Notes under the pieces: model-generated
The model's database searches: none
Told to the model about the DNA's origin: nothing
What the model saw: only the letters and a program-made list of their open reading frames with translations
Shown here: positions 1 through 64,000 of the stretch, one piece after another
Numbering within the stretch: position 1 is the stretch's first letter
How the letters are laid out: every line of letters starts with the position of its first letter
NCBI GenBank assembly: GCA_944332225.1
Contig: CALVJO010000001.1
Coordinates: forward strand, 46,566-110,565
Length of the DNA: 64,000 bases
From: an uncultured Bacilli bacterium
GTDB taxonomy: Bacteria; Bacillota_I; Bacilli_A; RFN20; CAG-449
Reading direction: 5' to 3'
Translations under genes and position numbers: made by a program

Positions 1-447
1 TTTTAAAGAATATAAAGCAATTTTCTTTTGTTCTAAAGTCGTAGAATTAATTAATGAATTAATACCTTCGGCTTGGACTAAGTCTATTTTATGATGATAA
101 AACGCGCGGGAAGAAAATTCTCCCCTCTCGGCAAGCCTTGCTCCTAAAGTGATGAACAGTGAGATGACTTGATTAACGATTAACATTGATCCATGAAGAG
201 ATATCTCGACAACATCCTCTCCAGTGAAGGAATTAGGTCCTTTATAGTAAATTAAAACTACCTGATCGATTTCTTCTCCTTGATAAGATAAATTCCCGTA
301 ATATGCATATCTTGGCTTTTCAATTTTTCGAGAAAATATGGTTTGGGCTAAAGAAAGACTATCATCTCCAGATAATCTAATAACGCTAACCGCGGAATTA
401 AAAGGAGGTGTTATTAAACTAACTATTGTCTGATTGAATTTATTCAT
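1..447 (-). CDS. mnmE: tRNA modification GTPase MnmE (TrmE), N-terminal part; the gene continues off the left edge of the window
   Basis: Not in the ORF track because it is truncated. Translating the reverse strand from the ATG at 447-445 gives MNKFNQTIVSLITPPFNSAVSVIRLSGDD...KPRYAYYGNLS...KGPNSFTGEDVVEISLHGS...GARLAERGEFSSRAFYHHKIDLVQAEG. This matches conserved N-domain motifs of MnmE (PRYAxY, GPNSFTGEDV, HGG-like, ARxAxxGEFxxRAF..K.DL.QAE). An AGGGAGG Shine-Dalgarno lies 6 nt upstream. The start overlaps the aroA stop by 8 nt. Confidence 0.8.
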   Translation of the reverse strand, partial: MNKFNQTIVSLITPPFNSAVSVIRLSGDDSLSLAQTIFSRKIEKPRYAYYGNLSYQGEEIDQVVLIYYKGPNSFTGEDVVEISLHGSMLIVNQVISLFITLGARLAERGEFSSRAFYHHKIDLVQAEGINSLINSTTLEQKKIALYSLK

Positions 448-1744
448 GAAATACCTCCCTATCATCTTTAGAAACTAACGATTCTATCTCATTAAAAAAT
501 AATGGAAAGGACTTATTGATGCAAGAAATATTATCTATAGTCCCTTCTCCCTCACTTAGCATGATAAAAATAATTAAAGCCATCGCGATTCTATGATCAT
601 CATGGGAACTAAAAGCAAAATTCCCCTGATACGTAGGCTTTCCTTCTATCACGATCTCTTGATTTATATAAGAGATATCAACATTTGCTTTTCTTAATTC
701 GATAATCATGTTTTCTAATCTATCTGATTCTTTATTTTTTAATCTTTCAACATCTTTTATGATGGTTTTTCCTATCGTAAAAGCACCTAAAACCATCAAT
801 ATAGGTCCTAAATCAATGTTGTCATCTAAAGAAAAAGTAAATCCTTTCATCATCGATTTTAAAAATATGATGCCATCTTTATCAAAGATCATCTTACCTC
901 CGTTATCCATGACTAGATCCAAGAATCTAACATCACCTTGATAAGAATGAATATTAATATCCATGACTTTGATAAATCCTTTGATGAGACCTAATATAGC
1001 AAAATATGGTAAAGAAGAAAGATCGCTTTCTATCCGATATCGATTTAAATATAAAACGGAGTAACTTCTTAAAATCATCTTGTCATATTTTTTTAAATTA
1101 AAGGAAAAATCATTTAAAACCTTAAAAGTTAATTTAATGTAATCTTTTGAAGGATAATCATCTTTAATATAAAGAATCTTATTTTCAGAAAAACGGCATA
1201 ATAAGAATAATAACCCTGATATATATTGAGAAGAATCAACGTCTTCTAAATATAAATCTTGGTCATTTATTCTTCCTGATATCATATATCCTTGTTCAAT
1301 ATCATCATCAGAAATTAATTTAACCTCAATATTATTTTTCTTAAATAGGCTATCGTATCCTTTAAATCCTCGAGTTAATAACCTTATTGATCCTTTAACC
1401 TTAACTTTAGAAAAATAAGTTAAAATTAAAGGAAGTAGCATCCTTAAAGAAGAGGCTGATTCTTGAAAAGAGAATTCTTCTTCATCTTTAGTTACTTTAT
1501 CTCTATTAATAAAAGTTAAAGTTTTATTAAGGTAATCTAATTTAAAATTACCTCCTAATTTTTTTAAAACATCGATGGTCACTAAAGTATCATCGCAGAA
1601 GTTAAAATTAGAAATGACGCAGGATTTATTAGCTAAAAAAGAGGCAATTGCCGCGCGATGAGATATAGATTTAGAGCCCATCAAATTAATAGATCCTAAA
1701 TAATTAGATTTAGAAACAATATGTTTAGATAATTTTCCCATCAT
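440..1744 (-). CDS. aroA: 3-phosphoshikimate 1-carboxyvinyltransferase (EPSP synthase)
   Basis: 434 aa. The N-terminal LMGSKSISHRA motif and the overall length are typical of AroA. It is the last gene of the aro operon. Confidence 0.9.
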   Translation of the reverse strand: MMGKLSKHIVSKSNYLGSINLMGSKSISHRAAIASFLANKSCVISNFNFCDDTLVTIDVLKKLGGNFKLDYLNKTLTFINRDKVTKDEEEFSFQESASSLRMLLPLILTYFSKVKVKGSIRLLTRGFKGYDSLFKKNNIEVKLISDDDIEQGYMISGRINDQDLYLEDVDSSQYISGLLFLLCRFSENKILYIKDDYPSKDYIKLTFKVLNDFSFNLKKYDKMILRSYSVLYLNRYRIESDLSSLPYFAILGLIKGFIKVMDINIHSYQGDVRFLDLVMDNGGKMIFDKDGIIFLKSMMKGFTFSLDDNIDLGPILMVLGAFTIGKTIIKDVERLKNKESDRLENMIIELRKANVDISYINQEIVIEGKPTYQGNFAFSSHDDHRIAMALIIFIMLSEGEGTIDNISCINKSFPLFFNEIESLVSKDDREVFHE

Positions 1745-2744
1745 TATAAATCTTTCTTAGTTTTTTAATGGTTCTTAATAAAGATCTTGCCTCTTTAATA
1801 TTTAAAGATTCTTCCCCATCTGACAAAGCTTCTTGAGGGTGAGGATGCACTTCTAACATTAGCCCATTAATCGGAGAACAGGATGAACATACTCCTAAAG
1901 AATAGGCTAAGTTGCTTTCTCCAGAAGCATGGGAAGGATCACCTATAACCATTAAATTAGTCATCTCCTTTAGCTTTATTAAAGAGGAAATATCGTAAGT
2001 AAATCTAGTATCTTTATTAAATGTCCTAATTCCTCTTTCGCAGAGGATTACGTTTTTAGCCCCATAGAGAAGCAAATACTCCGCGGAAGAAAGAAATTCG
2101 TCTAAAGTCGCGGAAAAACCTCTTTTTAAAAGAACAACTTTATTTAATGAAGCGACCTTTTTCAAAAGAGAAAAGTTTTGCATGTTACGCGCGCCGATCT
2201 GGATGATATCAACATCATCAAATTTTGAAATATCATCTTCTGATAAAATTTCGGTAACAGATATAAGATTATATTTTTCTTTTACTTCCTTTAATATCTC
2301 TAATCCATCTTCTTTCATCCCTTGAAATGAATAAGGGGAAGTTCTTGGTTTAAAGGCTCCACCTCTGATGAAATGAAGATTATTTTTACTTAAAAACTTA
2401 CCAACAGCATCTAAATTTTTAAAAGAATCAATCGAGCAAGGTCCAAGAATTAAAATTAAATCATTTTCATTTATCTCTAACCCATTAATATTTAAACCTT
2501 CATTAAGGGTATTTTCTTTAGATACCAAAGGATAAGGAGAATCAGTAATTATAAAGTCGCTATCACCTATGCGATTAAAATCATCATTTTTTAAAAGCAA
2601 TTTTAAAACTAATCCATCAAAAACTTTATTTATAATAAACAAATTGCTTCTATCATTTTTTCCCATAGTAAAGTCAACATGATTAACTTCTAACGTGTTT
2701 TTGAATCTTTGAGTTAAATCTTCTTTTGCAAATTTTATGATCAT
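1725..2744 (-). CDS. aroG: 3-deoxy-7-phosphoheptulonate (DAHP) synthase, type I-beta, with an N-terminal ~95-aa ACT/ferredoxin-like regulatory extension
   Basis: The core is LILGPCSIDS...GGAFKPRTSPYSFQGM...IQIGARNMQNF...LLKRG...ILCERGIRTF...EVHPHP. It aligns along its length with Bacillus AroA(G) and the KDO8P/DAHP synthase family. The N-terminal extension resembles the Thermotoga-type regulatory domain, not a chorismate mutase domain. Confidence 0.85.
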   Translation of the reverse strand: MIIKFAKEDLTQRFKNTLEVNHVDFTMGKNDRSNLFIINKVFDGLVLKLLLKNDDFNRIGDSDFIITDSPYPLVSKENTLNEGLNINGLEINENDLILILGPCSIDSFKNLDAVGKFLSKNNLHFIRGGAFKPRTSPYSFQGMKEDGLEILKEVKEKYNLISVTEILSEDDISKFDDVDIIQIGARNMQNFSLLKKVASLNKVVLLKRGFSATLDEFLSSAEYLLLYGAKNVILCERGIRTFNKDTRFTYDISSLIKLKEMTNLMVIGDPSHASGESNLAYSLGVCSSCSPINGLMLEVHPHPQEALSDGEESLNIKEARSLLRTIKKLRKIYNDGKII

Positions 2745-3175
2745 ACTTTTCCCTCTTTAAGTGCTTGTAAAGCTTCTTTGTAGCCTAAAATCCCTTTTCC
2801 TTTAATCACCATCGATGCATAAAGAGATATTAAAGATTTTTTTCTAAATTCTTCTCGGGAATCAATGTCAGTTATATGAACTTCGATAGTTTTTATATTA
2901 ACAGATTTTAAAGCATCTAAGAGACTAACTGAATAATGAGTAAGTCCGCCTGGATTAATCACTATATAATCAACTTTGTTATATGCTTCTTGAATTTTAT
3001 CGATTAAGTTTCCCTCATGGTTAGATTGATAAACTTCGATATCTAAATTTAATTCTTCTCCCCAAGTATATAATAATTTTTCAAGCTCAGAATAAGTAAC
3101 ATTACCATATAAAGATACTTCTCTAATACCTAAAAAATTAATATTAGGCCCGTTTATAATTAAAACTTTCATCAA
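2741..3175 (-). CDS. aroQ: 3-dehydroquinate dehydratase, type II
   Basis: 144 aa. It carries VLIINGPNINFLG...YGN...HEGNLID...INPGG.TH.SV, the hallmark of type II DHQase. Confidence 0.9.
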   Translation of the reverse strand: MMKVLIINGPNINFLGIREVSLYGNVTYSELEKLLYTWGEELNLDIEVYQSNHEGNLIDKIQEAYNKVDYIVINPGGLTHYSVSLLDALKSVNIKTIEVHITDIDSREEFRKKSLISLYASMVIKGKGILGYKEALQALKEGKV

Positions 3176-4415
3176 TTATATCTCCTATTAAGGCGATGGT
3201 TCTTCTAATGGAACCATTATTATCCACCTCAAAATCTTTATAAGCATCATAAGCATCCTGTCTTTCATGAAGCAATGATTCTAAATCTTTATTGATAATT
3301 GTCGGATGAGATGAATAATCAATATCACGATTAATCAATCCTAAATCTCTCTTTAAATAGATAAATATAGAATTACATAATAATTTATTAATATTACGAT
3401 TAACTAAGGTTCCTCCACCTAAGGCGATGATTTTTCCTTGTTCTTTAGATAAAATTAATAAATATTTATTTTCTAAGTCTCTAAAATACTCAATGCCTTT
3501 ATTTAAGATAATATTATTCACAGAAGTTTTCTCTTTGCTTTCAATTAACTCATCTAAATCTATAAAATCTTTTGAATATTTTTTGCTTAATTCTCTACCG
3601 ATCGTGGTTTTTCCCGCGCCTGGAAGACCAATTAAAACGATATTCACTTGTCTAGATAAGATATTATGATAGATATTATTTATATTTTTTAAGCTTATCT
3701 CCCGATTAAAATATATTTTTTGAGAATATATTGCTTGATTAATAAGCATTTCTAATCCATTTAAAATTCTCACATTTTTTCCTAATTTTTGAAAATTAAC
3801 TAAAAACGGAGTCCTTCTTGGGTTATAGCTTAAATCAATAGCTAAATTAGCTTTATTAAAAATTCTTGGAGAGATTCCATAATCTTGCATAGCTGGATAC
3901 ATCCCTATAGGCGTGCAATTAATAATGGTGTCGATAAAAGATAGTTTTCTCATCTCTTTATAATTAACTATCGTTCCTTTAGTGCTCTTACGTGAAAGAA
4001 AATTGATTGATTTAGTTCGATAATTATCTTCTATAATTTTTGCTATAGTTCTAGAGGCTGGACCAGTTCCCATGATTGCAATCTTTCTGTTTTCAAAGGA
4101 TAGATTATTAGCTTTTATCATATCTAAAAAGGCTTCTCCATCTGTGTTATATCCATATAATTTACCTTTTCTAGATACGATTAAATTACAAGATTTTGTT
4201 TTCTTAACTAAAGGAGAAATAACATCTAAATAAGGAATAACAAACTCTTTATAAGGTGAAGTTACATTAATGAAATTAAAATCTCTTTTTTCAAGCAGTT
4301 TGATAACCTCATCTTCTTTGATATCTAAAATATCGTAAACAATATTTTGAAGCGATTCATGAATTAATTTTGAATATGAATGCTTTAAATTTTTACCGAT
4401 TAATCCGTACTTCAT
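3144..4415 (-). CDS. aroE: Bifunctional shikimate dehydrogenase (N-terminal) / shikimate kinase (C-terminal) fusion protein
   Basis: The N-terminal ~250 aa (MKYGLIGKNLKHSYSKLIHE...TSPYKE...YNTDG...IMGTGPASR) is AroE-like. The C-terminal ~170 aa carries the Walker A motif VLIGLPGAGKTT and resembles AroK shikimate kinase. It is one continuous 423-aa ORF. Confidence 0.85.
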   Translation of the reverse strand: MKYGLIGKNLKHSYSKLIHESLQNIVYDILDIKEDEVIKLLEKRDFNFINVTSPYKEFVIPYLDVISPLVKKTKSCNLIVSRKGKLYGYNTDGEAFLDMIKANNLSFENRKIAIMGTGPASRTIAKIIEDNYRTKSINFLSRKSTKGTIVNYKEMRKLSFIDTIINCTPIGMYPAMQDYGISPRIFNKANLAIDLSYNPRRTPFLVNFQKLGKNVRILNGLEMLINQAIYSQKIYFNREISLKNINNIYHNILSRQVNIVLIGLPGAGKTTIGRELSKKYSKDFIDLDELIESKEKTSVNNIILNKGIEYFRDLENKYLLILSKEQGKIIALGGGTLVNRNINKLLCNSIFIYLKRDLGLINRDIDYSSHPTIINKDLESLLHERQDAYDAYKDFEVDNNGSIRRTIALIGDIIDESFNYKRA

Positions 4416-5487
4416 ATCTATCCCTCCTTAATATCATTTCTAGTATTAAATATTCTAGCATGCTATCGATAATAATTGGTAATTTGATTCCAAAACATGG
4501 ATCATGTCTTCCCTTAATAAGCAAATCTATGTTCTCTTTTGTTTCATAATTTATAGATTTTTGAATTTTCCCAATTGATGGGGTCGGTTTAATAAACGTC
4601 TTAAAATAAACGATATTCCCATTTGTTATTCCTCCGTTTATTCCCCCGTCATTATTAGAAAGATATCTGATTTGATCATCATTATATTCAATCATATCGT
4701 TTGCTTGACTACCCTTTAAAAAAGGAACATTCTCTCCATTTCCAAAGATGATTCCTTTAACTCCTCCTAGAGAAAATAGCAAATGAGAAATCTCACTTTC
4801 TAAAGAATCAAAATATGGTTCTCCTAATCCTATAGGTGATTTAATAATTGTTTGAATCGTGACTCCTGTTGAATCTTTTTCCCACCTTATTTTTTTGATT
4901 TCTTCTTTTAACCTTTCTATATCTTCATCATTTAAAACCTTTAACTTTTTGTTTTTTAAATTATTTATATCATCATCTAAATTATTAAAATCAAAGCCTT
5001 TAAGAGATAAATCATGGATAGAAGTTAAGGTAGAAGAAACTTCATAATCTAGTTTTAAATAATCTTTTACTTGTTTAATTAGAGAACCTAAAGCGATGAA
5101 AAGAGAGGTGATTCTCCCTGAAAACATATTGCTTCCTCGATAATCAAAATACTCTCCGTATTTATAATAATTAACTAAATCAACATGGCTTGGTCTTATC
5201 TCTCCTTTAATGTAAGACGAAGAATCTATATTAGAGTTTTTTAATTTGATTAAAAGAGGTAATCCTGTGGTAAAACCATTGAACATCCCGTTTTCAATGA
5301 TGACTTCATCATTTTCTATTCTTGATGAGATTAATGTTTCATCTACATATTTATTCTTTAAAGAATCATTAATTTTAGAAACATCAATCTTGATTCCTGA
5401 AGGTAAAGAATCAATCAATAAAGACATCGAATCATTATGTGATTCTCCAACTAAAGATATTTTAATAACCTCGCCGAAACTATTCAT
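4393..5487 (-). CDS. aroC: chorismate synthase
   Basis: It contains GESHNDSMSL..., RPSHVDL and the GRHDPCFGIK motif characteristic of AroC. Confidence 0.9.
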   Translation of the reverse strand: MNSFGEVIKISLVGESHNDSMSLLIDSLPSGIKIDVSKINDSLKNKYVDETLISSRIENDEVIIENGMFNGFTTGLPLLIKLKNSNIDSSSYIKGEIRPSHVDLVNYYKYGEYFDYRGSNMFSGRITSLFIALGSLIKQVKDYLKLDYEVSSTLTSIHDLSLKGFDFNNLDDDINNLKNKKLKVLNDEDIERLKEEIKKIRWEKDSTGVTIQTIIKSPIGLGEPYFDSLESEISHLLFSLGGVKGIIFGNGENVPFLKGSQANDMIEYNDDQIRYLSNNDGGINGGITNGNIVYFKTFIKPTPSIGKIQKSINYETKENIDLLIKGRHDPCFGIKLPIIIDSMLEYLILEMILRRDRYEVRINR

Positions 5488-6466
5488 TGATAAAGTCCTC
5501 CAAATATTGTTTTATATCCTGTTTTGTTATGGTTTTAAAAGAAAAATGTCCAACTGATTCAACATCAACGATAATCAATCCTTCTTTAGTAAACTTCTTA
5601 TCGTTTTCAATCAAATTTAATACTTGATCGATATCTATTGATTGATTAAAACTAACATCAAACGAATTAACTATCTTTTTTAAAGATTGATAATATGGTT
5701 TATTTTTTGAGATTATAAGCATTCCTATCATCACTGAATATCCATGCTTTAATCCATATAATCTTTCGAAAGCATGACCGAAGGTGTGACCAAAATTTAA
5801 ACATCTTCTATATCCTGTTTCAAAAGGATCTTTTTTTACGACATCAATTTTATATTTTATAGCCTTAATAATTATTTTATCTAAATTTTCTAAATATTTA
5901 TTTTGATAGAATAAAGAAAATATTTCTTCATCAAACAATAACCCTATTTTTAAAATTTCACCTAATCCAGATATGAATTCATCATTAGGCAAAGTTTTTA
6001 AAAAATCTAAATTAATATAGATATCCTTAGGAAGATAAATAGATCCAATTACATTTTTAAGGTTATTATAATTTAATCCATTTTTCCCTCCTATAGAAGC
6101 ATCGACCATAGCTAATGATGATGTTGGGATCAATATAAGTCCTATCCCTCTTTTATAAGTCGAAGCAACAAAGCTAACTAAATCTAAGATTACTCCTCCT
6201 CCAAAGCCTACTAGACAACAATCTTTGCTGACATGATGTTCAATCAAATAAGAAACGATAGTTAAGTAAGAGTCAAAAGATTTTGATTCTTCTCCTGGGG
6301 GAAGACAAATCACTTCTTTATCTTGTAAGAAGCTATCTTTATATAGTCCGTATAGGTTTTGGTCGGTAATATAAATATAATGATTGTCATTTAAAATAAT
6401 ATCTTCATTAATATGAATCACAGTCTTTAATTGTTTTGATAAATTTAAGGTATATTTCATAATCAA
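5480..6466 (-). CDS. aroB: 3-dehydroquinate synthase
   Basis: It carries the NAD-binding GFGGGVILDLVSFVAST motif, LILIPTSSLAMVDASIGGKNGLN and the metal-binding His motifs. It is the first gene of the aro operon. Confidence 0.9.
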   Translation of the reverse strand: MIMKYTLNLSKQLKTVIHINEDIILNDNHYIYITDQNLYGLYKDSFLQDKEVICLPPGEESKSFDSYLTIVSYLIEHHVSKDCCLVGFGGGVILDLVSFVASTYKRGIGLILIPTSSLAMVDASIGGKNGLNYNNLKNVIGSIYLPKDIYINLDFLKTLPNDEFISGLGEILKIGLLFDEEIFSLFYQNKYLENLDKIIIKAIKYKIDVVKKDPFETGYRRCLNFGHTFGHAFERLYGLKHGYSVMIGMLIISKNKPYYQSLKKIVNSFDVSFNQSIDIDQVLNLIENDKKFTKEGLIIVDVESVGHFSFKTITKQDIKQYLEDFINE

Positions 6467-6495
6467 ATTATAATATTTTATGTTGTTTTTAACAT

Positions 6496-6528
6496 CAAAA
6501 AAGCTCGGAACAACCGAGCTATTTTCTA
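6496..6528 (-). terminator. Hairpin plus T-run in the aro operon leader (candidate attenuator or terminator, best as a minus-strand terminator)
   Basis: The sequence aaaaaAGCTCGGaacaaCCGAGCTatttt forms a 7-bp GC-rich stem flanked by an A-run and a T-run. It sits about 30 nt upstream of the aroB start codon on the transcribed strand. Confidence 0.4.
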
Positions 6529-6829
6529 TTCAAGGTTTTGTCTTAAATAGACTTATCCTTATAATGACTTATCTTTTATAAAATTTTATCAGTACAAGGA
6601 TACTTTTAATTACGCTCATAATTAGCCTCCTTTACTTTAATCAAGATTTCTCTTGACGCCTTTATTATAGTCAGTTAATTAAACTTGCAACCCTTGTGAA
6701 AACGTTATCATAGGTTGTAAGTGATTTCAGAAACCGCTTTAAAGGAAAAAGAATCAAAAAAATAAGCAAAAAACACCTATTTAAACATCTTTTTACCCAT
6801 AGAAAGAGAATAAATGCTATAATAGCTTA

Positions 6830-7930
6830 ATGAGTGAAAGCATGATGATTTCTCTAAGCACCTGTATTTCTAGAATCAACGCCTGCGAAAGTAAAGATCG
6901 TTTTTATGATGAGAAAGATGCTTATTTAAGCATGATCAATGATTTTGATATAGCTAGAAAATCTAGAGTGTTTTCTAGCATTTATTATAAAGCTTATGAA
7001 TTAAATCTAAGCGAAGAAGATATTAAAGAATTTATAGTGAACGCGAATGGTTCAAGAATCATATATAACCAGGTTCTAGATGACGCTTTACTATATATGG
7101 ATGATAAATATATTATCTATCTATTAAAAATAGATTCTCTTAAAGAGGCTCTTTTCTTTCCATTAATCGATTTATCTAAACGTAACGAGGAAGCATTTAA
7201 TAGATTACTAAATGAATTTAAAGATAATTCAATCGTATTTTCTGATTCATTTTATTTAAAATTAATCACCCCTCCTTACTCGCAGATTTATATATTTGAT
7301 CTCTTTGATATTGTATATTCGTTACCTTCTTTAATTCCTTTAAAGGAGCTTTTAATTCATTGCAAGACTAAATTAAATGAACAACAATTATTTTCCTGCT
7401 TAGAAAAGATTAAAGATGCCGATGATAAACTTTATCTTGAAACTCTAGAATATGTTTTTAAAAACTCAAAAGATTTTAAGATATTCTATAGCTGTTATTC
7501 AAAGATGGGATTTGAATATATTAGAAATAATCGTTATGAGATCGAAAAGATATTTATGAATAACGGTTACGAGATTGAATATAAGTTACTAAACAATCAA
7601 AAAGTAACTTTTAATCAAATTAAAAAGATGAAAGCGTTGCACCAATTTCTGTTAATAAATAAAATTGTTAAGCTATTTAATCTAGAATATATTAAATTTT
7701 TAATAGATTCTTTTTCTTTATATCTAACCAAAAGATCATCAAATTTATTCGATTTAAGCGTTTATTTATACATTTTAAAATCGATATCATATTCAGATTA
7801 TTATAATTTAATTAATACCGATTTATATATCCATAACTTTAAAAATAATCCAAGCGCGCGTGCCAATTATTTAAAATTTTTAAAAGAGGAAAATTTATTA
7901 GAAGAGGAGAACATTTATGAATTTGATTGA
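6830..7930 (+). CDS. hypothetical protein (366 aa), possibly a partner of the downstream SNF2 helicase
   Basis: Long ORF with no recognisable motifs. It overlaps the downstream helicase gene by 14 nt. The start is uncertain (ATG 6830 or 6842) and a TGcTATAAT extended -10 lies immediately upstream. Confidence 0.5.
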   Translation: MSESMMISLSTCISRINACESKDRFYDEKDAYLSMINDFDIARKSRVFSSIYYKAYELNLSEEDIKEFIVNANGSRIIYNQVLDDALLYMDDKYIIYLLKIDSLKEALFFPLIDLSKRNEEAFNRLLNEFKDNSIVFSDSFYLKLITPPYSQIYIFDLFDIVYSLPSLIPLKELLIHCKTKLNEQQLFSCLEKIKDADDKLYLETLEYVFKNSKDFKIFYSCYSKMGFEYIRNNRYEIEKIFMNNGYEIEYKLLNNQKVTFNQIKKMKALHQFLLINKIVKLFNLEYIKFLIDSFSLYLTKRSSNLFDLSVYLYILKSISYSDYYNLINTDLYIHNFKNNPSARANYLKFLKEENLLEEENIYEFD

Positions 7931-10900
7931 TATTGTCTCTTTAAATGATAAAGAATTTCAGGATTATATAAACTCTTTGCTTCTCAAAGGTGACAAACTT
8001 TATTTTTCTAGTCTAACTGAGAGAAAATATCCTTTATTTTTCTCTTATGATAAGAAGTCTTCTTATTCGTTTTATCAATGTGTAGATAATTCTTTTTTTT
8101 GTTATACTTCAATTACTATTAATAACTCTCTAACTATAATAAATTCTGTTCCTGAAAATGAAGGTTATGCTTATAGTCTTCTTTCATACGTTTTAATCAA
8201 AGAAAGAGAACTTTATCATAAAGATATAAATAAATTCTATTCGATTCATGAAATTAAAGAGGAAGGAAAGACAAACGAAAACGATGACTTTAATAAATTA
8301 ATTCTTTCCCTTAATTCAACCTTAGGAGAAGATACTAATTCTAAGACCTATTCTTTAATTCCTAATTTAAGTTTCTCTCGTTCGTCTTTTACTTTAAATC
8401 TTATTATAAATGATGAAGGAAATACCTATATTTTAAAAAACGTTCAAACATTTTTAAAAAACGTCAATAATGATGATTTTGTGTCTTACACACCTTCATT
8501 AGCTTTCTATCATAATAAGAAATCGTTCGATAATTATTCTCAAAAATTAATTAACTTTTTAAATAATGAAAATCTTTCTTTTGATGAGGATGGCTCATTA
8601 TCACTATCTCTCTATGAATTATATTCAATTTTAGTTATTACTTTAGGTAAGAATATCTATATTAATGATGTCTTAACATCAGTTTCTAAAAACATTATCG
8701 AAGAAAATATTAATTTAGATTTTTCTAATAAATCTATAGAGTTCAATCCACCTATTGAGAAAAAGCATCATTACTATTTATTTTCTAATAAAGGTTTTAT
8801 CTTTGATCATGACAACAACATTATCTTCTTAATCTCTTTTAAAAGCGAAAAAGATCAAAAATTATTTACCTTCTTTTCTAAGCATCCTTCCTTTTCCTTA
8901 TCTTCTTTAGACTCTGATAAATTCATTAATTTTAAAGACGCCTATCTTTCTTCTAATATCAAGCAAGATATTTATCTAATTAATTTATATGTTTCTTTGG
9001 TGAATGATCAGCTTCAATTAGAAACTAAATATTTTAAAAATGATTTTGAGATAGCTAAAGAAGATGTTTTTAACGAGATCAACTTCCTTCCTAAGATTAA
9101 AAATTATCTCCAAACCTTAGAAAAACTAGCTTTAAAAGAGAATTTAATCATCTCTTCTCAAGAAAAGATAATCGATGTATTGAGAAATGAGCTTCCTTTA
9201 ATTAATAAAGTCTGTAATGTTTATCTAAGCGATAATTTAAAAAATAAAACCTTTGTCAAAACTCCTTCTTTGAAATTCTCTTTAAATAAAGAAAATTCTC
9301 TTTTCACCTTGAGTCTTGATAAAACTTTAGATAGAAATGAAATTGATTTAATTTTATCCGCCTATAGGCAAAAAAAGAAATTTATCCTATATCAAAATCA
9401 AATAGTCTTAATCGATGAAGATAAATTAAAGCAAGTTGAACCATTATTTGAATCATGGAGATTCACCTCTTTAGAAAAGAAAGAATTATCCTTTTTAGAT
9501 GTCCTATCTTTAAAAGAATATCCTCAAGATTTATTTAACTTTGATAAGGAAGTAGAAAGTTTATTAAAAGAATTAAAAGATTTTAAAAACGCTTCATTCC
9601 CTTTTAAAGAAAATTTTAAAAACACCTTAAAACCTTATCAAAAAGAAGGATTTAACTTCTTATCAATCTTATATAAATATCATTTGAATGGAATTCTAGC
9701 TGATGACATGGGATTAGGTAAAACTATTCAAACCATCGCCTTTATCTCATCTAATAGTTTTTCAAAACCGATTTTAATCGTTTCACCTAAGAGCATCATT
9801 TATAACTGGGAAAAAGAATTTAAAACATGGAATCAAGATTCTATCGTTAAAGTAGTTGAAGGTGATAAAGATCAAAGAAATAAATTATTATCAAAATTAG
9901 AGCCTAATACCATCTATATCACTTCTTATGACTCTCTCCGTAATGATTTAAATTTATATCAATCTCATAACTATTCTTTAGTCATCTTAGATGAAGGACA
10001 ATATATTAAAAATCTAGATGCTTTAAAAACTAAAGCTGTTAAATCATTAAAATCAGATAATAAATTTGTTTTAACGGGCACGCCTATTGAGAATTCTTTG
10101 GTGGATTTATATTCTATCTTTGATTTTTTAATCCCTTCTTATTTGGGTTCCTTCGCTTCTTTTAAAACTAATTATTTAATCCCTATCAGCGAGAATGATG
10201 AAGAGACAAAATCTAAATTAAAGAAAAAGATATCCCCTTTTATCCTAAGAAGAAAGAAAGAAGATGTCTTAAAAGAATTACCTAAAAAGATTGAAGAAAT
10301 CAATTTAGTTTCCATGATCGACGAGCAAGAAAAACTCTATAAAGCTTACGTTAGCTTAGCTAAGCAATCATATGAAGAAAGAAATAATATATCATTCCTT
10401 TCTATTTTAACTAAGCTTAGAGAAATTTGCTTAGATCCTTCCTTATTCTTAGAGTCTGATATGGTTTCTAATAAGCTTTTAAGATCATTAGAAATAATTC
10501 AAAATTCAATCAAAGGAAATCATAAAGTTATCATCTTCTCATCATTTACTACCTGTTTATTCCATTTACAAACTTTGTTAAATCATGAAAAAATTGCATC
10601 ATATTTTATTCACGGGAAGACCCCTTCCAAGACTAGACTCGATATATCTAATAAATTTAATGATAAAACTGATAATGTGAAAGTTATTTTAGTTTCCTTA
10701 AAAGCTGGAGGAGTCGGATTAAATTTAATTGGAGGAGATATTGTTATCTTGCTTGATCCTTGGTGGAACGCATCTAGCGAACAGCAAGCTTTTGACCGCG
10801 CGCATAGATTAGGTCAAAAGAATAACGTAACTATCTTTAAGCTGATTTCTAAAGGCACGATTGAGGAAAAGATTTTACTTCTCCAAGAACAAAAAAAATC

Positions 10901-10982
10901 GCTATTTGAGGATTATATTTCCTCTAGCGATTCATCGTTATCATCTCTTTCTAGCGACGATATTTCCTTTATCTTATCTTAA
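7917..10982 (+). CDS. SNF2-family DEAD/H helicase-like ATPase (1021 aa) with a ~560-aa N-terminal region of unknown function
   Basis: The C-terminal half carries SNF2 motifs: LADDMGLGKTIQTIAFI (I), ILDEGQYIKN (II), LTGTPIENSLVDLYSIFDFL (III) and LVSLKAGGVGLNLIGGDIVILLDPWWNASSEQQAFDRAHRLGQ (V/VI). An RBS GAGGAG precedes the ATG. Confidence 0.85.
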   Translation: MNLIDIVSLNDKEFQDYINSLLLKGDKLYFSSLTERKYPLFFSYDKKSSYSFYQCVDNSFFCYTSITINNSLTIINSVPENEGYAYSLLSYVLIKERELYHKDINKFYSIHEIKEEGKTNENDDFNKLILSLNSTLGEDTNSKTYSLIPNLSFSRSSFTLNLIINDEGNTYILKNVQTFLKNVNNDDFVSYTPSLAFYHNKKSFDNYSQKLINFLNNENLSFDEDGSLSLSLYELYSILVITLGKNIYINDVLTSVSKNIIEENINLDFSNKSIEFNPPIEKKHHYYLFSNKGFIFDHDNNIIFLISFKSEKDQKLFTFFSKHPSFSLSSLDSDKFINFKDAYLSSNIKQDIYLINLYVSLVNDQLQLETKYFKNDFEIAKEDVFNEINFLPKIKNYLQTLEKLALKENLIISSQEKIIDVLRNELPLINKVCNVYLSDNLKNKTFVKTPSLKFSLNKENSLFTLSLDKTLDRNEIDLILSAYRQKKKFILYQNQIVLIDEDKLKQVEPLFESWRFTSLEKKELSFLDVLSLKEYPQDLFNFDKEVESLLKELKDFKNASFPFKENFKNTLKPYQKEGFNFLSILYKYHLNGILADDMGLGKTIQTIAFISSNSFSKPILIVSPKSIIYNWEKEFKTWNQDSIVKVVEGDKDQRNKLLSKLEPNTIYITSYDSLRNDLNLYQSHNYSLVILDEGQYIKNLDALKTKAVKSLKSDNKFVLTGTPIENSLVDLYSIFDFLIPSYLGSFASFKTNYLIPISENDEETKSKLKKKISPFILRRKKEDVLKELPKKIEEINLVSMIDEQEKLYKAYVSLAKQSYEERNNISFLSILTKLREICLDPSLFLESDMVSNKLLRSLEIIQNSIKGNHKVIIFSSFTTCLFHLQTLLNHEKIASYFIHGKTPSKTRLDISNKFNDKTDNVKVILVSLKAGGVGLNLIGGDIVILLDPWWNASSEQQAFDRAHRLGQKNNVTIFKLISKGTIEEKILLLQEQKKSLFEDYISSSDSSLSSLSSDDISFILS

Positions 10983-11476
10983 AGATCTAGTTTATCTTCT
11001 ATTGATTTTTCTATATCATCAATCGGTTTATCTAACACGAGAGATAATTCTTCAAAAAGAGATGTTTTGATTCTATCTAAGACGAATCTATCGTTGGTAG
11101 ATAGACTCTTTTTGTTTTCTCTTAAGAATTTTTGATGAAGATAGATAGATTTTAATAAAACAAAATAATTTGTTAAATCTCCGCTTCTGATTAATGTTTC
11201 AAATTCTTGTTTTCTTTGCTTTGGATCTTGATACCAAACTTCCTCGATTAATGGAATTTTATCAATTAAATCCATCGCTTGTTTGATGCTAATCAAAGCT
11301 CTTAAAAATACTTCAGCTTTTTCAAGAGGAACATAAATATTAGCTTTATCGGGATGAAAATAAGGTTTTAAGACTAAATATTGTTGTTCACCTAAGCCTA
11401 AATCTATGTTGACTAAATCAACAATTTGAAATACCCCACCTTCTTTTTTTGCCACGACATCGTTAATAGAATACAT
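10979..11476 (-). CDS. CarD/CdnL-family transcriptional regulator (YdeB-like)
   Basis: 165 aa. The N-terminus YSINDVVAKKEGGVFQIVDL...GEQQYLVLKP matches the CarD_CdnL_TRCF RNAP-interacting domain pattern. A good RBS is present. Confidence 0.7.
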   Translation of the reverse strand: MYSINDVVAKKEGGVFQIVDLVNIDLGLGEQQYLVLKPYFHPDKANIYVPLEKAEVFLRALISIKQAMDLIDKIPLIEEVWYQDPKQRKQEFETLIRSGDLTNYFVLLKSIYLHQKFLRENKKSLSTNDRFVLDRIKTSLFEELSLVLDKPIDDIEKSIEDKLDL

Positions 11477-11560
11477 AATTTACCTCTAGAGGTATTATAG
11501 CATTTTAGGGCTTATTTTTTCTAAAGTTTTTCAAAAAAGTTAACTATACTAACTGTTTTT

Positions 11561-11947
11561 TTAGTTTTTTGAAAACAAAATATTAGTTTCTAGAGCTTTT
11601 AACATTATCTCTGCTGAAGAAATATTTGTAGCTAGAGGAATTTCAAAGACATCACATAATCTTAATAAAGCAGAGATGTCTGGTTCATGTGGCTGCGCGG
11701 TTAAAGGATCTCTAAGGAAAATCACTAAATCAAGCTCTCCGTTAGCTACCATAGAACCGATCTGTTGATCGCCTCCAAGAGGTCCTGATTTCATTCTGGT
11801 AATTTCTAATTTTGTTTCTCCCATCACTAAGGCTCCAGTTGTTCCAGTCGCATAAAGAGAATGTTTTTCTAAAATAGAACGATGGTTTTTACATAGTTCT
11901 ATCATGTCTTGTTTTTTCTTATCATGTGCTATCAATGCTATTTTCAT
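11561..11947 (-). CDS. mgsA: methylglyoxal synthase
   Basis: It reads [19 protein letters not shown]...ATGTTG..., the classic MgsA signature. The ATG at 11947 has AAGGAAGGA 8 nt upstream. The ORF track starts 6 nt earlier at a TTG. Confidence 0.85.
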
Positions 11948-12020
11948 AAACAAAGTCCTTCCTTCATTATTTTCTATTATAAGCCTATTTTTACTTAAAA
12001 AAATTAGTTAATAAATATTT

Positions 12021-12049
12021 TTGACAAGTAAGGGCTTTTATTAGATAAT
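12021..12049 (+). promoter_or_regulatory. sigma-A-type promoter for the TetR regulator gene
   Basis: TTGACA, a 17-nt spacer, then GATAAT. It lies about 32 nt upstream of the ATG at 12081. Confidence 0.5.
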
Positions 12050-12080
12050 TTGAATATCATTGTTGCGAGGGGTATTTAAC

Positions 12081-12662
12081 ATGGGAGAAACCAAAAATCC
12101 GATTCAAAAGCGCGCGTTAGAGACTCGTCATAAGATTATTAATGCTTCTTACGAGCTATTCACCCTTAAGGGTTACAAAAAAACTAACACAATATTAATT
12201 GCTAAAAAAGCAGGTCTATCTATAGGTATCGTATATACCTATTTTAAAGACAAAGATGAATTATTTGATTTATATTTAGAACATTTATTATCTCGCGCGG
12301 ATGATTATTTTTATAACCAATTAAAATTATTATCATTTTCAGTTGAGCTAAACATCATCGTTAATAACATTTTAGAAAAATTATCTCAAGGATTCTTTTC
12401 TTCGCCGGTTCTAAATGAAAATTCAAAAATCATCAAAGATAAGTTGAAACAATTCTTTTGGGATGGTAGCAATCTCTTCATTAAAGCATGTAATGATAAT
12501 AACGTATTCGTAAGAAATACCATTGAAACCTGCCATATCATAATCACCTTAATTAACGCCTACACGCGAGACTTACAATTAAACACCAACAAGATGAATA
12601 AAGATGTTTTAAGGCAAAAATATGTAACATTAATCTGCTCATTGTTGATTGTTAAGAAGTAA
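12081..12662 (+). CDS. TetR/AcrR-family transcriptional regulator
   Basis: The N-terminal HTH KRALETRHKIINASYELFTLKGYKKTNTILIAKKAGLSIGIVYTYFKDKDELF is typical of TetR. The ATG at 12081 is preferred over the TTG at 12060 in the track, with RBS GAGGGG. Confidence 0.8.
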   Translation: MGETKNPIQKRALETRHKIINASYELFTLKGYKKTNTILIAKKAGLSIGIVYTYFKDKDELFDLYLEHLLSRADDYFYNQLKLLSFSVELNIIVNNILEKLSQGFFSSPVLNENSKIIKDKLKQFFWDGSNLFIKACNDNNVFVRNTIETCHIIITLINAYTRDLQLNTNKMNKDVLRQKYVTLICSLLIVKK

Positions 12663-12713
12663 TAATTATTACATGTTTGAAAAAAGCCTTTAAAAGTATT
12701 AATATTTTCATGT

Positions 12714-13133
12714 ATGAAGAAACAAGTTACATTTATTTTATCTACAGTCTCTTGCCTTCTCTTCTTAGTATTCCTAATCTTAGGAATATTAGCTTTTGCT
12801 ATTGATTTATTACCAATGCCAGTTGGAATCGTCTTTATTATCTTATCGGCTATTTTCTTACTTGCTGGATGCTATTTCACTTTAATTTACATAAAGAATA
12901 AGAATAGCGAATCTAATTCAATAAAGATTATTAAACCAAGAAAAAGAAAGACCAAATCCCCAACTTGCACGATTCAAATTTCTACGGAATACTTAGTAAA
13001 AGACAAATACACAAAAGAAGAGGCGGAAGCGACCATCAAACAGCTATATTCTCTTCATGAAAATGACGGATTCTCTTTACAAGACTTTGAATTCATCAAA
13101 GCTAAAATTGAATCTAGAATCGTTGATAAATGA
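12714..13133 (+). CDS. small membrane protein with a C-terminal SHOCT-like domain
   Basis: Two predicted N-terminal TM helices are followed by a Lys/Arg-rich linker. The C-terminus EEAEATIKQLYSLHENDGFSLQDFEFIKAKIES resembles SHOCT short C-terminal domains. The stop overlaps the next gene start (ATGA). Confidence 0.5.
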   Translation: MKKQVTFILSTVSCLLFLVFLILGILAFAIDLLPMPVGIVFIILSAIFLLAGCYFTLIYIKNKNSESNSIKIIKPRKRKTKSPTCTIQISTEYLVKDKYTKEEAEATIKQLYSLHENDGFSLQDFEFIKAKIESRIVDK

Positions 13134-13585
13134 TTAGGATATTAGTAATTTCAGACTTACACGGAGATTCAAGTATTTTGAATCTCCTTTATTTAACTTA
13201 CCAAAATTTTGATTATTATTTAGATTTAGGTGATTCATGTCTTCCTCGTTATATGATTGAACCATTTACTTCCGTGAAAGGAAATAATGATTATGGATTA
13301 GAATATCCTCCTTCTAGAATTATTCATACTAAATATGGAAATATATATTTAGAACATGGAGATCATTATATCGATGATGAATATATCTTATCTAAAGATT
13401 GTCTATTGTTTTTATCAGGTCATACCCATAGACGATCTTTAAGAAAGCTTGATTCAACCCATTATGCCTTGAATCCAGGATCTATTACTTACCCAAGAGA
13501 TAATAAATACGGCACATATTTAATTATCTCTCTTGATGAAAACGGACCAAAATTTGAATTTAAGGAATTGAAAGGAGATTTATGA
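13130..13585 (+). CDS. YfcE/Vps29-like metallophosphoesterase (calcineurin-like phosphodiesterase)
   Basis: It carries the motifs ISDLHGD, LGDS, GNNDYG, GHTH and NPGS in canonical MPP order. It is 151 aa, like YfcE/YsnB. Confidence 0.8.
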   Translation: MIRILVISDLHGDSSILNLLYLTYQNFDYYLDLGDSCLPRYMIEPFTSVKGNNDYGLEYPPSRIIHTKYGNIYLEHGDHYIDDEYILSKDCLLFLSGHTHRRSLRKLDSTHYALNPGSITYPRDNKYGTYLIISLDENGPKFEFKELKGDL

Positions 13586-14238
13586 TTACTTTTGAAGATG
13601 TTAAAAACAATAAAGAGATTCAAACTTATATTGAAGAAGCTGACAATTATTTAAAAGATATCGGTTATACTGAGCATTCATTTAAGCATGTTCTCCATTG
13701 CGTTGGAGTCGTATCTTACATATTAAATAAATTAAATTATGATGAAAAAACTATCGAATTAGCGAAGATAGCCGCGTATATGCATGATATAGGTAATGTT
13801 ATTAATCGAGAAGATCATGCAAAATCTGGAGCCTTAATGTCTTTTAGATTATTAGATAAGATGGGGATGGACACAAAAGACATCGCGATGATTATCTCCG
13901 CTATAGGAAATCACGATGAATCATCCGCATATCCAGTTAACGTTATCTCCTCAGCATTAATTCTCGCGGATAAGACTGATGTTAGAAGATCTAGAGTGAG
14001 ACAGGGATTAACTGATTTTTCAATTCATGATAAGGTTAATTATTCAGTTATCTCTTCTTTAGTTGTTTTAGATAATGATAATAAAACATTTACTTTAAAT
14101 TTAACTATCGATACTTCGATTTGCTCAATCATGGATTATTTTGAAATATTCTTATCAAGAATGCTTCTTTGTAAAAGAGCCGCGCATTTCTTTGGCTTAG
14201 AATTTAAATTAAATATTAATAATCAAACCTTACTTTAA
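13582..14238 (+). CDS. HD-domain metal-dependent phosphohydrolase
   Basis: It carries FKHVLHCVGV...AAYMHDIGN...H...D, i.e. His...HD...D metal ligands. The start is translationally coupled to the upstream gene (ATGA). Confidence 0.75.
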   Translation: MITFEDVKNNKEIQTYIEEADNYLKDIGYTEHSFKHVLHCVGVVSYILNKLNYDEKTIELAKIAAYMHDIGNVINREDHAKSGALMSFRLLDKMGMDTKDIAMIISAIGNHDESSAYPVNVISSALILADKTDVRRSRVRQGLTDFSIHDKVNYSVISSLVVLDNDNKTFTLNLTIDTSICSIMDYFEIFLSRMLLCKRAAHFFGLEFKLNINNQTLL

Positions 14239-15047
14239 TATTTAAAATGTTCAATTGCTTTTAAAAAATATTCATTCCATGCCTTTTCATTATGACCTTT
14301 AGATGAATCAAAGATTAATTGAATATCGTTAAACGGCATATGTTGTTTCATCTTATCATAGATATAGAAGGTATCCTCAATAAATATTTTTTCAAAATCC
14401 ATTCCGCCGACAAAGAAAAAATAGCTTCCTAAATCGTCTTTAGATAATAAGTTTAAGAATTTATTATTTAAAGATTTTTTTGTATATAGAAAGAAAGCTG
14501 GAGAAAATATTAATCCAAACGAGAAGATATCTTTATATTTAGCTTTTAAATAAAAAGCCATCAATCCTCCCATAGAAGATCCTCCGATTCCAGAGATAAC
14601 ATTCTCTTGAGAGGGTAAAAAATTAGAGTTGATAAATGGGATAATTTTCTTTATTAAAACAAAAGAAAATATATCTCCATAAGCTTTTTCATCTTGTTTT
14701 ATATCTTCTTTTTTATCCACATCGAAAGGACATAATTCAGCTTCTCTTATTCCTTCTTTAGGTGAATCTATTCCTACAAAGATTATATTGTTTTTTAAAT
14801 AATCATCATCCTTTATCGCTCGTTCTAGATACCAAGATCCAAATGCGCAGGTGAGATCTGAAAATAAGTTTTGTCCATCTAGAAGATACATAACTTTATA
14901 CTCATTCTCTTTAGAATAGTTCTTAGGAAGCATGATTCTTATTCTTCTTGTCTCCCCTTTATTTAAAAAGTTGCATGGAAAATCAAAATAGATGATTTTT
15001 GTTTTATCTTTATCGCTTAAAAAATAATGTTTAAATTTATTTTTCAT
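14235..15047 (-). CDS. putative esterase (alpha/beta-hydrolase, esterase D / enterochelin-esterase-like family)
   Basis: It has the GGSSMGGLMAF nucleophile-elbow motif and the overall 270-aa architecture of the putative-esterase family. Confidence 0.65.
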   Translation of the reverse strand: MKNKFKHYFLSDKDKTKIIYFDFPCNFLNKGETRRIRIMLPKNYSKENEYKVMYLLDGQNLFSDLTCAFGSWYLERAIKDDDYLKNNIIFVGIDSPKEGIREAELCPFDVDKKEDIKQDEKAYGDIFSFVLIKKIIPFINSNFLPSQENVISGIGGSSMGGLMAFYLKAKYKDIFSFGLIFSPAFFLYTKKSLNNKFLNLLSKDDLGSYFFFVGGMDFEKIFIEDTFYIYDKMKQHMPFNDIQLIFDSSKGHNEKAWNEYFLKAIEHFKY

Positions 15048-15097
15048 AATTTTTATTTTATTATTCTAAATGCTTGTTTGAAAGCAAAAAAGGAATT

Positions 15098-15973
15098 ATG
15101 TTAGACGCTTTATTATTAGATCCATTACTAGATAGTTTACGAATATTCTTGATAGCCTTTGTTTTTCACGTGGTTTTTTCTTTTATCGAAGAAAAAGTGT
15201 CTTCTTTATTAATTAAAAACAAGGCAATATCTCCTTTGATTGGATCTTTTCTTGGAATCATCCCTCAATGCGGAGTATCAATCTTAGCTAGCGATTTATA
15301 TAAAAAACGTCATATAACCATCGGCACCTTATGCGCGATTTTTATCTGCTGCAGCGATGAATCTTTACCTTTGCTTTTTACTTCTCAAAAAGGATTATTA
15401 ACTTTATTACCTCTTCTTTTAATTAAGATAGCTTTAAGTTTTATCTTTGGTTATTTATTAGATTGTTTTTATAAAAAACAAGAAATAAAGGAATTAAATG
15501 AAGAGGAGCAAAATGAAACCCATGTTGGCTGCTGCCATCATCATATAGAAGGAGAAGAATCAAAACTTAAAGAACATCTTGTTCACCCTTTGATCCATTC
15601 TTTAAAAATATTTATCTACGTATTTATCATAAATGTTATCTTTGCCTCAATTATTTACTATATAGGTGAAGATAATATAGTTTCCTTTCTATCTTCATCT
15701 ATTTATCTTCAACCTTTATTATCCTGTTTAATCGGTTTAATCCCTAACTGCGCGTCATCAGTTATAATCACTAATTTATATTTAATTAACGGTTTATCTT
15801 TAGGTGGTTTATTATCTGGATTAATAGTTAATACAGGATTAGGTATGTTCTATCTTTTAAAAGAAAAAGAATGTAGAAAAGATGGGTTTATAATTTTAAT
15901 CATCCTTTTAGTCTTAGGTTTAGCTATTGGATACATAATAACTGGATTTAATATCAGCATTCCTTTAAATTAA
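15098..15973 (+). CDS. two-repeat polytopic membrane permease with a His/Cys-rich central loop (ArsP/DUF318-like putative metal(loid) permease)
   Basis: The internal duplication is visible as IPQCGVSILASDLY versus IPNCASSVIITNLY. The central loop VGCCHHHIEGEE suggests metal binding. The ATG at 15098 (AAGGA RBS) is preferred over the TTG at 15074. Confidence 0.5.
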   Translation: MLDALLLDPLLDSLRIFLIAFVFHVVFSFIEEKVSSLLIKNKAISPLIGSFLGIIPQCGVSILASDLYKKRHITIGTLCAIFICCSDESLPLLFTSQKGLLTLLPLLLIKIALSFIFGYLLDCFYKKQEIKELNEEEQNETHVGCCHHHIEGEESKLKEHLVHPLIHSLKIFIYVFIINVIFASIIYYIGEDNIVSFLSSSIYLQPLLSCLIGLIPNCASSVIITNLYLINGLSLGGLLSGLIVNTGLGMFYLLKEKECRKDGFIILIILLVLGLAIGYIITGFNISIPLN

Positions 15974-15984
15974 AATAGTAATAT

Positions 15985-16263
15985 ATGAAAGATTTAAATA
16001 AGCTACGAGATGAAATTAACTCTCTCGATCAAAAAATGAAAGAACTGTTCTTAAGAAGAATGGATATTGTTAAAGATATTTATTCATATAAAAAAGAGCA
16101 TGATCTTCCTATCTATGACAAAACTAGGGAAGAAGAGATGATTAAAAATCTTCTTTTAGATATCGATGAATTATTAAAAGATTACTATTTAAAATTCATT
16201 AAATTAATTTTAGATACGTCTAAAGGTTATCAAAATAAATTAAAAGAAAAGGAAGAAAAATAA
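15985..16263 (+). CDS. chorismate mutase (AroQ-class, monofunctional)
   Basis: 92 aa. The sequence LNKLRDEINSLDQKMKELFLRRMDIVKDIYSYKKEHDLPIYDKTREEEMI fits the AroQ CM pattern (LRxxID.ID..L..LL.R......K.....PI.D..RE). Confidence 0.75.
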   Translation: MKDLNKLRDEINSLDQKMKELFLRRMDIVKDIYSYKKEHDLPIYDKTREEEMIKNLLLDIDELLKDYYLKFIKLILDTSKGYQNKLKEKEEK

Positions 16264-16264
16264 G

Positions 16265-17083
16265 ATGAAAAAAGATTATAAACTTGATCGAAAAAAATTA
16301 TCTATCGTATTAAACGATTTAATAAATAAACAAAATATATCTAAAGATGAGCTTTCTAAATCTTTAAATCTTTCTCCATCTAATTTAGAAAAATTTTTAC
16401 AAAATAAAGCTTCATTTAACTTATCTCAAGACAGCATTGATTTACTACATAATTTATATAATGTTAGCTATGAAGACATCTATTATTACGATGAGACTAA
16501 ACGTAAAGAGAACCTTGAAAAAGAGCTAACTAAAAAACTATTAACTCAAGGGGAGAAATATTATGTATTTAAAGATGATTCTCTGCTTAGAGATAAATCT
16601 ATAATGATCGTTCTTTTAATCTTAATAATTTTAACTTTATTAACTGGATCAATAACTATGATGGTTAGCATTGAATCTTATTCAATAGCTTCAATATTTA
16701 ATATTTTTGTTGCCTTCATCTATTTAGGCGCGTTAATATCCACCTGCTTTTTAAAGAGTAAAATTAAATTAAATATCTTCAATCATCTTTTTTTAGCTAA
16801 ATTAACTAAGCTTGAATTTTTAAAAGTTAGCTCGCTTAAAAATTCATTTCATTTAAATCTATCCGCGATTCTTTCTTCTCTCCTCGTGGTTACAGATTTA
16901 TTCTCATTGATAACTATGGATAATAGACCATCTAACTATATATTCATCATGGTTATTTATATAGTTTCTATCGTCATTCAAGTAGGTTATTTATTCTATC
17001 TAACCTATTCAATTAAAAAATTTAATAGAGTGGAAGCTTCTCTTGATGGAGAAAGTAGAACCTACTATTTAGAAGAAAATTAA
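16265..17083 (+). CDS. XRE-family HTH domain membrane protein
   Basis: The N-terminal HTH (LSIVLNDLINKQNISKDELSKSLNLSPSNLEKFL) is followed by 3-4 hydrophobic TM segments. Confidence 0.6.
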   Translation: MKKDYKLDRKKLSIVLNDLINKQNISKDELSKSLNLSPSNLEKFLQNKASFNLSQDSIDLLHNLYNVSYEDIYYYDETKRKENLEKELTKKLLTQGEKYYVFKDDSLLRDKSIMIVLLILIILTLLTGSITMMVSIESYSIASIFNIFVAFIYLGALISTCFLKSKIKLNIFNHLFLAKLTKLEFLKVSSLKNSFHLNLSAILSSLLVVTDLFSLITMDNRPSNYIFIMVIYIVSIVIQVGYLFYLTYSIKKFNRVEASLDGESRTYYLEEN

Positions 17084-17126
17084 TAATTTAAATAAATACC
17101 TTTTTACCCGTAAGGAATTAGCTAAC

Positions 17127-17264
17127 ATGCGTTATTTCACCTATTGGTCAAATGGTTTAAAAAAAGCTTTTGGCTATACTCCTCTTTTATGTAAATGTGG
17201 TTCATATATGATATTAAATCCTAAATTATCCTTTTATAATCATAGAGGAGGTTTTACCTAATGA
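17127..17264 (+). CDS. unannotated 45-aa zinc-ribbon-like small ORF
   Basis: It reads MRYFTYWSNGLKKAFGYTPLLCKCGSYMILNPKLSFYNHRGGFT. Its stop overlaps the start of the next ORF (TAATGA). The Y-W-S-N-G...C-K-C-G stretch faintly resembles the N-terminal Zn-ribbon of IS1595-family transposases. Confidence 0.3.
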
Positions 17265-17500
17265 GATATAATTTTAGAATTAGAAAAGATGAATACATTG
17301 ATGATTATGTTGTCGATATGAAATGCCTTAATTGTGATTATGAAGAAAATATCCCTTTGGATATTCTTTCATCATTCTTTGATCCTTCTGTTGATGAAAA
17401 TCCTGCCTTAACTTGCCCTCATTGTGACCAAGATTTATTCGTCCCTAAAGATATCTATGACCAAATTAAAGGTAATTTCGTGTATAAAGTAGATAAATAA
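17261..17500 (+). CDS. small Cys4 zinc-ribbon protein (79 aa), hypothetical
   Basis: It has CLNCDYE...CPHCDQ (CxxC...CxxC). A strong RBS AGAGGAGG precedes it. Together with the upstream mini-ORF it begins with MRY. Confidence 0.5.
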   Translation: MRYNFRIRKDEYIDDYVVDMKCLNCDYEENIPLDILSSFFDPSVDENPALTCPHCDQDLFVPKDIYDQIKGNFVYKVDK

Positions 17501-17523
17501 TCTTCTTTAATCTCATTTTTTTC

Positions 17524-17573
17524 TTTTTTTGTCACTTTCGTCTTCAAATACAATTTCCTAGACAAATCAAAAA
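17524..17573 (+). repeat. Copy A of a 50-bp intergenic repeat; inverted partner at 34959-35008
   Basis: tttttttgtcactttcgtcttcaaataCaatttcctagacaaaTcaaaaa is the reverse complement of 34959-35008 at 48/50 positions. Its termini are themselves inverted (ttttttgtc...gacaaa.caaaaa). Confidence 0.7.
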
Positions 17574-17598
17574 GCTAGGCCTGACACCTAGCTTTTTA
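17568..17598. terminator. bidirectional rho-independent terminator between convergent genes
   Basis: aaaaAGCTAGGcctgacaCCTAGCTtttt forms a 7-bp stem extended by A/T runs on both sides. It lies between the + gene ending at 17500 and jag (-) ending at 17612. Confidence 0.6.
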
Positions 17599-17611
17599 AC
17601 TACTAATAATA

Positions 17612-18196
17612 TTAATCAATATACTTAATGTGAAGACGTCTAGATTCTCCCATACCTTCTGATTCAGTCTTGATATGAGGCATTCCATTTAAGGCATTAT
17701 GGATAACTCTTCTTTCATCAGGAGTGAGATAGTCTAATGTCGCTTCGGTTTTATTCTTTTGAACCTCATGCGCGGTTTTTCTTGCAAGTCTAATCACTCG
17801 ATCATATTTCTCTGTTTTGTAGTTTCCAACATCGATTAAGATTCGATATTTTTTCTTGTAATAAGATGAGACAGCGATTTTAGTGAGCTCATTTAAAGCT
17901 TGTAATGATTTTCCATTTTTACCGATTAAAATCGCATTTCTATCAGATTCGACTCTTAATTTAATAACCCCTTCATTTAAAGTAGGAACAACTTTGTTAT
18001 CAAACCCTAAAGCTTCGATTCCATCGTGAAGATATTTTTGAGCAAAAGCGATGACATCCATGATGGTGAATACTTCAATTTCCACCTCATCTTCAGTCTC
18101 TTTTTTTAAGATGTACTCAATCTCTTCTTCCGAGCAAAATTCTTGCTCCGCGGCATTTTTAATTGCCTCTTGTAATGTTTTACCTTGATATAACAT
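17612..18196 (-). CDS. jag: Jag/KhpB RNA-binding protein (KH + R3H domains)
   Basis: It has the KH motif ILIGKNGKSLQALNEL and the C-terminal R3H motif DERRVIHNALNGMPHIKTESEG. It sits in the conserved position next to yidC, with GGAGGG RBS. Confidence 0.85.
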   Translation of the reverse strand: MLYQGKTLQEAIKNAAEQEFCSEEEIEYILKKETEDEVEIEVFTIMDVIAFAQKYLHDGIEALGFDNKVVPTLNEGVIKLRVESDRNAILIGKNGKSLQALNELTKIAVSSYYKKKYRILIDVGNYKTEKYDRVIRLARKTAHEVQKNKTEATLDYLTPDERRVIHNALNGMPHIKTESEGMGESRRLHIKYID

Positions 18197-18204
18197 AAAC
18201 CCTC

Positions 18205-19638
18205 CTATTTGGTTTTATACTTGATGTACTCCCCTTTACTCTTCTTTGAATGGTTAGCTACGATTAATTGAACAATTAATGATTGACCTAAAGTGATTAA
18301 AGCAGAGATGGTCCAATAAATAGCCATAGCTACAGGTAAGAAGAATCCTGAGAATAAAATCATACAGAACATGACGATTTGCATGATCCTCGCGGTTTTT
18401 TGTTGAGTATCTTGCATTGAAGTGTTCTTGTTATTTTTGTTCATCATTTTTCTTCTTCTCTTTTGAATCATTTGAGGAATGAACATGCTTATAAATTGGC
18501 AAAGAGCCATGATGATGAAGATCACTAAGGCGCAGGCAGAGGACGAACCTTGCCAATTGATAATTGAATTACCAGTTCCCGCGGATAAAGAAAGACCAAA
18601 TAATGATCCATCGCGGAGAATAGCTGAACCTGACATCGCTCCCCAAACTGGGATGAAGATAATGAATTGAAGAATTAATACAATAAACATTCCAAATGGA
18701 TTGATTTTGTATTTTTTGTATAAATTCATCTGAGCTTGGGCTAAAGCTTGCTGCTCATATTGATTTTCCTTCGCGTGAGGATATTTTCTTTGTAACGCCT
18801 CAAGTTCTGGGGCTAATTCTTGCATTCTAGTTTGAGAAATTGTTTGCTTTAAAGTTAAAAGCATCAATAAACCTCTGACAATTAAAGTAACAAAGAAGAT
18901 GGAAAGTATGATTCCTCCAACACCTAAAGATTGCATACCTATAGCAAAATAATAAAGCATCGCGGAGATTGGCCATACTAATAATCCTTCAAGCAATCCA
19001 TATCGGAAAGCTTCTCCCCAAGATTTACCTTCTAATTTTAATCCATCAAACACTCCATCAACTGGGGTGATACACGCGGTTATTGAATTAGCGTAAGTGT
19101 TAAATTGAGTCTCTAAAGTTGTAAAGAAATAATTTGTTCCGATCTGCTCTAAAGTTAGACCGTGATCGACAGCTTCTTTTCTAAACATTCTATAGTTTGA
19201 CCAAATATCATTAAGTGATGTTGATCCTTCTTTTGCATATTTAGTTAAAGCGTATTCGTCCGATTGAACAAATGCTTTATTGATGTCAGCATTCGTGGTT
19301 AATTCTTCAACCGTCATCGTTCCAAATGTTTTAGTTTGCTCAACATCATTAACAACATAAGTTAATTCTTCAGTTGAATAATACTCGATGACAATACTCG
19401 CGACTCTTTCTTCAACATAGGTGAAATATTCATCGCTTGGGGCAAAATACGATTCATTTTCATTAACCGTATCGATAATAACCTCAAGATTAGTTTTGCC
19501 TTCATCGTTAGTTGCCGTTTCAAAATTAACCATCATGTGAGCTTTATCTTGAACGGTACAAAAGCTATTAGTACATCCTGCTAGAACTAGAATTCCTCCT
19601 AGTAAAGCCACGAACTTCCATTTAGTTTTCCTTTTCAC
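18205..19638 (-). CDS. yidC: membrane protein insertase YidC/SpoIIIJ with an N-terminal lipoprotein signal and an unusually long extracytoplasmic domain
   Basis: The C-terminal core (LAQAQMNLYKKYKINPFGMFIVLILQFIIFIPVW) matches the YidC/Oxa1 family. The N-terminus MKRKTKWKFVALLGGILVLAGC is a lipobox. A GTG start at 19638 is preferred (GGAGGA 7 nt upstream) over the TTG at 19653. Confidence 0.85.
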   Translation of the reverse strand: MKRKTKWKFVALLGGILVLAGCTNSFCTVQDKAHMMVNFETATNDEGKTNLEVIIDTVNENESYFAPSDEYFTYVEERVASIVIEYYSTEELTYVVNDVEQTKTFGTMTVEELTTNADINKAFVQSDEYALTKYAKEGSTSLNDIWSNYRMFRKEAVDHGLTLEQIGTNYFFTTLETQFNTYANSITACITPVDGVFDGLKLEGKSWGEAFRYGLLEGLLVWPISAMLYYFAIGMQSLGVGGIILSIFFVTLIVRGLLMLLTLKQTISQTRMQELAPELEALQRKYPHAKENQYEQQALAQAQMNLYKKYKINPFGMFIVLILQFIIFIPVWGAMSGSAILRDGSLFGLSLSAGTGNSIINWQGSSSACALVIFIIMALCQFISMFIPQMIQKRRRKMMNKNNKNTSMQDTQQKTARIMQIVMFCMILFSGFFLPVAMAIYWTISALITLGQSLIVQLIVANHSKKSKGEYIKYKTK

Positions 19639-19975
19639 AGGCTTTTCCTCCAATTTTTTCTATTAAATGAGTTAGCTGGATTTTGTTTTGAGCGTAATTT
19701 TGAGAAACAAATCCTTTTCTAACAATAATCACGTAATCTAAGATTTTTAGATTTCCGTCAGATAATATTTCTCTAACCATCGCGCGAACTTGCCTTCTGA
19801 TCTTAACTCTCAATACCGCGATTCCTAGTTTTTTAGGTGTTGATATTCCAAACCGCGGGTGATCTAGCTCGTTCGATGAATAATAGACAACAAAGCTTTG
19901 GTTAGATTCTCTTTTTTGGGAAGAAATAATTTTTTGGAAGTCTTGCTCTTTTTTTACTCTTAACTCCTTTTTCAT
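19622..19975 (-). CDS. rnpA: ribonuclease P protein component
   Basis: 117 aa, basic. It reads RVKKEQDFQKI...RFGISTPKK...AVLRVKIRRQVRAMVRE and lies immediately downstream of rpmH. RBS GGAGGAAAA is present. Confidence 0.85.
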   Translation of the reverse strand: MKKELRVKKEQDFQKIISSQKRESNQSFVVYYSSNELDHPRFGISTPKKLGIAVLRVKIRRQVRAMVREILSDGNLKILDYVIIVRKGFVSQNYAQNKIQLTHLIEKIGGKACEKEN

Positions 19976-19990
19976 TTTTCCTCCGTTTTA

Positions 19991-20022
19991 ATTTTAAAAA
20001 ACCACTAAAGCGTTAGTGGTTC
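19991..20022 (-). terminator. hairpin plus U-run between rpmH and rnpA (partial terminator or attenuator)
   Basis: On the minus strand the sequence is AACCACTAAcgctTTAGTGGTTtttt, a 9-bp stem with a T-run. Confidence 0.5.
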
Positions 20023-20044
20023 ATACAAGTAAATTTAAGCAGAT

Positions 20045-20179
20045 AAGACTTTTCTACCTTTCAATCTTCTTCTCGCTAACACCTTACGTCCATTTGGGGT
20101 AGCCATTCTAGCTCTAAACCCACAGGTGTTTTGGTGTTTTCTTTTACTTGGTTGATACGTTCTTTTCATAATACACCTC
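20045..20179 (-). CDS. rpmH: 50S ribosomal protein L34
   Basis: It is not in the ORF track because it is only 44 aa. It translates to [54 protein letters not shown] precedes it. Confidence 0.9.
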
Positions 20180-20214
20180 CGAAATTTGTCTATATACAAG
20201 TGAGATTATAGATA

Positions 20215-20243
20215 TATATAATATTCAAGTCAAACAAAATAAC
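20215..20243 (-). promoter_or_regulatory. sigma-A promoter of the rpmH operon
   Basis: On the minus strand: TTGACT, a 17-nt spacer, then TATAAT. It lies about 35 nt upstream of the rpmH ATG. Confidence 0.55.
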
Positions 20244-20379
20244 TTGATAAACGAAATTTTATACTAGCTAATTTAAATGAATATTTTAGGTTAATTTTTC
20301 TAAGTTATGCACCAATTTAATTAAATGAATAACTTTTAAAATTAATTCACTTATATGTCAACAAAATTTTGTTAATTTT

Positions 20380-20640
20380 TTTATCAACATTAATCAATGT
20401 TAATTGTTGAAAACTATAATTTAGATGTGGAAAACTTTAAAAAATGACTTATTTATGATGTTTTTTATCAACATAACATTAATGAATGTGGAAACTTATT
20501 CACACTTTCCACGTTGATAGTTTTCAACAAATGTATCCACATTTTATCAACAAGTAAAATTGTGGATAAGTCAAAAAACATCTTATTTAAAGCATTTTTT
20601 GGACTTTGAGTTATCAACGTTAAAAAAATCTAAATTCTTG
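20380..20640. other. oriC: oriC upstream part: DnaA-box cluster and AT-rich region between rpmH and dnaA
   Basis: Perfect DnaA box TGTGGATAA at 20561-20569. GTATCCACA at 20533-20541 and TTATTCACA at 20496-20504 each match at 8/9. TGTGGAAAA at 20426-20434, TGTGGAAAC at 20487-20495 and multiple TTATCAACA boxes (20381, 20465, 20544, 20611) are present in both orientations. AT-rich tracts lie between them. Confidence 0.75.
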
Positions 20641-20695
20641 ATAATATTTTTCTTTGTTTGTGTGCTATTATTTATTGCACCTATAGGAGGAGATT

Positions 20696-22078
20696 ATGGT
20701 AATCGCTAAACAGAATTCAAATTGGAAAAAAACTCTTCAGTTGCTATCCACGAAAATTGACAATCATACTTTTGAAAGCTTTTTTGAAGATTTAACTTTA
20801 TCATCGATGGATGATAATCAAGCTACTTTAATCGTGCCTTCTCCTTTAGCCAAGCAATTTTTCTCTTTAAAAAGCGATACCTCATCGATGTTATTAAATG
20901 CGATCAATCAAGTTTTTGATAGTCATTTAAAAAAGATTTCTTTTCTGACTAACGAAGAGAGTAACGCTTTAAAGAAATCAGTTGAAACCAATGTTAGACC
21001 TAGAGAAAATTCTAATGTCAAAACTACTTTTTTCTCTAATTGTAAGATTAATAAAAATTATACTTTTGATAACTTCGTCGTTGGAGAATGTAATAGAGAA
21101 GCGGTTCGCGCGTCTTTATTAGTAGCTAATAATCCTGCGACTGCCTATAATCCATTGTTTATCTATTCTAAATCAGGATTAGGAAAGACACATTTATTGC
21201 ATGCGATAGCTAATTATTATCTTGAAAAACATCCTAAAGCTAATGTTTTATACATCACCACGGATGCTTTTATCGATGAATTTGTAAAATATTGTAAAGG
21301 TAATCAAGAAGATATCTCCATGAGAGAATTCTTCCAAGATGTTGATTTACTATTAGTCGATGATATTCAATTTTTATCGGATAAAACTAAAACCGCGGAG
21401 ATGTTTTTCTATATATTTTCATCTTTAATTAACAATGGTAGACAAATCGTTTTAACTTCTGATCGTCAACCTTCTGATTTAAGAGGTCTTGAAGAAAGAT
21501 TAGTCTCTCGTTTCTATATGGGATTAACCGTTAAGATGAACACACCTACAACTGATACATTAATTGAAATATTAAATAGAAAAATTATATATCGTGGATT
21601 AGATATTAAATTATTTGATCAAGATGGACTAGCCTTCATGGCTGAAAAATTTTCTCATAACGTTAGAGAGTTAGAGGGAGCTTTAAATAGATTATTATTT
21701 GCCTTATCTTCTAATGAGAATAAATATATTTCTTTAGATGATGTTAAAGACACCTTCTCTTTCTTAAAAGGAATTCAAGATTCTAAAAAGAAAGTAAATG
21801 AAGATGATATAATCTCTGTCGTTGGAGAATATTATCACTTCGATAATGAATCTATCAAATCAAAAGACCGTCGCGCGCAGGTAGCTATCGCTAGACGGGT
21901 TAGCATGTATCTTTGCCGGGCGATGCTATCTTCTTCCTTCACGGAAATCGGTAAAATATTTAAACGAGATCACTCAACCGTAATAACGGCGGTGAAAAAA
22001 GTGGAAAAAGAGATAAAAATCAACAATGAAATGTTGAATGCTGTTAATGATTTAAAGAAGCGAATTAAAGCTTTATAA
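20696..22078 (+). CDS. dnaA: chromosomal replication initiator protein DnaA
   Basis: It has the AAA+ Walker A motif GLGKTHLLHAIAN, the DDIQFL motif, and the C-terminal DnaA-box binding domain (AIARRVSMYLCR...). RBS AGGAGGAG is present. Confidence 0.95.
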   Translation: MVIAKQNSNWKKTLQLLSTKIDNHTFESFFEDLTLSSMDDNQATLIVPSPLAKQFFSLKSDTSSMLLNAINQVFDSHLKKISFLTNEESNALKKSVETNVRPRENSNVKTTFFSNCKINKNYTFDNFVVGECNREAVRASLLVANNPATAYNPLFIYSKSGLGKTHLLHAIANYYLEKHPKANVLYITTDAFIDEFVKYCKGNQEDISMREFFQDVDLLLVDDIQFLSDKTKTAEMFFYIFSSLINNGRQIVLTSDRQPSDLRGLEERLVSRFYMGLTVKMNTPTTDTLIEILNRKIIYRGLDIKLFDQDGLAFMAEKFSHNVRELEGALNRLLFALSSNENKYISLDDVKDTFSFLKGIQDSKKKVNEDDIISVVGEYYHFDNESIKSKDRRAQVAIARRVSMYLCRAMLSSSFTEIGKIFKRDHSTVITAVKKVEKEIKINNEMLNAVNDLKKRIKAL

Positions 22079-22135
22079 GCCTTAAATATGGTATTTTTTG
22101 CAAAAAAGTGTAGACTAAATAAGGATGAAACAAAC

Positions 22136-22195
22136 TTATCCACATTATCCACAGCCCTTATTATTACTAAATATAAAAAAATAAAATAAGAATAA
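22136..22195. promoter_or_regulatory. oriC: oriC downstream part: two tandem perfect DnaA boxes plus an AT-rich putative unwinding element between dnaA and dnaN
   Basis: TTATCCACA lies at 22136-22144 and again at 22146-22154. It is followed by ttattattactaaatataaaaaaataaaataagaataa. The bipartite origin arrangement resembles B. subtilis. Confidence 0.7.
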
Positions 22196-22210
22196 CTTAA
22201 AGGAGACAAA

Positions 22211-23347
22211 ATGAAATTCACAATCGATCGTCAAAAATTTTTAAAACTTTTAACCCAGGTAGGAGTAGCTATTGAACCCAAATCTCCTTATCCAGTTTAT
22301 CTAACTTATTCATTAACCTTAGATGATGAAGGATTAACTGTTATGGGAACTAATGGTTCATTAATCATTAAAGCTTTCACTCCTTATAAAAAAGGAGAAA
22401 CCTTAATAATCACAGATTACGATCAAGGTAAAGCTTTAGTCCAAGCTAAATATCTTCTAGAGATTGCTAAAAAGTTAGAGAGCCAAACTATCTCCTTAGA
22501 AGTAATCGATAATGTCATCGTTGATGTTTCTGACTCATCATCAAAGTTTAGATTAAAGGGAATGGATCCTTCTTCATATCCATCATTTGATTTATCTTTA
22601 AGCGGACAAAATATCACTTTAGAGGCTAACACTTTTAAAAATATTATTTCTCAAACAGCTTTTGCTGCCGCGAATGGAACCGTCAGCGGAGTTACTAAAC
22701 AATATCTTTACGGATTAAATATCGCCTGCAACGGACACACATTATCGTTCATGGCCGCGGATAACACTAGAATCGCTAAAAAGACTATTGAGATTGCTGA
22801 AGATTGTAATTTCTCAGTTATTTTACCAGTTAAAGCAGTTAATGAAATATCTAAGATGATCGATGGAGGAGATATCACCATCAGCATTTTAGAAAAGGCG
22901 GTAATTTTCTCTTATCAAGATGTAGTTTTATACACAAGATTAATCTCAGGAGAATATGAGCTTAATAAGAGATCTTGGAACATCACTCCTAAATATGTCT
23001 TACAAGCTCCAACTGAAACATTAATCTCTGCGATTCAAAAAGCAACCTTGCTTGCAGTTGATACTGAAAACCTAGTTATGTTAGTCGTATCAGATAAAGA
23101 ATGCCGTTTCTCGTCTTCATCTTCTCAAGTAGGCTCCGCGGATATAACTATCGATAATTATCGTTATAAAGGCGATTACTTTGAAATATATATAAACAGT
23201 CAATTAGTTATCGATGCTTTAAGAGCCTGTCAAGGTGAGGAAGCGGTCTTAACTTTCGCTTCTGAAAATAGCATCTTCAAAATCGAAAATCCAAAGGATC
23301 CAAATTTAACTTTATTAACGATCCCTGCGATTCCAAACTTCAATTAA
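22211..23347 (+). CDS. dnaN: DNA polymerase III beta sliding clamp
   Basis: 378 aa, beginning MKFTIDRQKFLKLL... It sits in the canonical position after dnaA. RBS AAAGGAG is present. Confidence 0.95.
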   Translation: MKFTIDRQKFLKLLTQVGVAIEPKSPYPVYLTYSLTLDDEGLTVMGTNGSLIIKAFTPYKKGETLIITDYDQGKALVQAKYLLEIAKKLESQTISLEVIDNVIVDVSDSSSKFRLKGMDPSSYPSFDLSLSGQNITLEANTFKNIISQTAFAAANGTVSGVTKQYLYGLNIACNGHTLSFMAADNTRIAKKTIEIAEDCNFSVILPVKAVNEISKMIDGGDITISILEKAVIFSYQDVVLYTRLISGEYELNKRSWNITPKYVLQAPTETLISAIQKATLLAVDTENLVMLVVSDKECRFSSSSSQVGSADITIDNYRYKGDYFEIYINSQLVIDALRACQGEEAVLTFASENSIFKIENPKDPNLTLLTIPAIPNFN

Positions 23348-23353
23348 AATTCT

Positions 23354-23378
23354 AAAGCCGTGAAAACGGCTTTTTTTA
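23354..23378 (+). terminator. rho-independent terminator after dnaN
   Basis: AAAGCCGtgaaaaCGGCTTTtttttt. Confidence 0.55.
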
Positions 23379-23527
23379 ACGCTTAATCAAAAGAAATAAA
23401 TAATTAGAGTTTATATATTACTCTTTTAAAAACGAGGCTTAAATGGCGTTTTTGCGTCAAATAATTCTTTTTTATTTATATAAATAAATAAAAGTGTTAT
23501 TATTTTGATGTTGAGGACAAAGTTTGT

Positions 23528-23746
23528 ATGAAAGAATTTAAAATCATCCAAGAACCATTGCTTCTTCAAAATTTTTTAAAGTTGACTGATTATATTCAAA
23601 CCGGAGGTCAATCAAAAATTTTCCTTCAAGAAAATGAAGTCTTAGTCAACAACGAAAAAGAAACTAGAAGAGGAAGAAAACTTTATAACCAAGATAAAGT
23701 TATCGTCAATCAAGAAGAATGGATCATTAAATTAGATGTGGGTTAA
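23528..23746 (+). CDS. yaaA: S4-domain RNA-binding protein YaaA
   Basis: 72 aa. The sequence LQNFLKLTDYIQTGGQSKIFLQENEVLVNNEKETRRGRKLY matches B. subtilis YaaA. It sits in the conserved position between dnaN and recF. Confidence 0.8.
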   Translation: MKEFKIIQEPLLLQNFLKLTDYIQTGGQSKIFLQENEVLVNNEKETRRGRKLYNQDKVIVNQEEWIIKLDVG

Positions 23747-24782
23747 AGAGTTAAAGTTAATCAACTTCCGTAACTACTCTAATTTAGAAATTGGCTTTTC
23801 AAAAGGTATTAATTATATCCACGGAGATAATGGAAGCGGAAAGACAAGTCTAGTTGAGGCTATTTCATTGCTTTTAAACGGTAAATCTTTTCTAGCATCA
23901 AATGATATCGAGATGATTAAGCTTGATGAGGAGTATTCCTTTGTGAAGATAAAGTTAGATAACGATGAAGTATTTTCTTTCTATCTAACTAAGCAAGGAA
24001 AAGAGCTATCCATCGATCAAGAAAAGATTAAAACCTTATCTTCAATAGGAGGTAGATATAAATTAATCACCTTCCTTCCTAAGGAAATTGAACAGTTTAA
24101 GATTTCTCCTGAAGCAAGAAGAAAGTTTGTAGATCAAGGAATTACCTTACTTGATAAACAGTATCTTTCTAAATTAATGAGATATCGAGCAATTTTAAAG
24201 AATATTAAAGATTCTTATAAGAACTCATTTTCTAAGGAATATATCGATGTCTTATTAACTAAATTGGTAGATGAAGGAATATCAATAAGTCGTGAAAGAG
24301 AAAAGTTTATCTTTAGAATCAATCAAGAATTAGAAAGCATCAATAAGTTTCTAACGAAGGATAAAGATATTAAACTAACCTATTTAAAAGATATCGAGAT
24401 TAAGAGTAAAGAAGAATATCTTAACGAGATAAAAAATACAATGTCCTATCAAGAAGGTAGATTAACCATAAAAGGAATTCATCACGATGATATAGAAATA
24501 TATTACGGAGGTCTAAAAGTTAAAGAATACGGCTCACAAGGTCAAAATAGAACCTCTTTCATCGGAATAAAATTAGCCTTAGCGTCACTTATAAAAAAAG
24601 TATGCAATATAGACCCAATCATGATTCTTGATGATGTTCTTTCTGAATTAGACCAAGTTCAACAAGAAAAATTACTATCTACTTTAAAAAACTATCAACA
24701 AACATTTATAACTTCAGTCACAAAAATCCAAGGTGAAGTAAATAATTATCTAATAGAAGAAAATCAAATACGAGGAGGATAA
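23736..24782 (+). CDS. recF: DNA replication and repair protein RecF
   Basis: It begins MWVKELKLINFRNY and has the Walker A motif HGDNGSGKTSLVEA and an ABC-type signature near the C-terminus. It overlaps the yaaA end by 11 nt. Confidence 0.9.
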   Translation: MWVKELKLINFRNYSNLEIGFSKGINYIHGDNGSGKTSLVEAISLLLNGKSFLASNDIEMIKLDEEYSFVKIKLDNDEVFSFYLTKQGKELSIDQEKIKTLSSIGGRYKLITFLPKEIEQFKISPEARRKFVDQGITLLDKQYLSKLMRYRAILKNIKDSYKNSFSKEYIDVLLTKLVDEGISISREREKFIFRINQELESINKFLTKDKDIKLTYLKDIEIKSKEEYLNEIKNTMSYQEGRLTIKGIHHDDIEIYYGGLKVKEYGSQGQNRTSFIGIKLALASLIKKVCNIDPIMILDDVLSELDQVQQEKLLSTLKNYQQTFITSVTKIQGEVNNYLIEENQIRGG

Positions 24783-24785
24783 CAA

Positions 24786-26768
24786 ATGGATAATGAAACT
24801 CTAGAACAAGAAAAAGGAAATTTAATCCCCAAAGAAGAAAAATCTCCAAGCAAATACACCGGAGATGATATTCAAGTATTAGAAGGACTAGAGGCAGTTA
24901 GAAAAAGACCTGGAATGTACATTGGTTCAACTTCGTCAACTGGTCTTCATCACTGCGTTTGGGAAATTATCGATAACGCGATCGATGAAGCTTTAGCCGG
25001 CTACTGCGACACGATTCACGTCACCATCAACGAAGGTAACACGATAACCGTCACCGATAATGGTAGAGGTATTCCAGTTGATATCGTTTCTAAATCTGGT
25101 AAGTCAGGGGTAGAAACCGTTTATACGATTCTTCACGCAGGTGGAAAATTCTCTAATTCTATTTATAAAGTATCCGGAGGACTTCACGGTGTTGGAGCCT
25201 CGGTAGTTAACGCTTTATCAGAATGGCTTGAGGTAACTGTCCATAAAGATGGAGGAATCTATTATATTAGATTCGAAAACGGAGGACATACCGTTGAACC
25301 TTTAAAGAGAATCGGAGATTGTTCAGATTCAGGAACGATCGTTACCTTTAAACCTGATGGAACTGTTTTTACAGAAACTACCGAATTTGACTATGGAACG
25401 ATTCGCGATAGAGTTCGCCAAATGGCTTTCTTAAATAAAGGAGTTAGAATCATAGTCTCTGATAATCGAGGAAGCGAAGAAAATCATCAAAGAGAAGAAT
25501 TCTGCTATGAAGGCGGAGTTAAAGAGTATGTCACTTATTTAAATCGTAATAAGGAAACTGAAGAAAACCCTTATGAAGTAGTTTACTGCGAAGGAGTTCA
25601 AGACGATATCACCGTAGAAATCGCGATGCAATACAATGATTCCTACACATCGATGATCTACTCTTTCTGTAACAACATTAACACCGGAGATGGAGGAACT
25701 CACGAAGAAGGATTTAGAATGGCCTTAACAAGAGTTATGAATAAATACGCGCGGGCTAATAAATTCTTAAAAGAGAATGATGAATCCTTAACTCAAGATG
25801 ATGTTAAAGAAGGTTTAACAGCGATTATTTCAATTAAGCATCCAAATCCTCAATATGAAGGTCAAACCAAGGGTAAATTAGGAAACTCTGAAGTTAGAGC
25901 AATCGTATCTAATTTATTCGGAGAGCAACTTGAAAGATATTTAAATGAGAATCCTCGTCAAGCTAAGGCAATAATGGGAAAAGTTACTTTAGCGGCAAAC
26001 GCGAGAATCGCCGCGAGAAAAGCTCGTGAGACGACGAGAAAGTCAGGTCTTGGAATATCATCATTACCAGGCAAATTATTCGATTGCCAATCTAAAGAAG
26101 TGGAAAAATGCGAATTATACATCGTTGAGGGTAACTCAGCAGGAGGCTCCGCGAAGAATGGTAGAGATCGTAAATATCAAGCGGTATTACCTTTAAGAGG
26201 TAAGATCTTAAATGTTGAGAAAGCTCAATTGAAGAGAATATTCGCTAACGCGGAGATTGGAAATATGATCCTCGCTATCGGAGGAGGATATGGAAACGAT
26301 TTTGATGTTTCTAAAATTAGATATCACAAGATTGTTATCATGACCGATGCTGATGTTGATGGTTCTCATATTAGAATCTTATTATTAACTTTCTTCTATC
26401 GTTTTATGAAACCTTTAATCGAGCAAGGATATGTCTATATCGCTCAACCTCCTCTATATAAAGCAAGTAGAGGTAATAAAGATTATTATTGCTATAATGA
26501 CGAGCAATTAGCGGTCTTAAGAGAAAAATTAGGACCTGTAGCTAGCAAGTTATTAAAGATTCAAAGATATAAAGGTCTAGGTGAAATGAACGCAGAGCAA
26601 CTATGGGAAACTACCATGGATCCTGAAAAACGTAAGATGCTCAGAGTGACTATCGATGATGCGATGGAAGCTGATAAGATCTTTGATGAGTTGATGGGTG
26701 AAGATGTCCTTTGCCGTAAGGAATTCATTAAAGAAAACGCGAAATTCGTCAATAACTTAGATATTTAG
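24786..26768 (+). CDS. gyrB: DNA gyrase subunit B
   Basis: It has GHKL ATPase motifs ([17 protein letters not shown]), the Toprim motif ([13 protein letters not shown]) and the [11 protein letters not shown] motif. 660 aa. Confidence 0.97.
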
Positions 26769-26776
26769 GAGGAACT

Positions 26777-29335
26777 ATGGCTGAAAGAGATAATCAAGAC
26801 TTCAACGAAGAAGTAAAAGAAACAGAAGAAGTATCCGATAACGAACTTGAGGGTATTGAAGAAGGAATAGTTCCTTCTCTAAAAGATCGAGAATTAGTTC
26901 ATGAAGTAAAACAATCATTCTTAGACTATGCGATGAGCGTCATCGTAGCAAGAGCGATTCCTGATGTTAGAGATGGTTTAAAGCCGGTTCATAGAAGAAT
27001 TATCTTCGGTATGAATGAACAAGGCATGCAACCAGATAAACCTTATAAAAAATGCGCGCGTATCGTCGGTGATGTCATGGGAAAATATCACCCTCACGGA
27101 GACGCGGCTATCTATTCATCTTTAGTTAGATTAGCTCAACCATTCTCAATTAGATACACCTTAGTTGATGGTCATGGTAACTTTGGTGACGTCGACGGTG
27201 AAGAAGCTGCCGCGATGCGTTACACCGAAGCGAGAATGACTAAAATCTGTTTAGAGATGGTTAGAGATATCAAGAAAAATACTGTTGATTTTATCCCTAA
27301 CTATGATGGTGAAGAAGAAGAACCAGTCGTATTACCTTCTAGAATTCCTAACTTGTTAATTAATGGATCTAATGGTATCGCGGTTGGTATGGCTACCAAT
27401 ATTCCACCTCATAACATCACCGAAGTTATTAACGCATTGATAGCTTTAAGTGAAAATGAGGATTTAACTCCTTTAGAGATAATGAGTAATTATCTTTATG
27501 GACCTGATTTCCCTACCGGGGCGATTATTTTAGGTCGTTCAGGAATCAAAAAAGCATATGAGACAGGTCAAGGAACTATAATCATTAGATCTAGATGTCA
27601 AATTGAAGAGCATCCTAATGGTAAGAAAGATATCATAGTCACTGAGATTCCTTATCAAGTTAATAAAAGAACGATGATTGAAGGAATCGCAAAACTAGTT
27701 CATAACAAAGTGATTGATGGAATTACTGATTTAAGAGATGAATCTAATAAAGAAGGCGTCAGAGTGGTAATTGAATTAAGAAAAGACGCGATTCCTGAAG
27801 TTATTCTCAATCAGTTATATAAAAACTCTCAATTACAAGTATCTTATGGAATTATCATGCTATGTTTAGTTAATGGCGAGCCAAAAATCTTACCAATCAA
27901 TAAGATGCTTAGCTATTATCTAGATTTCCAATGCGAAGTTATTAAAAGAAGAACAGAGTATGATTTAACTAGATGCAAAAATCAACTTCACATCTTAGAA
28001 GGTTTAGTGATCGCGATTAATAATATCGATGAAGTTGTTCAAATAATCCGTCATTCTTCAACTTCTGAGGAAGCGAAGAATCAATTAATTGAAAGATTTA
28101 ATTTATCTGAGATTCAAGCTAAAGCAATTTTAGATATGCGTCTCGTCCGTTTAGTTGGTCTTGAACTTAACAACATTAAAGAAAATATTGCTTCATTAAA
28201 TGCAGAGATTGCTCGATTAGAGAATATTCTTTCTTCACATCATAATATCTTAGAAGTCGTAGTTAACGAATTAAAAGAAATTAAAGAGAAATATGGAGAT
28301 GAGAGAATCACAGAAATATCTAATGACATCTCGATGATTGATGATGAAGATTTGATTCCAAGGGAAGATGTAGTTATCTCTATGACTGAATCTGGATATA
28401 TTAAGAGAATGTCTCTTGATACATTTAAGGTTCAAAATAGAGGTGGAGTCGGAGTCTCTGGAGGTAAGATGAATAAAGATGATGTCACATCGATAATCAC
28501 TTATTCTAAGACTCATACTGATTTATTGTTCTTCTCATCTTTAGGAAAGGTTTATCGAATCAGAGGTTATAAAGTTCCTGAATATTCTAGAACTTCTAAA
28601 GGATTGCCGGTTCAAAACTTACTTCCTATAGAAGGTGAAGAAAAGATTCTTTCTATCATTTCAATCGATGATTATGAAGAAGGTAAATATTTATTCTTTG
28701 CAACTAAGCAAGGTGTAGTTAAGAAGACTCCAGTTAAAGAATTCGCCTCAATTAGACAAAATGGTAAGAAAGCTATTTTGATGAGAGAAGACGATGAATT
28801 AATCGGCGTTAAATTAACTAATGGAGATGATTTAATCCTCCTCTCTAGCGACAATGCGAAGATGGTAGTATTCAAAGAGAACAATGTTAGATCGATGTCT
28901 AGAAACTCAACAGGAGTCAAAGGTATGGATTTAGGTGAAAATGATCATGTCATATCATTATCAACCTCTAATGAAGGAAAATACATTCTCTCTATTTCTG
29001 AAAACGGATATGGAAAGATGTCTCTTAGAGAATCTTATAGAATAACTTCTCGGGGATCTAAAGGTGTCATCACGATGAATGTTACTGAAAAAACCGGAAG
29101 ATTAGTTCAAACAAAAGCTGTTAACGGAGATGAGGATATCTTAGTTATCACAGAGCAAGGCGTGGTTATCAGAACTTCCTTAAAGCAAGTTGCTATCTCA
29201 GGAAGAAACGCTCAAGGGGTAAAGATTATTAGAATCAAAGACAGCGAGGATAAAGTAAAGTCAATCGCGGTTTGTGATCCTTCTGATAAAGAAGAAATAG
29301 AAAATGTTAATGAAGGGGAGCAAGAAAATGCTTGA
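26777..29335 (+). CDS. gyrA: DNA gyrase subunit A
   Basis: It carries AMSVIVARAIPDVRDGLKPVHRR, the active-site Tyr region AAAMRYTEA and C-terminal beta-pinwheel repeats. 852 aa. Confidence 0.97.
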   Translation: MAERDNQDFNEEVKETEEVSDNELEGIEEGIVPSLKDRELVHEVKQSFLDYAMSVIVARAIPDVRDGLKPVHRRIIFGMNEQGMQPDKPYKKCARIVGDVMGKYHPHGDAAIYSSLVRLAQPFSIRYTLVDGHGNFGDVDGEEAAAMRYTEARMTKICLEMVRDIKKNTVDFIPNYDGEEEEPVVLPSRIPNLLINGSNGIAVGMATNIPPHNITEVINALIALSENEDLTPLEIMSNYLYGPDFPTGAIILGRSGIKKAYETGQGTIIIRSRCQIEEHPNGKKDIIVTEIPYQVNKRTMIEGIAKLVHNKVIDGITDLRDESNKEGVRVVIELRKDAIPEVILNQLYKNSQLQVSYGIIMLCLVNGEPKILPINKMLSYYLDFQCEVIKRRTEYDLTRCKNQLHILEGLVIAINNIDEVVQIIRHSSTSEEAKNQLIERFNLSEIQAKAILDMRLVRLVGLELNNIKENIASLNAEIARLENILSSHHNILEVVVNELKEIKEKYGDERITEISNDISMIDDEDLIPREDVVISMTESGYIKRMSLDTFKVQNRGGVGVSGGKMNKDDVTSIITYSKTHTDLLFFSSLGKVYRIRGYKVPEYSRTSKGLPVQNLLPIEGEEKILSIISIDDYEEGKYLFFATKQGVVKKTPVKEFASIRQNGKKAILMREDDELIGVKLTNGDDLILLSSDNAKMVVFKENNVRSMSRNSTGVKGMDLGENDHVISLSTSNEGKYILSISENGYGKMSLRESYRITSRGSKGVITMNVTEKTGRLVQTKAVNGDEDILVITEQGVVIRTSLKQVAISGRNAQGVKIIRIKDSEDKVKSIAVCDPSDKEEIENVNEGEQENA

Positions 29336-30617
29336 TATTAAATTTGTAAGAGAAAACCCAGATTTGGTAAAAGAAAATATTAAAAAGAAATTTGAAGATC
29401 ATAAGCTTCATTTAGTTGATGAAGTTATCGATCTTGATAAGAAGATTCGTGAAAAGATTCAATTAGGCTCAGAATTACGTGCGAAACGTAACTCTCTTTC
29501 TCAAGAAATTGGAAAATTGATGAGAGAAAAGAATATTGCCAAAGCAAATGAGAATAAAGCTCAAGTTGTAGAGATTAATAAGCAGCTTGAGGATATTGAA
29601 AAGGATGAAGAATCTTTAAATCAAGAATTAACTAAAAGGATGTTGGTGATTCCAAATATCATCGATCCATCGGTACCTATTGGAAAAGATGATTCTGAAA
29701 ATGTGGAAAGAGAAAAGTTTGGAGTTATTGAAGAGAAAAACTTTGAAATACCATATCATCTAGACATCTTAGAGTCTCTTGATGGAATAGATTTAGATTC
29801 CGCGCGTAAAGTCGCAGGAAATGGCTTCTATTATTTAACAGGCGATATCGCTAGATTACATTCCGCGGTTTTAACTTACGCGAGAGATTTCATGATAGAT
29901 AAAGGATTCACTTATGTAATTCCTCCTTACATGATTCATTCTAATGTCGTTACAGGAGTTATGTCTTTTGATGAGATGGATCAGATGATGTATAAAATTG
30001 AAGGCGAAGATTTATATTTAATCGGTACTTCTGAGCATTCAATGATTGGTAGATTTATAGATACCATCATAGATAAATCTAAATTACCTTTAACTTTAAC
30101 TTCATACTCTCCTTGTTTTAGAAAAGAAAAAGGCGCGCATGGAATTGAAGAAAGAGGAATTTATAGAATCCATCAATTTGAAAAGCAAGAGATGATCGTA
30201 GTATGCGAACCTGAAGATAGCATGAAATGGTTTGATAAGCTTTGGTCATATACCGTTGAATTATTTATCTCTATGGGAATCCCTGTTAGAACTTTAGAAT
30301 GCTGCTCAGGCGACCTCGCGGATTTAAAAGTTAAATCTGTCGATGTTGAAGCTTGGTCTCCTCGACAAAAGAAATATTTTGAAGTAGGTTCTTGCTCTAA
30401 TTTAGGTGACGCGCAGGCGAGAAGATTAAAAATTAGAATTAAAGGTGAAAAAGGAAATTACTTTGCTCACACCTTAAATAATACAGTTGTCGCTCCACCT
30501 AGAATGTTGATTGCTTTCTTAGAGAATCATCTTAATGAAGATGGTTCAGTAACGATACCTGAAGTTTTAAGAAAGTATATGGGTAATAAAGATAGAATCT
30601 TGCCTAAGAAAAAATAA
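29329..30617 (+). CDS. serS: serine--tRNA ligase
   Basis: MLDIKFVRENPDLVKENIKKK is the canonical SerS N-terminus, followed by class II aaRS motifs. The ATG at 29329 with RBS AGGGGAG is preferred over the in-frame upstream ATG at 29304. It overlaps the gyrA end by 7 nt. Confidence 0.95.
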
Positions 30618-30631
30618 TTAAATTAGATAAT

Positions 30632-30667
30632 TAAAAAAAAGATCTCTTTGATGGGATCTTTTTTTGA
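30632..30667 (+). terminator. rho-independent terminator after serS
   Basis: aaaaaaaAGATCtctttgatggGATCTtttttt: the stem is extended by A/T runs and followed by a T7 run. Confidence 0.6.
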
Positions 30668-30687
30668 TGATGAAAGCGAATCAAAAA

Positions 30688-30737
30688 AAGCTTAACACCT
30701 CAAAAAAGAGGTTGAGCCTAAAAATGAGGTGTTAAAC
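30688..30737. repeat. 11-bp perfect inverted repeat with a 26-nt spacer (large stem-loop) in the serS-nrdD intergenic region
   Basis: TTAACACCTCA aaaaagaggttgagcctaaaaa TGAGGTGTTAA. No U-run follows on either strand. Confidence 0.4.
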
Positions 30738-31033
30738 ATGTCTAAATAAGACAAAAATCACTTATTTATATGAACAAAAAACATAATAAAATGATTAGAA
30801 AAATTTATTCATCTTTAAAGTGATAAAATAGGATAAAAAAGACTTAGTAATTAATTAGTATTAAAATTTAATATTACTATGTAATATTAAAACTTTAAAA
30901 ATTATTATTTTAACCGTTTCGGTTTTTATCTTTTTTAACGTGTGTTAACATATTTTTACCTTAAAGGGAAAGATATAAAAAACATGTCTTTTAGTGACTG
31001 TGCTTTTATGTCCAAAAAAAGGAAGGGGTTCTT

Positions 31034-33190
31034 ATGAAAATTATTAAACGCAGCGGAACAGAAGTTAAATTCGATATTAATAAAATCGTTAAAGCAATCG
31101 AAGGAGCGAACAACGAAGTTTCTTTAGATAAGCAATTAACTCAAGAGCAAATTTTAGAATGCGCGAGAAACGTTGAAAATATTTGTCATGAAAAAGGACG
31201 TATTTTAAACGTCGAAGAAGTCCAAGATCTTGTCGAAAATCAAATAATGGATAAGAAAGCTCATGAAGTAGCTAGAAAATATATCACTTATCGTTATCAA
31301 AGAGCCTTAGCAAGAAAAGCTAACACAACCGATCAGCAAATATTAACGCTTCTTGAATGTAACAACCAAGATGTAAAAGAAGAGAACTCTAATAAAAACC
31401 CAACAGTCAACTCCGTTCAAAGAGACTATATGGCCGGCGAGGTATCTAAAGATATCACTAAAAGAATTTTACTCCCTAAAGATATAGTAGAAGCTCACGA
31501 GCAAGGAATAATCCATTTCCATGACGCGGATTATTTTGCTCAGCACATGCATAACTGTGATTTAGTTAACTTAGAAGATATGTTACAAAATGGCACGGTT
31601 ATCTCAGGAACCATGATTGAGAAACCAAAATCATTCTCAACAGCTTGTAACATAGCAACTCAAATAATCGCTCAAGTAGCCTCGAATCAATATGGAGGAC
31701 AATCTATATCTATCACTCATCTTGCTCCGTTTGTTCAAATTTCTAGAGAGAAAATTAGAGCAAACGTCTTAGAGGAATTTGAAGGTGTAGAAGTATCTCA
31801 AGAGCATATTGAAAAAGTTGTAGCTAAGAGACTAAAAGAAGAGATTAAAAAAGGTGTTCAAACCATTCAATATCAGATAGTTACTTTATTAACTACGAAT
31901 GGACAAGCTCCGTTTGTAACTATATTCATGTATTTAAATGAAGCTAGAAGTGAGCAAGAAAAGCAAGATATAGCCTTAATTACCGAAGAGATTTTAAAGC
32001 AAAGAATCGAAGGTGTTAAAAACGAAAAAGGAGTTTGGATTACTCCAGCCTTCCCTAAACTTATCTATGTTCTTGAACCAGATAATATTAAAGAAGGAAC
32101 CCCTTATTTCTATTTAACTGAGCTTTCCGCGAAATGCACGGCTAAGAGAATGGTTCCAGATTATATCTCAGAAAAAATTATGTTAGAGCTCAAGCAAGGT
32201 AATTGCTACACCTGCATGGGATGCCGTTCCTTCTTAACTCCTTATAAAAACGAAAAAGGTGAATATCAATTCTACGGAAGATTTAATCAAGGCGTGGTCA
32301 CGATTAACTTAGTTGATGTTGCTTTATCATCTAAAGGTGATGTTGAATCATTCTGGAAGATTTTTGATGAAAGATTAGATCTTTGCTATCGTGCCTTGAT
32401 GTGCCGTCATAATCGATTAAAAGGAACTAAATCAGATGTCGCACCTATCTTATGGCAATATGGAGCCTTAGCTAGATTAGAAAAAGGTGAGACTATCGAT
32501 AAACTTTTATATAACGGATATTCAACTATTTCTCTTGGATACGCAGGATTGTATGAATGTGTGAAATATATGACTGGTAAGTCTCATACCGATCCTGAGG
32601 CTACTCCGTTTGCTTTAGAAGTTATGCAGCACATGAACGATGCCTGCGCGAAATGGAAGGCAAAAGAGCATATTGATTTCTCGTTATATGGCACGCCATT
32701 AGAGTCAACTACTTACAAGTTTTCAAAGTGCCTTCAAAAGAGATTTGGAATCATTAAAGGTATCACCGATAAAAACTATATAACGAATTCTTATCATATC
32801 GTGGTAAGCGAGAATATTGATGCCTTTAAGAAGCTTGAATTTGAAGCTCAATTCCAAAGATTATCTCCAGGAGGAGCAATCTCTTATGTTGAAGTTCCAA
32901 ATATGATGAATAATATTCCAGCGGTTATCAAAGTTATTCAATATATCTACGAACATATCATGTACGCGGAGTTGAACACTAAATCTGATTACTGCCAAGT
33001 ATGCGGATACGATGGGGAAATCCAAATCAAAGAAGATAAAGATGGAAAACTTTATTGGGAATGCCCTCAATGCGGAAATAGAGATCAATCTAAGATGAAT
33101 GTAGCAAGAAGAACCTGCGGCTATATTGGATCTCAATTCTGGAATCAAGGAAGAACTCAAGAGATTAGAGATAGAGTCTTACATTTATAA
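31034..33190 (+). CDS. nrdD: anaerobic ribonucleoside-triphosphate reductase (class III)
   Basis: It has an N-terminal ATP-cone (MKIIKRSGTEVKFDINKI), a C-terminal Zn-ribbon (CQVCGYDGE...CPQCGN) and the glycine-radical motif RTCGYIGS. 718 aa. Confidence 0.95.
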   Translation: MKIIKRSGTEVKFDINKIVKAIEGANNEVSLDKQLTQEQILECARNVENICHEKGRILNVEEVQDLVENQIMDKKAHEVARKYITYRYQRALARKANTTDQQILTLLECNNQDVKEENSNKNPTVNSVQRDYMAGEVSKDITKRILLPKDIVEAHEQGIIHFHDADYFAQHMHNCDLVNLEDMLQNGTVISGTMIEKPKSFSTACNIATQIIAQVASNQYGGQSISITHLAPFVQISREKIRANVLEEFEGVEVSQEHIEKVVAKRLKEEIKKGVQTIQYQIVTLLTTNGQAPFVTIFMYLNEARSEQEKQDIALITEEILKQRIEGVKNEKGVWITPAFPKLIYVLEPDNIKEGTPYFYLTELSAKCTAKRMVPDYISEKIMLELKQGNCYTCMGCRSFLTPYKNEKGEYQFYGRFNQGVVTINLVDVALSSKGDVESFWKIFDERLDLCYRALMCRHNRLKGTKSDVAPILWQYGALARLEKGETIDKLLYNGYSTISLGYAGLYECVKYMTGKSHTDPEATPFALEVMQHMNDACAKWKAKEHIDFSLYGTPLESTTYKFSKCLQKRFGIIKGITDKNYITNSYHIVVSENIDAFKKLEFEAQFQRLSPGGAISYVEVPNMMNNIPAVIKVIQYIYEHIMYAELNTKSDYCQVCGYDGEIQIKEDKDGKLYWECPQCGNRDQSKMNVARRTCGYIGSQFWNQGRTQEIRDRVLHL

Positions 33191-33738
33191 TGCGTTACGG
33201 AAATATTAAAAATTGCGATATCGCAGATGGATTAGGAGTCAGAGTCTCTTTGTTTGTATCAGGCTGCAGAAATCACTGTAAAGGTTGCTTTAATGAAGAG
33301 ACTTGGGATTTTAACTTCGGGGATGAATTCACTAAAGATGTCGAAGATTATATTATTGATTTATTAAAACAAGAATATATCGATGGATTTACTGTTTTAG
33401 GTGGTGAGCCTTTTGAAGAGGAGAATCAAGAAACAGTTTATAATCTATTAAAAAGAATTAAGGAAACATATCCTAATAAGAATATATGGGCTTATACAGG
33501 ATATATATTAGATAAAGATTTATTGCCTGAAGAAGGAAGAAAGCATACAAAGTTTACCAAAGATATCATTAAATTAATTGATGTTTTGGTGGATGGTCCG
33601 TTCATCGAAGAAAAAAAGAATCTAACCTTAGAGTTTAGAGGATCGGAGAATCAACGAGTCATCGATGTTCAAGAATCTTTAAAGCAAGGAAAGATAGTCT
33701 TATATAAAATTAAACAAATGACTATTGAAAAAGCGTAG
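33190..33738 (+). CDS. nrdG: anaerobic ribonucleotide reductase activating protein (radical SAM)
   Basis: It has CDIADGLGVRVSLFVSGCRNHCKGCFN with CxxxCxxC and is translationally coupled to nrdD (TAATG). Confidence 0.9.
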   Translation: MRYGNIKNCDIADGLGVRVSLFVSGCRNHCKGCFNEETWDFNFGDEFTKDVEDYIIDLLKQEYIDGFTVLGGEPFEEENQETVYNLLKRIKETYPNKNIWAYTGYILDKDLLPEEGRKHTKFTKDIIKLIDVLVDGPFIEEKKNLTLEFRGSENQRVIDVQESLKQGKIVLYKIKQMTIEKA

Positions 33739-33848
33739 AATTTCTATGCTTTTTTCTTTTTTGAAGGGTAAATTCATAAAAAAGATTAAAGATTATGCTG
33801 TTTATAAATTTTAAGGTTGCATTAATAAAGTAAAAGATTAAAATATAA

Positions 33849-33863
33849 TTAGAATGATTCTAA
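33849..33863. promoter_or_regulatory. 7-1-7 inverted repeat resembling a Fur/PerR-family box, overlapping the start codon of the Fur-family gene
   Basis: TTAGAATgATTCTAA is a perfect palindrome. It is one mismatch per half-site from the PerR box consensus TTATAATnATTATAA. Confidence 0.4.
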
Positions 33864-34234
33864 AAAACAGCAAGAAAAGAAACCAAATCTATCAGCTAAT
33901 CGCGACAAGCGATGAACATCTCTCGGCTTATGATGTTTTAAGAATTTGCAAAGAGAGAGGATACGACCTCTCTTTAGCAACAATTTATAATAATTTAAAT
34001 TGTCTTAGTGATGAAAATGTCATAAAGAGAGTTAAGGTTCCTGGATATGAAGATCATTTTGATCGAACTTTAGATGATCATGATCATTTCTTTTGTACAT
34101 GTTGCCATTGCTTAATCGATATTGATTTAGATCAGCAATTTAATCCTTATATCGATAAGTATGGTAATAAGTTTGAACGAAGAGAAACAACATATTTTGG
34201 TTTATGTTCTTCTTGTCTCAAGAAGAATCATTAA
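33854..34234 (+). CDS. perR: Fur-family transcriptional regulator (probably the peroxide regulator PerR)
   Basis: It has an N-terminal wHTH (RNQIYQLIATSDEHLSAYDV) and the HDHFFCTCCHCLID metal site typical of the Fur family. The assignment to PerR rests on the adjacent rubrerythrin gene. Confidence 0.75.
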   Translation: MILKNSKKRNQIYQLIATSDEHLSAYDVLRICKERGYDLSLATIYNNLNCLSDENVIKRVKVPGYEDHFDRTLDDHDHFFCTCCHCLIDIDLDQQFNPYIDKYGNKFERRETTYFGLCSSCLKKNH

Positions 34235-34264
34235 TAAACATAAACAGGGAGGAATTTATAGTTT

Positions 34265-34915
34265 ATGAAAACCTACAAGTGCAAAGTCTGTGGAAAAGTA
34301 TTCCAAAGTGACGAGAAAGATCCAGTTTGCCCAGTCTGCCATCAAAAAGGAGACGCTTTAGAGGAAGTTAAAGCTCCTACATTAAAAGGCACTCAAACTG
34401 AAAAGAATCTCCAAACTGCCTTCGCTGGAGAATCTCAAGCTAGAAACAAATATACTTATTTTGCTTCAGTAGCTAAAAAAGAAGGATATGAACAAATTGC
34501 TGCTTTATTCTTAGAAACTGCTGATAACGAAAAAGAGCATGCTAAATTATGGTTCAAAGCTTTAGGTGAATTAGGTGGAACTGCTGAAAACTTAAAAGCT
34601 GCCGCGGAAGGCGAAAACTATGAATGGACAGAAATGTACAAAGAGTTCGCGGAGACTGCCGATAAGGAAGGATTCCATGAATTAGCAGAGCAATTCAGAG
34701 GTGTTGCCGCGATTGAAAAACACCATGAAGAGAGATATTTAGCATTATTAAAGAATGTTGAATCTCTTGAAGTTTTCACAAAGAAAACTGGTATTCATAC
34801 TTGGAAATGCCGTAACTGCGGCTGCTTAGTTGTATCTACTGAAGCTCCAAAGATTTGCCCAGTTTGCTTACACCCTCAAGCTTACTTTGAATTAGCTGAC
34901 TGCGAAAATTATTAA
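34265..34915 (+). CDS. rbr: rubrerythrin-family diiron peroxidase with rubredoxin-like Cys4 motifs at both the N- and C-terminus
   Basis: N-terminal CKVCGK...CPVCHQ, ferritin-like diiron E...ExxH motifs ([16 protein letters not shown]), and C-terminal CRNCGC...CPVCLHP. RBS GGGAGGA is present. Confidence 0.85.
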
Positions 34916-34936
34916 TAATTTTAAAAAATAATCATT

Positions 34937-34964
34937 AAAGATGGATGAAAGTCCATCTTTTTTG
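34937..34964 (+). terminator. rho-independent terminator after rbr
   Basis: AAAGATGGAtgaaagtCCATCTTTttttg. Confidence 0.6.
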
Positions 34965-35008
34965 CTTTGTCTAGGAAATTATATTTGAAGACGAAAGTGA
35001 CAAAAAAA
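34959..35008 (-). repeat. Copy B of the 50-bp intergenic repeat (inverted relative to copy A at 17524-17573)
   Basis: The reverse complement of 34959-35008 is tttttttgtcactttcgtcttcaaataTaatttcctagacaaaGcaaaaa, matching 17524-17573 with 2 mismatches. Confidence 0.7.
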
Positions 35009-35127
35009 GCTAAAAATTTGACCAAAAATTTTAAAAAAATGATTTTTTGATAAAAAAAGTGATGAATAAGCATAAAAAAATTAAATTACCCCCTTGTCAA
35101 AATTAAAATCTATGCTAGTATGAGGGC

Positions 35128-35326
35128 ACAAAGAAACTTATATCACCACATTAAATCTTCAAACACTGGTTTATCGTCTCGTGACGAAAGAGTTAAGACT
35201 AGAGATCTTAACAAAAAGATTTAAAAACAAAATGTGTTATAAAATATTAGAAGATGAGATGTGATGTCGATGCTCCTAGCGTGGGTAAAAAGAGTAAAGT
35301 AAGAGAGCTAGGAGCTTTTATTTTGC
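35128..35326 (+). ncRNA. candidate small structured RNA (about 200 nt) with its own promoter and terminator; function unknown
   Basis: Putative promoter TTGTCA (35094-35099), 16-nt spacer, TAGTAT (35116-35121). Internal hairpin GTTAAGActagagaTCTTAAC. Terminator GCTCCTAGC, 26-nt loop, GCTAGGAGC then TTTTATTTT (35272-35326). The neighbouring gene is on the opposite strand. Confidence 0.25.
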
Positions 35327-35542
35327 TTATTTAATAAAAAAGCACCGTCACCGATGCTATTTTCTTGAGTTAAAATTGTTTTCTTACGAATCAAGTTAAC
35401 TCAATTCCCCCTTTTTATAGGTAAATTTTAAAATTTGATTACAAAACTATCAAGAAAATTTACAAAAATTAAATAATTTTAAGCTAAAAAAGGTTATCAC
35501 TTAGAAAGCGATAACCTGATATTTAATGATTGATTAAATAAA

Positions 35543-37477
35543 TTAATCTTCTTGTTTTTGAGTCTTTTCCCAAGACATGCTATTACCTGTTTTAACAACG
35601 TAAGACATATCTTTTTTCTCAACTTTATTAATAGTCATTTCTTCAACAGTTGCTCCATCAGTAACTTTGATCTTGTTTGCTCCTGAATGAAGAGGAACTT
35701 TAACAGAGAAGACTTTGCTGTTTTTATACGCGGCGACTAATTTATCATCATGATAAATCTTTAATTCTTTATCAGTATTTGAATAGACTTTAATTATTGT
35801 CTTGCTTTCGTGCCTATTGATATATCTCGTGGAGCAAAGATGGAAGAAATGTTCTTTTGACCAGTAGGCTTTATAAAGATAGAAAGCATCTTTTTTAAGC
35901 TTACGATCGAAAGTCACTAAACCTTTATGGTTCTTTCCTGCATCATCACCTTGGTTACGGCCATCGCTTCCAAAGTCAAACATATTCCAAACGTGAGTTG
36001 CCCAGAGATATGGATGTCTTTCAAAGCATTTTAAGAGATATTCATGGTATTTACATTGATATTCTTCGGTATTATCGAATCTCTTTGGATGGATAGCGTG
36101 AAGATTTGGCATACCTTCCGCGCCATATTCTGATAGACCTAAAGCTCTTGAAGGATGAGTTAAATGATAGAAGCTAAACCATAAATCATTTAAGAAGAAT
36201 CCAGGTACGTACCATCCTAAGTATAGGTTCCAAGAAACGATATCTGTGATAGCAGCTGTTTTATTGAAAGGACCGCACATAGCATAGCAGGCTAAGGTAG
36301 TTGGTCTAGAAGGATCAATCTTATGGCATAAATCATTTAATTTATGTAAAAGTGCGCCTCTGGCTTTCTTGTTCTTATTAGCGATAGTTATTTCATTAGC
36401 GATTCCCCATGTAACAATTGAAGCATGGTGATTTTGTTGATAGATAAGTTCTTTCATTTGAGAGATGGCATTTTCATCTCCATCAACTAAATATTCTGAG
36501 ATGAAAGGAATCTCAGCCCAAACAACCATTCCGTATTTATCACATAAATCTAAGAAATATTCATCATGTTGATAATGGGCTAAACGAACTGTGTTCGCGC
36601 CGATCTCTCTAATTAATTCCATGTCTTCATCATGTTCTTTTTTAGTAATCGCGTTTCCTAAGCCTAACCGGTCTTGGTGACGAGATACACCTCTTAATGG
36701 ATATGATTTACCATTGAGGAAGAAACCTTTCTTAGGGTCGATTGAGAAGGTTCTAAAACCATATTTAACGGATACAGTATCTAAAATTTCACCTTTTTCT
36801 GATATTAAATCAGCTTTGACGGTGTATAGATAAGGATCATTTAATCCATCCCAAAGATGAACTGAACCTAACTTAATTTCTTTTTCAGGTTCCATGGTAG
36901 CAACAGTTTTGTTTTCAGCGTCTAATAAGCTAATTTCTACCTTATTCTTAGAGTTGGTATAAGAAGTAACTATCATATAGAAGTCATTACCCCTCTTAGA
37001 TGAAGTTACTTTAATTCCTTTAGAACCGTAGAAATCTAAATCGAAGTGTTCTTTATTAACGATGATGAAGTTAACATCACGATATAATCCTCCGTAGAAA
37101 GTAAAGTCCGCACGTTGAGGATAGACTTTTGTGTTAACAGAGTTATCAACCTCGATGGTTAAAGTGTTCTCCTTTTTTAAATATTCAGTTAAGTTAACGC
37201 GATAGGTTGAATATCCTCCATCGTGATGGAAGATAGAATTTCCATTGATTATGACATCTGATGAAGAATTAGCTCCGTTAACTTCTAAATATAATTCTTG
37301 ATCATCTTTTAATTCTGGTTTTTTAAATGTTTTGGTGTAGGTTGCTTTACCTCTAAAATAATCTCCACCTCCATCTTGTCCATCGATGTTGTTCCAAGTG
37401 TGGGGAACATTAACTTTCTCTTCTTTTCCTTTTAAAGAAAATAACCAATCTTGATTGATATTGATGATTTGCCTCAT
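35543..37477 (-). CDS. uidA: glycoside hydrolase family 2 enzyme, beta-glucuronidase (UidA/GusA)-like
   Basis: It aligns with E. coli GusA through the TIM-barrel region (RHQDRLGLGNAI...ANTVRLAHYQHDEYFLDLCDKYGMVVWAEIP...HHASIVTWGIANE). The ATG at 37477 with AGGAGG RBS is preferred over the longer track ORF. Hexuronate catabolic genes are adjacent. Confidence 0.8.
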   Translation of the reverse strand: MRQIININQDWLFSLKGKEEKVNVPHTWNNIDGQDGGGDYFRGKATYTKTFKKPELKDDQELYLEVNGANSSSDVIINGNSIFHHDGGYSTYRVNLTEYLKKENTLTIEVDNSVNTKVYPQRADFTFYGGLYRDVNFIIVNKEHFDLDFYGSKGIKVTSSKRGNDFYMIVTSYTNSKNKVEISLLDAENKTVATMEPEKEIKLGSVHLWDGLNDPYLYTVKADLISEKGEILDTVSVKYGFRTFSIDPKKGFFLNGKSYPLRGVSRHQDRLGLGNAITKKEHDEDMELIREIGANTVRLAHYQHDEYFLDLCDKYGMVVWAEIPFISEYLVDGDENAISQMKELIYQQNHHASIVTWGIANEITIANKNKKARGALLHKLNDLCHKIDPSRPTTLACYAMCGPFNKTAAITDIVSWNLYLGWYVPGFFLNDLWFSFYHLTHPSRALGLSEYGAEGMPNLHAIHPKRFDNTEEYQCKYHEYLLKCFERHPYLWATHVWNMFDFGSDGRNQGDDAGKNHKGLVTFDRKLKKDAFYLYKAYWSKEHFFHLCSTRYINRHESKTIIKVYSNTDKELKIYHDDKLVAAYKNSKVFSVKVPLHSGANKIKVTDGATVEEMTINKVEKKDMSYVVKTGNSMSWEKTQKQED

Positions 37478-37493
37478 ATAACCTCCTTGAAAT

Positions 37494-38303
37494 CTATCTA
37501 TCGTTGTCTTTGGCAAGAGCTTTTGATTTTGAAGCTTCTCCGTTAGGCGCAAAACCCATAATTTTTACATATTCTCTATAGAAAGTTGAATATGTATCGA
37601 AGCCAAATGCCTCCGCGGCTTCGGTCTTTTTCGCTCCATTTAATATCATTAAATGCGCGGCAATAATCTTTTTAGAACGGACATATTGCATAATCGGAGT
37701 TCTCATATATTTTTTAAATTCATTAGAAATATATGACTTTGAAAAATTGAATGATTCGGCTATGGAATCAAGGGTAATCTTATTATGAATATTTGCATCT
37801 ATATAGTTAATTATGCTAGTGATGGTATCGTTTTTACGAGATATTGGATTTGATTTTTCATGTCCGACGAAAACTAAAATTTTCATTAATTCGGAGATAA
37901 ATAATTCATATACATCATCCCGATCCACATTTCTATTAAAGTAATCTTCTAAATTTTCAAAGAGAAGAATGAATTTTTTCATCTCATTAAAGATAGTAGG
38001 AAGACTATTTTTCTTATCAATTAAATGATTAGAAAGAATAGAATCAGGGAATTTCAAAACATATCTTTCATAAGGAACGGAAAGATTAACTGATGCAAAG
38101 TGAAATTTACCAGATGGGATGATTAATAAATCGCCAGGTGATAGTTTAAAGGTTTCATTTTCAACAGTGTAATCTACATCTCCTGCAACGAAAAATAGTA
38201 TTTCGTTGAAATAATGCATATGTTTTTCATAGTTTTCGCTAGGAACAGATGGTCGATCAATCTTATGGGAAAAATCGATACTTTTATAGACGAAGTTGAA
38301 CAT
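37494..38303 (-). CDS. AraC-family transcriptional regulator (cupin sensor plus C-terminal HTH)
   Basis: It has an N-terminal cupin (HMHYFNEILFFVAGDVDYTVENETFKLSPGDLLIIPSGKFH) and a C-terminal AraC HTH (ITLDSIAESFNFSKSYISNEFKKYMRTPIMQYVR). The ATG at 38303 has AGGAGG 7 nt upstream. Confidence 0.75.
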   Translation of the reverse strand: MFNFVYKSIDFSHKIDRPSVPSENYEKHMHYFNEILFFVAGDVDYTVENETFKLSPGDLLIIPSGKFHFASVNLSVPYERYVLKFPDSILSNHLIDKKNSLPTIFNEMKKFILLFENLEDYFNRNVDRDDVYELFISELMKILVFVGHEKSNPISRKNDTITSIINYIDANIHNKITLDSIAESFNFSKSYISNEFKKYMRTPIMQYVRSKKIIAAHLMILNGAKKTEAAEAFGFDTYSTFYREYVKIMGFAPNGEASKSKALAKDNDR

Positions 38304-38372
38304 TTGTTGCCTCCTATCAATAAGCATTATTTGAAAGAAGTTTATAAAATGCAACAAAAAAATTAAATATTA

Positions 38373-38399
38373 TGCAATTTGTAAGCGCTTTTGATTGCA
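38373..38399. promoter_or_regulatory. 27-bp palindromic operator-like site, copy 1 (cre-like core)
   Basis: TGCAATttgtAAGCGCTTttgATTGCA: the outer arms TGCAAT/ATTGCA are inverted and the central AAGCGCTT is self-complementary. The core TGTAAGCGCTTT resembles the CcpA cre TGTAAGCGCTTACA. Confidence 0.45.
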
Positions 38400-38520
38400 T
38401 TATTTGAAAGATTAAACTCAAAAATAAACATCATTTTTGTTAAAAATGCCTATAAAAGTAGGATTTTTAGCAAATATATTGAAAATCTTTTTCGATATTG
38501 CAATACATAAAAATCTTGTT

Positions 38521-38547
38521 TGCAATGTGAAAGCGCTTTTGATTGCA
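38521..38547. promoter_or_regulatory. 27-bp palindromic operator-like site, copy 2
   Basis: TGCAATgtgaAAGCGCTTttgATTGCA is near-identical to copy 1 (24/27) and lies 148 bp downstream. TATTGCAATA lies between the copies. Both are in the divergent araC / uxuA promoter region. Confidence 0.45.
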
Positions 38548-38757
38548 ATATAATATGCATGTTTTAGATGTAGGAGGAACTAAAACGTGATTGATAAGTA
38601 TCTTACTCTCCTAAATAAAACCTTAGGCTAGCAATTAGCCCTTTTTGTGTTTTTATAAGAATAGGAAAATTTATTATCAATTGTTCTTATATTATTATAA
38701 GATTAGTCATCCTAAGCTGAAAAGCTCTTATCTAAGGAATCTAAACAGGAGGAAATT

Positions 38758-39816
38758 ATGAAACTTGGATTTAGATGGTATGGTTTAAATGATTCAATTC
38801 CTCTAGAGTACATTGGACAAATTCCAAATATGTACACCGTGGTTACTGCTCTTTATGACAGCAAACCTGGTGAAAAATGGGATGAGACCAAACTCAAAGA
38901 ATTGAAGAAATATGTTGAAGACCATAATTTAAAAATGGAAGTTATCGAATCAATTCCGGTTCCAGAGGGAATCAAATATGGCGCGGAAAATCGCGATGAA
39001 TTAATTGATAACTTTATTTACAACTTACGTTTAGTAGCAAAATATGGAGTTAAATGTGTTTGCTATAACTTCATGCCAGTATTTGACTGGTTAAGAACAA
39101 CGATGCATCACGTTAATAAAGATGGATCAGATTCATTAGCTTATATCTATGAAGATTTCTTGAAAGTGGATCCTAAGCATCTCCATCTTCCAGGATGGGA
39201 TGAATCTTATACTGAAAGCGAACTTCAAGAATTAATGAATAGATATCAGCACATGACCCACGAAGATTTATTTAATAACATTGTATATTTCTTAAATAAA
39301 GTTATTCCTGTCTGCGAAGAAGTTGATGTTAATTTAGCTATTCACCCAGATGATCCACCTTGGGATATCTTCTCTCTTCCAAGAATTATCTCTTCAGAAG
39401 CTGATTTAGATAGATTATTTAAAGCAGTCCCTTCTAAGAGAAACGGATTAACTCTTTGCACAGGTTCTTTAGGTGCTGGAAGAGATAATGATATCGTTCA
39501 TCTTGCAGATAAATATTCATCTCAAGGAAGACTTCATTTCTTACATATGAGAAATATTAAATACTTAGATGACAAAGGATCATTTGCCGAGACTGGTCAC
39601 TGCACATGCGATGGAGATTTAGATATGGCTAAGATTGTTGATGTCTTAGTTAAAAATGGATTCGATGGATATGTTAGACCTGATCACGGAAGAAATATCT
39701 TTGGAGAGAATCAAAAACCAGGCTATGGACTCTATGATAGAGCCTTAGGAGCTTGCTATATTAATGGGCTTTTTGAAGCGACGGAGAAACAATATTCTCT
39801 TAGAAAGGATAAATAA
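38758..39816 (+). CDS. uxuA: mannonate dehydratase
   Basis: MKLGFRWYG... is the canonical UxuA N-terminus. 352 aa. RBS AGGAGGAAA is present. Confidence 0.9.
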   Translation: MKLGFRWYGLNDSIPLEYIGQIPNMYTVVTALYDSKPGEKWDETKLKELKKYVEDHNLKMEVIESIPVPEGIKYGAENRDELIDNFIYNLRLVAKYGVKCVCYNFMPVFDWLRTTMHHVNKDGSDSLAYIYEDFLKVDPKHLHLPGWDESYTESELQELMNRYQHMTHEDLFNNIVYFLNKVIPVCEEVDVNLAIHPDDPPWDIFSLPRIISSEADLDRLFKAVPSKRNGLTLCTGSLGAGRDNDIVHLADKYSSQGRLHFLHMRNIKYLDDKGSFAETGHCTCDGDLDMAKIVDVLVKNGFDGYVRPDHGRNIFGENQKPGYGLYDRALGACYINGLFEATEKQYSLRKDK

Positions 39817-39818
39817 CA

Positions 39819-40673
39819 ATGAAATTTGAAGAATTACCATTAAAAGTAAGATTTGATAACAAGGTTATAGTTATAACTGGAGCAGGTGGAGTTATCTGTT
39901 CTGAACTTGCTAAAGCTTTAGCGGCCGCGGGAGGAAAAATCGCGGTTATGGATTTAAGACTTGAATCTGCTGAAAGAACCGCCTCTGAAATTAGAAATAA
40001 TGGAGGAATCGCGATGGCTTACGCGGCAAACGTCTTAAAGAAAGAAGATTTAAAAGCCGCGCATGAAAAGATTGTTAAAGAATTAGGTGAAGTTGATATT
40101 TTAATCAATGGAGCAGGAGGAAATAATCCACGCGCGCAGACAGATAAAGAATATTATGAATTAGGCGATGAAGAAAAAGATTTAATCTCATTCTTTGATC
40201 TTGATCAAGCTGGAGTTCAATTCGTTTTTGATTTAAACTTCTTAGGAACTTTATTACCTACTCAAGAATTTGCAAGAGATATAGTTAAGAGAAAAGGAAA
40301 TGTTTTAAATATTTCTTCTATGAACGCTTTTACTCCTTTAACTAAGATTCCTGCTTATTCTGGAGCAAAAGCTGCTGTTAGCAACTTCACTCAATGGTTG
40401 GCAGTTCACTTCTCAAAAGTTAACGTTAGGGTAAATGCGATCGCACCTGGTTTCTTTGTTACAAAACAAAATCAATCATTATTATTTAACGCAGACGGAA
40501 CACCAACCCCTCGTACCAACAAGATTTTAAATTCTACCCCTATGGGAAGATTTGGAGAGGTTTCAGAGTTAGTAGGTGCAACAATGTTCTTGCTTTCTGA
40601 AGAAGCTGCTTCCTTCATCACTGGAGTAGTTCTTCCAATTGACGGAGGATTCTCATCTTATTCAGGAGTTTAA
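39819..40673 (+). CDS. uxuB: short-chain dehydrogenase/reductase, probably D-mannonate oxidoreductase (YjmF/UxuB-type)
   Basis: It has the Rossmann motif ITGAGGVICSELAKAL and the SDR catalytic YSGAKAA motif. The position between uxuA and uxaC supports the functional assignment. Confidence 0.6.
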   Translation: MKFEELPLKVRFDNKVIVITGAGGVICSELAKALAAAGGKIAVMDLRLESAERTASEIRNNGGIAMAYAANVLKKEDLKAAHEKIVKELGEVDILINGAGGNNPRAQTDKEYYELGDEEKDLISFFDLDQAGVQFVFDLNFLGTLLPTQEFARDIVKRKGNVLNISSMNAFTPLTKIPAYSGAKAAVSNFTQWLAVHFSKVNVRVNAIAPGFFVTKQNQSLLFNADGTPTPRTNKILNSTPMGRFGEVSELVGATMFLLSEEAASFITGVVLPIDGGFSSYSGV

Positions 40674-40679
40674 TATTAT

Positions 40680-42098
40680 ATGAAAGGATTTATTAACGAT
40701 AACATTCTTTTATTCAATAAGACTGCTGTTGAACTTTATAACAATGTAGCTAAAAATCAACCGATTTATGACTATCATTGCCATCTTTCTGCAAAAGAAA
40801 TTTATGAAGATAAAGTCTATCCTTCAATAACAGATCTTTGGATTGAGGAAGATGATAACGGCCATGCTTTCGGAGACCATTATAAATGGAGATTGATGAG
40901 AGCTAATGGAGTTAGTGAAAAATATATAACCGGAGATGGTGATAAGAAAGAAAAGTTTATTCGCTGGGCCGATACTTTATCTTATGCATTTAATAATCCA
41001 TTGTTTGTTTGGTCGCATCTTGAGTTAAAACGTTATTTTGATATAGATGAAGTTTTATCCAAAGATAATGCTTCTAGAATTTATGATGAGATTCAAAAAA
41101 AGATGCCATATCGTTCCGCGAGAACTTTAATCAAGATGAGTAATGTTGATACTATCATCACCACAGATGATCCTTGCTCAAATCTTGAATATCACGATAA
41201 ATTGAATAGCGACCCTTCATTTGAAACTAAGATCTATCCTTCATTTAGACCTGATTCATTAGTAGATATCGATAAGAGCGATTTTATTGATAATGTTAAA
41301 TTATTAGAAAAAACTACATCGATTAAGATTGTTGATTTGCGCTCATTCTTAGAAGCTATCGATTCTAGAGTTGATTTCTTTAATTCTAAAGGATGCTATA
41401 TTGCTGATCATGGCGTCTTAGATTTAGTTTATGAAGATGCAACTTGTGAAGAGGCAAATTCTATTCTTCAAAAGGCACTTTCTTGTAAAGAAACAACTAG
41501 AAAAGAAAGAAATATGTTTCAAACCTACATGCTCATTCATTTAGGTAAGAAATATAAAGAATTATCTTGGGCTCAACAATACCACCTTCAAGCTTTAAGA
41601 AATATCAATAAAGATATGTTCGATAAGTTAGGAAAGGATACTGGATTCGATGCGATGGATGATAAAAATATCGTCGAGCATGTCGGTAAACTTCTTTCTA
41701 AATTAAATGAGAATGATAATTTACCTAAGACCATCATTTATTCATTAAATCCAAAAGATTATGAAGCTTTATTAGCCACTTGCTACTGCTTCCAAAAAGA
41801 TTACGCGCCATCGAAGATTCAATTCGGCGCGGCCTGGTGGTTCCTTGATCATCGTGATGGAATGGAAAGACAGTTCAAAGCTTTATCTAATTTCGGTTTA
41901 TTCGGACATTTCATCGGAATGTTAACCGATTCAAGAAGTTTCTTATCTTACGCGCGTCATGAATACTTTAGAAGAGTGCTTTGCTCCTATGTTGGAGATA
42001 TCGTTGAAAAGGGTGAATTCCCTAATGATAAAGAGCTTTTAGAGAACATGATTAAAAACATTTGTTACGGTAATGCTAAAAAATATTTTAATAGATAA
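40680..42098 (+). CDS. uxaC: glucuronate isomerase
   Basis: 472 aa with the conserved DYHCHLSAKEI metal-site motif near the N-terminus. The length and pattern are typical of UxaC. Confidence 0.9.
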   Translation: MKGFINDNILLFNKTAVELYNNVAKNQPIYDYHCHLSAKEIYEDKVYPSITDLWIEEDDNGHAFGDHYKWRLMRANGVSEKYITGDGDKKEKFIRWADTLSYAFNNPLFVWSHLELKRYFDIDEVLSKDNASRIYDEIQKKMPYRSARTLIKMSNVDTIITTDDPCSNLEYHDKLNSDPSFETKIYPSFRPDSLVDIDKSDFIDNVKLLEKTTSIKIVDLRSFLEAIDSRVDFFNSKGCYIADHGVLDLVYEDATCEEANSILQKALSCKETTRKERNMFQTYMLIHLGKKYKELSWAQQYHLQALRNINKDMFDKLGKDTGFDAMDDKNIVEHVGKLLSKLNENDNLPKTIIYSLNPKDYEALLATCYCFQKDYAPSKIQFGAAWWFLDHRDGMERQFKALSNFGLFGHFIGMLTDSRSFLSYARHEYFRRVLCSYVGDIVEKGEFPNDKELLENMIKNICYGNAKKYFNR

Positions 42099-42109
42099 GG
42101 AGAAATAAG

Positions 42110-42724
42110 ATGGATATATTAACAAAAATTCATGAATTAAAAATTGTTCCTGTCGTAGTCCTTAATTCAGTTGATGAGGTTGAGACTAAAATCGGAGGGC
42201 TTGTTGAAGGAGGATTACCTGTCGCAGAGATTACTTTTAGAACCGCCTGCGCGAAAGAAGCGATTGAAAAATCATTAAAGCTCTATCCTGATGCTTTGAT
42301 AGGCGCGGGAACTGTCATCAATGAAAAACAAGCGATTGATGCGATCGAAGCTGGAGCCAAATTCATAGTTTCACCTGGTCTTAGCAAAGATGTATTCAAA
42401 GTATGTAAAGCAAAAGGAGTTCTTTATCTTCCAGGAGTAGTTACTCCTACAGAAGTTATGGAAGCATTATCTTGGGGATTAGAAACTCTTAAATTCTTCC
42501 CAGCATCATCTTATGGAGGACTAAAGATGATTAAGACTCTTGCTTCAGTATTCCCTGCTGTTCATTTCATGCCAACCGGCGGAATTGATCAAACCACGAT
42601 GAATGATTATCTAGCGTTTGATAAAATAGTCGCAGTTGGAGGCTCTTGGATGATGAAGGGCAACAAAGAAGAAATCATCACAAAGGTTAAAGAAGCAATT
42701 AATGCTTTAGGAGGAAATAAATAA
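42110..42724 (+). CDS. eda: 2-dehydro-3-deoxyphosphogluconate (KDPG) aldolase
   Basis: 204 aa with LKIVPVV...AEITFRT...GAGTV...PG..TP.E, the KDPG/KHG aldolase pattern. RBS AGGAGAAATAAG is present. Confidence 0.85.
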   Translation: MDILTKIHELKIVPVVVLNSVDEVETKIGGLVEGGLPVAEITFRTACAKEAIEKSLKLYPDALIGAGTVINEKQAIDAIEAGAKFIVSPGLSKDVFKVCKAKGVLYLPGVVTPTEVMEALSWGLETLKFFPASSYGGLKMIKTLASVFPAVHFMPTGGIDQTTMNDYLAFDKIVAVGGSWMMKGNKEEIITKVKEAINALGGNK

Positions 42725-43746
42725 TGAAAAAAGTTGTAACACTTGGAGAAATCATGCTCCGTCTTTCAACCCCGGGGTATACTAGATTTGTCCAAACAGA
42801 CACCTTCGACATCAACTATGGAGGTGGTGAAGCTAACGTTGCAGTCTCTCTTGCAAACTATGGACATGACGTTTACTTTGTTTCTAAATTACCTGACAAT
42901 CAAATTGGTCAGGCAGCGGTTAACTCTTTAAGACGTTACGGAGTTCATACTGATTATATCGCAAGAGGTGGCGAGAGAATTGGTATTTACTATTTAGAGA
43001 CTGGCGCGTCAATGAGACCTTCTAATGTTATCTATGACCGCGCGCATTCATCAATTGCTGAAGCTGATGTTGATGATTTTGATTTCGATGCGATCTTTAA
43101 AGACTGCGCATGGTTCCATTTCACCGGAATCACTCCTGCAATTTCTCGTAAGGGATTCGAGATTACTTTAAAAGCTTGCGAAGCTGCAAAGAAACATCAC
43201 TGCACAGTTTCTTGCGACCTTAACTTCAGAAAGAAACTTTGGACTACTGAGGAAGCCCAAATTGCGATGAATCAATTAATGCCTTATGTTGATGTTTTAA
43301 TTGGTAATGAAGAAGATTGCGAGAAATCATTAGGTTATAAACCTCAAAACGTTGATGTTACTAAGGGTAATGTTGAAGCGATTCATTATCATAATTTATT
43401 CACTGAAATGATTAAAAAATATCATTTCCAATACTGCGTCGCGACCTTAAGAGAATCTTATTCAGCTTCTGATAATGGTTGGTCAGCAATCATTTCTGAT
43501 GGTAAAGAATATTATCATTCAAGAAGATATGATATTAGAATCGTTGATAGAGTCGGAGGAGGAGATTCCTTTGCTTCTGGATTAATTCATGGATTAATGA
43601 CTTATTCAACTAAGGAAGAGGCTCTTGACTTTGCAGTTGCCGCGTCAGCTTTAAAGCATACGATTCCTGGTGACTTCAACCTTGTATCTATCAAAGAAGT
43701 TGAAACCTTAATGAAAGGCGATACTTCAGGTAGAGTTCAAAGATAA
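42724..43746 (+). CDS. kdgK: 2-dehydro-3-deoxygluconokinase (PfkB family)
   Basis: It has the pfkB N-terminal GG motif (DINYGGGEANVAVSLA) and C-terminal DRVGGGDSFASGLI. RBS GGAGGAAATAAATA is present. Confidence 0.85.
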   Translation: MKKVVTLGEIMLRLSTPGYTRFVQTDTFDINYGGGEANVAVSLANYGHDVYFVSKLPDNQIGQAAVNSLRRYGVHTDYIARGGERIGIYYLETGASMRPSNVIYDRAHSSIAEADVDDFDFDAIFKDCAWFHFTGITPAISRKGFEITLKACEAAKKHHCTVSCDLNFRKKLWTTEEAQIAMNQLMPYVDVLIGNEEDCEKSLGYKPQNVDVTKGNVEAIHYHNLFTEMIKKYHFQYCVATLRESYSASDNGWSAIISDGKEYYHSRRYDIRIVDRVGGGDSFASGLIHGLMTYSTKEEALDFAVAASALKHTIPGDFNLVSIKEVETLMKGDTSGRVQR

Positions 43747-45231
43747 TTATTTATCTAATAGAATTTGATTTAAAACCTTAATTAAATATGAGCAGATATC
43801 GCTTGGTAACAAGGATAGCTCATTGATATCTTTAGAGGCTTCTTCGCCTGCTGAAGAAAAGACATAATTTCCCAAAGCAACGGTAGAGATATCGTTGCTT
43901 TTTTGCGAGACAAAAGAAGTTAAGATTCCAGAGAGAACATCTCCTGAGCCACCTTTTGCCATGCCAGGAGTTCCTAATATATTTAAATATGTTTGATTTC
44001 CGTCTGTGATGATAGATACATTATTTTTTAAAATTAATATTAGATGATATTTACTCGCGAATTCTTTAGCTAAGTAATAAGGATTTAATAATATTTCGTT
44101 AATCTCTTTTTTACTTAATCTAGAGAATTCATTAATATGCGGAGTGAGAATTACTTTAGCTTTAGAATTAAGTAGATAACTATCATCTAGATTGCTTAAA
44201 GCATTTAATCCGTCAGCATCGATAATTAATATTCCTTGATAATTAGATAACAAATATTTAATTAATTTTTGGCTTTCAATATTATTTGTTAATCCCATAC
44301 CTACAGTTATTACTCTAGAAGTTAATAAAGGTTTTATTTCTTCTTCAATAAATAGAATATGACCATCTTGTTCGCTTAGAGGATAGAAAGTTGCTTCTTT
44401 AATATCGGCTAAGATTAAAGATTGAATAGATTTAATAGAGCAAATTCTAGTAACTCCCGCGCCGGAACGCAGGGTAGAGTAGGCTCCTGTTGCTAAACGG
44501 ATAGCTCCTGAATAATTGATTGATCCTCCAATTAAAGAAACGTAGCCATAATCTCCTTTATTAGAAAAACTTTTTCTATGGGTAATTAATTTTTTAACAT
44601 CTTCCTTTTCTAAAATTGATATGGTTGAAGAAGGTTCTTTATCTAAGATAATTCTATCTAGTTTATTTATGTAATCTTTGCTTTTAGCTAAAAAGTGGCC
44701 TAGTCTATATAGATTAATCGCGATGGTTAAATTAGATTTAATTATTGTTTCTCCCATTCCAGAATTTATATCTAATCCAGAGTTAATATCGAGAGAAACT
44801 ACGTTTTTATTTTGTTGATTAATATTATTAATTATCTCTTTTAAATCATCTTTTAAAGGAAGATGAAAAGAGTTACCTAATAAACCATCTATTATTAATT
44901 CTTCATTAAATATAGTGTCCTTAGTTAAAGTGACAAGAGGAATAGAAAGCTTGTTAATTAAGGATAAAAAATATTCATTAGATTCGCTTCGTTTAGATGA
45001 ATCTAATACGTAAATTGTAACTTCTATATTGTGTTTATAAGCTTCTAAAGCAAGAGCTAAAGCATCCGAACCATTGTTTCCGTTTCCAACGAGAAAAGCA
45101 TTTGATCTTTTAAAATTAATTTTTTGAAATAGTTTTTCTCCAACCAATTTAATAAGTTCGATCTCAGAATATTTTTTAAGTAAATTTGAATCCTCTAAAA
45201 TGAAATCTTCTTTAGTAAATACGTTTATCAT
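43747..45231 (-). CDS. nnr: bifunctional NAD(P)H-hydrate repair enzyme Nnr (epimerase NnrE plus ADP-dependent dehydratase NnrD)
   Basis: The N-terminal YjeF-N domain (FLVGNGNNGSDALALA) and the C-terminal carbohydrate-kinase-like domain (GTPGMAKGGSGDVLSGIL) are present. Its stop codon abuts the kdgK stop with no spacer. Confidence 0.85.
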   Translation of the reverse strand: MINVFTKEDFILEDSNLLKKYSEIELIKLVGEKLFQKINFKRSNAFLVGNGNNGSDALALALEAYKHNIEVTIYVLDSSKRSESNEYFLSLINKLSIPLVTLTKDTIFNEELIIDGLLGNSFHLPLKDDLKEIINNINQQNKNVVSLDINSGLDINSGMGETIIKSNLTIAINLYRLGHFLAKSKDYINKLDRIILDKEPSSTISILEKEDVKKLITHRKSFSNKGDYGYVSLIGGSINYSGAIRLATGAYSTLRSGAGVTRICSIKSIQSLILADIKEATFYPLSEQDGHILFIEEEIKPLLTSRVITVGMGLTNNIESQKLIKYLLSNYQGILIIDADGLNALSNLDDSYLLNSKAKVILTPHINEFSRLSKKEINEILLNPYYLAKEFASKYHLILILKNNVSIITDGNQTYLNILGTPGMAKGGSGDVLSGILTSFVSQKSNDISTVALGNYVFSSAGEEASKDINELSLLPSDICSYLIKVLNQILLDK

Positions 45232-45579
45232 ACTTTAATTTTACAATGATTATTTAAAAGTGAATATGATAAGAATTATTTGTTGAGATTATAGTTAGTT
45301 AAATTACCCAATTTTACATGTAATAACGTTTATCTTATTATTAGAAATTTTAAAAAATTAACTCTTTGATGATTAACTTTGTAAAGAAAAAAGTGTTGTC
45401 TTATTTTATGACATCATAATCTTTTTACTCATATTTCGAGCGAATTTTAGTAAGTCTTTCGTTGTTATATTAGTTATGTATACCTATAGACTACAAAATA
45501 GTATGCATGATTGATACAATAAAAACTGAGCTTGTCCTGTAATCGCTTAAAAGCTATAATCTTTTTGGGAATAATAAAT

Positions 45580-45966
45580 ATGTTGAATTCGGTAAATACA
45601 TATAAAGTGAATAAAAAGGCAAAACAGCATTGGCTTTTTTTACAAATCCTTTTAATTGCTATCTTATTTATATCAACTGTTTTATACATTTGCCCTCTTA
45701 AATATGTTCAAGTTTGGGAGCATCCTGGTGCATACTATAACGTTTTTCAATCAATTAATGGTGAGTATCAATGGATTCTTATAACTTCGATATGTTTAAA
45801 TATCGTGTATATCGTATATTCTTGCTTTTCATTTATGAAATTTAGAATGAATGGCAAACAAACTGTTAGAATTTTTAATCTTGTTTTGTTTGTTATATGT
45901 ATTATCTTCATAATTTTAACTTTCATTTTTGCTTTTATATATTCAAACAATTATCCAAAAGGGTAA
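45580..45966 (+). CDS. hypothetical polytopic membrane protein
   Basis: It has 3-4 hydrophobic helices and no recognisable motifs. The start is chosen at ATG 45580, downstream of a TATAAT at about 45555. The track ORF starts further upstream at 45532. Confidence 0.4.
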   Translation: MLNSVNTYKVNKKAKQHWLFLQILLIAILFISTVLYICPLKYVQVWEHPGAYYNVFQSINGEYQWILITSICLNIVYIVYSCFSFMKFRMNGKQTVRIFNLVLFVICIIFIILTFIFAFIYSNNYPKG

Positions 45967-46346
45967 ATTATTTGGTATATGTAATTACTACCATAAAATA
46001 TAGTTTTTTTGAAAAGCATTATAATAATTAAAACGTAGATTAAGCTTATTTCTAATTACGTTAACTAACGGAGGAAAGTATGGTTAAAGCTTTAATAGTA
46101 TTTTTGGCATAAATAATAATTGGATTAATTGTTTTAATGATCTTGGGATATGGAGGATTATTAATCTATCTACCAATTGAAATCGCTGCGATAGGTGCCT
46201 ATATAGTTTATATATTATCTAAAGATGATTTATGATAATTAAATTAATATTCATAATCTAGGTGCTTTACGTTTTCTATAAATTTAATAGACTTAATAAC
46301 CTTTTAATTTTATTACTTTAAAAAAACGTTTAAACTAAAGCTATCT

Positions 46347-46874
46347 ATGAACGTTAAAAATGTTTCTCCATCCAACATCGGTAATGTGATTTTATTCGAT
46401 AAAGCCCGTATAGAAGTTTTAAGCCCAAGGTTTATTCGCTTAGAAAAAGGAATGTATGTTGATAATATCACTCAAGGAGTTAAATCTAGAGACTTTCCTA
46501 AAGTTAAATTCTCTTATGAGCACGTAAATAATTCCTTAACAATATTTACTGAAGAAGCTACTTTTTATATATCTTTAAGATCTTTAAGAGTAAAAAAGGT
46601 AATCTATCGGGATATCAATTTAACTTTAAAATTTAATAAGTTTTATAGATATCAAAAAATATCATTATTAGATTTAGATATTAATTCTCTGATTAATGAT
46701 ATTGATAATAGATCTTTATTAATTTTTGATGATTCTAAGTCTTTGATTTATAAAAACAATCAATTTGTTAAACGCGATAGAAAAGATAAAGACTATTATG
46801 TTTATGCATATCAAAAAGATAAAGATGAATTAAAAAGATGCTTGTTGTTTTTAACAAGGATAGATGATAAATAA
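46347..46874 (+). CDS. hypothetical protein (175 aa, Lys-rich)
   Basis: The ORF is intact. There are no recognisable motifs. It has a weak RBS. Confidence 0.45.
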   Translation: MNVKNVSPSNIGNVILFDKARIEVLSPRFIRLEKGMYVDNITQGVKSRDFPKVKFSYEHVNNSLTIFTEEATFYISLRSLRVKKVIYRDINLTLKFNKFYRYQKISLLDLDINSLINDIDNRSLLIFDDSKSLIYKNNQFVKRDRKDKDYYVYAYQKDKDELKRCLLFLTRIDDK

Positions 46875-46983
46875 CTATAAAATTAAACATACGTAGTATG
46901 TTTAAAAACTAAATACATTAAAAAAAGAAGCTATTTTATCTATTTGATATTTAAATAGCTTCTTTTAGTAAATTTAATTATCT

Positions 46984-47346
46984 TTAAAGACTTGCTTTCC
47001 AAAGGCCATGAAGATTGCAATATTCAACAACTTCTAATAATTTTTCGCCTTCATCTAAGATAAATGATGCTCTAGGTTCATCGTTTGCGGTTAAATGTTT
47101 AATTCTTACTCCGTTAGAAGTATTTATCGCGATGAAAGAAACTAAGTGAGCTTCAGTCATAGGATGGATAGTTGATCCAACAACTACATTAACTTTATTT
47201 CCTTCGATGGTTACTACAGGAACATGTTTTTCAGTTGCCGCGTCGACTGTGTTTGGAACGAGCTCTTTCATGTTTTCACCTAAGCAAGCAGCTTCATGCG
47301 CGACGTAGATAACGTTTTTACAATTTTGACATTGATAGAATTTCAT
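46984..47346 (-). CDS. dfx: superoxide reductase (desulfoferrodoxin, 2Fe-type)
   Basis: It has an N-terminal desulforedoxin-like Cys4 (CQNCKN...C..C-type) and the SOR centre motif EKHVPV plus His/Cys ligands. 120 aa. RBS AGGAGAATAAATAT is present. Confidence 0.85.
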   Translation of the reverse strand: MKFYQCQNCKNVIYVAHEAACLGENMKELVPNTVDAATEKHVPVVTIEGNKVNVVVGSTIHPMTEAHLVSFIAINTSNGVRIKHLTANDEPRASFILDEGEKLLEVVEYCNLHGLWKASL

Positions 47347-47538
47347 ATATTTATTCTCCTTTTTTTCAGTATAGCATGGTTAAAATTTATAAATTGAATT
47401 TTTGATTAAAATTTGAATTAAATATTCTTTTATCGAAAAAATTCATTGTTTTTCACTTTAAAAAGTGAAATTTTACTCTTTTTTCTTTTCTAAACCGATT
47501 TATAATATTAATAAGAAAACAATTGGGAGGCAGATAAT

Positions 47539-48141
47539 ATGTCATTTGTTATTACTATTGGTAGACAATATGGTTCAGGAGGAAGATATATCGCTCAAGA
47601 ACTAGCAAAAAAATTAAAGATTAATTTCTATGATAATGAGCTTTTAACTAAAGCAGCTGAGAAAACTGGCTTAAGCGTCGATTACATTAAAGCTAACGAA
47701 GAAAAGAAGGATTCCTTATTTGCTTTTATGGGATTAAATGATGTCGATAATACCTTAACTGCAGTTCAAAAAGTATCTAACACACAGTTTGCTATAATTA
47801 GAAATCTTGCCTCAAAAGAGTCTTGTGTCATCGTAGGCCGTTGCGCGAATTATGTATTAAAAGACTATAAAAACGTTCTTAACGTCTTTATTCACGCGCC
47901 GATGGAGGATAGAATTCATCGCGCGGTTACTTACTATGGTTTAGATCCTAAGAAAGCAAAAGATTCAATTAAAAAAATGGATAAAAGACGCGCGGGATAC
48001 CATAATTACTTCACTGAAGAGAAATGGGGAGATGCGACTAATTATGATATTTGTTTAAATTCTTCTATCGGAATTAATGAATGCGTCGATATCATAATTG
48101 CCGCGGCTAAAAATAAATTTCATCTCAATTTAGAAGATTAA
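47539..48141 (+). CDS. cytidylate-kinase-like family P-loop protein
   Basis: MSFVITIGRQYGSGGRYIAQELAKKL has the P-loop GRQYGSGG. The 200-aa length fits the CMP-kinase-like family (PF13189-like). RBS GGGAGG is present. Confidence 0.7.
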   Translation: MSFVITIGRQYGSGGRYIAQELAKKLKINFYDNELLTKAAEKTGLSVDYIKANEEKKDSLFAFMGLNDVDNTLTAVQKVSNTQFAIIRNLASKESCVIVGRCANYVLKDYKNVLNVFIHAPMEDRIHRAVTYYGLDPKKAKDSIKKMDKRRAGYHNYFTEEKWGDATNYDICLNSSIGINECVDIIIAAAKNKFHLNLED

Positions 48142-48175
48142 GGAAAAATAAATTTTCTATCCGTATAATATCTAT

Positions 48176-48289
48176 ATGAAAGAGCCAAGAAGTAAAAAAC
48201 AAAATCGATTGATATCCATAGGTTGTTTAGCTGTATTTATCGCTTCTATTTTGTTTTTAATCGTGTTTCTTTTGATTTATGTTTTCTAG
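48176..48289 (+). CDS. candidate 38-aa single-TM small protein immediately upstream of tilS, possibly a leaderless mRNA
   Basis: It reads MKEPRSKKQNRLISIGCLAVFIASILFLIVFLLIYVF. TATAAT lies at 48164-48169, only 6 nt before the ATG, and there is no SD. The stop TAG directly abuts the tilS ATG. Confidence 0.25.
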   Translation: MKEPRSKKQNRLISIGCLAVFIASILFLIVFLLIYVF

Positions 48290-49492
48290 ATGAATTTATC
48301 TAAAGATAAAAAGTATTTATTAGGATTATCGATGGGCAGCGATTCGCTTAGCCTATTCTCTATGCTTCAAAAAGAAGGATATGTTTTTTCCTGCGCGATA
48401 GTTAATTATCATTTCCGTAAAGAAGCAGATGATGAAGTAAATTTAGCTAAAGAAATATGCAAAAAAAATAATATAGATATCTATGTGAAGGATAGTTATT
48501 TTAAAAAAGGCAATTTTGAAGATTTTGCTAGAAATGAACGATATGAATTTTTTAAAGAACTTGTCGATAAATATCATTTTGATGAAGTGTTAATCGCTCA
48601 TAACAAAGATGATTTAATTGAAACATATCTTCTTCAAGAAAAGAGGGGAATCGTATCTTACTATGGGCTTTTAGAAGAGACATATATTAAAGGATGCAAG
48701 ATCAGAAGACCTCTTTTAAATTATTATAAAGATGAATTAGAACAATATTGTAAAGATAATAACCTTCCTTACTGTATCGATAAGACTAACTTTGACACTA
48801 AATATCAAAGAAACAAGATTAGATCTGAATTAAAACTTCTTAGCAAAGAAGAAAAAGAAAAGATAGTTAACCTCGTAAAAGAAAAAAATAATAGATTAAT
48901 TGAAGATAACGCCTTGATTGAAAAAATAATTGATAACAATAAAGTTGCTCTAAAGGTTTTAGATACTTTAAATGAGGATCAAAAGGTTAGATTACTTTAC
49001 CAATTTATTAAAAAATATAATCAAAACTATATTTTAAAAACTAGTTTTGCTAAAGAGATATTAAGCCAAATTAATAAGACGCAAGGCAATAAAAGTTTCT
49101 CTCTAGGAGAAGGATTATTGATTGTAAAATTATATGATTGTTTAAGAATAGTTAAAATTGAAAACTATAATTATACAGTGGAGGTTGATAGACCTTCTAT
49201 TGTTGAAAATAGATTTATTTACTTTGATTTAACAAAAAATTTAAATTTATTTTACTTAAATGATGATTCATTTCCTCTTAAGATTGAAAATGTTAAGGGA
49301 GATGAAATAATCTATCTAGGCAAAGTGAAGAAAAAAATTAATCGATTGTTCATCGACGAGAAGATTGATTATATAAAAAGACTTTACTGGCCTAAGATCA
49401 TTGACCGTCATGGAAAAATCGTCTTTGTCCCTAGAACGACAAAAAACCAAAATAACAACTTTGTTGTTAAAGACCTTGATGGTGTGATATAA
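48290..49492 (+). CDS. tilS: tRNA(Ile)-lysidine synthetase
   Basis: It has the PP-loop LLGLSMGSDS and sits in the conserved position upstream of ftsH. 400 aa. Confidence 0.85.
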   Translation: MNLSKDKKYLLGLSMGSDSLSLFSMLQKEGYVFSCAIVNYHFRKEADDEVNLAKEICKKNNIDIYVKDSYFKKGNFEDFARNERYEFFKELVDKYHFDEVLIAHNKDDLIETYLLQEKRGIVSYYGLLEETYIKGCKIRRPLLNYYKDELEQYCKDNNLPYCIDKTNFDTKYQRNKIRSELKLLSKEEKEKIVNLVKEKNNRLIEDNALIEKIIDNNKVALKVLDTLNEDQKVRLLYQFIKKYNQNYILKTSFAKEILSQINKTQGNKSFSLGEGLLIVKLYDCLRIVKIENYNYTVEVDRPSIVENRFIYFDLTKNLNLFYLNDDSFPLKIENVKGDEIIYLGKVKKKINRLFIDEKIDYIKRLYWPKIIDRHGKIVFVPRTTKNQNNNFVVKDLDGVI

Positions 49493-49535
49493 TCAACAAG
49501 ACTTTTTAATCTAACCGAGAATATAGGAGGAATAA

Positions 49536-51671
49536 ATGAACGACAAAAAGAAATCATCAAGTTTTCTATCATATATAGTTCCATATCTTTTAGTGGCCGT
49601 GGTGATTGGCTTATTGATCTTCTTCTTTGGCAATTTTAGACAAGTTGAAACTAAAAACCCAGCGATTCAAGATGTGATAACCGTGACTATGAGCCGTGAT
49701 GAATACGTGGCAAGCAGTCAAAATTCTGAAGCCGCGGGGGCTGAATATGACGCGAAAATTCAGTCTTCATGGCTTTATACAGCAAATATACATGAACTTA
49801 ATCAAACATCTAGACCATCTTCTGATATTTTGACTTTAACTGGTTACTATAGTGAGAATGAAGTAAATTATCGCTTTAATTTAACATTAACTTATTCAAC
49901 ATCTATCGATTGCGTTTCGGAAATTATTAGAACTAGACCAGGAAAAGAAGCTAATACAGCATACTTTACTGATGAAATTTATAGTATAGTCGACCCTTAC
50001 GCATCGAGCTGGCTAGATTATCTTCCATCGATATTATTGATGGCAGGTGGATTTATCTTAGTCATATTCTTGTTCTCAAGAATGTCTTCTTCGATAAATA
50101 AATCTAATAATTCAGCTTTAGACTTTAATCGTTCTAGAGCTAGAAAAGAAGATTCGTCTCCTGTTAGATTTAATGATGTTGCAGGATGCGATGAATGTAA
50201 ACAAGAGATGGTTGAACTTGTAGACTATCTTAAAAATCCAGATAAATATTCTAAATTTGGAGCAAAGTTACCAAAAGGTGTTTTACTTGTTGGACCTCCA
50301 GGAACTGGAAAAACTTTATTAGCTAAAGCGGTAGCTGGAGAAGCTCATGTTCCATTTTATTCAATATCAGGTTCTGACTTTGTTGAAATGTTCGTCGGTG
50401 TCGGCGCGGGCAGAGTTAGAGATATGTTTAAAAAAGCTAAACAGACAGCACCTTGCCTCATCTTCATCGATGAAATTGATGCGGTAGGTAGACAGCGTGG
50501 AGCAGGCCTTGGAGGAGGCAACGATGAAAGAGAGCAAACTCTTAACCAATTATTAGTCGAGATGGATGGTTTCGGAGACAACACCGGGATTATCGTAATC
50601 GCCGCGACTAACCGTGATGATGTTCTTGACCCAGCTTTATTAAGAGCAGGTAGATTCGATAGAAAAATCACCGTTGACTTACCTGATAAAGAAGGTAGAG
50701 AGGCTATTTTAAAGGTTCACGCGAGAAATAAAGTCATCGCTAAAGACATTGATTTTGAAAATATCGCTAAGAGAACGGTTGGTTTCTCTGGAGCTGATTT
50801 AGCTACTATTCTTAATGACGCGGCTATCTTAGCAGTTAGAGCTAATAAAAACGAAATCACCATTAAAGATATCGATGAGGCTATCGATCGTAGAATTGCT
50901 GGTCCAGCGAAATCTAATAAATCATTATCTCCTGAAGAAAAGAGAATGATAGCGTTCCATGAATCAGGACACGCGATTATCGGATTAAAGATTCCTTATT
51001 CTGATAAAGTTCAAAAGGTTACCATCATTCCTCGTGGTAGAACAGGTGGGCACGTCTTGATGACTCCTGAAGATGATCGCTTCACGATGACTAAAAATGA
51101 ACTTGAAGCGAGAATCATCGGTTATTTAGGTGGAAGAGCATCAGAAGAAATCTTCTTTAAAGATGTTTCAACCGGCGCGAGCAATGATATTGAAGTCGCA
51201 ACTAGAATCGCAAGAGCGATGGTCACTCAATATGGAATGTCATCTTTAGGACCTATTCAATATGAATCTGATCAAAATTCAGTTTTCTTAGGTAGAGATT
51301 ATAATAACGTTCAAAAGAATTTCTCCTCTCAAGTGGCTAATGAAATAGATGCGGAGGTTAGAAAGATAATTGAGCACGCTCACCAGGTTGCTCTAGATAC
51401 GATCACTAAATACGCGGATCAAGTTACCTTAATCGCGGAGACTTTGATTCAAAAAGAAACTATAACCGCGGAAGAGATTAATTATTTAGTTGAGCATGGT
51501 ACCTTACCTCCTCAATCAGTAAATGATATTGATCCTGCTAAGGTGAAAGTTGACGTAGTATTAAACCATGAAGAGAATAATCAAGGTTCTGAAGAGATAA
51601 AAAATGATGAACCAACAGTAGATGCAACTGAAGATAATAATTCATCTAAAGAAGATAATAACCAACAATAA
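49536..51671 (+). CDS. ftsH: ATP-dependent zinc metalloprotease FtsH
   Basis: It has 2 TM helices, an AAA+ module (GPPGTGKTLLAKAVAGEA, DEIDAVG), the SRH region and the HESGHA zinc site. RBS GGAGGAATAA is present. Confidence 0.95.
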   Translation: MNDKKKSSSFLSYIVPYLLVAVVIGLLIFFFGNFRQVETKNPAIQDVITVTMSRDEYVASSQNSEAAGAEYDAKIQSSWLYTANIHELNQTSRPSSDILTLTGYYSENEVNYRFNLTLTYSTSIDCVSEIIRTRPGKEANTAYFTDEIYSIVDPYASSWLDYLPSILLMAGGFILVIFLFSRMSSSINKSNNSALDFNRSRARKEDSSPVRFNDVAGCDECKQEMVELVDYLKNPDKYSKFGAKLPKGVLLVGPPGTGKTLLAKAVAGEAHVPFYSISGSDFVEMFVGVGAGRVRDMFKKAKQTAPCLIFIDEIDAVGRQRGAGLGGGNDEREQTLNQLLVEMDGFGDNTGIIVIAATNRDDVLDPALLRAGRFDRKITVDLPDKEGREAILKVHARNKVIAKDIDFENIAKRTVGFSGADLATILNDAAILAVRANKNEITIKDIDEAIDRRIAGPAKSNKSLSPEEKRMIAFHESGHAIIGLKIPYSDKVQKVTIIPRGRTGGHVLMTPEDDRFTMTKNELEARIIGYLGGRASEEIFFKDVSTGASNDIEVATRIARAMVTQYGMSSLGPIQYESDQNSVFLGRDYNNVQKNFSSQVANEIDAEVRKIIEHAHQVALDTITKYADQVTLIAETLIQKETITAEEINYLVEHGTLPPQSVNDIDPAKVKVDVVLNHEENNQGSEEIKNDEPTVDATEDNNSSKEDNNQQ

Positions 51672-51683
51672 TTAAATTAAAAA

Positions 51684-51730
51684 TAAGGAGCTAATCTTTC
51701 TTATAAAGAGAAAAGAAGCTCCTTTTTTCT
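51684..51730 (+). terminator. probable terminator after ftsH
   Basis: AAGGAGCT, a 24-nt loop, AGCTCCTT, followed by TTTTTTCT. Confidence 0.45.
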
Positions 51731-51764
51731 AGTAAAAAAAAGATAATTTAGTATACTTGAAAAG

Positions 51765-52739
51765 ATGAATAATAAACCTTTTATTATAGCCGCGCCGCTC
51801 GCAGGATATACCAATTTAGGATATAGACGTTTTCTTAAGACTTTTGGAGTCGATTTAACGGTATCTGAGATGATTTCAGACTTTGCTTTAATCTACCATA
51901 ATAAAGAAACTTTAAACATGGTAAAAACTTCTCTTGATGAAAGACCGGTCGCTCTTCAATTGTTTGGAGGAAGCAAAGAAACTCTTTTAAAAGGATTAGA
52001 AGTTCTTCAAGAAGTAGCTACTTACGATTATTTAGATTTAAATTTTGGTTGTCCAGTTAATAAAGTTTTTAAAAATAATGCTGGTTCTGCTTTTTTAAAA
52101 AAAGAAAGAAGAGATGAATTATTTGAAACTGTTCAAGCTATTGTTAATCTATCTAAAGTCCCGGTTAGCGCAAAGATTCGCTTAGGAATTAATGAAGATA
52201 ATATTAATGTTGTAGAAACCTGTAAGATTTTAGAAAAAGCAGGAGTTAGTTTAATTACTATTCACGGTAGAACTAAAGCTCAGCTTTATGCTGGCAAGGC
52301 TAATTATGATTATATTAAATTAGCTAAGGAAGCAGTTAAGGTTAAAATAATAGCTAACGGAGATATTGATTCACTATCTAAAGCTATAGAAGTTTTAAAT
52401 TATACCAAAGCTGATGGAATTGCTTTAGGAAGGGGAATCCTCGGTAATCCATATTTAATAACTCAGATTAAACGTTATTATGAAGACGGAACTATATTAA
52501 AAGACCCAACTTTAAAAGAGCAATTAGAGTATTTAAAACAACATTATTCTCTTTTAAAAGAAACTAAGAATGTTGATCGCGCGATAATAGAAATGAGGGG
52601 GATTGCCCCTCATTATCTAAAGAGATTTACGAATATTAAGAAGTATAAAGTCAAATTATCAATGATTAAGAATGAAGATGAATTAATGTCTATAATCGAT
52701 GAAATTTTGTTTGATGAATCAATCAAGACAATTATTTAA
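51765..52739 (+). CDS. dusB: tRNA-dihydrouridine synthase
   Basis: It has the TIM-barrel Dus motifs PLAGYTNLGYR, LNFGCPVNKV and IHGRT. 324 aa. Confidence 0.85.
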   Translation: MNNKPFIIAAPLAGYTNLGYRRFLKTFGVDLTVSEMISDFALIYHNKETLNMVKTSLDERPVALQLFGGSKETLLKGLEVLQEVATYDYLDLNFGCPVNKVFKNNAGSAFLKKERRDELFETVQAIVNLSKVPVSAKIRLGINEDNINVVETCKILEKAGVSLITIHGRTKAQLYAGKANYDYIKLAKEAVKVKIIANGDIDSLSKAIEVLNYTKADGIALGRGILGNPYLITQIKRYYEDGTILKDPTLKEQLEYLKQHYSLLKETKNVDRAIIEMRGIAPHYLKRFTNIKKYKVKLSMIKNEDELMSIIDEILFDESIKTII

Positions 52740-54153
52740 ATTCAAATTCATAGAAAGAAAGTTTTCCCTTCCCATTAAATGTGATGAATAACGGGGAAAC
52801 TTTTTTAATGATTGATAAAGTTCCGTTAAAGGTTGTTTTATTCTTACAAGGAGAAATTTTGATTTTTCCAATTATGGAACCATCTTCATCATCTTTAATG
52901 ATCATCTCTCCTCTAAACGTTCCTTTCACGACAACAGACATCATTAAGACTCGTTTATCAAATGAAAAATATTTATATCCGATTGTCGCATGTCGCGATA
53001 GGTTTTTAATATATTGAGTTTCCTCTTCTTCATTATCGTTTCTTTCTTGAGTGATGAAAGGATGAGAAAAGGCAATAGGTCTAATAACCTTATAAAAGAA
53101 AATTCCTTTATCCGTATATAAATTGCAGCATATAGAAGCATGATAACTTCTATTAGCTAATAAAGGTTTACCGTTTAATCCTTGAGAAGTCATCTCAGCT
53201 TGAGCAAAATGTAATCCATCAAAAGTTAATTTCTCCGCGCACATCTGTCTAGCAAAGGAATTCTTATGAGTTTGACGATGGTAGAAAATATAATATTCAT
53301 TATTTAAACATAATAATGAGCCGTGATTATTACCATAGTAATTAGTTTTATGGTCCTTTAATCCTTCGTCGCAGTTAGAGACGAGGACACCTCCATAGAC
53401 AAAGTCTCTATCAGGATAAGAACTTATCGCGTAGCAAAGATCATGGTTATTGAATGATGAATAAATGAAGTAGTATTTATCATTAATCTTACGCATAGAA
53501 GAAGCTTCAAAGAATTCATGCCCTTCAAAATCTGTTCCTTTTGCGTTATAGATAGTTTTACAAATATAAGAAGGCCCTTCTTTAATGGTTAACATATCAT
53601 CATCTAAAACGAAGACCATCGCGCCTTTATCAGTGTTCTTTCTTCCATGAAGACCGAATCTTTGAACTGAACCATATCCTGAATAAAGATAGATTTTCTT
53701 ATCATCATCGATAAAAATTGCAGGATCAAATTGAAGATACTCATTTAAGTCTCCAAGCTTAGTCCCATCTTTATATTTAACGTTACCATAATATTCAAAT
53801 GGACCGTCTGGAAACTTTGATTTAGCTACCCCGATGTGACCTGAGAAACCTAATGTGTAATATAGATAATAATTACCATCATTTCCCTTGCAACAATCTG
53901 GAGCGAACATAACGTTCATGAATCCACCTTTATACTCTGGATCCTGACTTTTCTTATAGGAAATACCCTTGCTTGACCAAGATGTTAAATCATCAATTGG
54001 ACAAGAATAGACAATATAATCATTTAAGCAAAACGATATTCCTTTAAATTTATCGTGAGAGCCGTATACATAGATACGATTATCAAATACGTGAGGCTCA
54101 GGATCTGGAATATATTCATAGTTTGGTAGAATAGGATTAGTTATCTGCTTCAT
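52732..54153 (-). CDS. glycoside hydrolase family 43-like protein (beta-xylosidase / alpha-L-arabinofuranosidase family)
   Basis: The N-terminal NPILPNYEYIPDPEPHVFDNRIYVYGSHD fits the GH43 five-bladed propeller start (NPI.PG...DPS....D.YY). A C-terminal beta-sandwich follows. RBS GAGGAAAAAAT is present. Confidence 0.65.
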   Translation of the reverse strand: MKQITNPILPNYEYIPDPEPHVFDNRIYVYGSHDKFKGISFCLNDYIVYSCPIDDLTSWSSKGISYKKSQDPEYKGGFMNVMFAPDCCKGNDGNYYLYYTLGFSGHIGVAKSKFPDGPFEYYGNVKYKDGTKLGDLNEYLQFDPAIFIDDDKKIYLYSGYGSVQRFGLHGRKNTDKGAMVFVLDDDMLTIKEGPSYICKTIYNAKGTDFEGHEFFEASSMRKINDKYYFIYSSFNNHDLCYAISSYPDRDFVYGGVLVSNCDEGLKDHKTNYYGNNHGSLLCLNNEYYIFYHRQTHKNSFARQMCAEKLTFDGLHFAQAEMTSQGLNGKPLLANRSYHASICCNLYTDKGIFFYKVIRPIAFSHPFITQERNDNEEEETQYIKNLSRHATIGYKYFSFDKRVLMMSVVVKGTFRGEMIIKDDEDGSIIGKIKISPCKNKTTFNGTLSIIKKVSPLFITFNGKGKLSFYEFEFK

Positions 54154-55622
54154 ATTTTTTCCTCAAGGGGTTTAGTAGTTAAGTAAAGTTCTTGATATCT
54201 TTTGAACTTTTTTAAGTATTTTAAATGATTTTTTGAATTAGGATAATAAGTTTCATTATCTTTTATGAGCTCGGAGCAAGCATCTTCAATGCTTGGGTAT
54301 AATTTATCCCCGACCATAGCTAAGATCAACGCGCCTAAAGCTCCTCCATCTTTAGTGTTAATCGTCTTGATTTCAATATTAAAGATGTCGGCTAAAATCT
54401 GTAAGAGAGCTTTTGATTTACTTCCTCCTCCAATCACCCGTGCTGAAGTAACTAAAAGGCCGTTTTCTTTCATAACTAAGTAAACATCATATAAGGAAAA
54501 ACAGATTCCTTCTAAAACAGCTTTAACTAAATCACCTCTTTTATAATAAAGGGAAAGATTAGAGAAATATCCAGATGCTTTTGGATCATTAATCGGGCTT
54601 CTTTCGCCGCATAGATAAGGTAAGAAGATGATGTTTGAGATTTCATCTGGTAAAGATGATAGTTCTTTAACATAATCATCGGTGTTTAAAATGTCTTCTA
54701 AGAACCATTTTAGAGATCCCATCGCAGAAAGCGTGCAACCTAGGAAATGGAATTTTCCTGAAGCATGTCTAAAGGTATGAACTCTTCCTAGTCTATCATA
54801 AGCATAGTTATCTAAAGGAGCAAAGACAGTTCCTGAAGTGCCTAGAGAAATCGACATAGTATTTTCTTTTACGGTGTTTGTTCCAATTCCACCTATAGCT
54901 TGATCTCCTCCTCCGATGATTACTAGACATGAGGAAGGTAGATTAACTAGTTCTTGATATATTGGTAAAACGTGACCAATTACATCGTATGAAGAATATA
55001 TTTTAGGTAATTGCTCTTCTTTAATAGATAAAATATCTAGCATGTATTTTGAATATTGTTTCTTGGATACATCGAAGAATAATGTTCCTGATAAATCAGA
55101 AATATCAGAAGCAAAGATATTAGTTAATCTATAGGCTAGATAATCCTTTGGAAGCATGATTTTATTAATTCTTTCAAAATTTTCTTTTTCATGCTTTTTT
55201 ACCCAAAGAAGCTTCGGCGCGGTGAACCCGCATAAAGCGATATTTCCAGTTTCTTCAATTAATTTATCTTTTCCGATTACATTATTGAGGTAATCAACCT
55301 CTTCTTCCGTCCTAGAATCATTCCAGAGAATCGCATTACGGATCACTTTATCATCTTTATCTAGTAAGACTAAACCATGCATTTGACCTGAAAAGGATAA
55401 GGCCCTTACTTTTGAAAGATCATTACGCGCGGATAAAGTTAATAAAGCTTTAATCATTCCGTTATACCATTCATTTGGATCTTGTTCGGAATAATTTAAT
55501 TGAGGCAAGATTAAAGGATAGTCTTCAGATGCTGAATCGATAATATTACCTTTTTCATCACCTAAGGAGACCTTGATAGAAGAAGTTCCTAAATCAATTC
55601 CTAGATAAAATTTCTTATTCAT
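54150..55622 (-). CDS. xylB: xylulokinase (FGGY family)
   Basis: [20 protein letters not shown] is the FGGY N-terminal motif. 490 aa. It is adjacent to xylA. Confidence 0.85.
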
Positions 55623-56934
55623 AAAGAGAGAAAATAATGTTGTTTATAATTTCTTGTAAATATTCTTGGCGACCAGATTCAACTTCAATATTTGTTAAAC
55701 CTCTCGCGTAGCTATCTAATTCTTCAAAAGTGATATCGTTATCAACGATTTTCTTTCCGATTCCTTGCTTATAAGAACGATAACGATCTTCTTTGAATTC
55801 ATCGATTCTACCATCTTCAATGATCTTTGCTGCAATTCTTAATCCTAAAGCAAAAGTATCCATACCGGTTATATAAGCTAGCAAGATGTCTTCACTTGTA
55901 TTAGATTGTCTTCTAGTTTTCGCATCGAAGTTTAATCCTCCGTTTTTGAATCCACCTTCTTTGAGAACTTCTAGCATGCAATAAGTTGCATCATAGACAT
56001 TGAATGGGAATTCATCGGTATCCCAACCTAAAAGCATATCACCTTGGTTTGCATCTATTGAAGAGAATACTCCGTTGATTCTAGCCACTCTTAGCTCATG
56101 AGCAAAATCATGCTTAGCTAAAGTTGCATGGTTAGCTTCAATATTTAATTTAAAATCTTTTAAGAGATCATATTTTCTTAAGAAGTTGCAGCAGGTCGCG
56201 GCATCAAAATCGTATTGATGTTTAGTAGGTTCCTTTGGTTTAGGTTCGATTAAGAAATCTCCCTTAAATCCTTGCTTTCGACCATAATCTCTAGCTAGGG
56301 TTAAGAATCTAGCTAAATTATCATTTTCTAAGGCCATGTTGGTATTTAACAAGGTGTCATAACCTTCTCTGCCTCCCCAGAAAACATAAGCTGTACCGCC
56401 TAATTTTATATCAGCGTCGATGCAAGCTTTAACCTTGCTCGCGGCAACAGCAAAGATATCTGCATTAGGTGAAGTAGCCGCGCCGGCCATGAAGATTTTA
56501 TTTCCAAAGTTATTCGCTGTGTCCCATAACAATTTTTTATGATGTTTATCTTGAAGAACTTTAAGGTAGTCAACCATCTCATTAAAGTTATCTAAACTCT
56601 CTTGTAAAGTCTTTCCTTCAGGAGCGATATCAACATCGTGGAAACAATAATAATCGATATCTAATTTATCCATTAATTCAAAGGCGAAATCAGCCTTCTT
56701 ACGATAGATTTCTTTTGGATCTTTAAGGTTAAAATTCTTATCTCCTGTCGCTCCTCCAAACATATCAGCTCCAACATAATCAATCGTGTGCCAATAAGAT
56801 AAAGCAAATTTTAAATGGTCTCGCATCTTCTTTCCCATGATTATTTCATCAGGGTTATAGTATTTAAATGCAAATGGTTCTTTAGACTTTGGACCTTGGT
56901 AAGTTACTTTTTTAATTTCATCGTATTTTTTCAT
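55615..56934 (-). CDS. xylA: xylose isomerase
   Basis: 439 aa with the conserved FALSYWHT...FCFHD... region and metal-binding motifs. Confidence 0.95.
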
Positions 56935-57025
56935 AAAATGGCCTTTCTAATATAGTAAAAGTAAGTACAAGCTAAGGCACAATGCGCCTTAGCTTGTAAA
57001 TGTAAGAGATTTCTAGGAGGTAAAA

Positions 57026-59107
57026 TCAATAAGGATAGAATGGTAAATCATCAATAGAGCAAGATTGAAGATTGTAATAAGTTTTGGTTGACCATGTCCA
57101 TTGATTCGAGCTGTCGACACCGACAAGACTATTAATCGTGAGATTTGTTCCATCCATCGTGTAGGAACATTCCATGTATTGATTCATATCTTGATTGTTA
57201 TAATTGAATACCCATACAAGAGTAACTTTAGTTGAGTCATCTCCGAATATGAAGTAAGTATCAGTAGTTTGGTTGTATGCATTAGCTTTTGTGCTACTTC
57301 TCATGAAGATTTCTAAGGTGATTTTTAACATTCCATCTTGTTCGATAAGTTGGAATTCTTCTGGCAATAGATTATAAGTTTCATCACTTCCAGAAATCTT
57401 ATCACCGACTACTATTGAGGCGAGACCTTGAGTTCCTTCTAAAGTGATAGAGAAGGTAGCTTCGTTTGCTCCATCTGATATCTTAGCTTCAGTTGGCGAA
57501 GTGACTATTACAGTTACATCTTTTTCACTTAAAGTTCCGTGTAAGGTATTAGCTTCTTCACTTAAGTCAAAGGTAACAGGCATATTGTAAGTTTGACCAT
57601 TAGTCATTGGGAAGTTGATTTGGTTATTATCATAATCAAATTCATAAGGAATTGTCGAAGCATCGATTTCCTCTCTTCGATCATCGGTGACTCTAGTGAC
57701 TCTGATTCCAGTTGGATCGAATAAATCTACATATCGATAAGTTTTCTTAACTGATTCAGCAGAGAAATCAAATTCGTAAGTTGCTTTATCTTCTCCAACA
57801 TTAATCTTGAGAGATGTCTCGAAGATATCTTCTCCCTCCGCGTCACTTTGCCAAGAAACTTTGACATCTTGGTCACCTGATTTGGTCATATCTGGTAAAG
57901 TCCAAGTTGCTTCATCAGGGTTGATAATCGCAGAATGTCTTAAATCGTTTCTAATTAAATTAACGGTCCAAGAAGTCTTATCAAATTTTTCGCGGAATTC
58001 ATATTGTAAATCATCATCACCGTGATCAAGATAGATTCCGATTACAGGTGTGTACATAAATCCGTTCATCTTGAAGGTACGACCTCCGTTGACGTTAGAT
58101 TTTAAATCACCGTACCAATCATAATATGGGTCACGGCTTTGGTTACAAACCATATCATTACCCGCGGTGTCTTTTAATACTAGACAAGATAATCCTTCCG
58201 CGGTTTGGTTATACCAGTAACCATAGATATTAGTTCCTGATGCTGTACCGTTATATAATCCATCTTCCCAAAGGTAGATGTAAGAGTAAGTGTAATTGAA
58301 GTTTCCTTGATAAGCTTCGGTGTATTTTCCTTCAAATTCATAAACTTTATTGTGAAGGAATCGATCAGGAGACGATGAGACGTTATTGATGATTTGTTCA
58401 GCTGTCGCATCTTTATAAGGGTGAGTATCTTCTCGATAAACCACTTGAGTAGGATCAAAATCATACTCGATGGTTTTATCTTTCCATTCTTCTTGAATTT
58501 CATCAAGCGTCACGGTTTGACCGGCGCTTTTTGATGATGAGTTTAAAGAGGCTAAGGTTCCCGCGGATATTGATATTGCGAGAACAAATACGCAGGCTCC
58601 AGAGATTATTTTAATAAGATTATTCTTAGAAAAACGTCCTGTTCTTTTAACTTCTTCCGCGAATTCTTGCTCACCTTGCTTATTTAAGAAACCTAAGAAA
58701 GTAGCAACAACTGCGGAGATAACAATTATAAATTGCATTATGATGTAGAAAAGATTTAATGGGAAGTTTCCTCCTTGATAGGCGACTCCATTAATTTGGT
58801 CGACAATCAAGTTAGGAATTAAATAAATCTCTTTCATCAGCGATAAACAATAAGCGATTAACGCGCCGATATGAATAAATTTATATTCAGGTAAGACTAA
58901 GGTGACTATATCAAGGATTGCTCCAAGAATAATACAGACACCGATTACTTCAGGTAAGTTGCCCGCGGCATTATTTGCCATAGCTCCTTGGTAAGTAGCA
59001 AAGAAGACGATACCAAGAATTAGGGAGAGAATTATATCACCGATTACAATATAGTAACCGATGCCTTTGCCTTTTAAGAATTGTTTAATTTTTTCCATAT
59101 TCATCAC
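57026..59107 (-). CDS. hypothetical polytopic membrane protein (about 5 N-terminal TM helices) with a ~500-aa extracytoplasmic domain of unknown function
   Basis: The ORF is intact and starts 3 nt after the GH3 stop, so it is co-operonic. The large C-terminal domain is Tyr/Trp/Asn/Thr-rich with no known catalytic motifs. Confidence 0.5.
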   Translation of the reverse strand: MMNMEKIKQFLKGKGIGYYIVIGDIILSLILGIVFFATYQGAMANNAAGNLPEVIGVCIILGAILDIVTLVLPEYKFIHIGALIAYCLSLMKEIYLIPNLIVDQINGVAYQGGNFPLNLFYIIMQFIIVISAVVATFLGFLNKQGEQEFAEEVKRTGRFSKNNLIKIISGACVFVLAISISAGTLASLNSSSKSAGQTVTLDEIQEEWKDKTIEYDFDPTQVVYREDTHPYKDATAEQIINNVSSSPDRFLHNKVYEFEGKYTEAYQGNFNYTYSYIYLWEDGLYNGTASGTNIYGYWYNQTAEGLSCLVLKDTAGNDMVCNQSRDPYYDWYGDLKSNVNGGRTFKMNGFMYTPVIGIYLDHGDDDLQYEFREKFDKTSWTVNLIRNDLRHSAIINPDEATWTLPDMTKSGDQDVKVSWQSDAEGEDIFETSLKINVGEDKATYEFDFSAESVKKTYRYVDLFDPTGIRVTRVTDDRREEIDASTIPYEFDYDNNQINFPMTNGQTYNMPVTFDLSEEANTLHGTLSEKDVTVIVTSPTEAKISDGANEATFSITLEGTQGLASIVVGDKISGSDETYNLLPEEFQLIEQDGMLKITLEIFMRSSTKANAYNQTTDTYFIFGDDSTKVTLVWVFNYNNQDMNQYMECSYTMDGTNLTINSLVGVDSSNQWTWSTKTYYNLQSCSIDDLPFYPY

Positions 59108-59109
59108 CT

Positions 59110-62064
59110 CTAATTTGTTTCATTTTCTTTCTTTGCTTTATGAAAGAAATCAAAGTAGATGTAAGCTCCAAAAGCTAGAACAGTTAATCCGATCACGACT
59201 CCGTCCACAGCATAGATGGTAGTTTGCCACCATTGAGTTGTGGTAACTCCAGCGTCATCAACTGCACCTTCATCGCCCATCCAAGATTGTAATAAAGTGT
59301 ACATGATATGTTTATTAGCCTCTTGCATCAATTGTACGAAGTAACCATCATCGTTATCTTCGACGTATTGAACAAGCTGACTTCCTCTATTTCCATCGAG
59401 ACAGAAAATATCAGTTCCCGCGGCGACCATCGATGGTCCATTAGAGTAAGTTGAATAGTTAGATCCTTGCAAAGCATCATCGATGATTTGTCCTTGGAAA
59501 CCCCATTCTCCACGGAGGATATCTTTCATTAAGACTTCATGAGTAGCCGCGTAGGTTAATCCGATTCTGTTATAAGAAGTCATGATTCCTAAGCTTTCAC
59601 CTTTAGTTAAAGCTCCTTCAAACGGTTTTAAATAGATTTCTCTTATAGCTTGTTCGTTAGAGAAGGTTGCAACACCTTGACGGTTAGTTTCTTGGTTGTT
59701 GAGGAAGCAGTGCTTAATATTCATAATTAAGCCTTTTTCTCTAGCGGCTTTTGTGATATTAGAAGCAACTAAATAGTTCATTATTCCATCTTCTGACATA
59801 TATTCAGAAGCTCTAGAACCATAAGGAGTTCTATTGATATTAGCTCCCGGCGCGTTGACGCAGGCAACACCGCAGAAGAGAGCTTCTTCACCGTACATCG
59901 AACCAAATTTAGATTGAATATCATGGTCCCAAGATGCGGTGTAGATAGGTCCTGTTGCAAATCCTGTTGCAGAACGTTTGTCACCATATTGGAAAGTAGC
60001 AAGTAATCCTTCAGGTCCTTCGGCTATCGAGTTAGATGGCTTATTGACGGAAGTAACCGCGAGTAAGCCACGGTTATCAGACATAGAAGTAGCTAAATCA
60101 TTTAATGATAATTGTTTGATGAAGGCATCCCATTTTGGATCATCGTAAGGAACATCTGCCATGTTAGCAAAGTTGATTCTTTCAACTTCACCATCTTCGT
60201 TTACATTATCAACTGAATATAGAGTGCCTTCGCTTGCTGAGTAAGAAGGAGAAGATGAAGGCTTAACATAAGTGTTCATGTTCATCGCTTCTTTCATCTT
60301 ATCGTTGATGGTGAGGGTTTCAACTTCAGTTGGGAAAGTTTCGTCCCAATCTTGTCTAGTTAAGTAAACTATTTTTTCATCATCGTTTACCCAATAGTTA
60401 ACATCAGCATCATCGAACTTGTTGGTAACTTCAGTATCGTTATAGTGAGACGTTTTAAATGTTTCTAAATCTTCTTCAATGGTTAATTTATATACCGCGT
60501 CAGTTTTAGGAACATAGGTTTCACCTAAGTGGTCATATAGAGTTCCTTTTGGATAAGTGACACCTAATATATTATTTAAGGCTTCGTGAGCTCCGTTACC
60601 TAGACCTAGATAGTAATCTCCACCTTCTAAGATGTATTGTTTTAAGTTGTTTTCATCGTAAGAAGCGAGGAAATAACGATCGAAAGTAACTGATGTGGTG
60701 ACGGTTTCATGAGCTTTGACATCAACTTTATCGTATCCCATCAAAGCGATTGATGATTTTTCAATTAAATGCTCCTTATCATAATCTGTGTATGGTTGTT
60801 GAACATATACTTGAACTGAGGCTTTTCCGTCAACATCTCCAGTGTTAGTTACTTCAACATTAACTGTGTAAGTATCTTTTTCTTCATCGTAAGTTACGGA
60901 AGTTATTTTTTGAGAATAGGTGGTATACGATAAACCATATCCGAAAGGATAAGCCACCTCATTTGCATAATCCCAATTTAACGCGCCGTTGGAGGCACCT
61001 TTCGCGCTGGAGGCATTACCTTGATTTTTGATTAAATCTTCATATCTAGTTTCGTAGTATTTATATCCAACATAGATACCTTCTTTATAAACTACGTAAC
61101 CATTAACGTTATCTAGACCAGACCTATCTCCATCAAAAGGATAATTTCCAAAGTTTTGATAAGCTGCTGAGTTAGTTGAGTACGCTGCAAATGTATTAGG
61201 CGTGTGTCCTGAAGGATTCTTTTCTCCGGTTAATAAGTTAACAACACCAGTTAAAGAATAGTAACCAGGAACACCAAACCATAAAATCGCGTCTACTCCT
61301 AAAGTAGGATCATCGGCCCAATCTAATCCCATAGGCATCGCTCCATTTAATAAGACGATTGTCTTTTTAAATTTTCCTGAATCGTGAATCATCTTTAATA
61401 GATCACGTTCATTTTGAGTGATATCGAGAATTCCTTTTGCAGGATCGCTGTTTTCAGTTCCAACTCTTGTGAAGGTTACGATTGCAACATCACTATAATC
61501 ATCAAATGTATCTTTGACTGAATCAGTATAGATATCTACTGAAGCTTCTTTAACATCATTAACTGTTGGATCAGATCCTGAAGTGTAAAGATTCCAAACG
61601 GTTTTATTATAGTTAAATCCTTTTGATTCAAAGGCATCATTTAGATGAACAACTAAATCTTGGTTAGGTGCAGCTCCTCCTGCTCCTGAACGAAGACATA
61701 AGTGAGCAGAATTTCTTCCAAATAATGTAATATTTCTTTCTTCTTCTTTTAAAGGTAGAACGCCATCGTTCTTTAAAAGAACAGACCCTTCTTCCATCTC
61801 TTGAACGCAGAAAGCATAAGAATCTTTAATCATTTTCTCGTAGCCTTCATTGGTGAGATTTCCGTTTTCGTCCGCGTAGTCAGATCTTGTAGAGCTAGAT
61901 AGTTTGGTTCCTGTTAAGTTTAAAACATCGTTGATCAGCATTTGGTTATCCATAGCTACTTCAGTTAACGATAGTAAGGTCGTGGATAGCAAAATGCCTG
62001 TCGCGAATAAACCTAGCCATACTTTTCCTTTTGCCATAAAGTTTTCCTTTCTTTTGGAAGGCAA
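59110..62064 (-). CDS. glycoside hydrolase family 3 protein (beta-xylosidase / beta-glucosidase-like) with an N-terminal signal/TM and a C-terminal TM anchor; GH3 domain order appears permuted
   Basis: GH3 sandwich-domain motifs (LLKNDGVLPL, PFGYGLSYTTY) lie in the N-terminal half. Catalytic-domain motifs (IKHCF, LKPFE, MTSYNRI, GFQGQIIDD) lie in the C-terminal half. A hydrophobic C-terminal helix is followed by KAKKENETN. Confidence 0.75.
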   Translation of the reverse strand: MPSKRKENFMAKGKVWLGLFATGILLSTTLLSLTEVAMDNQMLINDVLNLTGTKLSSSTRSDYADENGNLTNEGYEKMIKDSYAFCVQEMEEGSVLLKNDGVLPLKEEERNITLFGRNSAHLCLRSGAGGAAPNQDLVVHLNDAFESKGFNYNKTVWNLYTSGSDPTVNDVKEASVDIYTDSVKDTFDDYSDVAIVTFTRVGTENSDPAKGILDITQNERDLLKMIHDSGKFKKTIVLLNGAMPMGLDWADDPTLGVDAILWFGVPGYYSLTGVVNLLTGEKNPSGHTPNTFAAYSTNSAAYQNFGNYPFDGDRSGLDNVNGYVVYKEGIYVGYKYYETRYEDLIKNQGNASSAKGASNGALNWDYANEVAYPFGYGLSYTTYSQKITSVTYDEEKDTYTVNVEVTNTGDVDGKASVQVYVQQPYTDYDKEHLIEKSSIALMGYDKVDVKAHETVTTSVTFDRYFLASYDENNLKQYILEGGDYYLGLGNGAHEALNNILGVTYPKGTLYDHLGETYVPKTDAVYKLTIEEDLETFKTSHYNDTEVTNKFDDADVNYWVNDDEKIVYLTRQDWDETFPTEVETLTINDKMKEAMNMNTYVKPSSSPSYSASEGTLYSVDNVNEDGEVERINFANMADVPYDDPKWDAFIKQLSLNDLATSMSDNRGLLAVTSVNKPSNSIAEGPEGLLATFQYGDKRSATGFATGPIYTASWDHDIQSKFGSMYGEEALFCGVACVNAPGANINRTPYGSRASEYMSEDGIMNYLVASNITKAAREKGLIMNIKHCFLNNQETNRQGVATFSNEQAIREIYLKPFEGALTKGESLGIMTSYNRIGLTYAATHEVLMKDILRGEWGFQGQIIDDALQGSNYSTYSNGPSMVAAGTDIFCLDGNRGSQLVQYVEDNDDGYFVQLMQEANKHIMYTLLQSWMGDEGAVDDAGVTTTQWWQTTIYAVDGVVIGLTVLAFGAYIYFDFFHKAKKENETN

Positions 62065-62251
62065 GAATATATTATTTGCTCGAGCTTCTTGCCTACTTTT
62101 TATAGTTTTAGTCTATGGTATGATTGCGTGTAAAAAATGACAATCATGCGAATAACCATTATATAAAGTTTAATACAATAATTGTTTTTGCAATCTTTTT
62201 ATAAAAATGTAAGCGTTTAACTTTATTAAAAATTGGTTTTGTGCTTAGATA

Positions 62252-63262
62252 ATGAGTATGAATAGCAATTATGAATTTATTAATCACCCTCAGATAAAAC
62301 ACGTCAAGTTTATTGTCAATCGAATAGTTTACTGCCATCATCACATTCATTCTGACTTTGAGATCGCTATGGTTTTAAAGGGTAAAGGAATCATAGAAAC
62401 CGAAAAAAATAAGTATCTATTAGAAGAAGGAGATCTATTTTTTGTTAATTCTTATGATAAGCATAGTTACTCAGCGACTTATATTGACGATAATTCTCTT
62501 TCTTTAGATGGAGATCAAGAACCTCCTCTATTTTTAATAGTCCAAATCTCATATCACTTTTTAAGAGAGTATTTTCCTTTAATTAGAAATGTTTCATTTG
62601 AATCATGTCTATTAAAAGAATATTTACCTCAAGAATATATGAATCTATTAAATAAATTATTAATATCAGGATCGATTCATTATTTTGAGATGGAACCATA
62701 TTTTCAACTTTCGGTAATCTCAACTTTATCATTCTTATTAAAGCTTTGCTTACAATATGTTCCAAACAAGATTATTTCTGATGAGGAAAAAGAAAATTTA
62801 AAGAAGAGAAACAACCGAATTCAAAGAATAATTAGCTATATCGATGAACATTATTCTTCTAAGATTAAACTTGAAGATATCGCGGATATGGAAGGAATCA
62901 CAACGACTCATCTCTCTCATATATTTTCTGAATCTTTTGGAGTTTCCTTCCAGCAATATTTAAATTTAAAAAGATTAGAAAAAAGTGTTCTTTTACTCGC
63001 GGATAAAAACAAGAAAATAATCGATGTATCTTATGAATGCGGATTTTCAGATCCTAAGTACATGAATCAGCTTTATAAAAAGTATTTTAACTGTAAGCCA
63101 AAGGAATTTAGAAGTCGAAACCTTGTTCAATTTAAGAATTTAATACCTAAAGAAATTAAGCAAGAGGAGACGGTTTTAACTGACTCTCAATCTATCGTAG
63201 AAATTAAGAATTATGTTTCTAAAAATAAAATTAAAGTCATATCAAAAGACATATTGATTTAG
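62252..63262 (+). CDS. AraC-family transcriptional regulator (cupin plus HTH), probably controlling the xyloside locus
   Basis: The C-terminal AraC HTH is IADMEGITTTHLSHIFSESFGVSFQQYLNLKRL...YMNQLYKKYFNCKPKEFR. An N-terminal cupin-like domain is present. Confidence 0.75.
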   Translation: MSMNSNYEFINHPQIKHVKFIVNRIVYCHHHIHSDFEIAMVLKGKGIIETEKNKYLLEEGDLFFVNSYDKHSYSATYIDDNSLSLDGDQEPPLFLIVQISYHFLREYFPLIRNVSFESCLLKEYLPQEYMNLLNKLLISGSIHYFEMEPYFQLSVISTLSFLLKLCLQYVPNKIISDEEKENLKKRNNRIQRIISYIDEHYSSKIKLEDIADMEGITTTHLSHIFSESFGVSFQQYLNLKRLEKSVLLLADKNKKIIDVSYECGFSDPKYMNQLYKKYFNCKPKEFRSRNLVQFKNLIPKEIKQEETVLTDSQSIVEIKNYVSKNKIKVISKDILI

Positions 63263-63302
63263 AAAATATTTAAATCTTTAATTTTTCCCTTTCCTTCTCT
63301 AA

Positions 63303-64000
<698 letters not shown>

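Follow-up and report, generated by a model that had tools for sequence, protein, structure and literature searches.

A SWIM-less SNF2_assoc-type Snf2 helicase gene overlapped by an orphan gene for a predicted alpha-solenoid in an uncultured Bacilli bacterium

Introduction

Snf2 ATPases of the SWIM/SNF2_assoc type are widespread in bacteria and poorly understood. Their domains follow the order [SWIM]-SNF2_assoc-SNF2-Helicase_C, and YwqA of B. subtilis, by its domain content, probably belongs to this family. Of the pneumococcal member no more is known than that it represses pilus genes, an effect attributed to Basset 2017 as cited in PMC8465756. YwqA has been described as an RNA polymerase (RNAP) interactor and a RapA homologue (PMC7385302, PMC10804225) and is treated as the B. 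subtilis counterpart of RapA (PMC10804225, PMC8666675); the B. subtilis literature also calls it "poorly characterized", and the literature we found mentioning ywqB does not address the function of that gene.

Here we analyse a two-gene locus within a 64,000-nucleotide stretch (the window) of contig CALVJO010000001.1, in which the downstream gene encodes a helicase of this kind and the upstream gene, hereafter the partner gene, encodes a protein that an earlier note on this DNA could not recognise.

Results

The two genes were found exactly where the earlier note had read them, with the 14-nt overlap that it reported. The features of the locus are as follows.

6815..6823, + strand: candidate extended -10 promoter TGcTATAAT, read from the sequence
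6830..7930, + strand: partner gene, 366 aa; acidic, all-alpha, predicted alpha-solenoid of a lineage-restricted orphan family
7903..7909, + strand: helicase Shine-Dalgarno AGAGGAG, within the partner coding sequence, 7 nt to ATG 7917
7917..7930, + strand: stop/start overlap of partner and helicase genes, 14 nt
7917..10982, + strand: SNF2 helicase gene, 1021 aa

Between the partner and helicase genes we found neither a promoter-like site beyond shuffle expectation nor a convincing terminator, and the helicase Shine-Dalgarno falls within the 3' end of the partner gene. A single, tightly coupled operon is supported, in line with the translational link suggested earlier, and translational coupling via the overlap is plausible. 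The extended -10 element is a candidate promoter of the pair; TG-n-TATAAT is also kept upstream of the partner gene at L014, a locus of a sister lineage, and a consensus promoter scan, which requires a -35 element, did not list the window element. Since ATG 6830 lies only 6 nt past the -10 hexamer, a leaderless bicistronic mRNA is possible. In the gene calls on which the public protein clusters rest, the partner begins at ATG 6842 (362 aa) rather than at 6830, which makes the exact start ambiguous. The pair is flanked upstream by an aro operon and downstream by CarD-like and methylglyoxal synthase (mgsA) genes, bearing out the housekeeping surroundings described in the earlier note; TetR and phosphoesterase genes are further neighbours, and the G+C content of the pair resembles that of the neighbouring genes. 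An Rfam search of the whole window gave nothing reaching gathering scores, the intergenic region yielding sub-threshold chance matches only.

The helicase divides into five segments.

Residues 1-118 (7917..8270, + strand): lineage-specific N-terminal segment at the position of the relatives' SWIM, without zinc ligands
Residues 119-213 (8271..8555, + strand): post-SWIM part of the family N-terminal module
Residues 229-562 (8601..9602, + strand): SNF2_assoc, PF08455, "Bacterial SNF2 helicase associated"
Residues 574-843 (9636..10445, + strand): SNF2-related ATPase lobe 1, motifs I-III, PF00176
Residues 860-966 (10494..10814, + strand): Helicase_C lobe 2, motifs IV-VI, PF00271

In Pfam, SNF2_assoc was matched at 50.2 bits (gathering score 27) over profile positions 4-371 of 373 and lies directly N-terminal of the ATPase, one of the features that mark membership of the family, while PF00176 (E 3.3e-69) and PF00271 (E 3.5e-21) both exceeded their gathering scores. 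Motifs I to VI, already noticed in the C-terminal half, are intact (I GLGKT599, II DEGQ692, III TGTP720, VI QAFDRAHRLGQ957), and the best PDB relative is the Sulfolobus Rad54-like 1z63 (E 4.6e-85); the protein is best explained as an Snf2 ATPase that translocates on dsDNA and is catalytically intact. Among NCBIfam models the best match is pilus_reg_Snf2 (NF053675), at 454.4 bits over residues 363-1020; the equivalog cut-off of this model is 1100, which makes the helicase a relative of the pneumococcal protein but not its orthologue. Relatives at 35-46% identity share the architecture of the window helicase and have housekeeping contexts, the close ones being stand-alone genes amid housekeeping genes. 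The helicase is a chromosomal housekeeping Snf2 of the SNF2_assoc type, from a well-populated Bacillota family.

The view that the N-terminal ~560 residues match nothing held for about residues 1-118, for which a homologue search detected none, and failed for residues 119-213 and 229-562, which are covered by the SWIM-module profile and PF08455, respectively. In an hmmsearch, a profile built from the N-termini of 34 cis-SWIM helicases matched the window helicase only at profile positions 112-216 (E 5.7e-8); the alignment with the L014 helicase begins at window residue 90, and AF2 pLDDT is <50 over residues 1-141. An N-terminal CxCxnCxH occurs in 38 of 57 dereplicated relatives, and Pfam SWIM scores above its gathering score in one of them (L011). 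A pattern search found CxCxnCxH in neither the helicase nor the partner, whose cysteines (12, 19, 178, 190 and 222) form no SWIM motif and whose comparison with the SWIM-module profile gave no match (E 1.5), confirming by motif and profile the earlier remark that the pair has no classical SWIM finger. Judged from its sequence, the window helicase lineage has lost the SWIM zinc finger. Neither a Tudor domain nor a RID domain was detectable in the two window proteins, the Tudor search covering their N-termini.

The whole upstream protein is as unrecognisable as the earlier note had found it. Its homologues fall into three clusters among 5.8 billion proteins, two of which hold 35 and 52 member sequences of identical length. 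A reading frame of 366 codons in DNA of 25% G+C, together with a dN/dS of 0.19 against a 97%-identical homologue (purifying selection), identifies the partner as a real gene. Its structure was predicted with a pLDDT of 88.5 as all-alpha with generic HEAT/ARM-like matches, a confidently predicted alpha-solenoid, and a structure search with this model returned no specific structural relative. No similarity was detected by hhalign between the partner profile and the helicase N-terminus, the fused helicase P0005, the L020 partner (both described below) or the upstream stub at L019, and a by-eye "ARxxYLxFL" match to that stub was dropped on this result. The partner profile gave no matches in a metagenome scan, and the partner HMM gave none over 80 extra helicase loci.

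The same pair is conserved at L014, where partner and helicase are 31% and 46% identical to those of the window, the overlap is 4 nt (ATGA), and the pair again sits between aro and CarD-like genes. The N-terminal third of the partner is unconserved between the two, which indicates rapid turnover. Because the entire block from rsmA to CarD is syntenic between these two deeply diverged lineages, the adjacency of the pair is weak independent evidence of partnership. A 31-aa downstream fragment at L013, unplaced by BLAST, was identified through a junction almost identical to that of L014. No overlapping partner gene precedes the helicase in the nearest relatives whose upstream sequence is complete (L002-L011); the upstream genes at L004 (316 aa) and L010 (267 aa, a P5C reductase) were considered as partners and proved unrelated.

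A different partner was found in a third lineage, L020/L101, where an upstream protein of 468 aa without Pfam domains overlaps by 14 nt a helicase that lacks SWIM and has 42% identity to that of the window, in a chromosomal, non-defence context. At L020 the SWIM module is thus supplied in trans by the partner (residues 70-188, E 3e-12), leaving ~280 further residues, and in a fourth lineage, P0005, the N-terminal part of this partner type is joined to the helicase in one protein (BLASTP E 2e-7). A search of the L020 partner and P0005 for Tudor or RNAP-binding domains had as top matches RapA Tudor_1 at E 0.09 and, at E 0.17, the C-terminal domain of UvrD; neither is significant, so a Tudor-like N-terminus is kept as a lead only. 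A two-gene logic like that of YwqA and YwqB, raised in the earlier note, holds at L020/L101, with SWIM in an overlapping partner, and does not extend by sequence to the window partner. Of the YwqA plus YwqB pair with housekeeping synteny that the note had named as its refutation, one half was found, an ordinary chromosomal helicase of the family amid housekeeping synteny; the partner is not SWIM-like or YwqB-like by sequence.

Across the family, absence of SWIM went with a tight upstream ORF at p 0.03 before dereplication; after dereplication the association lost significance (p 0.09, and 0.32 when L050 was left out). Among the closest relatives, a tight upstream partner accompanies three of the four SWIM-less helicases and the fourth has a fused extension, versus one of 23 SWIM-bearing helicases, with the p of 0.005 for this association referring to a post hoc subset.

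Discussion

We consider it slightly better than an even chance that the helicase is a transcription- or DNA-associated Snf2 translocase that has lost SWIM and works with a fast-evolving solenoid as adaptor subunit. The operon would be transcribed from its own promoter with the solenoid as first cistron and the helicase as second, and the solenoid, co-translated through the 14-nt overlap, would be a stoichiometric accessory subunit. It may bind the divergent N-terminal ~120 residues of the helicase and provide a contact for targeting or regulation, which relatives obtain from SWIM in cis or in trans. That contact would most likely be to RNAP or another DNA-bound protein, RNAP being suggested by analogy with B. 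subtilis and E. coli, and the motor, driven by ATP, would dislodge protein complexes from chromosomal DNA by pushing or stripping. Both the physical partnership and the role of the solenoid are what we infer. A bolder idea, in which the orphan solenoid acts in trans as a novel type of targeting or regulatory subunit of a bacterial Snf2 remodeler and has replaced the ancestral SWIM (and Tudor) recruitment module, is tentative, and we lean against it.

A serious, if rather unlikely, alternative is that the upstream gene encodes an unrelated lineage-specific protein, joined to the helicase by nothing more than a common transcript in a compact, AT-rich genome. At L050, an upstream ORF considered as a fourth partner turned out to be an alpha/beta-hydrolase gene overlapping its helicase by 11 nt, so overlaps can join unrelated genes; adjacency at L014 may come from general synteny, over the full sample the SWIM-loss association lacks significance, and no sequence link joins the window partner to any helicase-associated module. 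Against mere co-transcription, an overlapping stop and start are kept in both lineages despite only 31% partner identity, the Shine-Dalgarno of the helicase sits within the partner gene, each of the four close relatives without SWIM comes with either an upstream partner or an extension fused to it, and L020 together with the P0005 fusion demonstrates trans-partners in the family.

Less probable still is that the partner descends from a YwqB-like SWIM (and possibly Tudor) protein so diverged that only a helical C-terminal part remains, a degenerate form of a known module. The layout at L020/L101 equals that of the window, SWIM occupies only residues 70-188 of the 468 aa there, and the rapid turnover of the N-terminal third would suit such a history; however, BLASTP, phmmer and hhalign found no similarity between the partners, zinc ligands and a Tudor motif are absent, and the genomic slot differs, the neighbourhoods being different enough that the L020-type partner was rejected as a positional orthologue.

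It is very improbable that the pair forms a two-gene anti-phage system around an SNF2 motor, like DISARM with DrmD, Zorya with ZorD or Dpd with DpdE. PADLOC models of DpdE and ZorD do match the helicase with E down to 1e-109, and P0005 is flanked by AIPR, two cytosine methyltransferase, AAA_21 and HipA genes. Nearly all of the top PADLOC matches, however, start at about residues 450-570 and take in the tail of SNF2_assoc and the ATPase core, with one lower-ranked ZorD model starting at residue 238; otherwise the PADLOC and NCBIfam matches to DpdE, ZorD and DrmD span no more than the part between about residue 450 and the C-terminal end. The NCBIfam scores fall far under their cut-offs for ZorD (NF041790, 222 bits against 1500, residues 558-974 only), DrmD (NF038317, 50 bits against 610; NF038318, 93 against 950) and DpdE (NF041062, 38.7 bits against 500), and no nuclease, methylase, ZorABC, DrmABC or Dpd gene is among the neighbours, those of DrmABC and methylases being absent over 10 kb to each side. 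For the partner, searches gave no match in PADLOC or among viral structures and only a chance-level PHROGs match (E 0.019), while the pair is conserved vertically and in synteny beside aro genes at a G+C like that of its neighbours. With these scores and the lack of companion genes, the phage-defence angle of the earlier note falls away: the pair is not a phage-defence system and is mostly ordinary.

As the window pair and its relatives illustrate, the N-terminal recruitment module of these motors is plastic in evolution, being fused in cis, split into an overlapping upstream gene (L020) or re-fused (P0005); the window and L014 present a fourth state, in which the module is lost and an unrelated helical-repeat protein stands alongside. 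Should the solenoid prove a genuine subunit, it would offer a handle on what these motors get recruited to, and if replacement is true, bacterial Snf2 motors would exchange adaptors from lineage to lineage, whether in cis, in trans or by swapping, much as accessory subunits specify eukaryotic remodelers. Should the solenoid be no subunit, what is left is a family member without SWIM beside an orphan gene. Either way, the pair drops off the list of candidate defence systems.

Among known systems, ZorD, DrmD and DpdE share the Snf2 ATPase core with the window helicase, whereas their specific N- and C-terminal domains, such as the ZorD nuclease, have no match in it. E. coli RapA (HepA), the RNAP-recycling Swi2/Snf2 ATPase, likewise has a large non-catalytic N-terminal region, but the window helicase reaches only 21.2 bits with the RapA model (NF003426, cut-off 576), and RapA carries N-terminal Tudor-like domains and is not known to have a separate partner subunit, in contrast to the window pair with its lack of a detectable Tudor. 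The L020/L101 module resembles the window in its upstream protein without Pfam domains, its 14-nt overlap and its SWIM-less helicase, and differs in a partner that has a SWIM module and possibly a Tudor-like N-terminus, neither of which the window partner has, as well as in partner sequence and genomic slot. The pneumococcal pilus-regulating Snf2 (NF053675) shares with the window helicase the collinear SNF2_assoc, SNF2-rel_dom and Helicase_C order in ~1020-1050 aa, a chromosomal housekeeping context and intact ATPase motifs, the two aligning over residues 363-1020. The window helicase does without the N-terminal SWIM, which is common but not universal in the SNF2_assoc family, and, unlike L002-L011, it has an overlapping upstream partner.

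Organization of the partner-helicase pair

The overlapping ORF pair described in the earlier note is real: the partner and the helicase are encoded on the same strand, with a stop/start overlap of 14 nt. The pair comprises the following features.

6815-6823, +, candidate extended -10 promoter TGcTATAAT, 6 nt 5′ of ATG 6830, kept in the sister-lineage locus L014
6830..7930, +, partner ORF, 366 aa
7903-7909, +, strong Shine-Dalgarno AGAGGAG within the partner gene, 7 nt 5′ of the helicase ATG
7917..10982, +, helicase ORF, 1021 aa

Between the two genes no convincing terminator was found, and promoter-like sites did not exceed the shuffle expectation. Since the candidate extended -10 lies only 6 nt from ATG 6830, the bicistronic transcript may be leaderless; the public protein clusters start the partner at ATG 6842 instead of ATG 6830. 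A terminator-like hairpin (GCTAGAAAATCTAGAGTGTTTTCTAGC; 10 pairs, only 3 of them G-C) plus a T-rich tail (6953-6979, +) also occurs some 125 nt into the partner coding sequence; in DNA so rich in A+T it probably arose by chance.

The pair is flanked on its 5′ side by a divergent shikimate-pathway operon (aroB, aroC, an aroE-aroK fusion and aroQ) and on its 3′ side by a convergent CarD-family gene, whose stop codon overlaps that of the helicase, followed by methylglyoxal synthase. The G+C contents of partner (25%) and helicase (27%) are close to that of the aro genes (27.5%), so composition shows no sign of recent import.

The adjoining shikimate operon

A TATAAT hexamer precedes both divergent starts by 6 nt (partner, TGcTATAAT-agctta-ATG, 6815-6830, +; aroB, TATAAT-ttgatt-ATG, 6463-6480, −), which suggests that leaderless mRNAs may occur in this organism. 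AroE and AroK are fused in one 423-aa ORF (3144-4415, −) with a shikimate dehydrogenase N-terminal domain at residues 4-78 and a shikimate kinase at 264-406, and the same fusion is present in L014 and in the same-species contig L001. Between the partner gene and aroB (region 6467-6680) lies a 16-codon ORF (6619..6569, −) with a strong Shine-Dalgarno (AAAGGAGG). Its product is MSVIKSILVLIKFYKR in the window, and the L014 counterpart is MVLFRSILLLIRFFKR, several of the changes between them being synonymous. A GC hairpin (6520-6502) and a T-run come next, just 5′ of aroB. The 199-nt leader, which gave no Rfam or T-box match, has strong secondary structure (z -5.5), and the second half of the ORF pairs with sequence immediately 3′ of it. 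With aromatic codons close to its stop, the ORF is a candidate attenuator of the leader-peptide type for the shikimate operon; alternatively, it could encode a small hydrophobic peptide.

The helicase is a SNF2_assoc-family motor

The helicase can be placed in the SNF2_assoc family with high confidence and is an intact Snf2 motor. Pfam assigned SNF2_assoc (PF08455) to residues 229-562 (50 bits against a gathering score of 27), SNF2-rel_dom to 574-843 and Helicase_C to 860-966, and motifs I, II, III and VI are intact. The top NCBIfam model, the pneumococcal pilus-expression-regulating Snf2, scored 454 bits over residues 363-1020, below its equivalog cut-off of 1100. PDB matches comprised Snf2 ATPase cores only. 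Much of the N-terminal half, which had been thought uncharacterised, is thus covered by SNF2_assoc (from residue 229) and, from residue 363, by the pilus model.

The partner is a near-orphan gene

Pfam, NCBIfam, PADLOC and PDB returned nothing for the partner, and its PHROGs match was at chance level; its structural model matched nothing in a viral structure library. In 5.8 billion proteins, a word-indexed search recovered nothing beyond the partner's own cluster (97% identical). One relative, P0023 (33% identity), came from exhaustive HMMER against 1.84 billion representatives, and another, P0025 (430 aa, 30% identity), from a profile search. The two main clusters hold 35 and 52 member sequences of conserved length, none of them named. 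Against L001, dN/dS was 0.19 for the partner, 0.09 for the helicase and 0.25 for aroB. The partner is therefore a near-orphan yet real gene. AlphaFold2, given four sequences only, returned a confident all-alpha model of about 25 helices (pLDDT 88.5, pTM 0.76), by which the partner is a predicted helical-repeat protein (solenoid). Its conserved part spans residues ~105-365, the N-terminal third not being conserved even between the window and L014 lineages.

P0025 is located in L014, within a syntenic block of rsmA, a Toprim gene, tatD, mnmE, the aro operon, partner, helicase (SNF2_assoc, 1045 aa) and a CarD-like gene; there partner and helicase overlap by 4 nt. Window and L014 proteins are 40-47% identical for the Aro enzymes, 61% for AroQ, 53% for the CarD-like protein, 46% for the helicase and 31% for the partner, indicating that the pair was vertically inherited and that the partner is its fastest-evolving member. 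In 12 other relatives (L002-L012; Bacillota MAGs, Clostridium and an uncultured Bacilli MAG) the helicase occurs without any relative of the partner, in housekeeping settings such as ribF / helicase / rpsO-pnp and ftsEX-ctpB / helicase.

The CarD-family gene of the window (10979-11476, −) encodes RID and CarD_C domains of an RNA-polymerase-binding family, its stop codon overlapping that of the helicase at 10979-10982. With the same convergent layout in L014, an RNAP-binding factor lies beside the Snf2 operon in both lineages, which may be plain synteny.

The SWIM module occurs in cis, in trans or not at all

An N-terminal CxCxnCxH zinc finger (SWIM) was present in all first-fetched helicase relatives without a partner, and scored above the Pfam gathering score in the Clostridium cadaveris helicase. 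No such signature occurs in the window, L014 or L020 helicases or in that of a further locus, L019, and it is in this module that the locus is truly unusual. In the L020/L101 lineage the SWIM-less helicase is preceded, with a 14-nt overlap, by a 468-aa protein that has no Pfam match and contains CDCPVNGYCKH. A SWIM-module profile was built from the first 200 residues of 34 cis-SWIM helicases.

Matches of the SWIM-module profile
L020 partner, residues 70-188, profile 7-136 (SWIM part), E 3e-12
Window helicase, residues 119-213, profile 112-216, E 6e-8
L014 helicase, residues 156-233, profile 139-215, E 3e-12

The partners of the window (E 1.5) and L014 (E 0.65) were not matched. These results indicate that the N-terminal module is divided between two genes in L020 and that its SWIM part is wholly absent in the window lineage. 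P0005, a 1423-aa relative at locus L018, has an N-terminal extension of ~390 aa whose start is homologous to that of the L020 partner (BLASTP E 2e-7); judged by sequence, it is a fusion tying an L020-type partner to the helicase. P0005 and the L020 partner share the N-terminal motif H..[FM]GLG[IL]V...SG....V.F..Y..KS (L020 1158-1352; L018 6211-6405), whose top matches, non-significant, were the RapA Tudor_1 domain (Pfam, E 0.09) and the UvrD C-terminal Tudor domain (PDB 7egt_B, E 0.17); as a lead only, it may be an RNAP-binding domain.

The neighbours of P0005 (L018 1-16000) include AIPR (abortive-infection), two cytosine DNA methyltransferases, an AAA_21 ATPase, an RNA ligase and a HipA/HTH toxin-antitoxin, surroundings that resemble a defence island, unlike those of all other family members examined. 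In L101 (14600-17400), DUF1848 and a Y-family DNA polymerase (IMS) lie on the same strand 3′ of the SWIM-partner/helicase pair, which hints at a link of this branch to DNA-damage tolerance.

Eighty further helicase loci from metagenomes were classified by script. The dereplicated set of full-length helicases numbered 57, and 38 of these had a cis SWIM signature. A tight same-strand upstream ORF accompanied 4/19 SWIM-less and 2/38 SWIM-bearing helicases (p 0.09). Among these four, the upstream ORF of L050 was rejected as a partner, being an unrelated alpha/beta-hydrolase, and without it the association gave p 0.32. In a post-hoc subset of helicases whose N-terminus aligned to the family profile from its start, a tight partner was found in 3/4 SWIM-less helicases (the fourth being the P0005 fusion) versus 1/23 SWIM-bearing ones (p 0.005). 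Across the 80 additional loci a partner-family HMM gave no match. Of greatest interest is the evidence that the recruitment module of this family shifts among cis, trans and lost states.

Proposed function and relation to known systems

It is established that the locus is a bicistronic operon with a predicted helical-repeat protein, kept in one sister lineage in a housekeeping context, and that the family zinc finger is absent from both helicase and partner. We slightly favour a functional partnership of the two proteins. The solenoid would be a co-translated adaptor binding the idiosyncratic first ~120 residues of the helicase and would supply the recruitment or regulation that relatives obtain from SWIM; the complex would translocate on dsDNA and displace or reposition DNA-bound proteins. 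RNA polymerase would be the most likely target, a tentative choice that we hold less firmly than the partnership itself.

Synteny extends over the entire block, so that the retained adjacency of partner and helicase is weak independent evidence of a functional link. That the partner is instead an unrelated co-transcribed neighbour is rather unlikely. Less probable again is a degenerate YwqB-like protein that lost SWIM and Tudor, which differs from the partnership reading in partner origin only. A defence system, as the earlier note had entertained, is very improbable, since the strong PADLOC matches of the helicase to DpdE, ZorD and DrmD nearly all start at about residue 450-570, the NCBIfam counterparts score far below their cut-offs, companion genes are absent, the locus shows vertical synteny and the partner carries no defence or phage signal.

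Among known systems, B. subtilis YwqA is listed among RNA-polymerase interactors and is regarded as a RapA homologue promoting RNAP backtracking or recycling, though termed poorly characterised (PMC7385302, PMC10804225); RapA recycles RNAP from post-termination complexes (PMC8666675), and the pneumococcal family member is reported to repress pilus genes (Basset et al. 2017, as cited in PMC8465756). The overlapping, SWIM-less pair noticed earlier stands as an observation, but its novelty was overstated: the helicase belongs to a common bacterial Snf2 family, lacks SWIM and is accompanied by an orphan partner restricted to its lineage.

Follow-up and report, generated by a model that had tools for sequence, protein, structure and literature searches.

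Elements of the IS91 family do not duplicate their target on insertion, possess a terIS palindrome lying next to 5′-GTTC (as in IS801 and IS1294) and have oriIS downstream of tnpA (PMC13181058). The related ISCR elements are often recognised by their conserved oriIS end alone, the adjacent DNA being variable; orphan or partial ends are common among them, and one-ended mobilisation needs the oriIS end only (PMC6218425, PMC13393415). The two relics described here are likewise orphan or partial oriIS ends with variable adjacent DNA.

Both lie in the window, the whole stretch of 64,000 nucleotides that was analysed, where they form a 50-bp inverted repeat at 17524-17573 and 34959-35008 with 48 of 50 positions identical, as stated in the initial annotation and confirmed on reading both stretches. 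The copies have the sequence TTTTTTTGTCACTTTCGTCTTCAAATA[C/T]AATTTCCTAGACAAA[T/G]CAAAAA, on the plus strand from 17524 to 17573 and on the minus strand from 35008 to 34959. The pair is the longest inverted repeat of the window in a repeat search (90 nt at 80%), with the length beyond 50 bp consisting of A/T runs and two unrelated terminator stems. A 38-nt core, searched with up to three mismatches, matches only copies A and B in the window and has no match in 100 dinucleotide shuffles, none being expected by chance, and the reference-genome collection contains nothing that matches a 24-mer of the repeat. It is very probable that the repeat represents the right (oriIS-side) terminus of a single insertion sequence (IS) of the rolling-circle IS91 family, which inserted twice, independently, and whose two insertions have decayed since. 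The features concerned are as follows.

17090 to 17564, plus strand: 5′-truncated IS relic of 475 bp, corresponding to the last ~475 bp of a 1,725-bp element
17127 to 17261, plus strand: transposase remnant of the last 44 codons, MRYFTYWSNGLKKAFGYTPLLCKCGSYMILNPKLSFYNHRGGFT, matching the C-terminus of the 449-aa transposase of intact copies
17261 to 17500, plus strand: orfB, an intact 79-aa CxxC...CPxC zinc-ribbon ORF, the second gene of the IS, its start overlapping the tnpA stop
17524 to 17564, plus strand: repeat copy A, the right (oriIS-side) IS terminus, ending in ...AATACAATTTCCTAGACA
17565 to 17598, no strand: pre-existing target, AATC followed by AAAAAGCTAGG-loop-CCTAGCTTTTT, the bidirectional terminator of jag (minus strand) and of a 272-aa HTH gene (plus strand)
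20381 to 20569, no strand: DnaA-box cluster (oriC), seven boxes with at most one mismatch within 190 bp, given for context only
34937 to 34967, plus strand: rbr terminator hairpin and T-tract from a terminator scan, AAAGATGGA-loop-TCCATCTTTTTTGCTT, the target of the second insertion
34968 to 35009, minus strand: repeat copy B, a solo scar (~34-42 bp) of the IS right terminus, with 34968-35001 derived from the IS

Between the two arms, Pfam analysis of the called genes gave jag, yidC, rnpA, dnaA, dnaN, an S4-like gene, recF, gyrB, gyrA, serS, nrdD, nrdG, a Fur-family regulator and rubrerythrin, in agreement with the gene content first reported. There are also two perfect DnaA boxes at 22136-22153, and the GC skew changes sign near 20 kb. 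With oriC between them, the copies belong to different replichores, copy A to the left one and copy B to the right.

All comparisons were made with metagenome assemblies, in which repeats may be collapsed or mis-joined. In related assemblies the full element of 1,725 bp (reference copy L009:121-1845) is present at several other loci and comprises, from left to right, GAAC-AAAA-hairpin, the 449-aa transposase, the overlapping 79-aa orfB and a right end of ...CAAATACAATTTCCTAGACA. Its boundaries are sharp (left GAACAAAAGCG..., right ...CCTAGACA) with unrelated flanks at eight insertion sites, where divergence begins immediately past the right terminus. As six of the eight different flanks carrying copies that end in the repeat lie outside the window, the special link to oriC originally suggested for it is not upheld.

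The 449-aa transposase is matched by the NCBIfam model NF033538 (IS91 family transposase) with 214.9 bits (cutoff 125), and by the Pfam domains Zn_Tnp_IS91 (PF14319, 70.5 bits) and Y2_Tnp (PF04986, 80.7 bits), both above their curated cutoffs. Like those of IS1294, IS801 and IS91, it possesses Zn-binding CxxC pairs, an HUH motif (WHPHIHV, aligned with WHPHVHV in IS1294 and WHPHIHL in IS91) and a Y-x3-Y motif (NYIARYASHPP, aligned with YLGRYLKKPP and YFGSYLKKPP, respectively). The ends also conform to the family, being dissimilar and without terminal inverted repeats, with oriIS downstream of tnpA and with terIS upstream, its subterminal hairpin lying next to bottom-strand 5′-GTTC. The left end, GAAC-AAAA-GCGAAAT/ATTTCGC, reads hairpin-TTTT-GTTC on the transferred bottom strand, which is the terIS type of IS801 and IS1294. 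This hairpin (DNA fold z of about -6) is kept in seven relatives, in which both stem arms have changed together (GCGAAAT, GCGATT, CCGAAAT, GTGAAT). The right end, ...AATACAATTTCCTAGACA, compares with ...TTTTTCAATTTCCTATACGT in IS1294 and ...TTTAAATTCCTATCGAT in IS91; its terminal motif CAATTTCCTA(G/T)AC is shared with IS1294 (...CAATTTCCTATACGT followed by GAAC) and resembles the end of IS91 (...AAATTCCTATCGAT followed by GAAC), and AAATA(C/G)AATTTCCTA is kept in relatives with transposases of 47-75% identity.

There are differences to the described members, however. Identity to any plasmid-borne member is at most ~30%, and the element has a conserved downstream 79-aa zinc-ribbon orfB instead of the upstream orf121 of IS91 (PMC13181058). 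An identical orfB protein is encoded directly downstream of the 449-aa transposase in six contigs (L004, L006-L010), and in relatives it is found downstream of tnpA with 31-75% identity. Neither the IS1294 nor the IS91 locus contains a match to it, and it has no significant Pfam or NCBIfam family. The hosts are uncultured low-GC Bacilli, Mollicutes and Anaeroplasma-like MAGs. The classical target tetranucleotide GTTC/CTTG was not seen next to oriIS, the bottom-strand flanks being GATT, GCTT, NNTT, TTTT, CTTT, AATT and similar; IS1294 and IS91 in their plasmid loci have GAAC on the top strand beside oriIS, whereas here oriIS adjoins a terminator T-tract at its end, with the stem 8-10 nt away. 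We regard this as a variation of the target rule inside the IS91 family and no ground for exclusion from it, but as the classical target is absent, the chemistry of transposition supposed here is carried over from relatives with transposases of no more than ~30% identity. With regard to ISCR elements, the transposase scores 49 bits against a model cutoff of 925, and resistance genes and integron context are absent.

Alignment of the full IS (L009:121-1845) to the window by blastn placed IS 1250-1725 at 17090-17566 with 97.7% identity and IS 1676-1725 at 35015-34966 with 92% identity; no IS piece besides these two was found in the window, nor a terIS partner. Relic A lies between the stop codon of the 272-aa gene and the terminator which that gene shares with jag, and its transposase remnant (17127-17261) is non-functional by itself. 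The right junction was set by comparison with empty sites and the left junction placed after the intact flank ...TTAATAAT(C/T)T. Seven contigs (L062, L064, L065, L067-L070) possess the empty site, TTAATAATCT joined directly to AATCAAAAAGCTAGG..., with the target terminator unchanged. Comparison of this empty site (TTAATAATCT joined to AATCAAAAAG-hairpin) with the occupied one (TTAATAAT(C/T)T-IS-AATCAAAAAG), where the copy is 5′-truncated, gives no target-site duplication, as in the IS91 family. A full-length tnpA is present at this site in contig L071. The left junction of copy A falls exactly at the original target boundary, which would also fit the insertion of an already truncated copy through a premature end of rolling-circle transfer. 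It should be mentioned that in one short contig (L003) the copy-A relic is joined to a 5S/23S rRNA flank and not to jag, possibly as an assembly chimera.

Copy B is found beside rbr, whose terminator is identical in scar-free strains (L011, L013, L015, L017, L019). Its exact junction is ambiguous, because positions 35002-35009 (AAAAAAAG) are common to the IS and the native flank. In five contigs (L011, L013, L015, L016, L018) there is no scar, and the flanks, identical to those of copy B, are separated by a 5.9-kb block with a two-component system and GH3. A full IS may have inserted here and then been deleted together with the adjacent 5.9-kb block, the deletion ending in a 9-bp microhomology (CAAAAAAAG). 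Since none of the contigs examined has a complete IS at the junction of the rbr terminator with the 5.9-kb block, we infer this history of insertion and deletion from its outcome. The contigs L064, L068, L069 and L070, in which site A is empty, correspond to L011, L015, L017 and L018, in which scar B is missing, so that strains with both sites IS-free exist.

A terminator hairpin had been noted beside each copy, which is correct, though the two hairpins differ (GCTAGG..CCTAGC at 17575-17593 for copy A and GATGGA..TCCATC at 34940-34957 for copy B). The position of both copies beside terminators follows a regularity of this IS subgroup, which inserts with fixed polarity and joins its oriIS end to the T-tract where this ends, 8-10 nt on the 3′ side of a G+C-rich stem. 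Of 23 independent right flanks, 18 have a hairpin of at least -8 kcal/mol in stability within 45 nt, whereas 21% of random 45-mers do (Mann-Whitney p = 8e-8). In a scripted measurement, 14 of the 18 detected stems start 8-10 nt from the IS end (median 9), and by eye approximately 20 of the 23 sites fit this spacing. At all nine annotated sites, tnpA and the gene next to the oriIS end are convergent. This geometry of stem, T-tract and IS end mirrors the element's own terIS (hairpin-TTTT-GTTC), in which the spacing is 8 nt (stem and TTTTGTTC), and terminators, on single-stranded DNA, probably resemble terIS closely enough to be recognised by the transposase. The association could also be due in part to the survival of harmless insertions, besides target choice. 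Terminator-adjacent targeting in the IS91 family was not found in a limited literature search.

Insertion near hairpins is known from other mobile elements. Class C bacterial group II introns home downstream of intrinsic terminators, IS1397 and ISKpn1 insert in REP palindromes, and the IS200/IS605 elements, with HUH enzymes, target the lagging-strand template. The element described here would resemble these in a structure-guided insertion beside a stem-loop with fixed polarity, and the IS200/IS605 elements in the use of an HUH enzyme on single-stranded DNA; however, they belong to other enzyme classes or families. As to the inverted arrangement of copies A and B, the terminated gene would set the polarity, with hairpin, T-tract and oriIS following the gene in this order, and jag and rbr, the edge genes of the block, are both transcribed away from oriC on opposite replichores, which would account for it. 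Wherever two insertions of this kind lie one on each side of the origin, they would then necessarily form inverted repeats.

The pair had initially been viewed as a natural substrate for homologous inversion of the oriC/dnaA block. That it serves for such inversion, by homologous (RecA-type) or site-specific recombination and with both orientations in the population, we consider very unlikely. The origin is indeed flanked by inverted repeats, and inversions that include an origin keep genes co-oriented with replication, which counts in favour of this reading. In addition, the relic-rRNA junction of contig L003, unless chimeric, indicates that IS-mediated rearrangement through the longer 475-bp homology may occur. 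Against this, a reading of 67 contigs (23 around orfB, 22 around rbr and 22 around jag) gave neither of the recombinant junctions, orfB-repeat-rbr and GH2-repeat-jag. All 67 have either the junctions of the window or IS-free ancestral ones, in the same gene order, so that the 17.4-kb segment was seen in one orientation only, and as the IS-free strains share the order of the window, this is the ancestral orientation. Furthermore, the homology extends over only 50 bp, in which two mismatches leave at most 27 bp uninterrupted, and is thus close to or short of the minimum that RecA requires to recombine efficiently, and no recombinase or invertase Pfam domain was found in the genes flanking both arms. 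The inverted repeat pair is thus ordinary genome debris and not an origin-flipping switch.

Of the initial readings, that of a repetitive, MITE-like element is nearest to the truth, in that the repeat does originate from a mobile element. It is even less probable than inversion, however, that the repeat is itself a non-autonomous element of the REP or MITE type, with short units that are bounded by inverted termini of their own and dispersed over the genome. Like REP/BIME elements and MITEs it is short, intergenic, multi-copy across loci and near terminator hairpins, but the inverted termini attributed to it (TTTGTC...GACAAA) amount to a 6-bp match, and its self-fold is not significant and no better than that of shuffles (DNA fold z = -0.1 to -0.6). 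The repeat does not transpose as a unit but derives from the terminus of an autonomous IS: copy A is contiguous with the truncated transposase gene and orfB, and the 50-mer in the other copies retaining it is the terminal part of the 1.7-kb IS or of a truncated relic. Copy B, the sole isolated copy, takes the place of the 5.9-kb block, and deletion is the best account of this scar. The right end occurs alone, without a paired terIS end or target-site duplication. The least probable reading, to which we give hardly any credence, is that a regulatory site (the shared protein or sRNA target of the initial annotation), a small RNA or a gene for a small peptide is present in duplicate at the two edges of the block: a TTGTCA...TA(C/T)AAT pair overlaps the element, both copies have a short reverse-strand ORF (MSRKLYLKTKVTKK...) and copy B alone a 50-aa hydrophobic ORF, but the promoter-like hexamers are only 14 nt apart and absent from the promoter scan output, no Rfam family was matched and no stable fold found, conservation of the ORFs is confined to the repeat with the sequences differing outside it, and strains without either copy exist.

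As remains of two decayed IS91-family insertions, relics A and B are most likely inert; transposase and terIS are missing from both. Their oriIS ends point towards the oriC block, and the remaining IS body therefore lies outside it. In this they also differ from ISCR elements, as one-ended, rolling-circle mobilisation from either relic end would run away from the oriC block.

The two copies of the repeat, copy A at 17524-17573 (+) beside jag and copy B at 35008-34959 (-) beside the rubrerythrin gene rbr, read TTTTTTTGTCACTTTCGTCTTCAAATA[C/T]AATTTCCTAGACAAA[T/G]CAAAAA and are identical at 48 of 50 positions, the pair being the longest inverted repeat found in a repeat search of the window. Its 38-nt core, with up to three mismatches allowed, occurs in the window at these two sites only (0 in 100 shuffles). 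A hairpin lies within a few bases of each copy, and the two hairpins are unrelated in sequence. By Pfam, the called genes between the arms are jag, yidC, rnpA, dnaA, dnaN, an S4-like gene, recF, gyrB, gyrA, serS, nrdDG, a Fur-family regulator and rubrerythrin, and the GC skew changes sign near 20 kb. The initial annotation had described such an inverted pair, each copy next to a hairpin, around the genes of an origin region, and was borne out in this by reading both stretches and by the Pfam matches, DnaA boxes and GC skew. The features concerned are:

17090-17566 (+): copy A relic, matching positions 1250-1725 of the insertion sequence (IS) described below at 97.7% identity
17261-17500: orfB, 79 aa, with a CxxC...CPxC zinc ribbon and a conserved VPKDVYDQIKGxF tail
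20381-20569: DnaA-box cluster, oriC region
35015-34966 (-): copy B, an isolated terminus, matching IS positions 1676-1725 at 92% identity

A tandem direct pair of perfect DnaA boxes (TTATCCACA) is also present between dnaA and dnaN (22136-22153), additional to the 20381-20569 cluster, and the two box sites suggest a bipartite origin like that of many Firmicutes.

The decisive lead to the identity of the repeat was orfB, whose stop codon lies 23 nt upstream of copy A and whose identical protein is encoded elsewhere, in other metagenome contigs, immediately after a 449-aa protein that has Zn_Tnp_IS91 and Y2_Tnp domains. Alignment of these contigs gave an element of 1,725 bp whose boundaries are sharp, the flanks being unrelated at eight different sites:

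IS left end: GAACAAAAGCGAAATAAATTTCGC...
IS right end: ...TTGTCACTTTCGTCTTCAAATACAATTTCCTAGACA
oriIS-terIS junction (slash) of a putative circle: ...CCTAGACA/GAACAAAAGCG...

The full IS has two blastn matches in all in the window, these being the copy A relic, which is 5′-truncated and keeps 44 codons from the end of the transposase gene, with orfB intact and the terminus, and the isolated terminus at copy B; what was described as a 50-bp inverted repeat is therefore two copies of the right terminus of one IS. By its match to NF033538 (214.9 bits, cutoff 125) the 449-aa transposase is assigned to the IS91 family, and its HUH (WHPHIHV) and Y-x3-Y (YIARY) motifs can be aligned to their counterparts in IS1294 and IS91. 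It is no more than about 30% identical to any plasmid-borne relative. The two arms are thus decayed termini of a new IS91-family member. Of the readings offered earlier, that of a mobile or repetitive element holds as regards its mobile-element origin; those of origin inversion and of an sRNA or protein target found no support.

All cross-strain comparisons were drawn from metagenome assemblies (contigs designated L001-L071). An exact 24-mer of the repeat had no match among reference genomes, so that the representative genome of the host species is either absent there or without the IS, and a metagenome scan with a 23-mer of the IS also gave none. A scan with a looser 20-mer of the subgroup yielded 11 loci, which were used for flank statistics only; two of the 11 (L052, L058), along with a looser in-gene match in L001, were dropped from the flank set as chance matches inside genes.

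The orfB gene follows the transposase gene tnpA in every relative examined (31-75% identity; L021-L034, L053, L055, L059), unlike the IS1294 and IS91 loci, which are without it. No significant family was found for it in Pfam or NCBIfam, and by analogy its product may have an accessory or regulatory role like that of IS91 Orf121.

Elements of the IS91 family have two dissimilar ends, with terIS upstream of tnpA and oriIS downstream; terIS has a subterminal palindrome adjoining the cleavage tetranucleotide (5′-GTTC in IS801 and IS1294), no target duplication is made, and the last 82 bp of the right end of IS91 are enough for transposition (PMC13181058; also PMC6218425, PMC13393415). The left end of the present element reads hairpin-TTTT-GTTC on the bottom strand, with a strong fold (z about -6), and this hairpin is kept in seven relatives with both stem arms altered together. 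The right end carries CAATTTCCTAGAC, a motif shared with the right end of IS1294 (...CAATTTCCTATACGT/GAAC) and, in a close version, with that of IS91 (...AAATTCCTATCGAT/GAAC), both as annotated on E. coli plasmids. Relatives in Bacilli, Mollicutes and Anaeroplasma MAGs, whose transposases are 47-75% identical, have kept this motif too. On these sequence features the repeat is identified as the oriIS-side end.

At the jag site, seven contigs have an empty site (...TTAATAATCT/AATCAAAAAGCTAGG(hairpin)), and in the window and in L001-L003 the 475-bp relic sits exactly at this point, with no duplication. A microhomology deletion was considered for the left junction of copy A and does not match the sequence found there; the truncation may have arisen by premature termination or by later deletion. 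At the same site L071:3586-5190 (ERZ16268083 scaffold_1164) has a full-length 449-aa tnpA but has lost all of oriIS along with the 3′ part of orfB, and the contig stops precisely where the IS begins on the left. Either this derivative decayed in a different way, or the IS inserted independently at the jag target. The short contig L003:1-3945 (ERZ16268270 scaffold_26039) has the left junction of copy A (a 272-aa gene, then IS position about 1247), while its right flank has a hairpin followed by 5S and 23S rRNA genes in place of jag. Its SNPs are those of the L001 allele except over roughly the last 50 bp, where they switch, and the contig arose either by recombination between IS copies or by chimeric assembly. 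In one lineage the copy A terminus (L001, 10255-10300) has five clustered substitutions, TTGCCGCTTAAGTCTTC in place of TTGTCACTTTCGTCTTC, preceded by a 2-nt deletion in the T-run (alignment columns 427-428); these changes are consistent with decay of an unused end.

At the site of copy B, between rbr and a GH2 gene, the window has an IS scar (34968-35009), the flanks being:

site B left flank: ...CATCTTTTTTGCTT(T)
site B right flank: AAAAAAAGCTAAAAATTTGACC

Between these same flanks L011 (10704-16600), L013, L015, L016 and L018, which are free of the IS, have a 5.9-kb block with genes for a LytTR response regulator, a histidine kinase, a 1,055-aa GH3 protein and a 149-aa ORF; the block is partly deleted in L017, and L019 has different genes after the regulator. 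On the simplest reading, the IS would have inserted beside the rbr terminator, after which a deletion would have taken most of it together with the 5.9-kb block, ending probably at a 9-bp sequence (CAAAAAAAG) common to the IS and the far flank. The strain comparison shows an IS-associated loss of a sensor-kinase/GH3 block beside the origin region. A contig of ERZ24773544 is identical to the window throughout the 901 bp compared around the scar (34800-35700). The contigs in which site A is empty are also the ones without the scar at B (L064 = L011, L068 = L015, L069 = L017, L070 = L018), which places both relics in one sub-lineage. The far end of the block (...AAAAAAGTTC/AAAAAAAGC) closes with GTTC, as does the cleavage site at terIS of the IS; it could mark a one-ended transposition boundary, but no contig supports this, and the match is left as a coincidence.

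The hairpins beside the two copies are part of a wider association. In the 45 nt past the right end, 18 of 23 independent sites of the IS and its relatives have a hairpin of -8 kcal/mol or lower, compared with 21% of random 45-mers from those loci (p = 8e-8). The G+C stem begins 8-10 nt from the last IS base in 14 of the 18 detected by script (median 9), and about 20 of the 23 sites fit this spacing by eye when cases mis-scored or missed by the script are counted. The spacing is occupied by an A/T tract, and the layout of the element's own terIS matches it, with 8 nt (GAAC+AAAA) and then the stem. Since the hairpin is present at the empty site, it is older than the insertion. The neighbouring gene is convergent with tnpA at all nine annotated sites, always in the order gene, hairpin, T-tract, oriIS; a GTTC/CTTG target adjoining oriIS was looked for and not found. 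These site statistics suggest that the transposase would take a terminator for terIS. Part of the association may reflect the survival of harmless insertions, though such survival would not yield so fixed a spacing and polarity.

It is about an even call that this subgroup (tnpA plus orfB, in uncultured low-GC Bacilli and Mollicutes-like organisms) homes to intrinsic terminators rather than to GTTC/CTTG, with oriIS joined 8-10 nt 3′ of the stem on the T-tract strand and the hairpin and T-tract mimicking terIS (hairpin-TTTT-GTTC); that strand would be the sense strand of replication-co-oriented genes and hence the lagging-strand template, the orientation flipping at oriC. If so, relic ends such as copies A and B would record replichore polarity. 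The regular 8-10-nt spacing, mirrored in terIS, is a testable clue to target choice by Y2 HUH transposases, a step so far poorly understood in the IS91 family. A literature search on terminator targeting by IS91-family elements found nothing relevant. The downstream zinc-ribbon orfB and terminator-adjacent insertion in place of the GTTC/CTTG rule arguably mark a new subgroup, previously unnamed and now defined with exact ends in uncultured gut or rumen-type Bacilli; these ends should aid annotation and account for assembly breaks at such points in these organisms.

The inverted arrangement follows from the fixed polarity of insertion: transcription of jag (- strand, left replichore) and of rbr (+ strand, right replichore) runs away from oriC in both cases, which forces the two ends into opposite orientation. 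HUH enzymes habitually act on single-stranded DNA, and the T-tract strand is the lagging-strand template at both sites, which would fit that habit, though with two sites only it is inseparable from gene orientation.

The proposal that the arms are a substrate for inversion of the origin block is unsupported. Among contigs from many samples (23 around orfB, 22 around rbr and 22 around jag) there were no recombinant junctions of the orfB-repeat-rbr or GH2-repeat-jag type, and every long contig has either the window junctions or the IS-free ancestral ones with gene order unchanged. The arms are homologous over 50 bp, of which at most 27 bp in a row match perfectly, and there is no recombinase gene next to either. 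Each oriIS end points towards the oriC block and the remaining IS bodies lie outside it, so that one-ended rolling-circle transfer, even with transposase supplied in trans, would run away from the block. The inverted repeat around oriC thus represents two decayed insertions of one IS with no sign of block flipping, and the question as first posed matters little.

Nor was an sRNA or protein target supported, as Rfam gave only sub-threshold noise, whether for the whole window at gathering thresholds or for the two loci with E values of up to 10 allowed; the best match had 20.8 bits, its gathering score being 100. A structured element was dropped, both strands of the repeat DNA folding no better than shuffled sequence, as were a promoter inside the repeat (TTGTCA/TA(C/T)AAT, spacing 14 nt only and unreported by a promoter scan) and a peptide gene over it, small ORFs being conserved inside the repeat only.

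Two further features lie beyond copy B. A spacer of 530 bp separates the scar from the GH2 gene (35009-35543, - strand) and has two terminator-like hairpins (35517-35491 and 35358-35341, -) and, upstream of the second, a good promoter-like site, TTGATA-17-TAAAAT (35453-35425). This feature is conserved in IS-free strains, with weak, sub-threshold Rfam matches only, and may represent a leader or a small transcript of some 80 nt. At 38373-38403 and 38521-38551 a palindromic unit of 31 nt, TGCAAT.TG.AAGCGCTTTTGATTGCA, is directly repeated (90% identical, 148 nt apart) just upstream of an AraC-family regulator gene, on the side of the divergent uxuA operon of related strains, and looks like a pair of putative operator sites.
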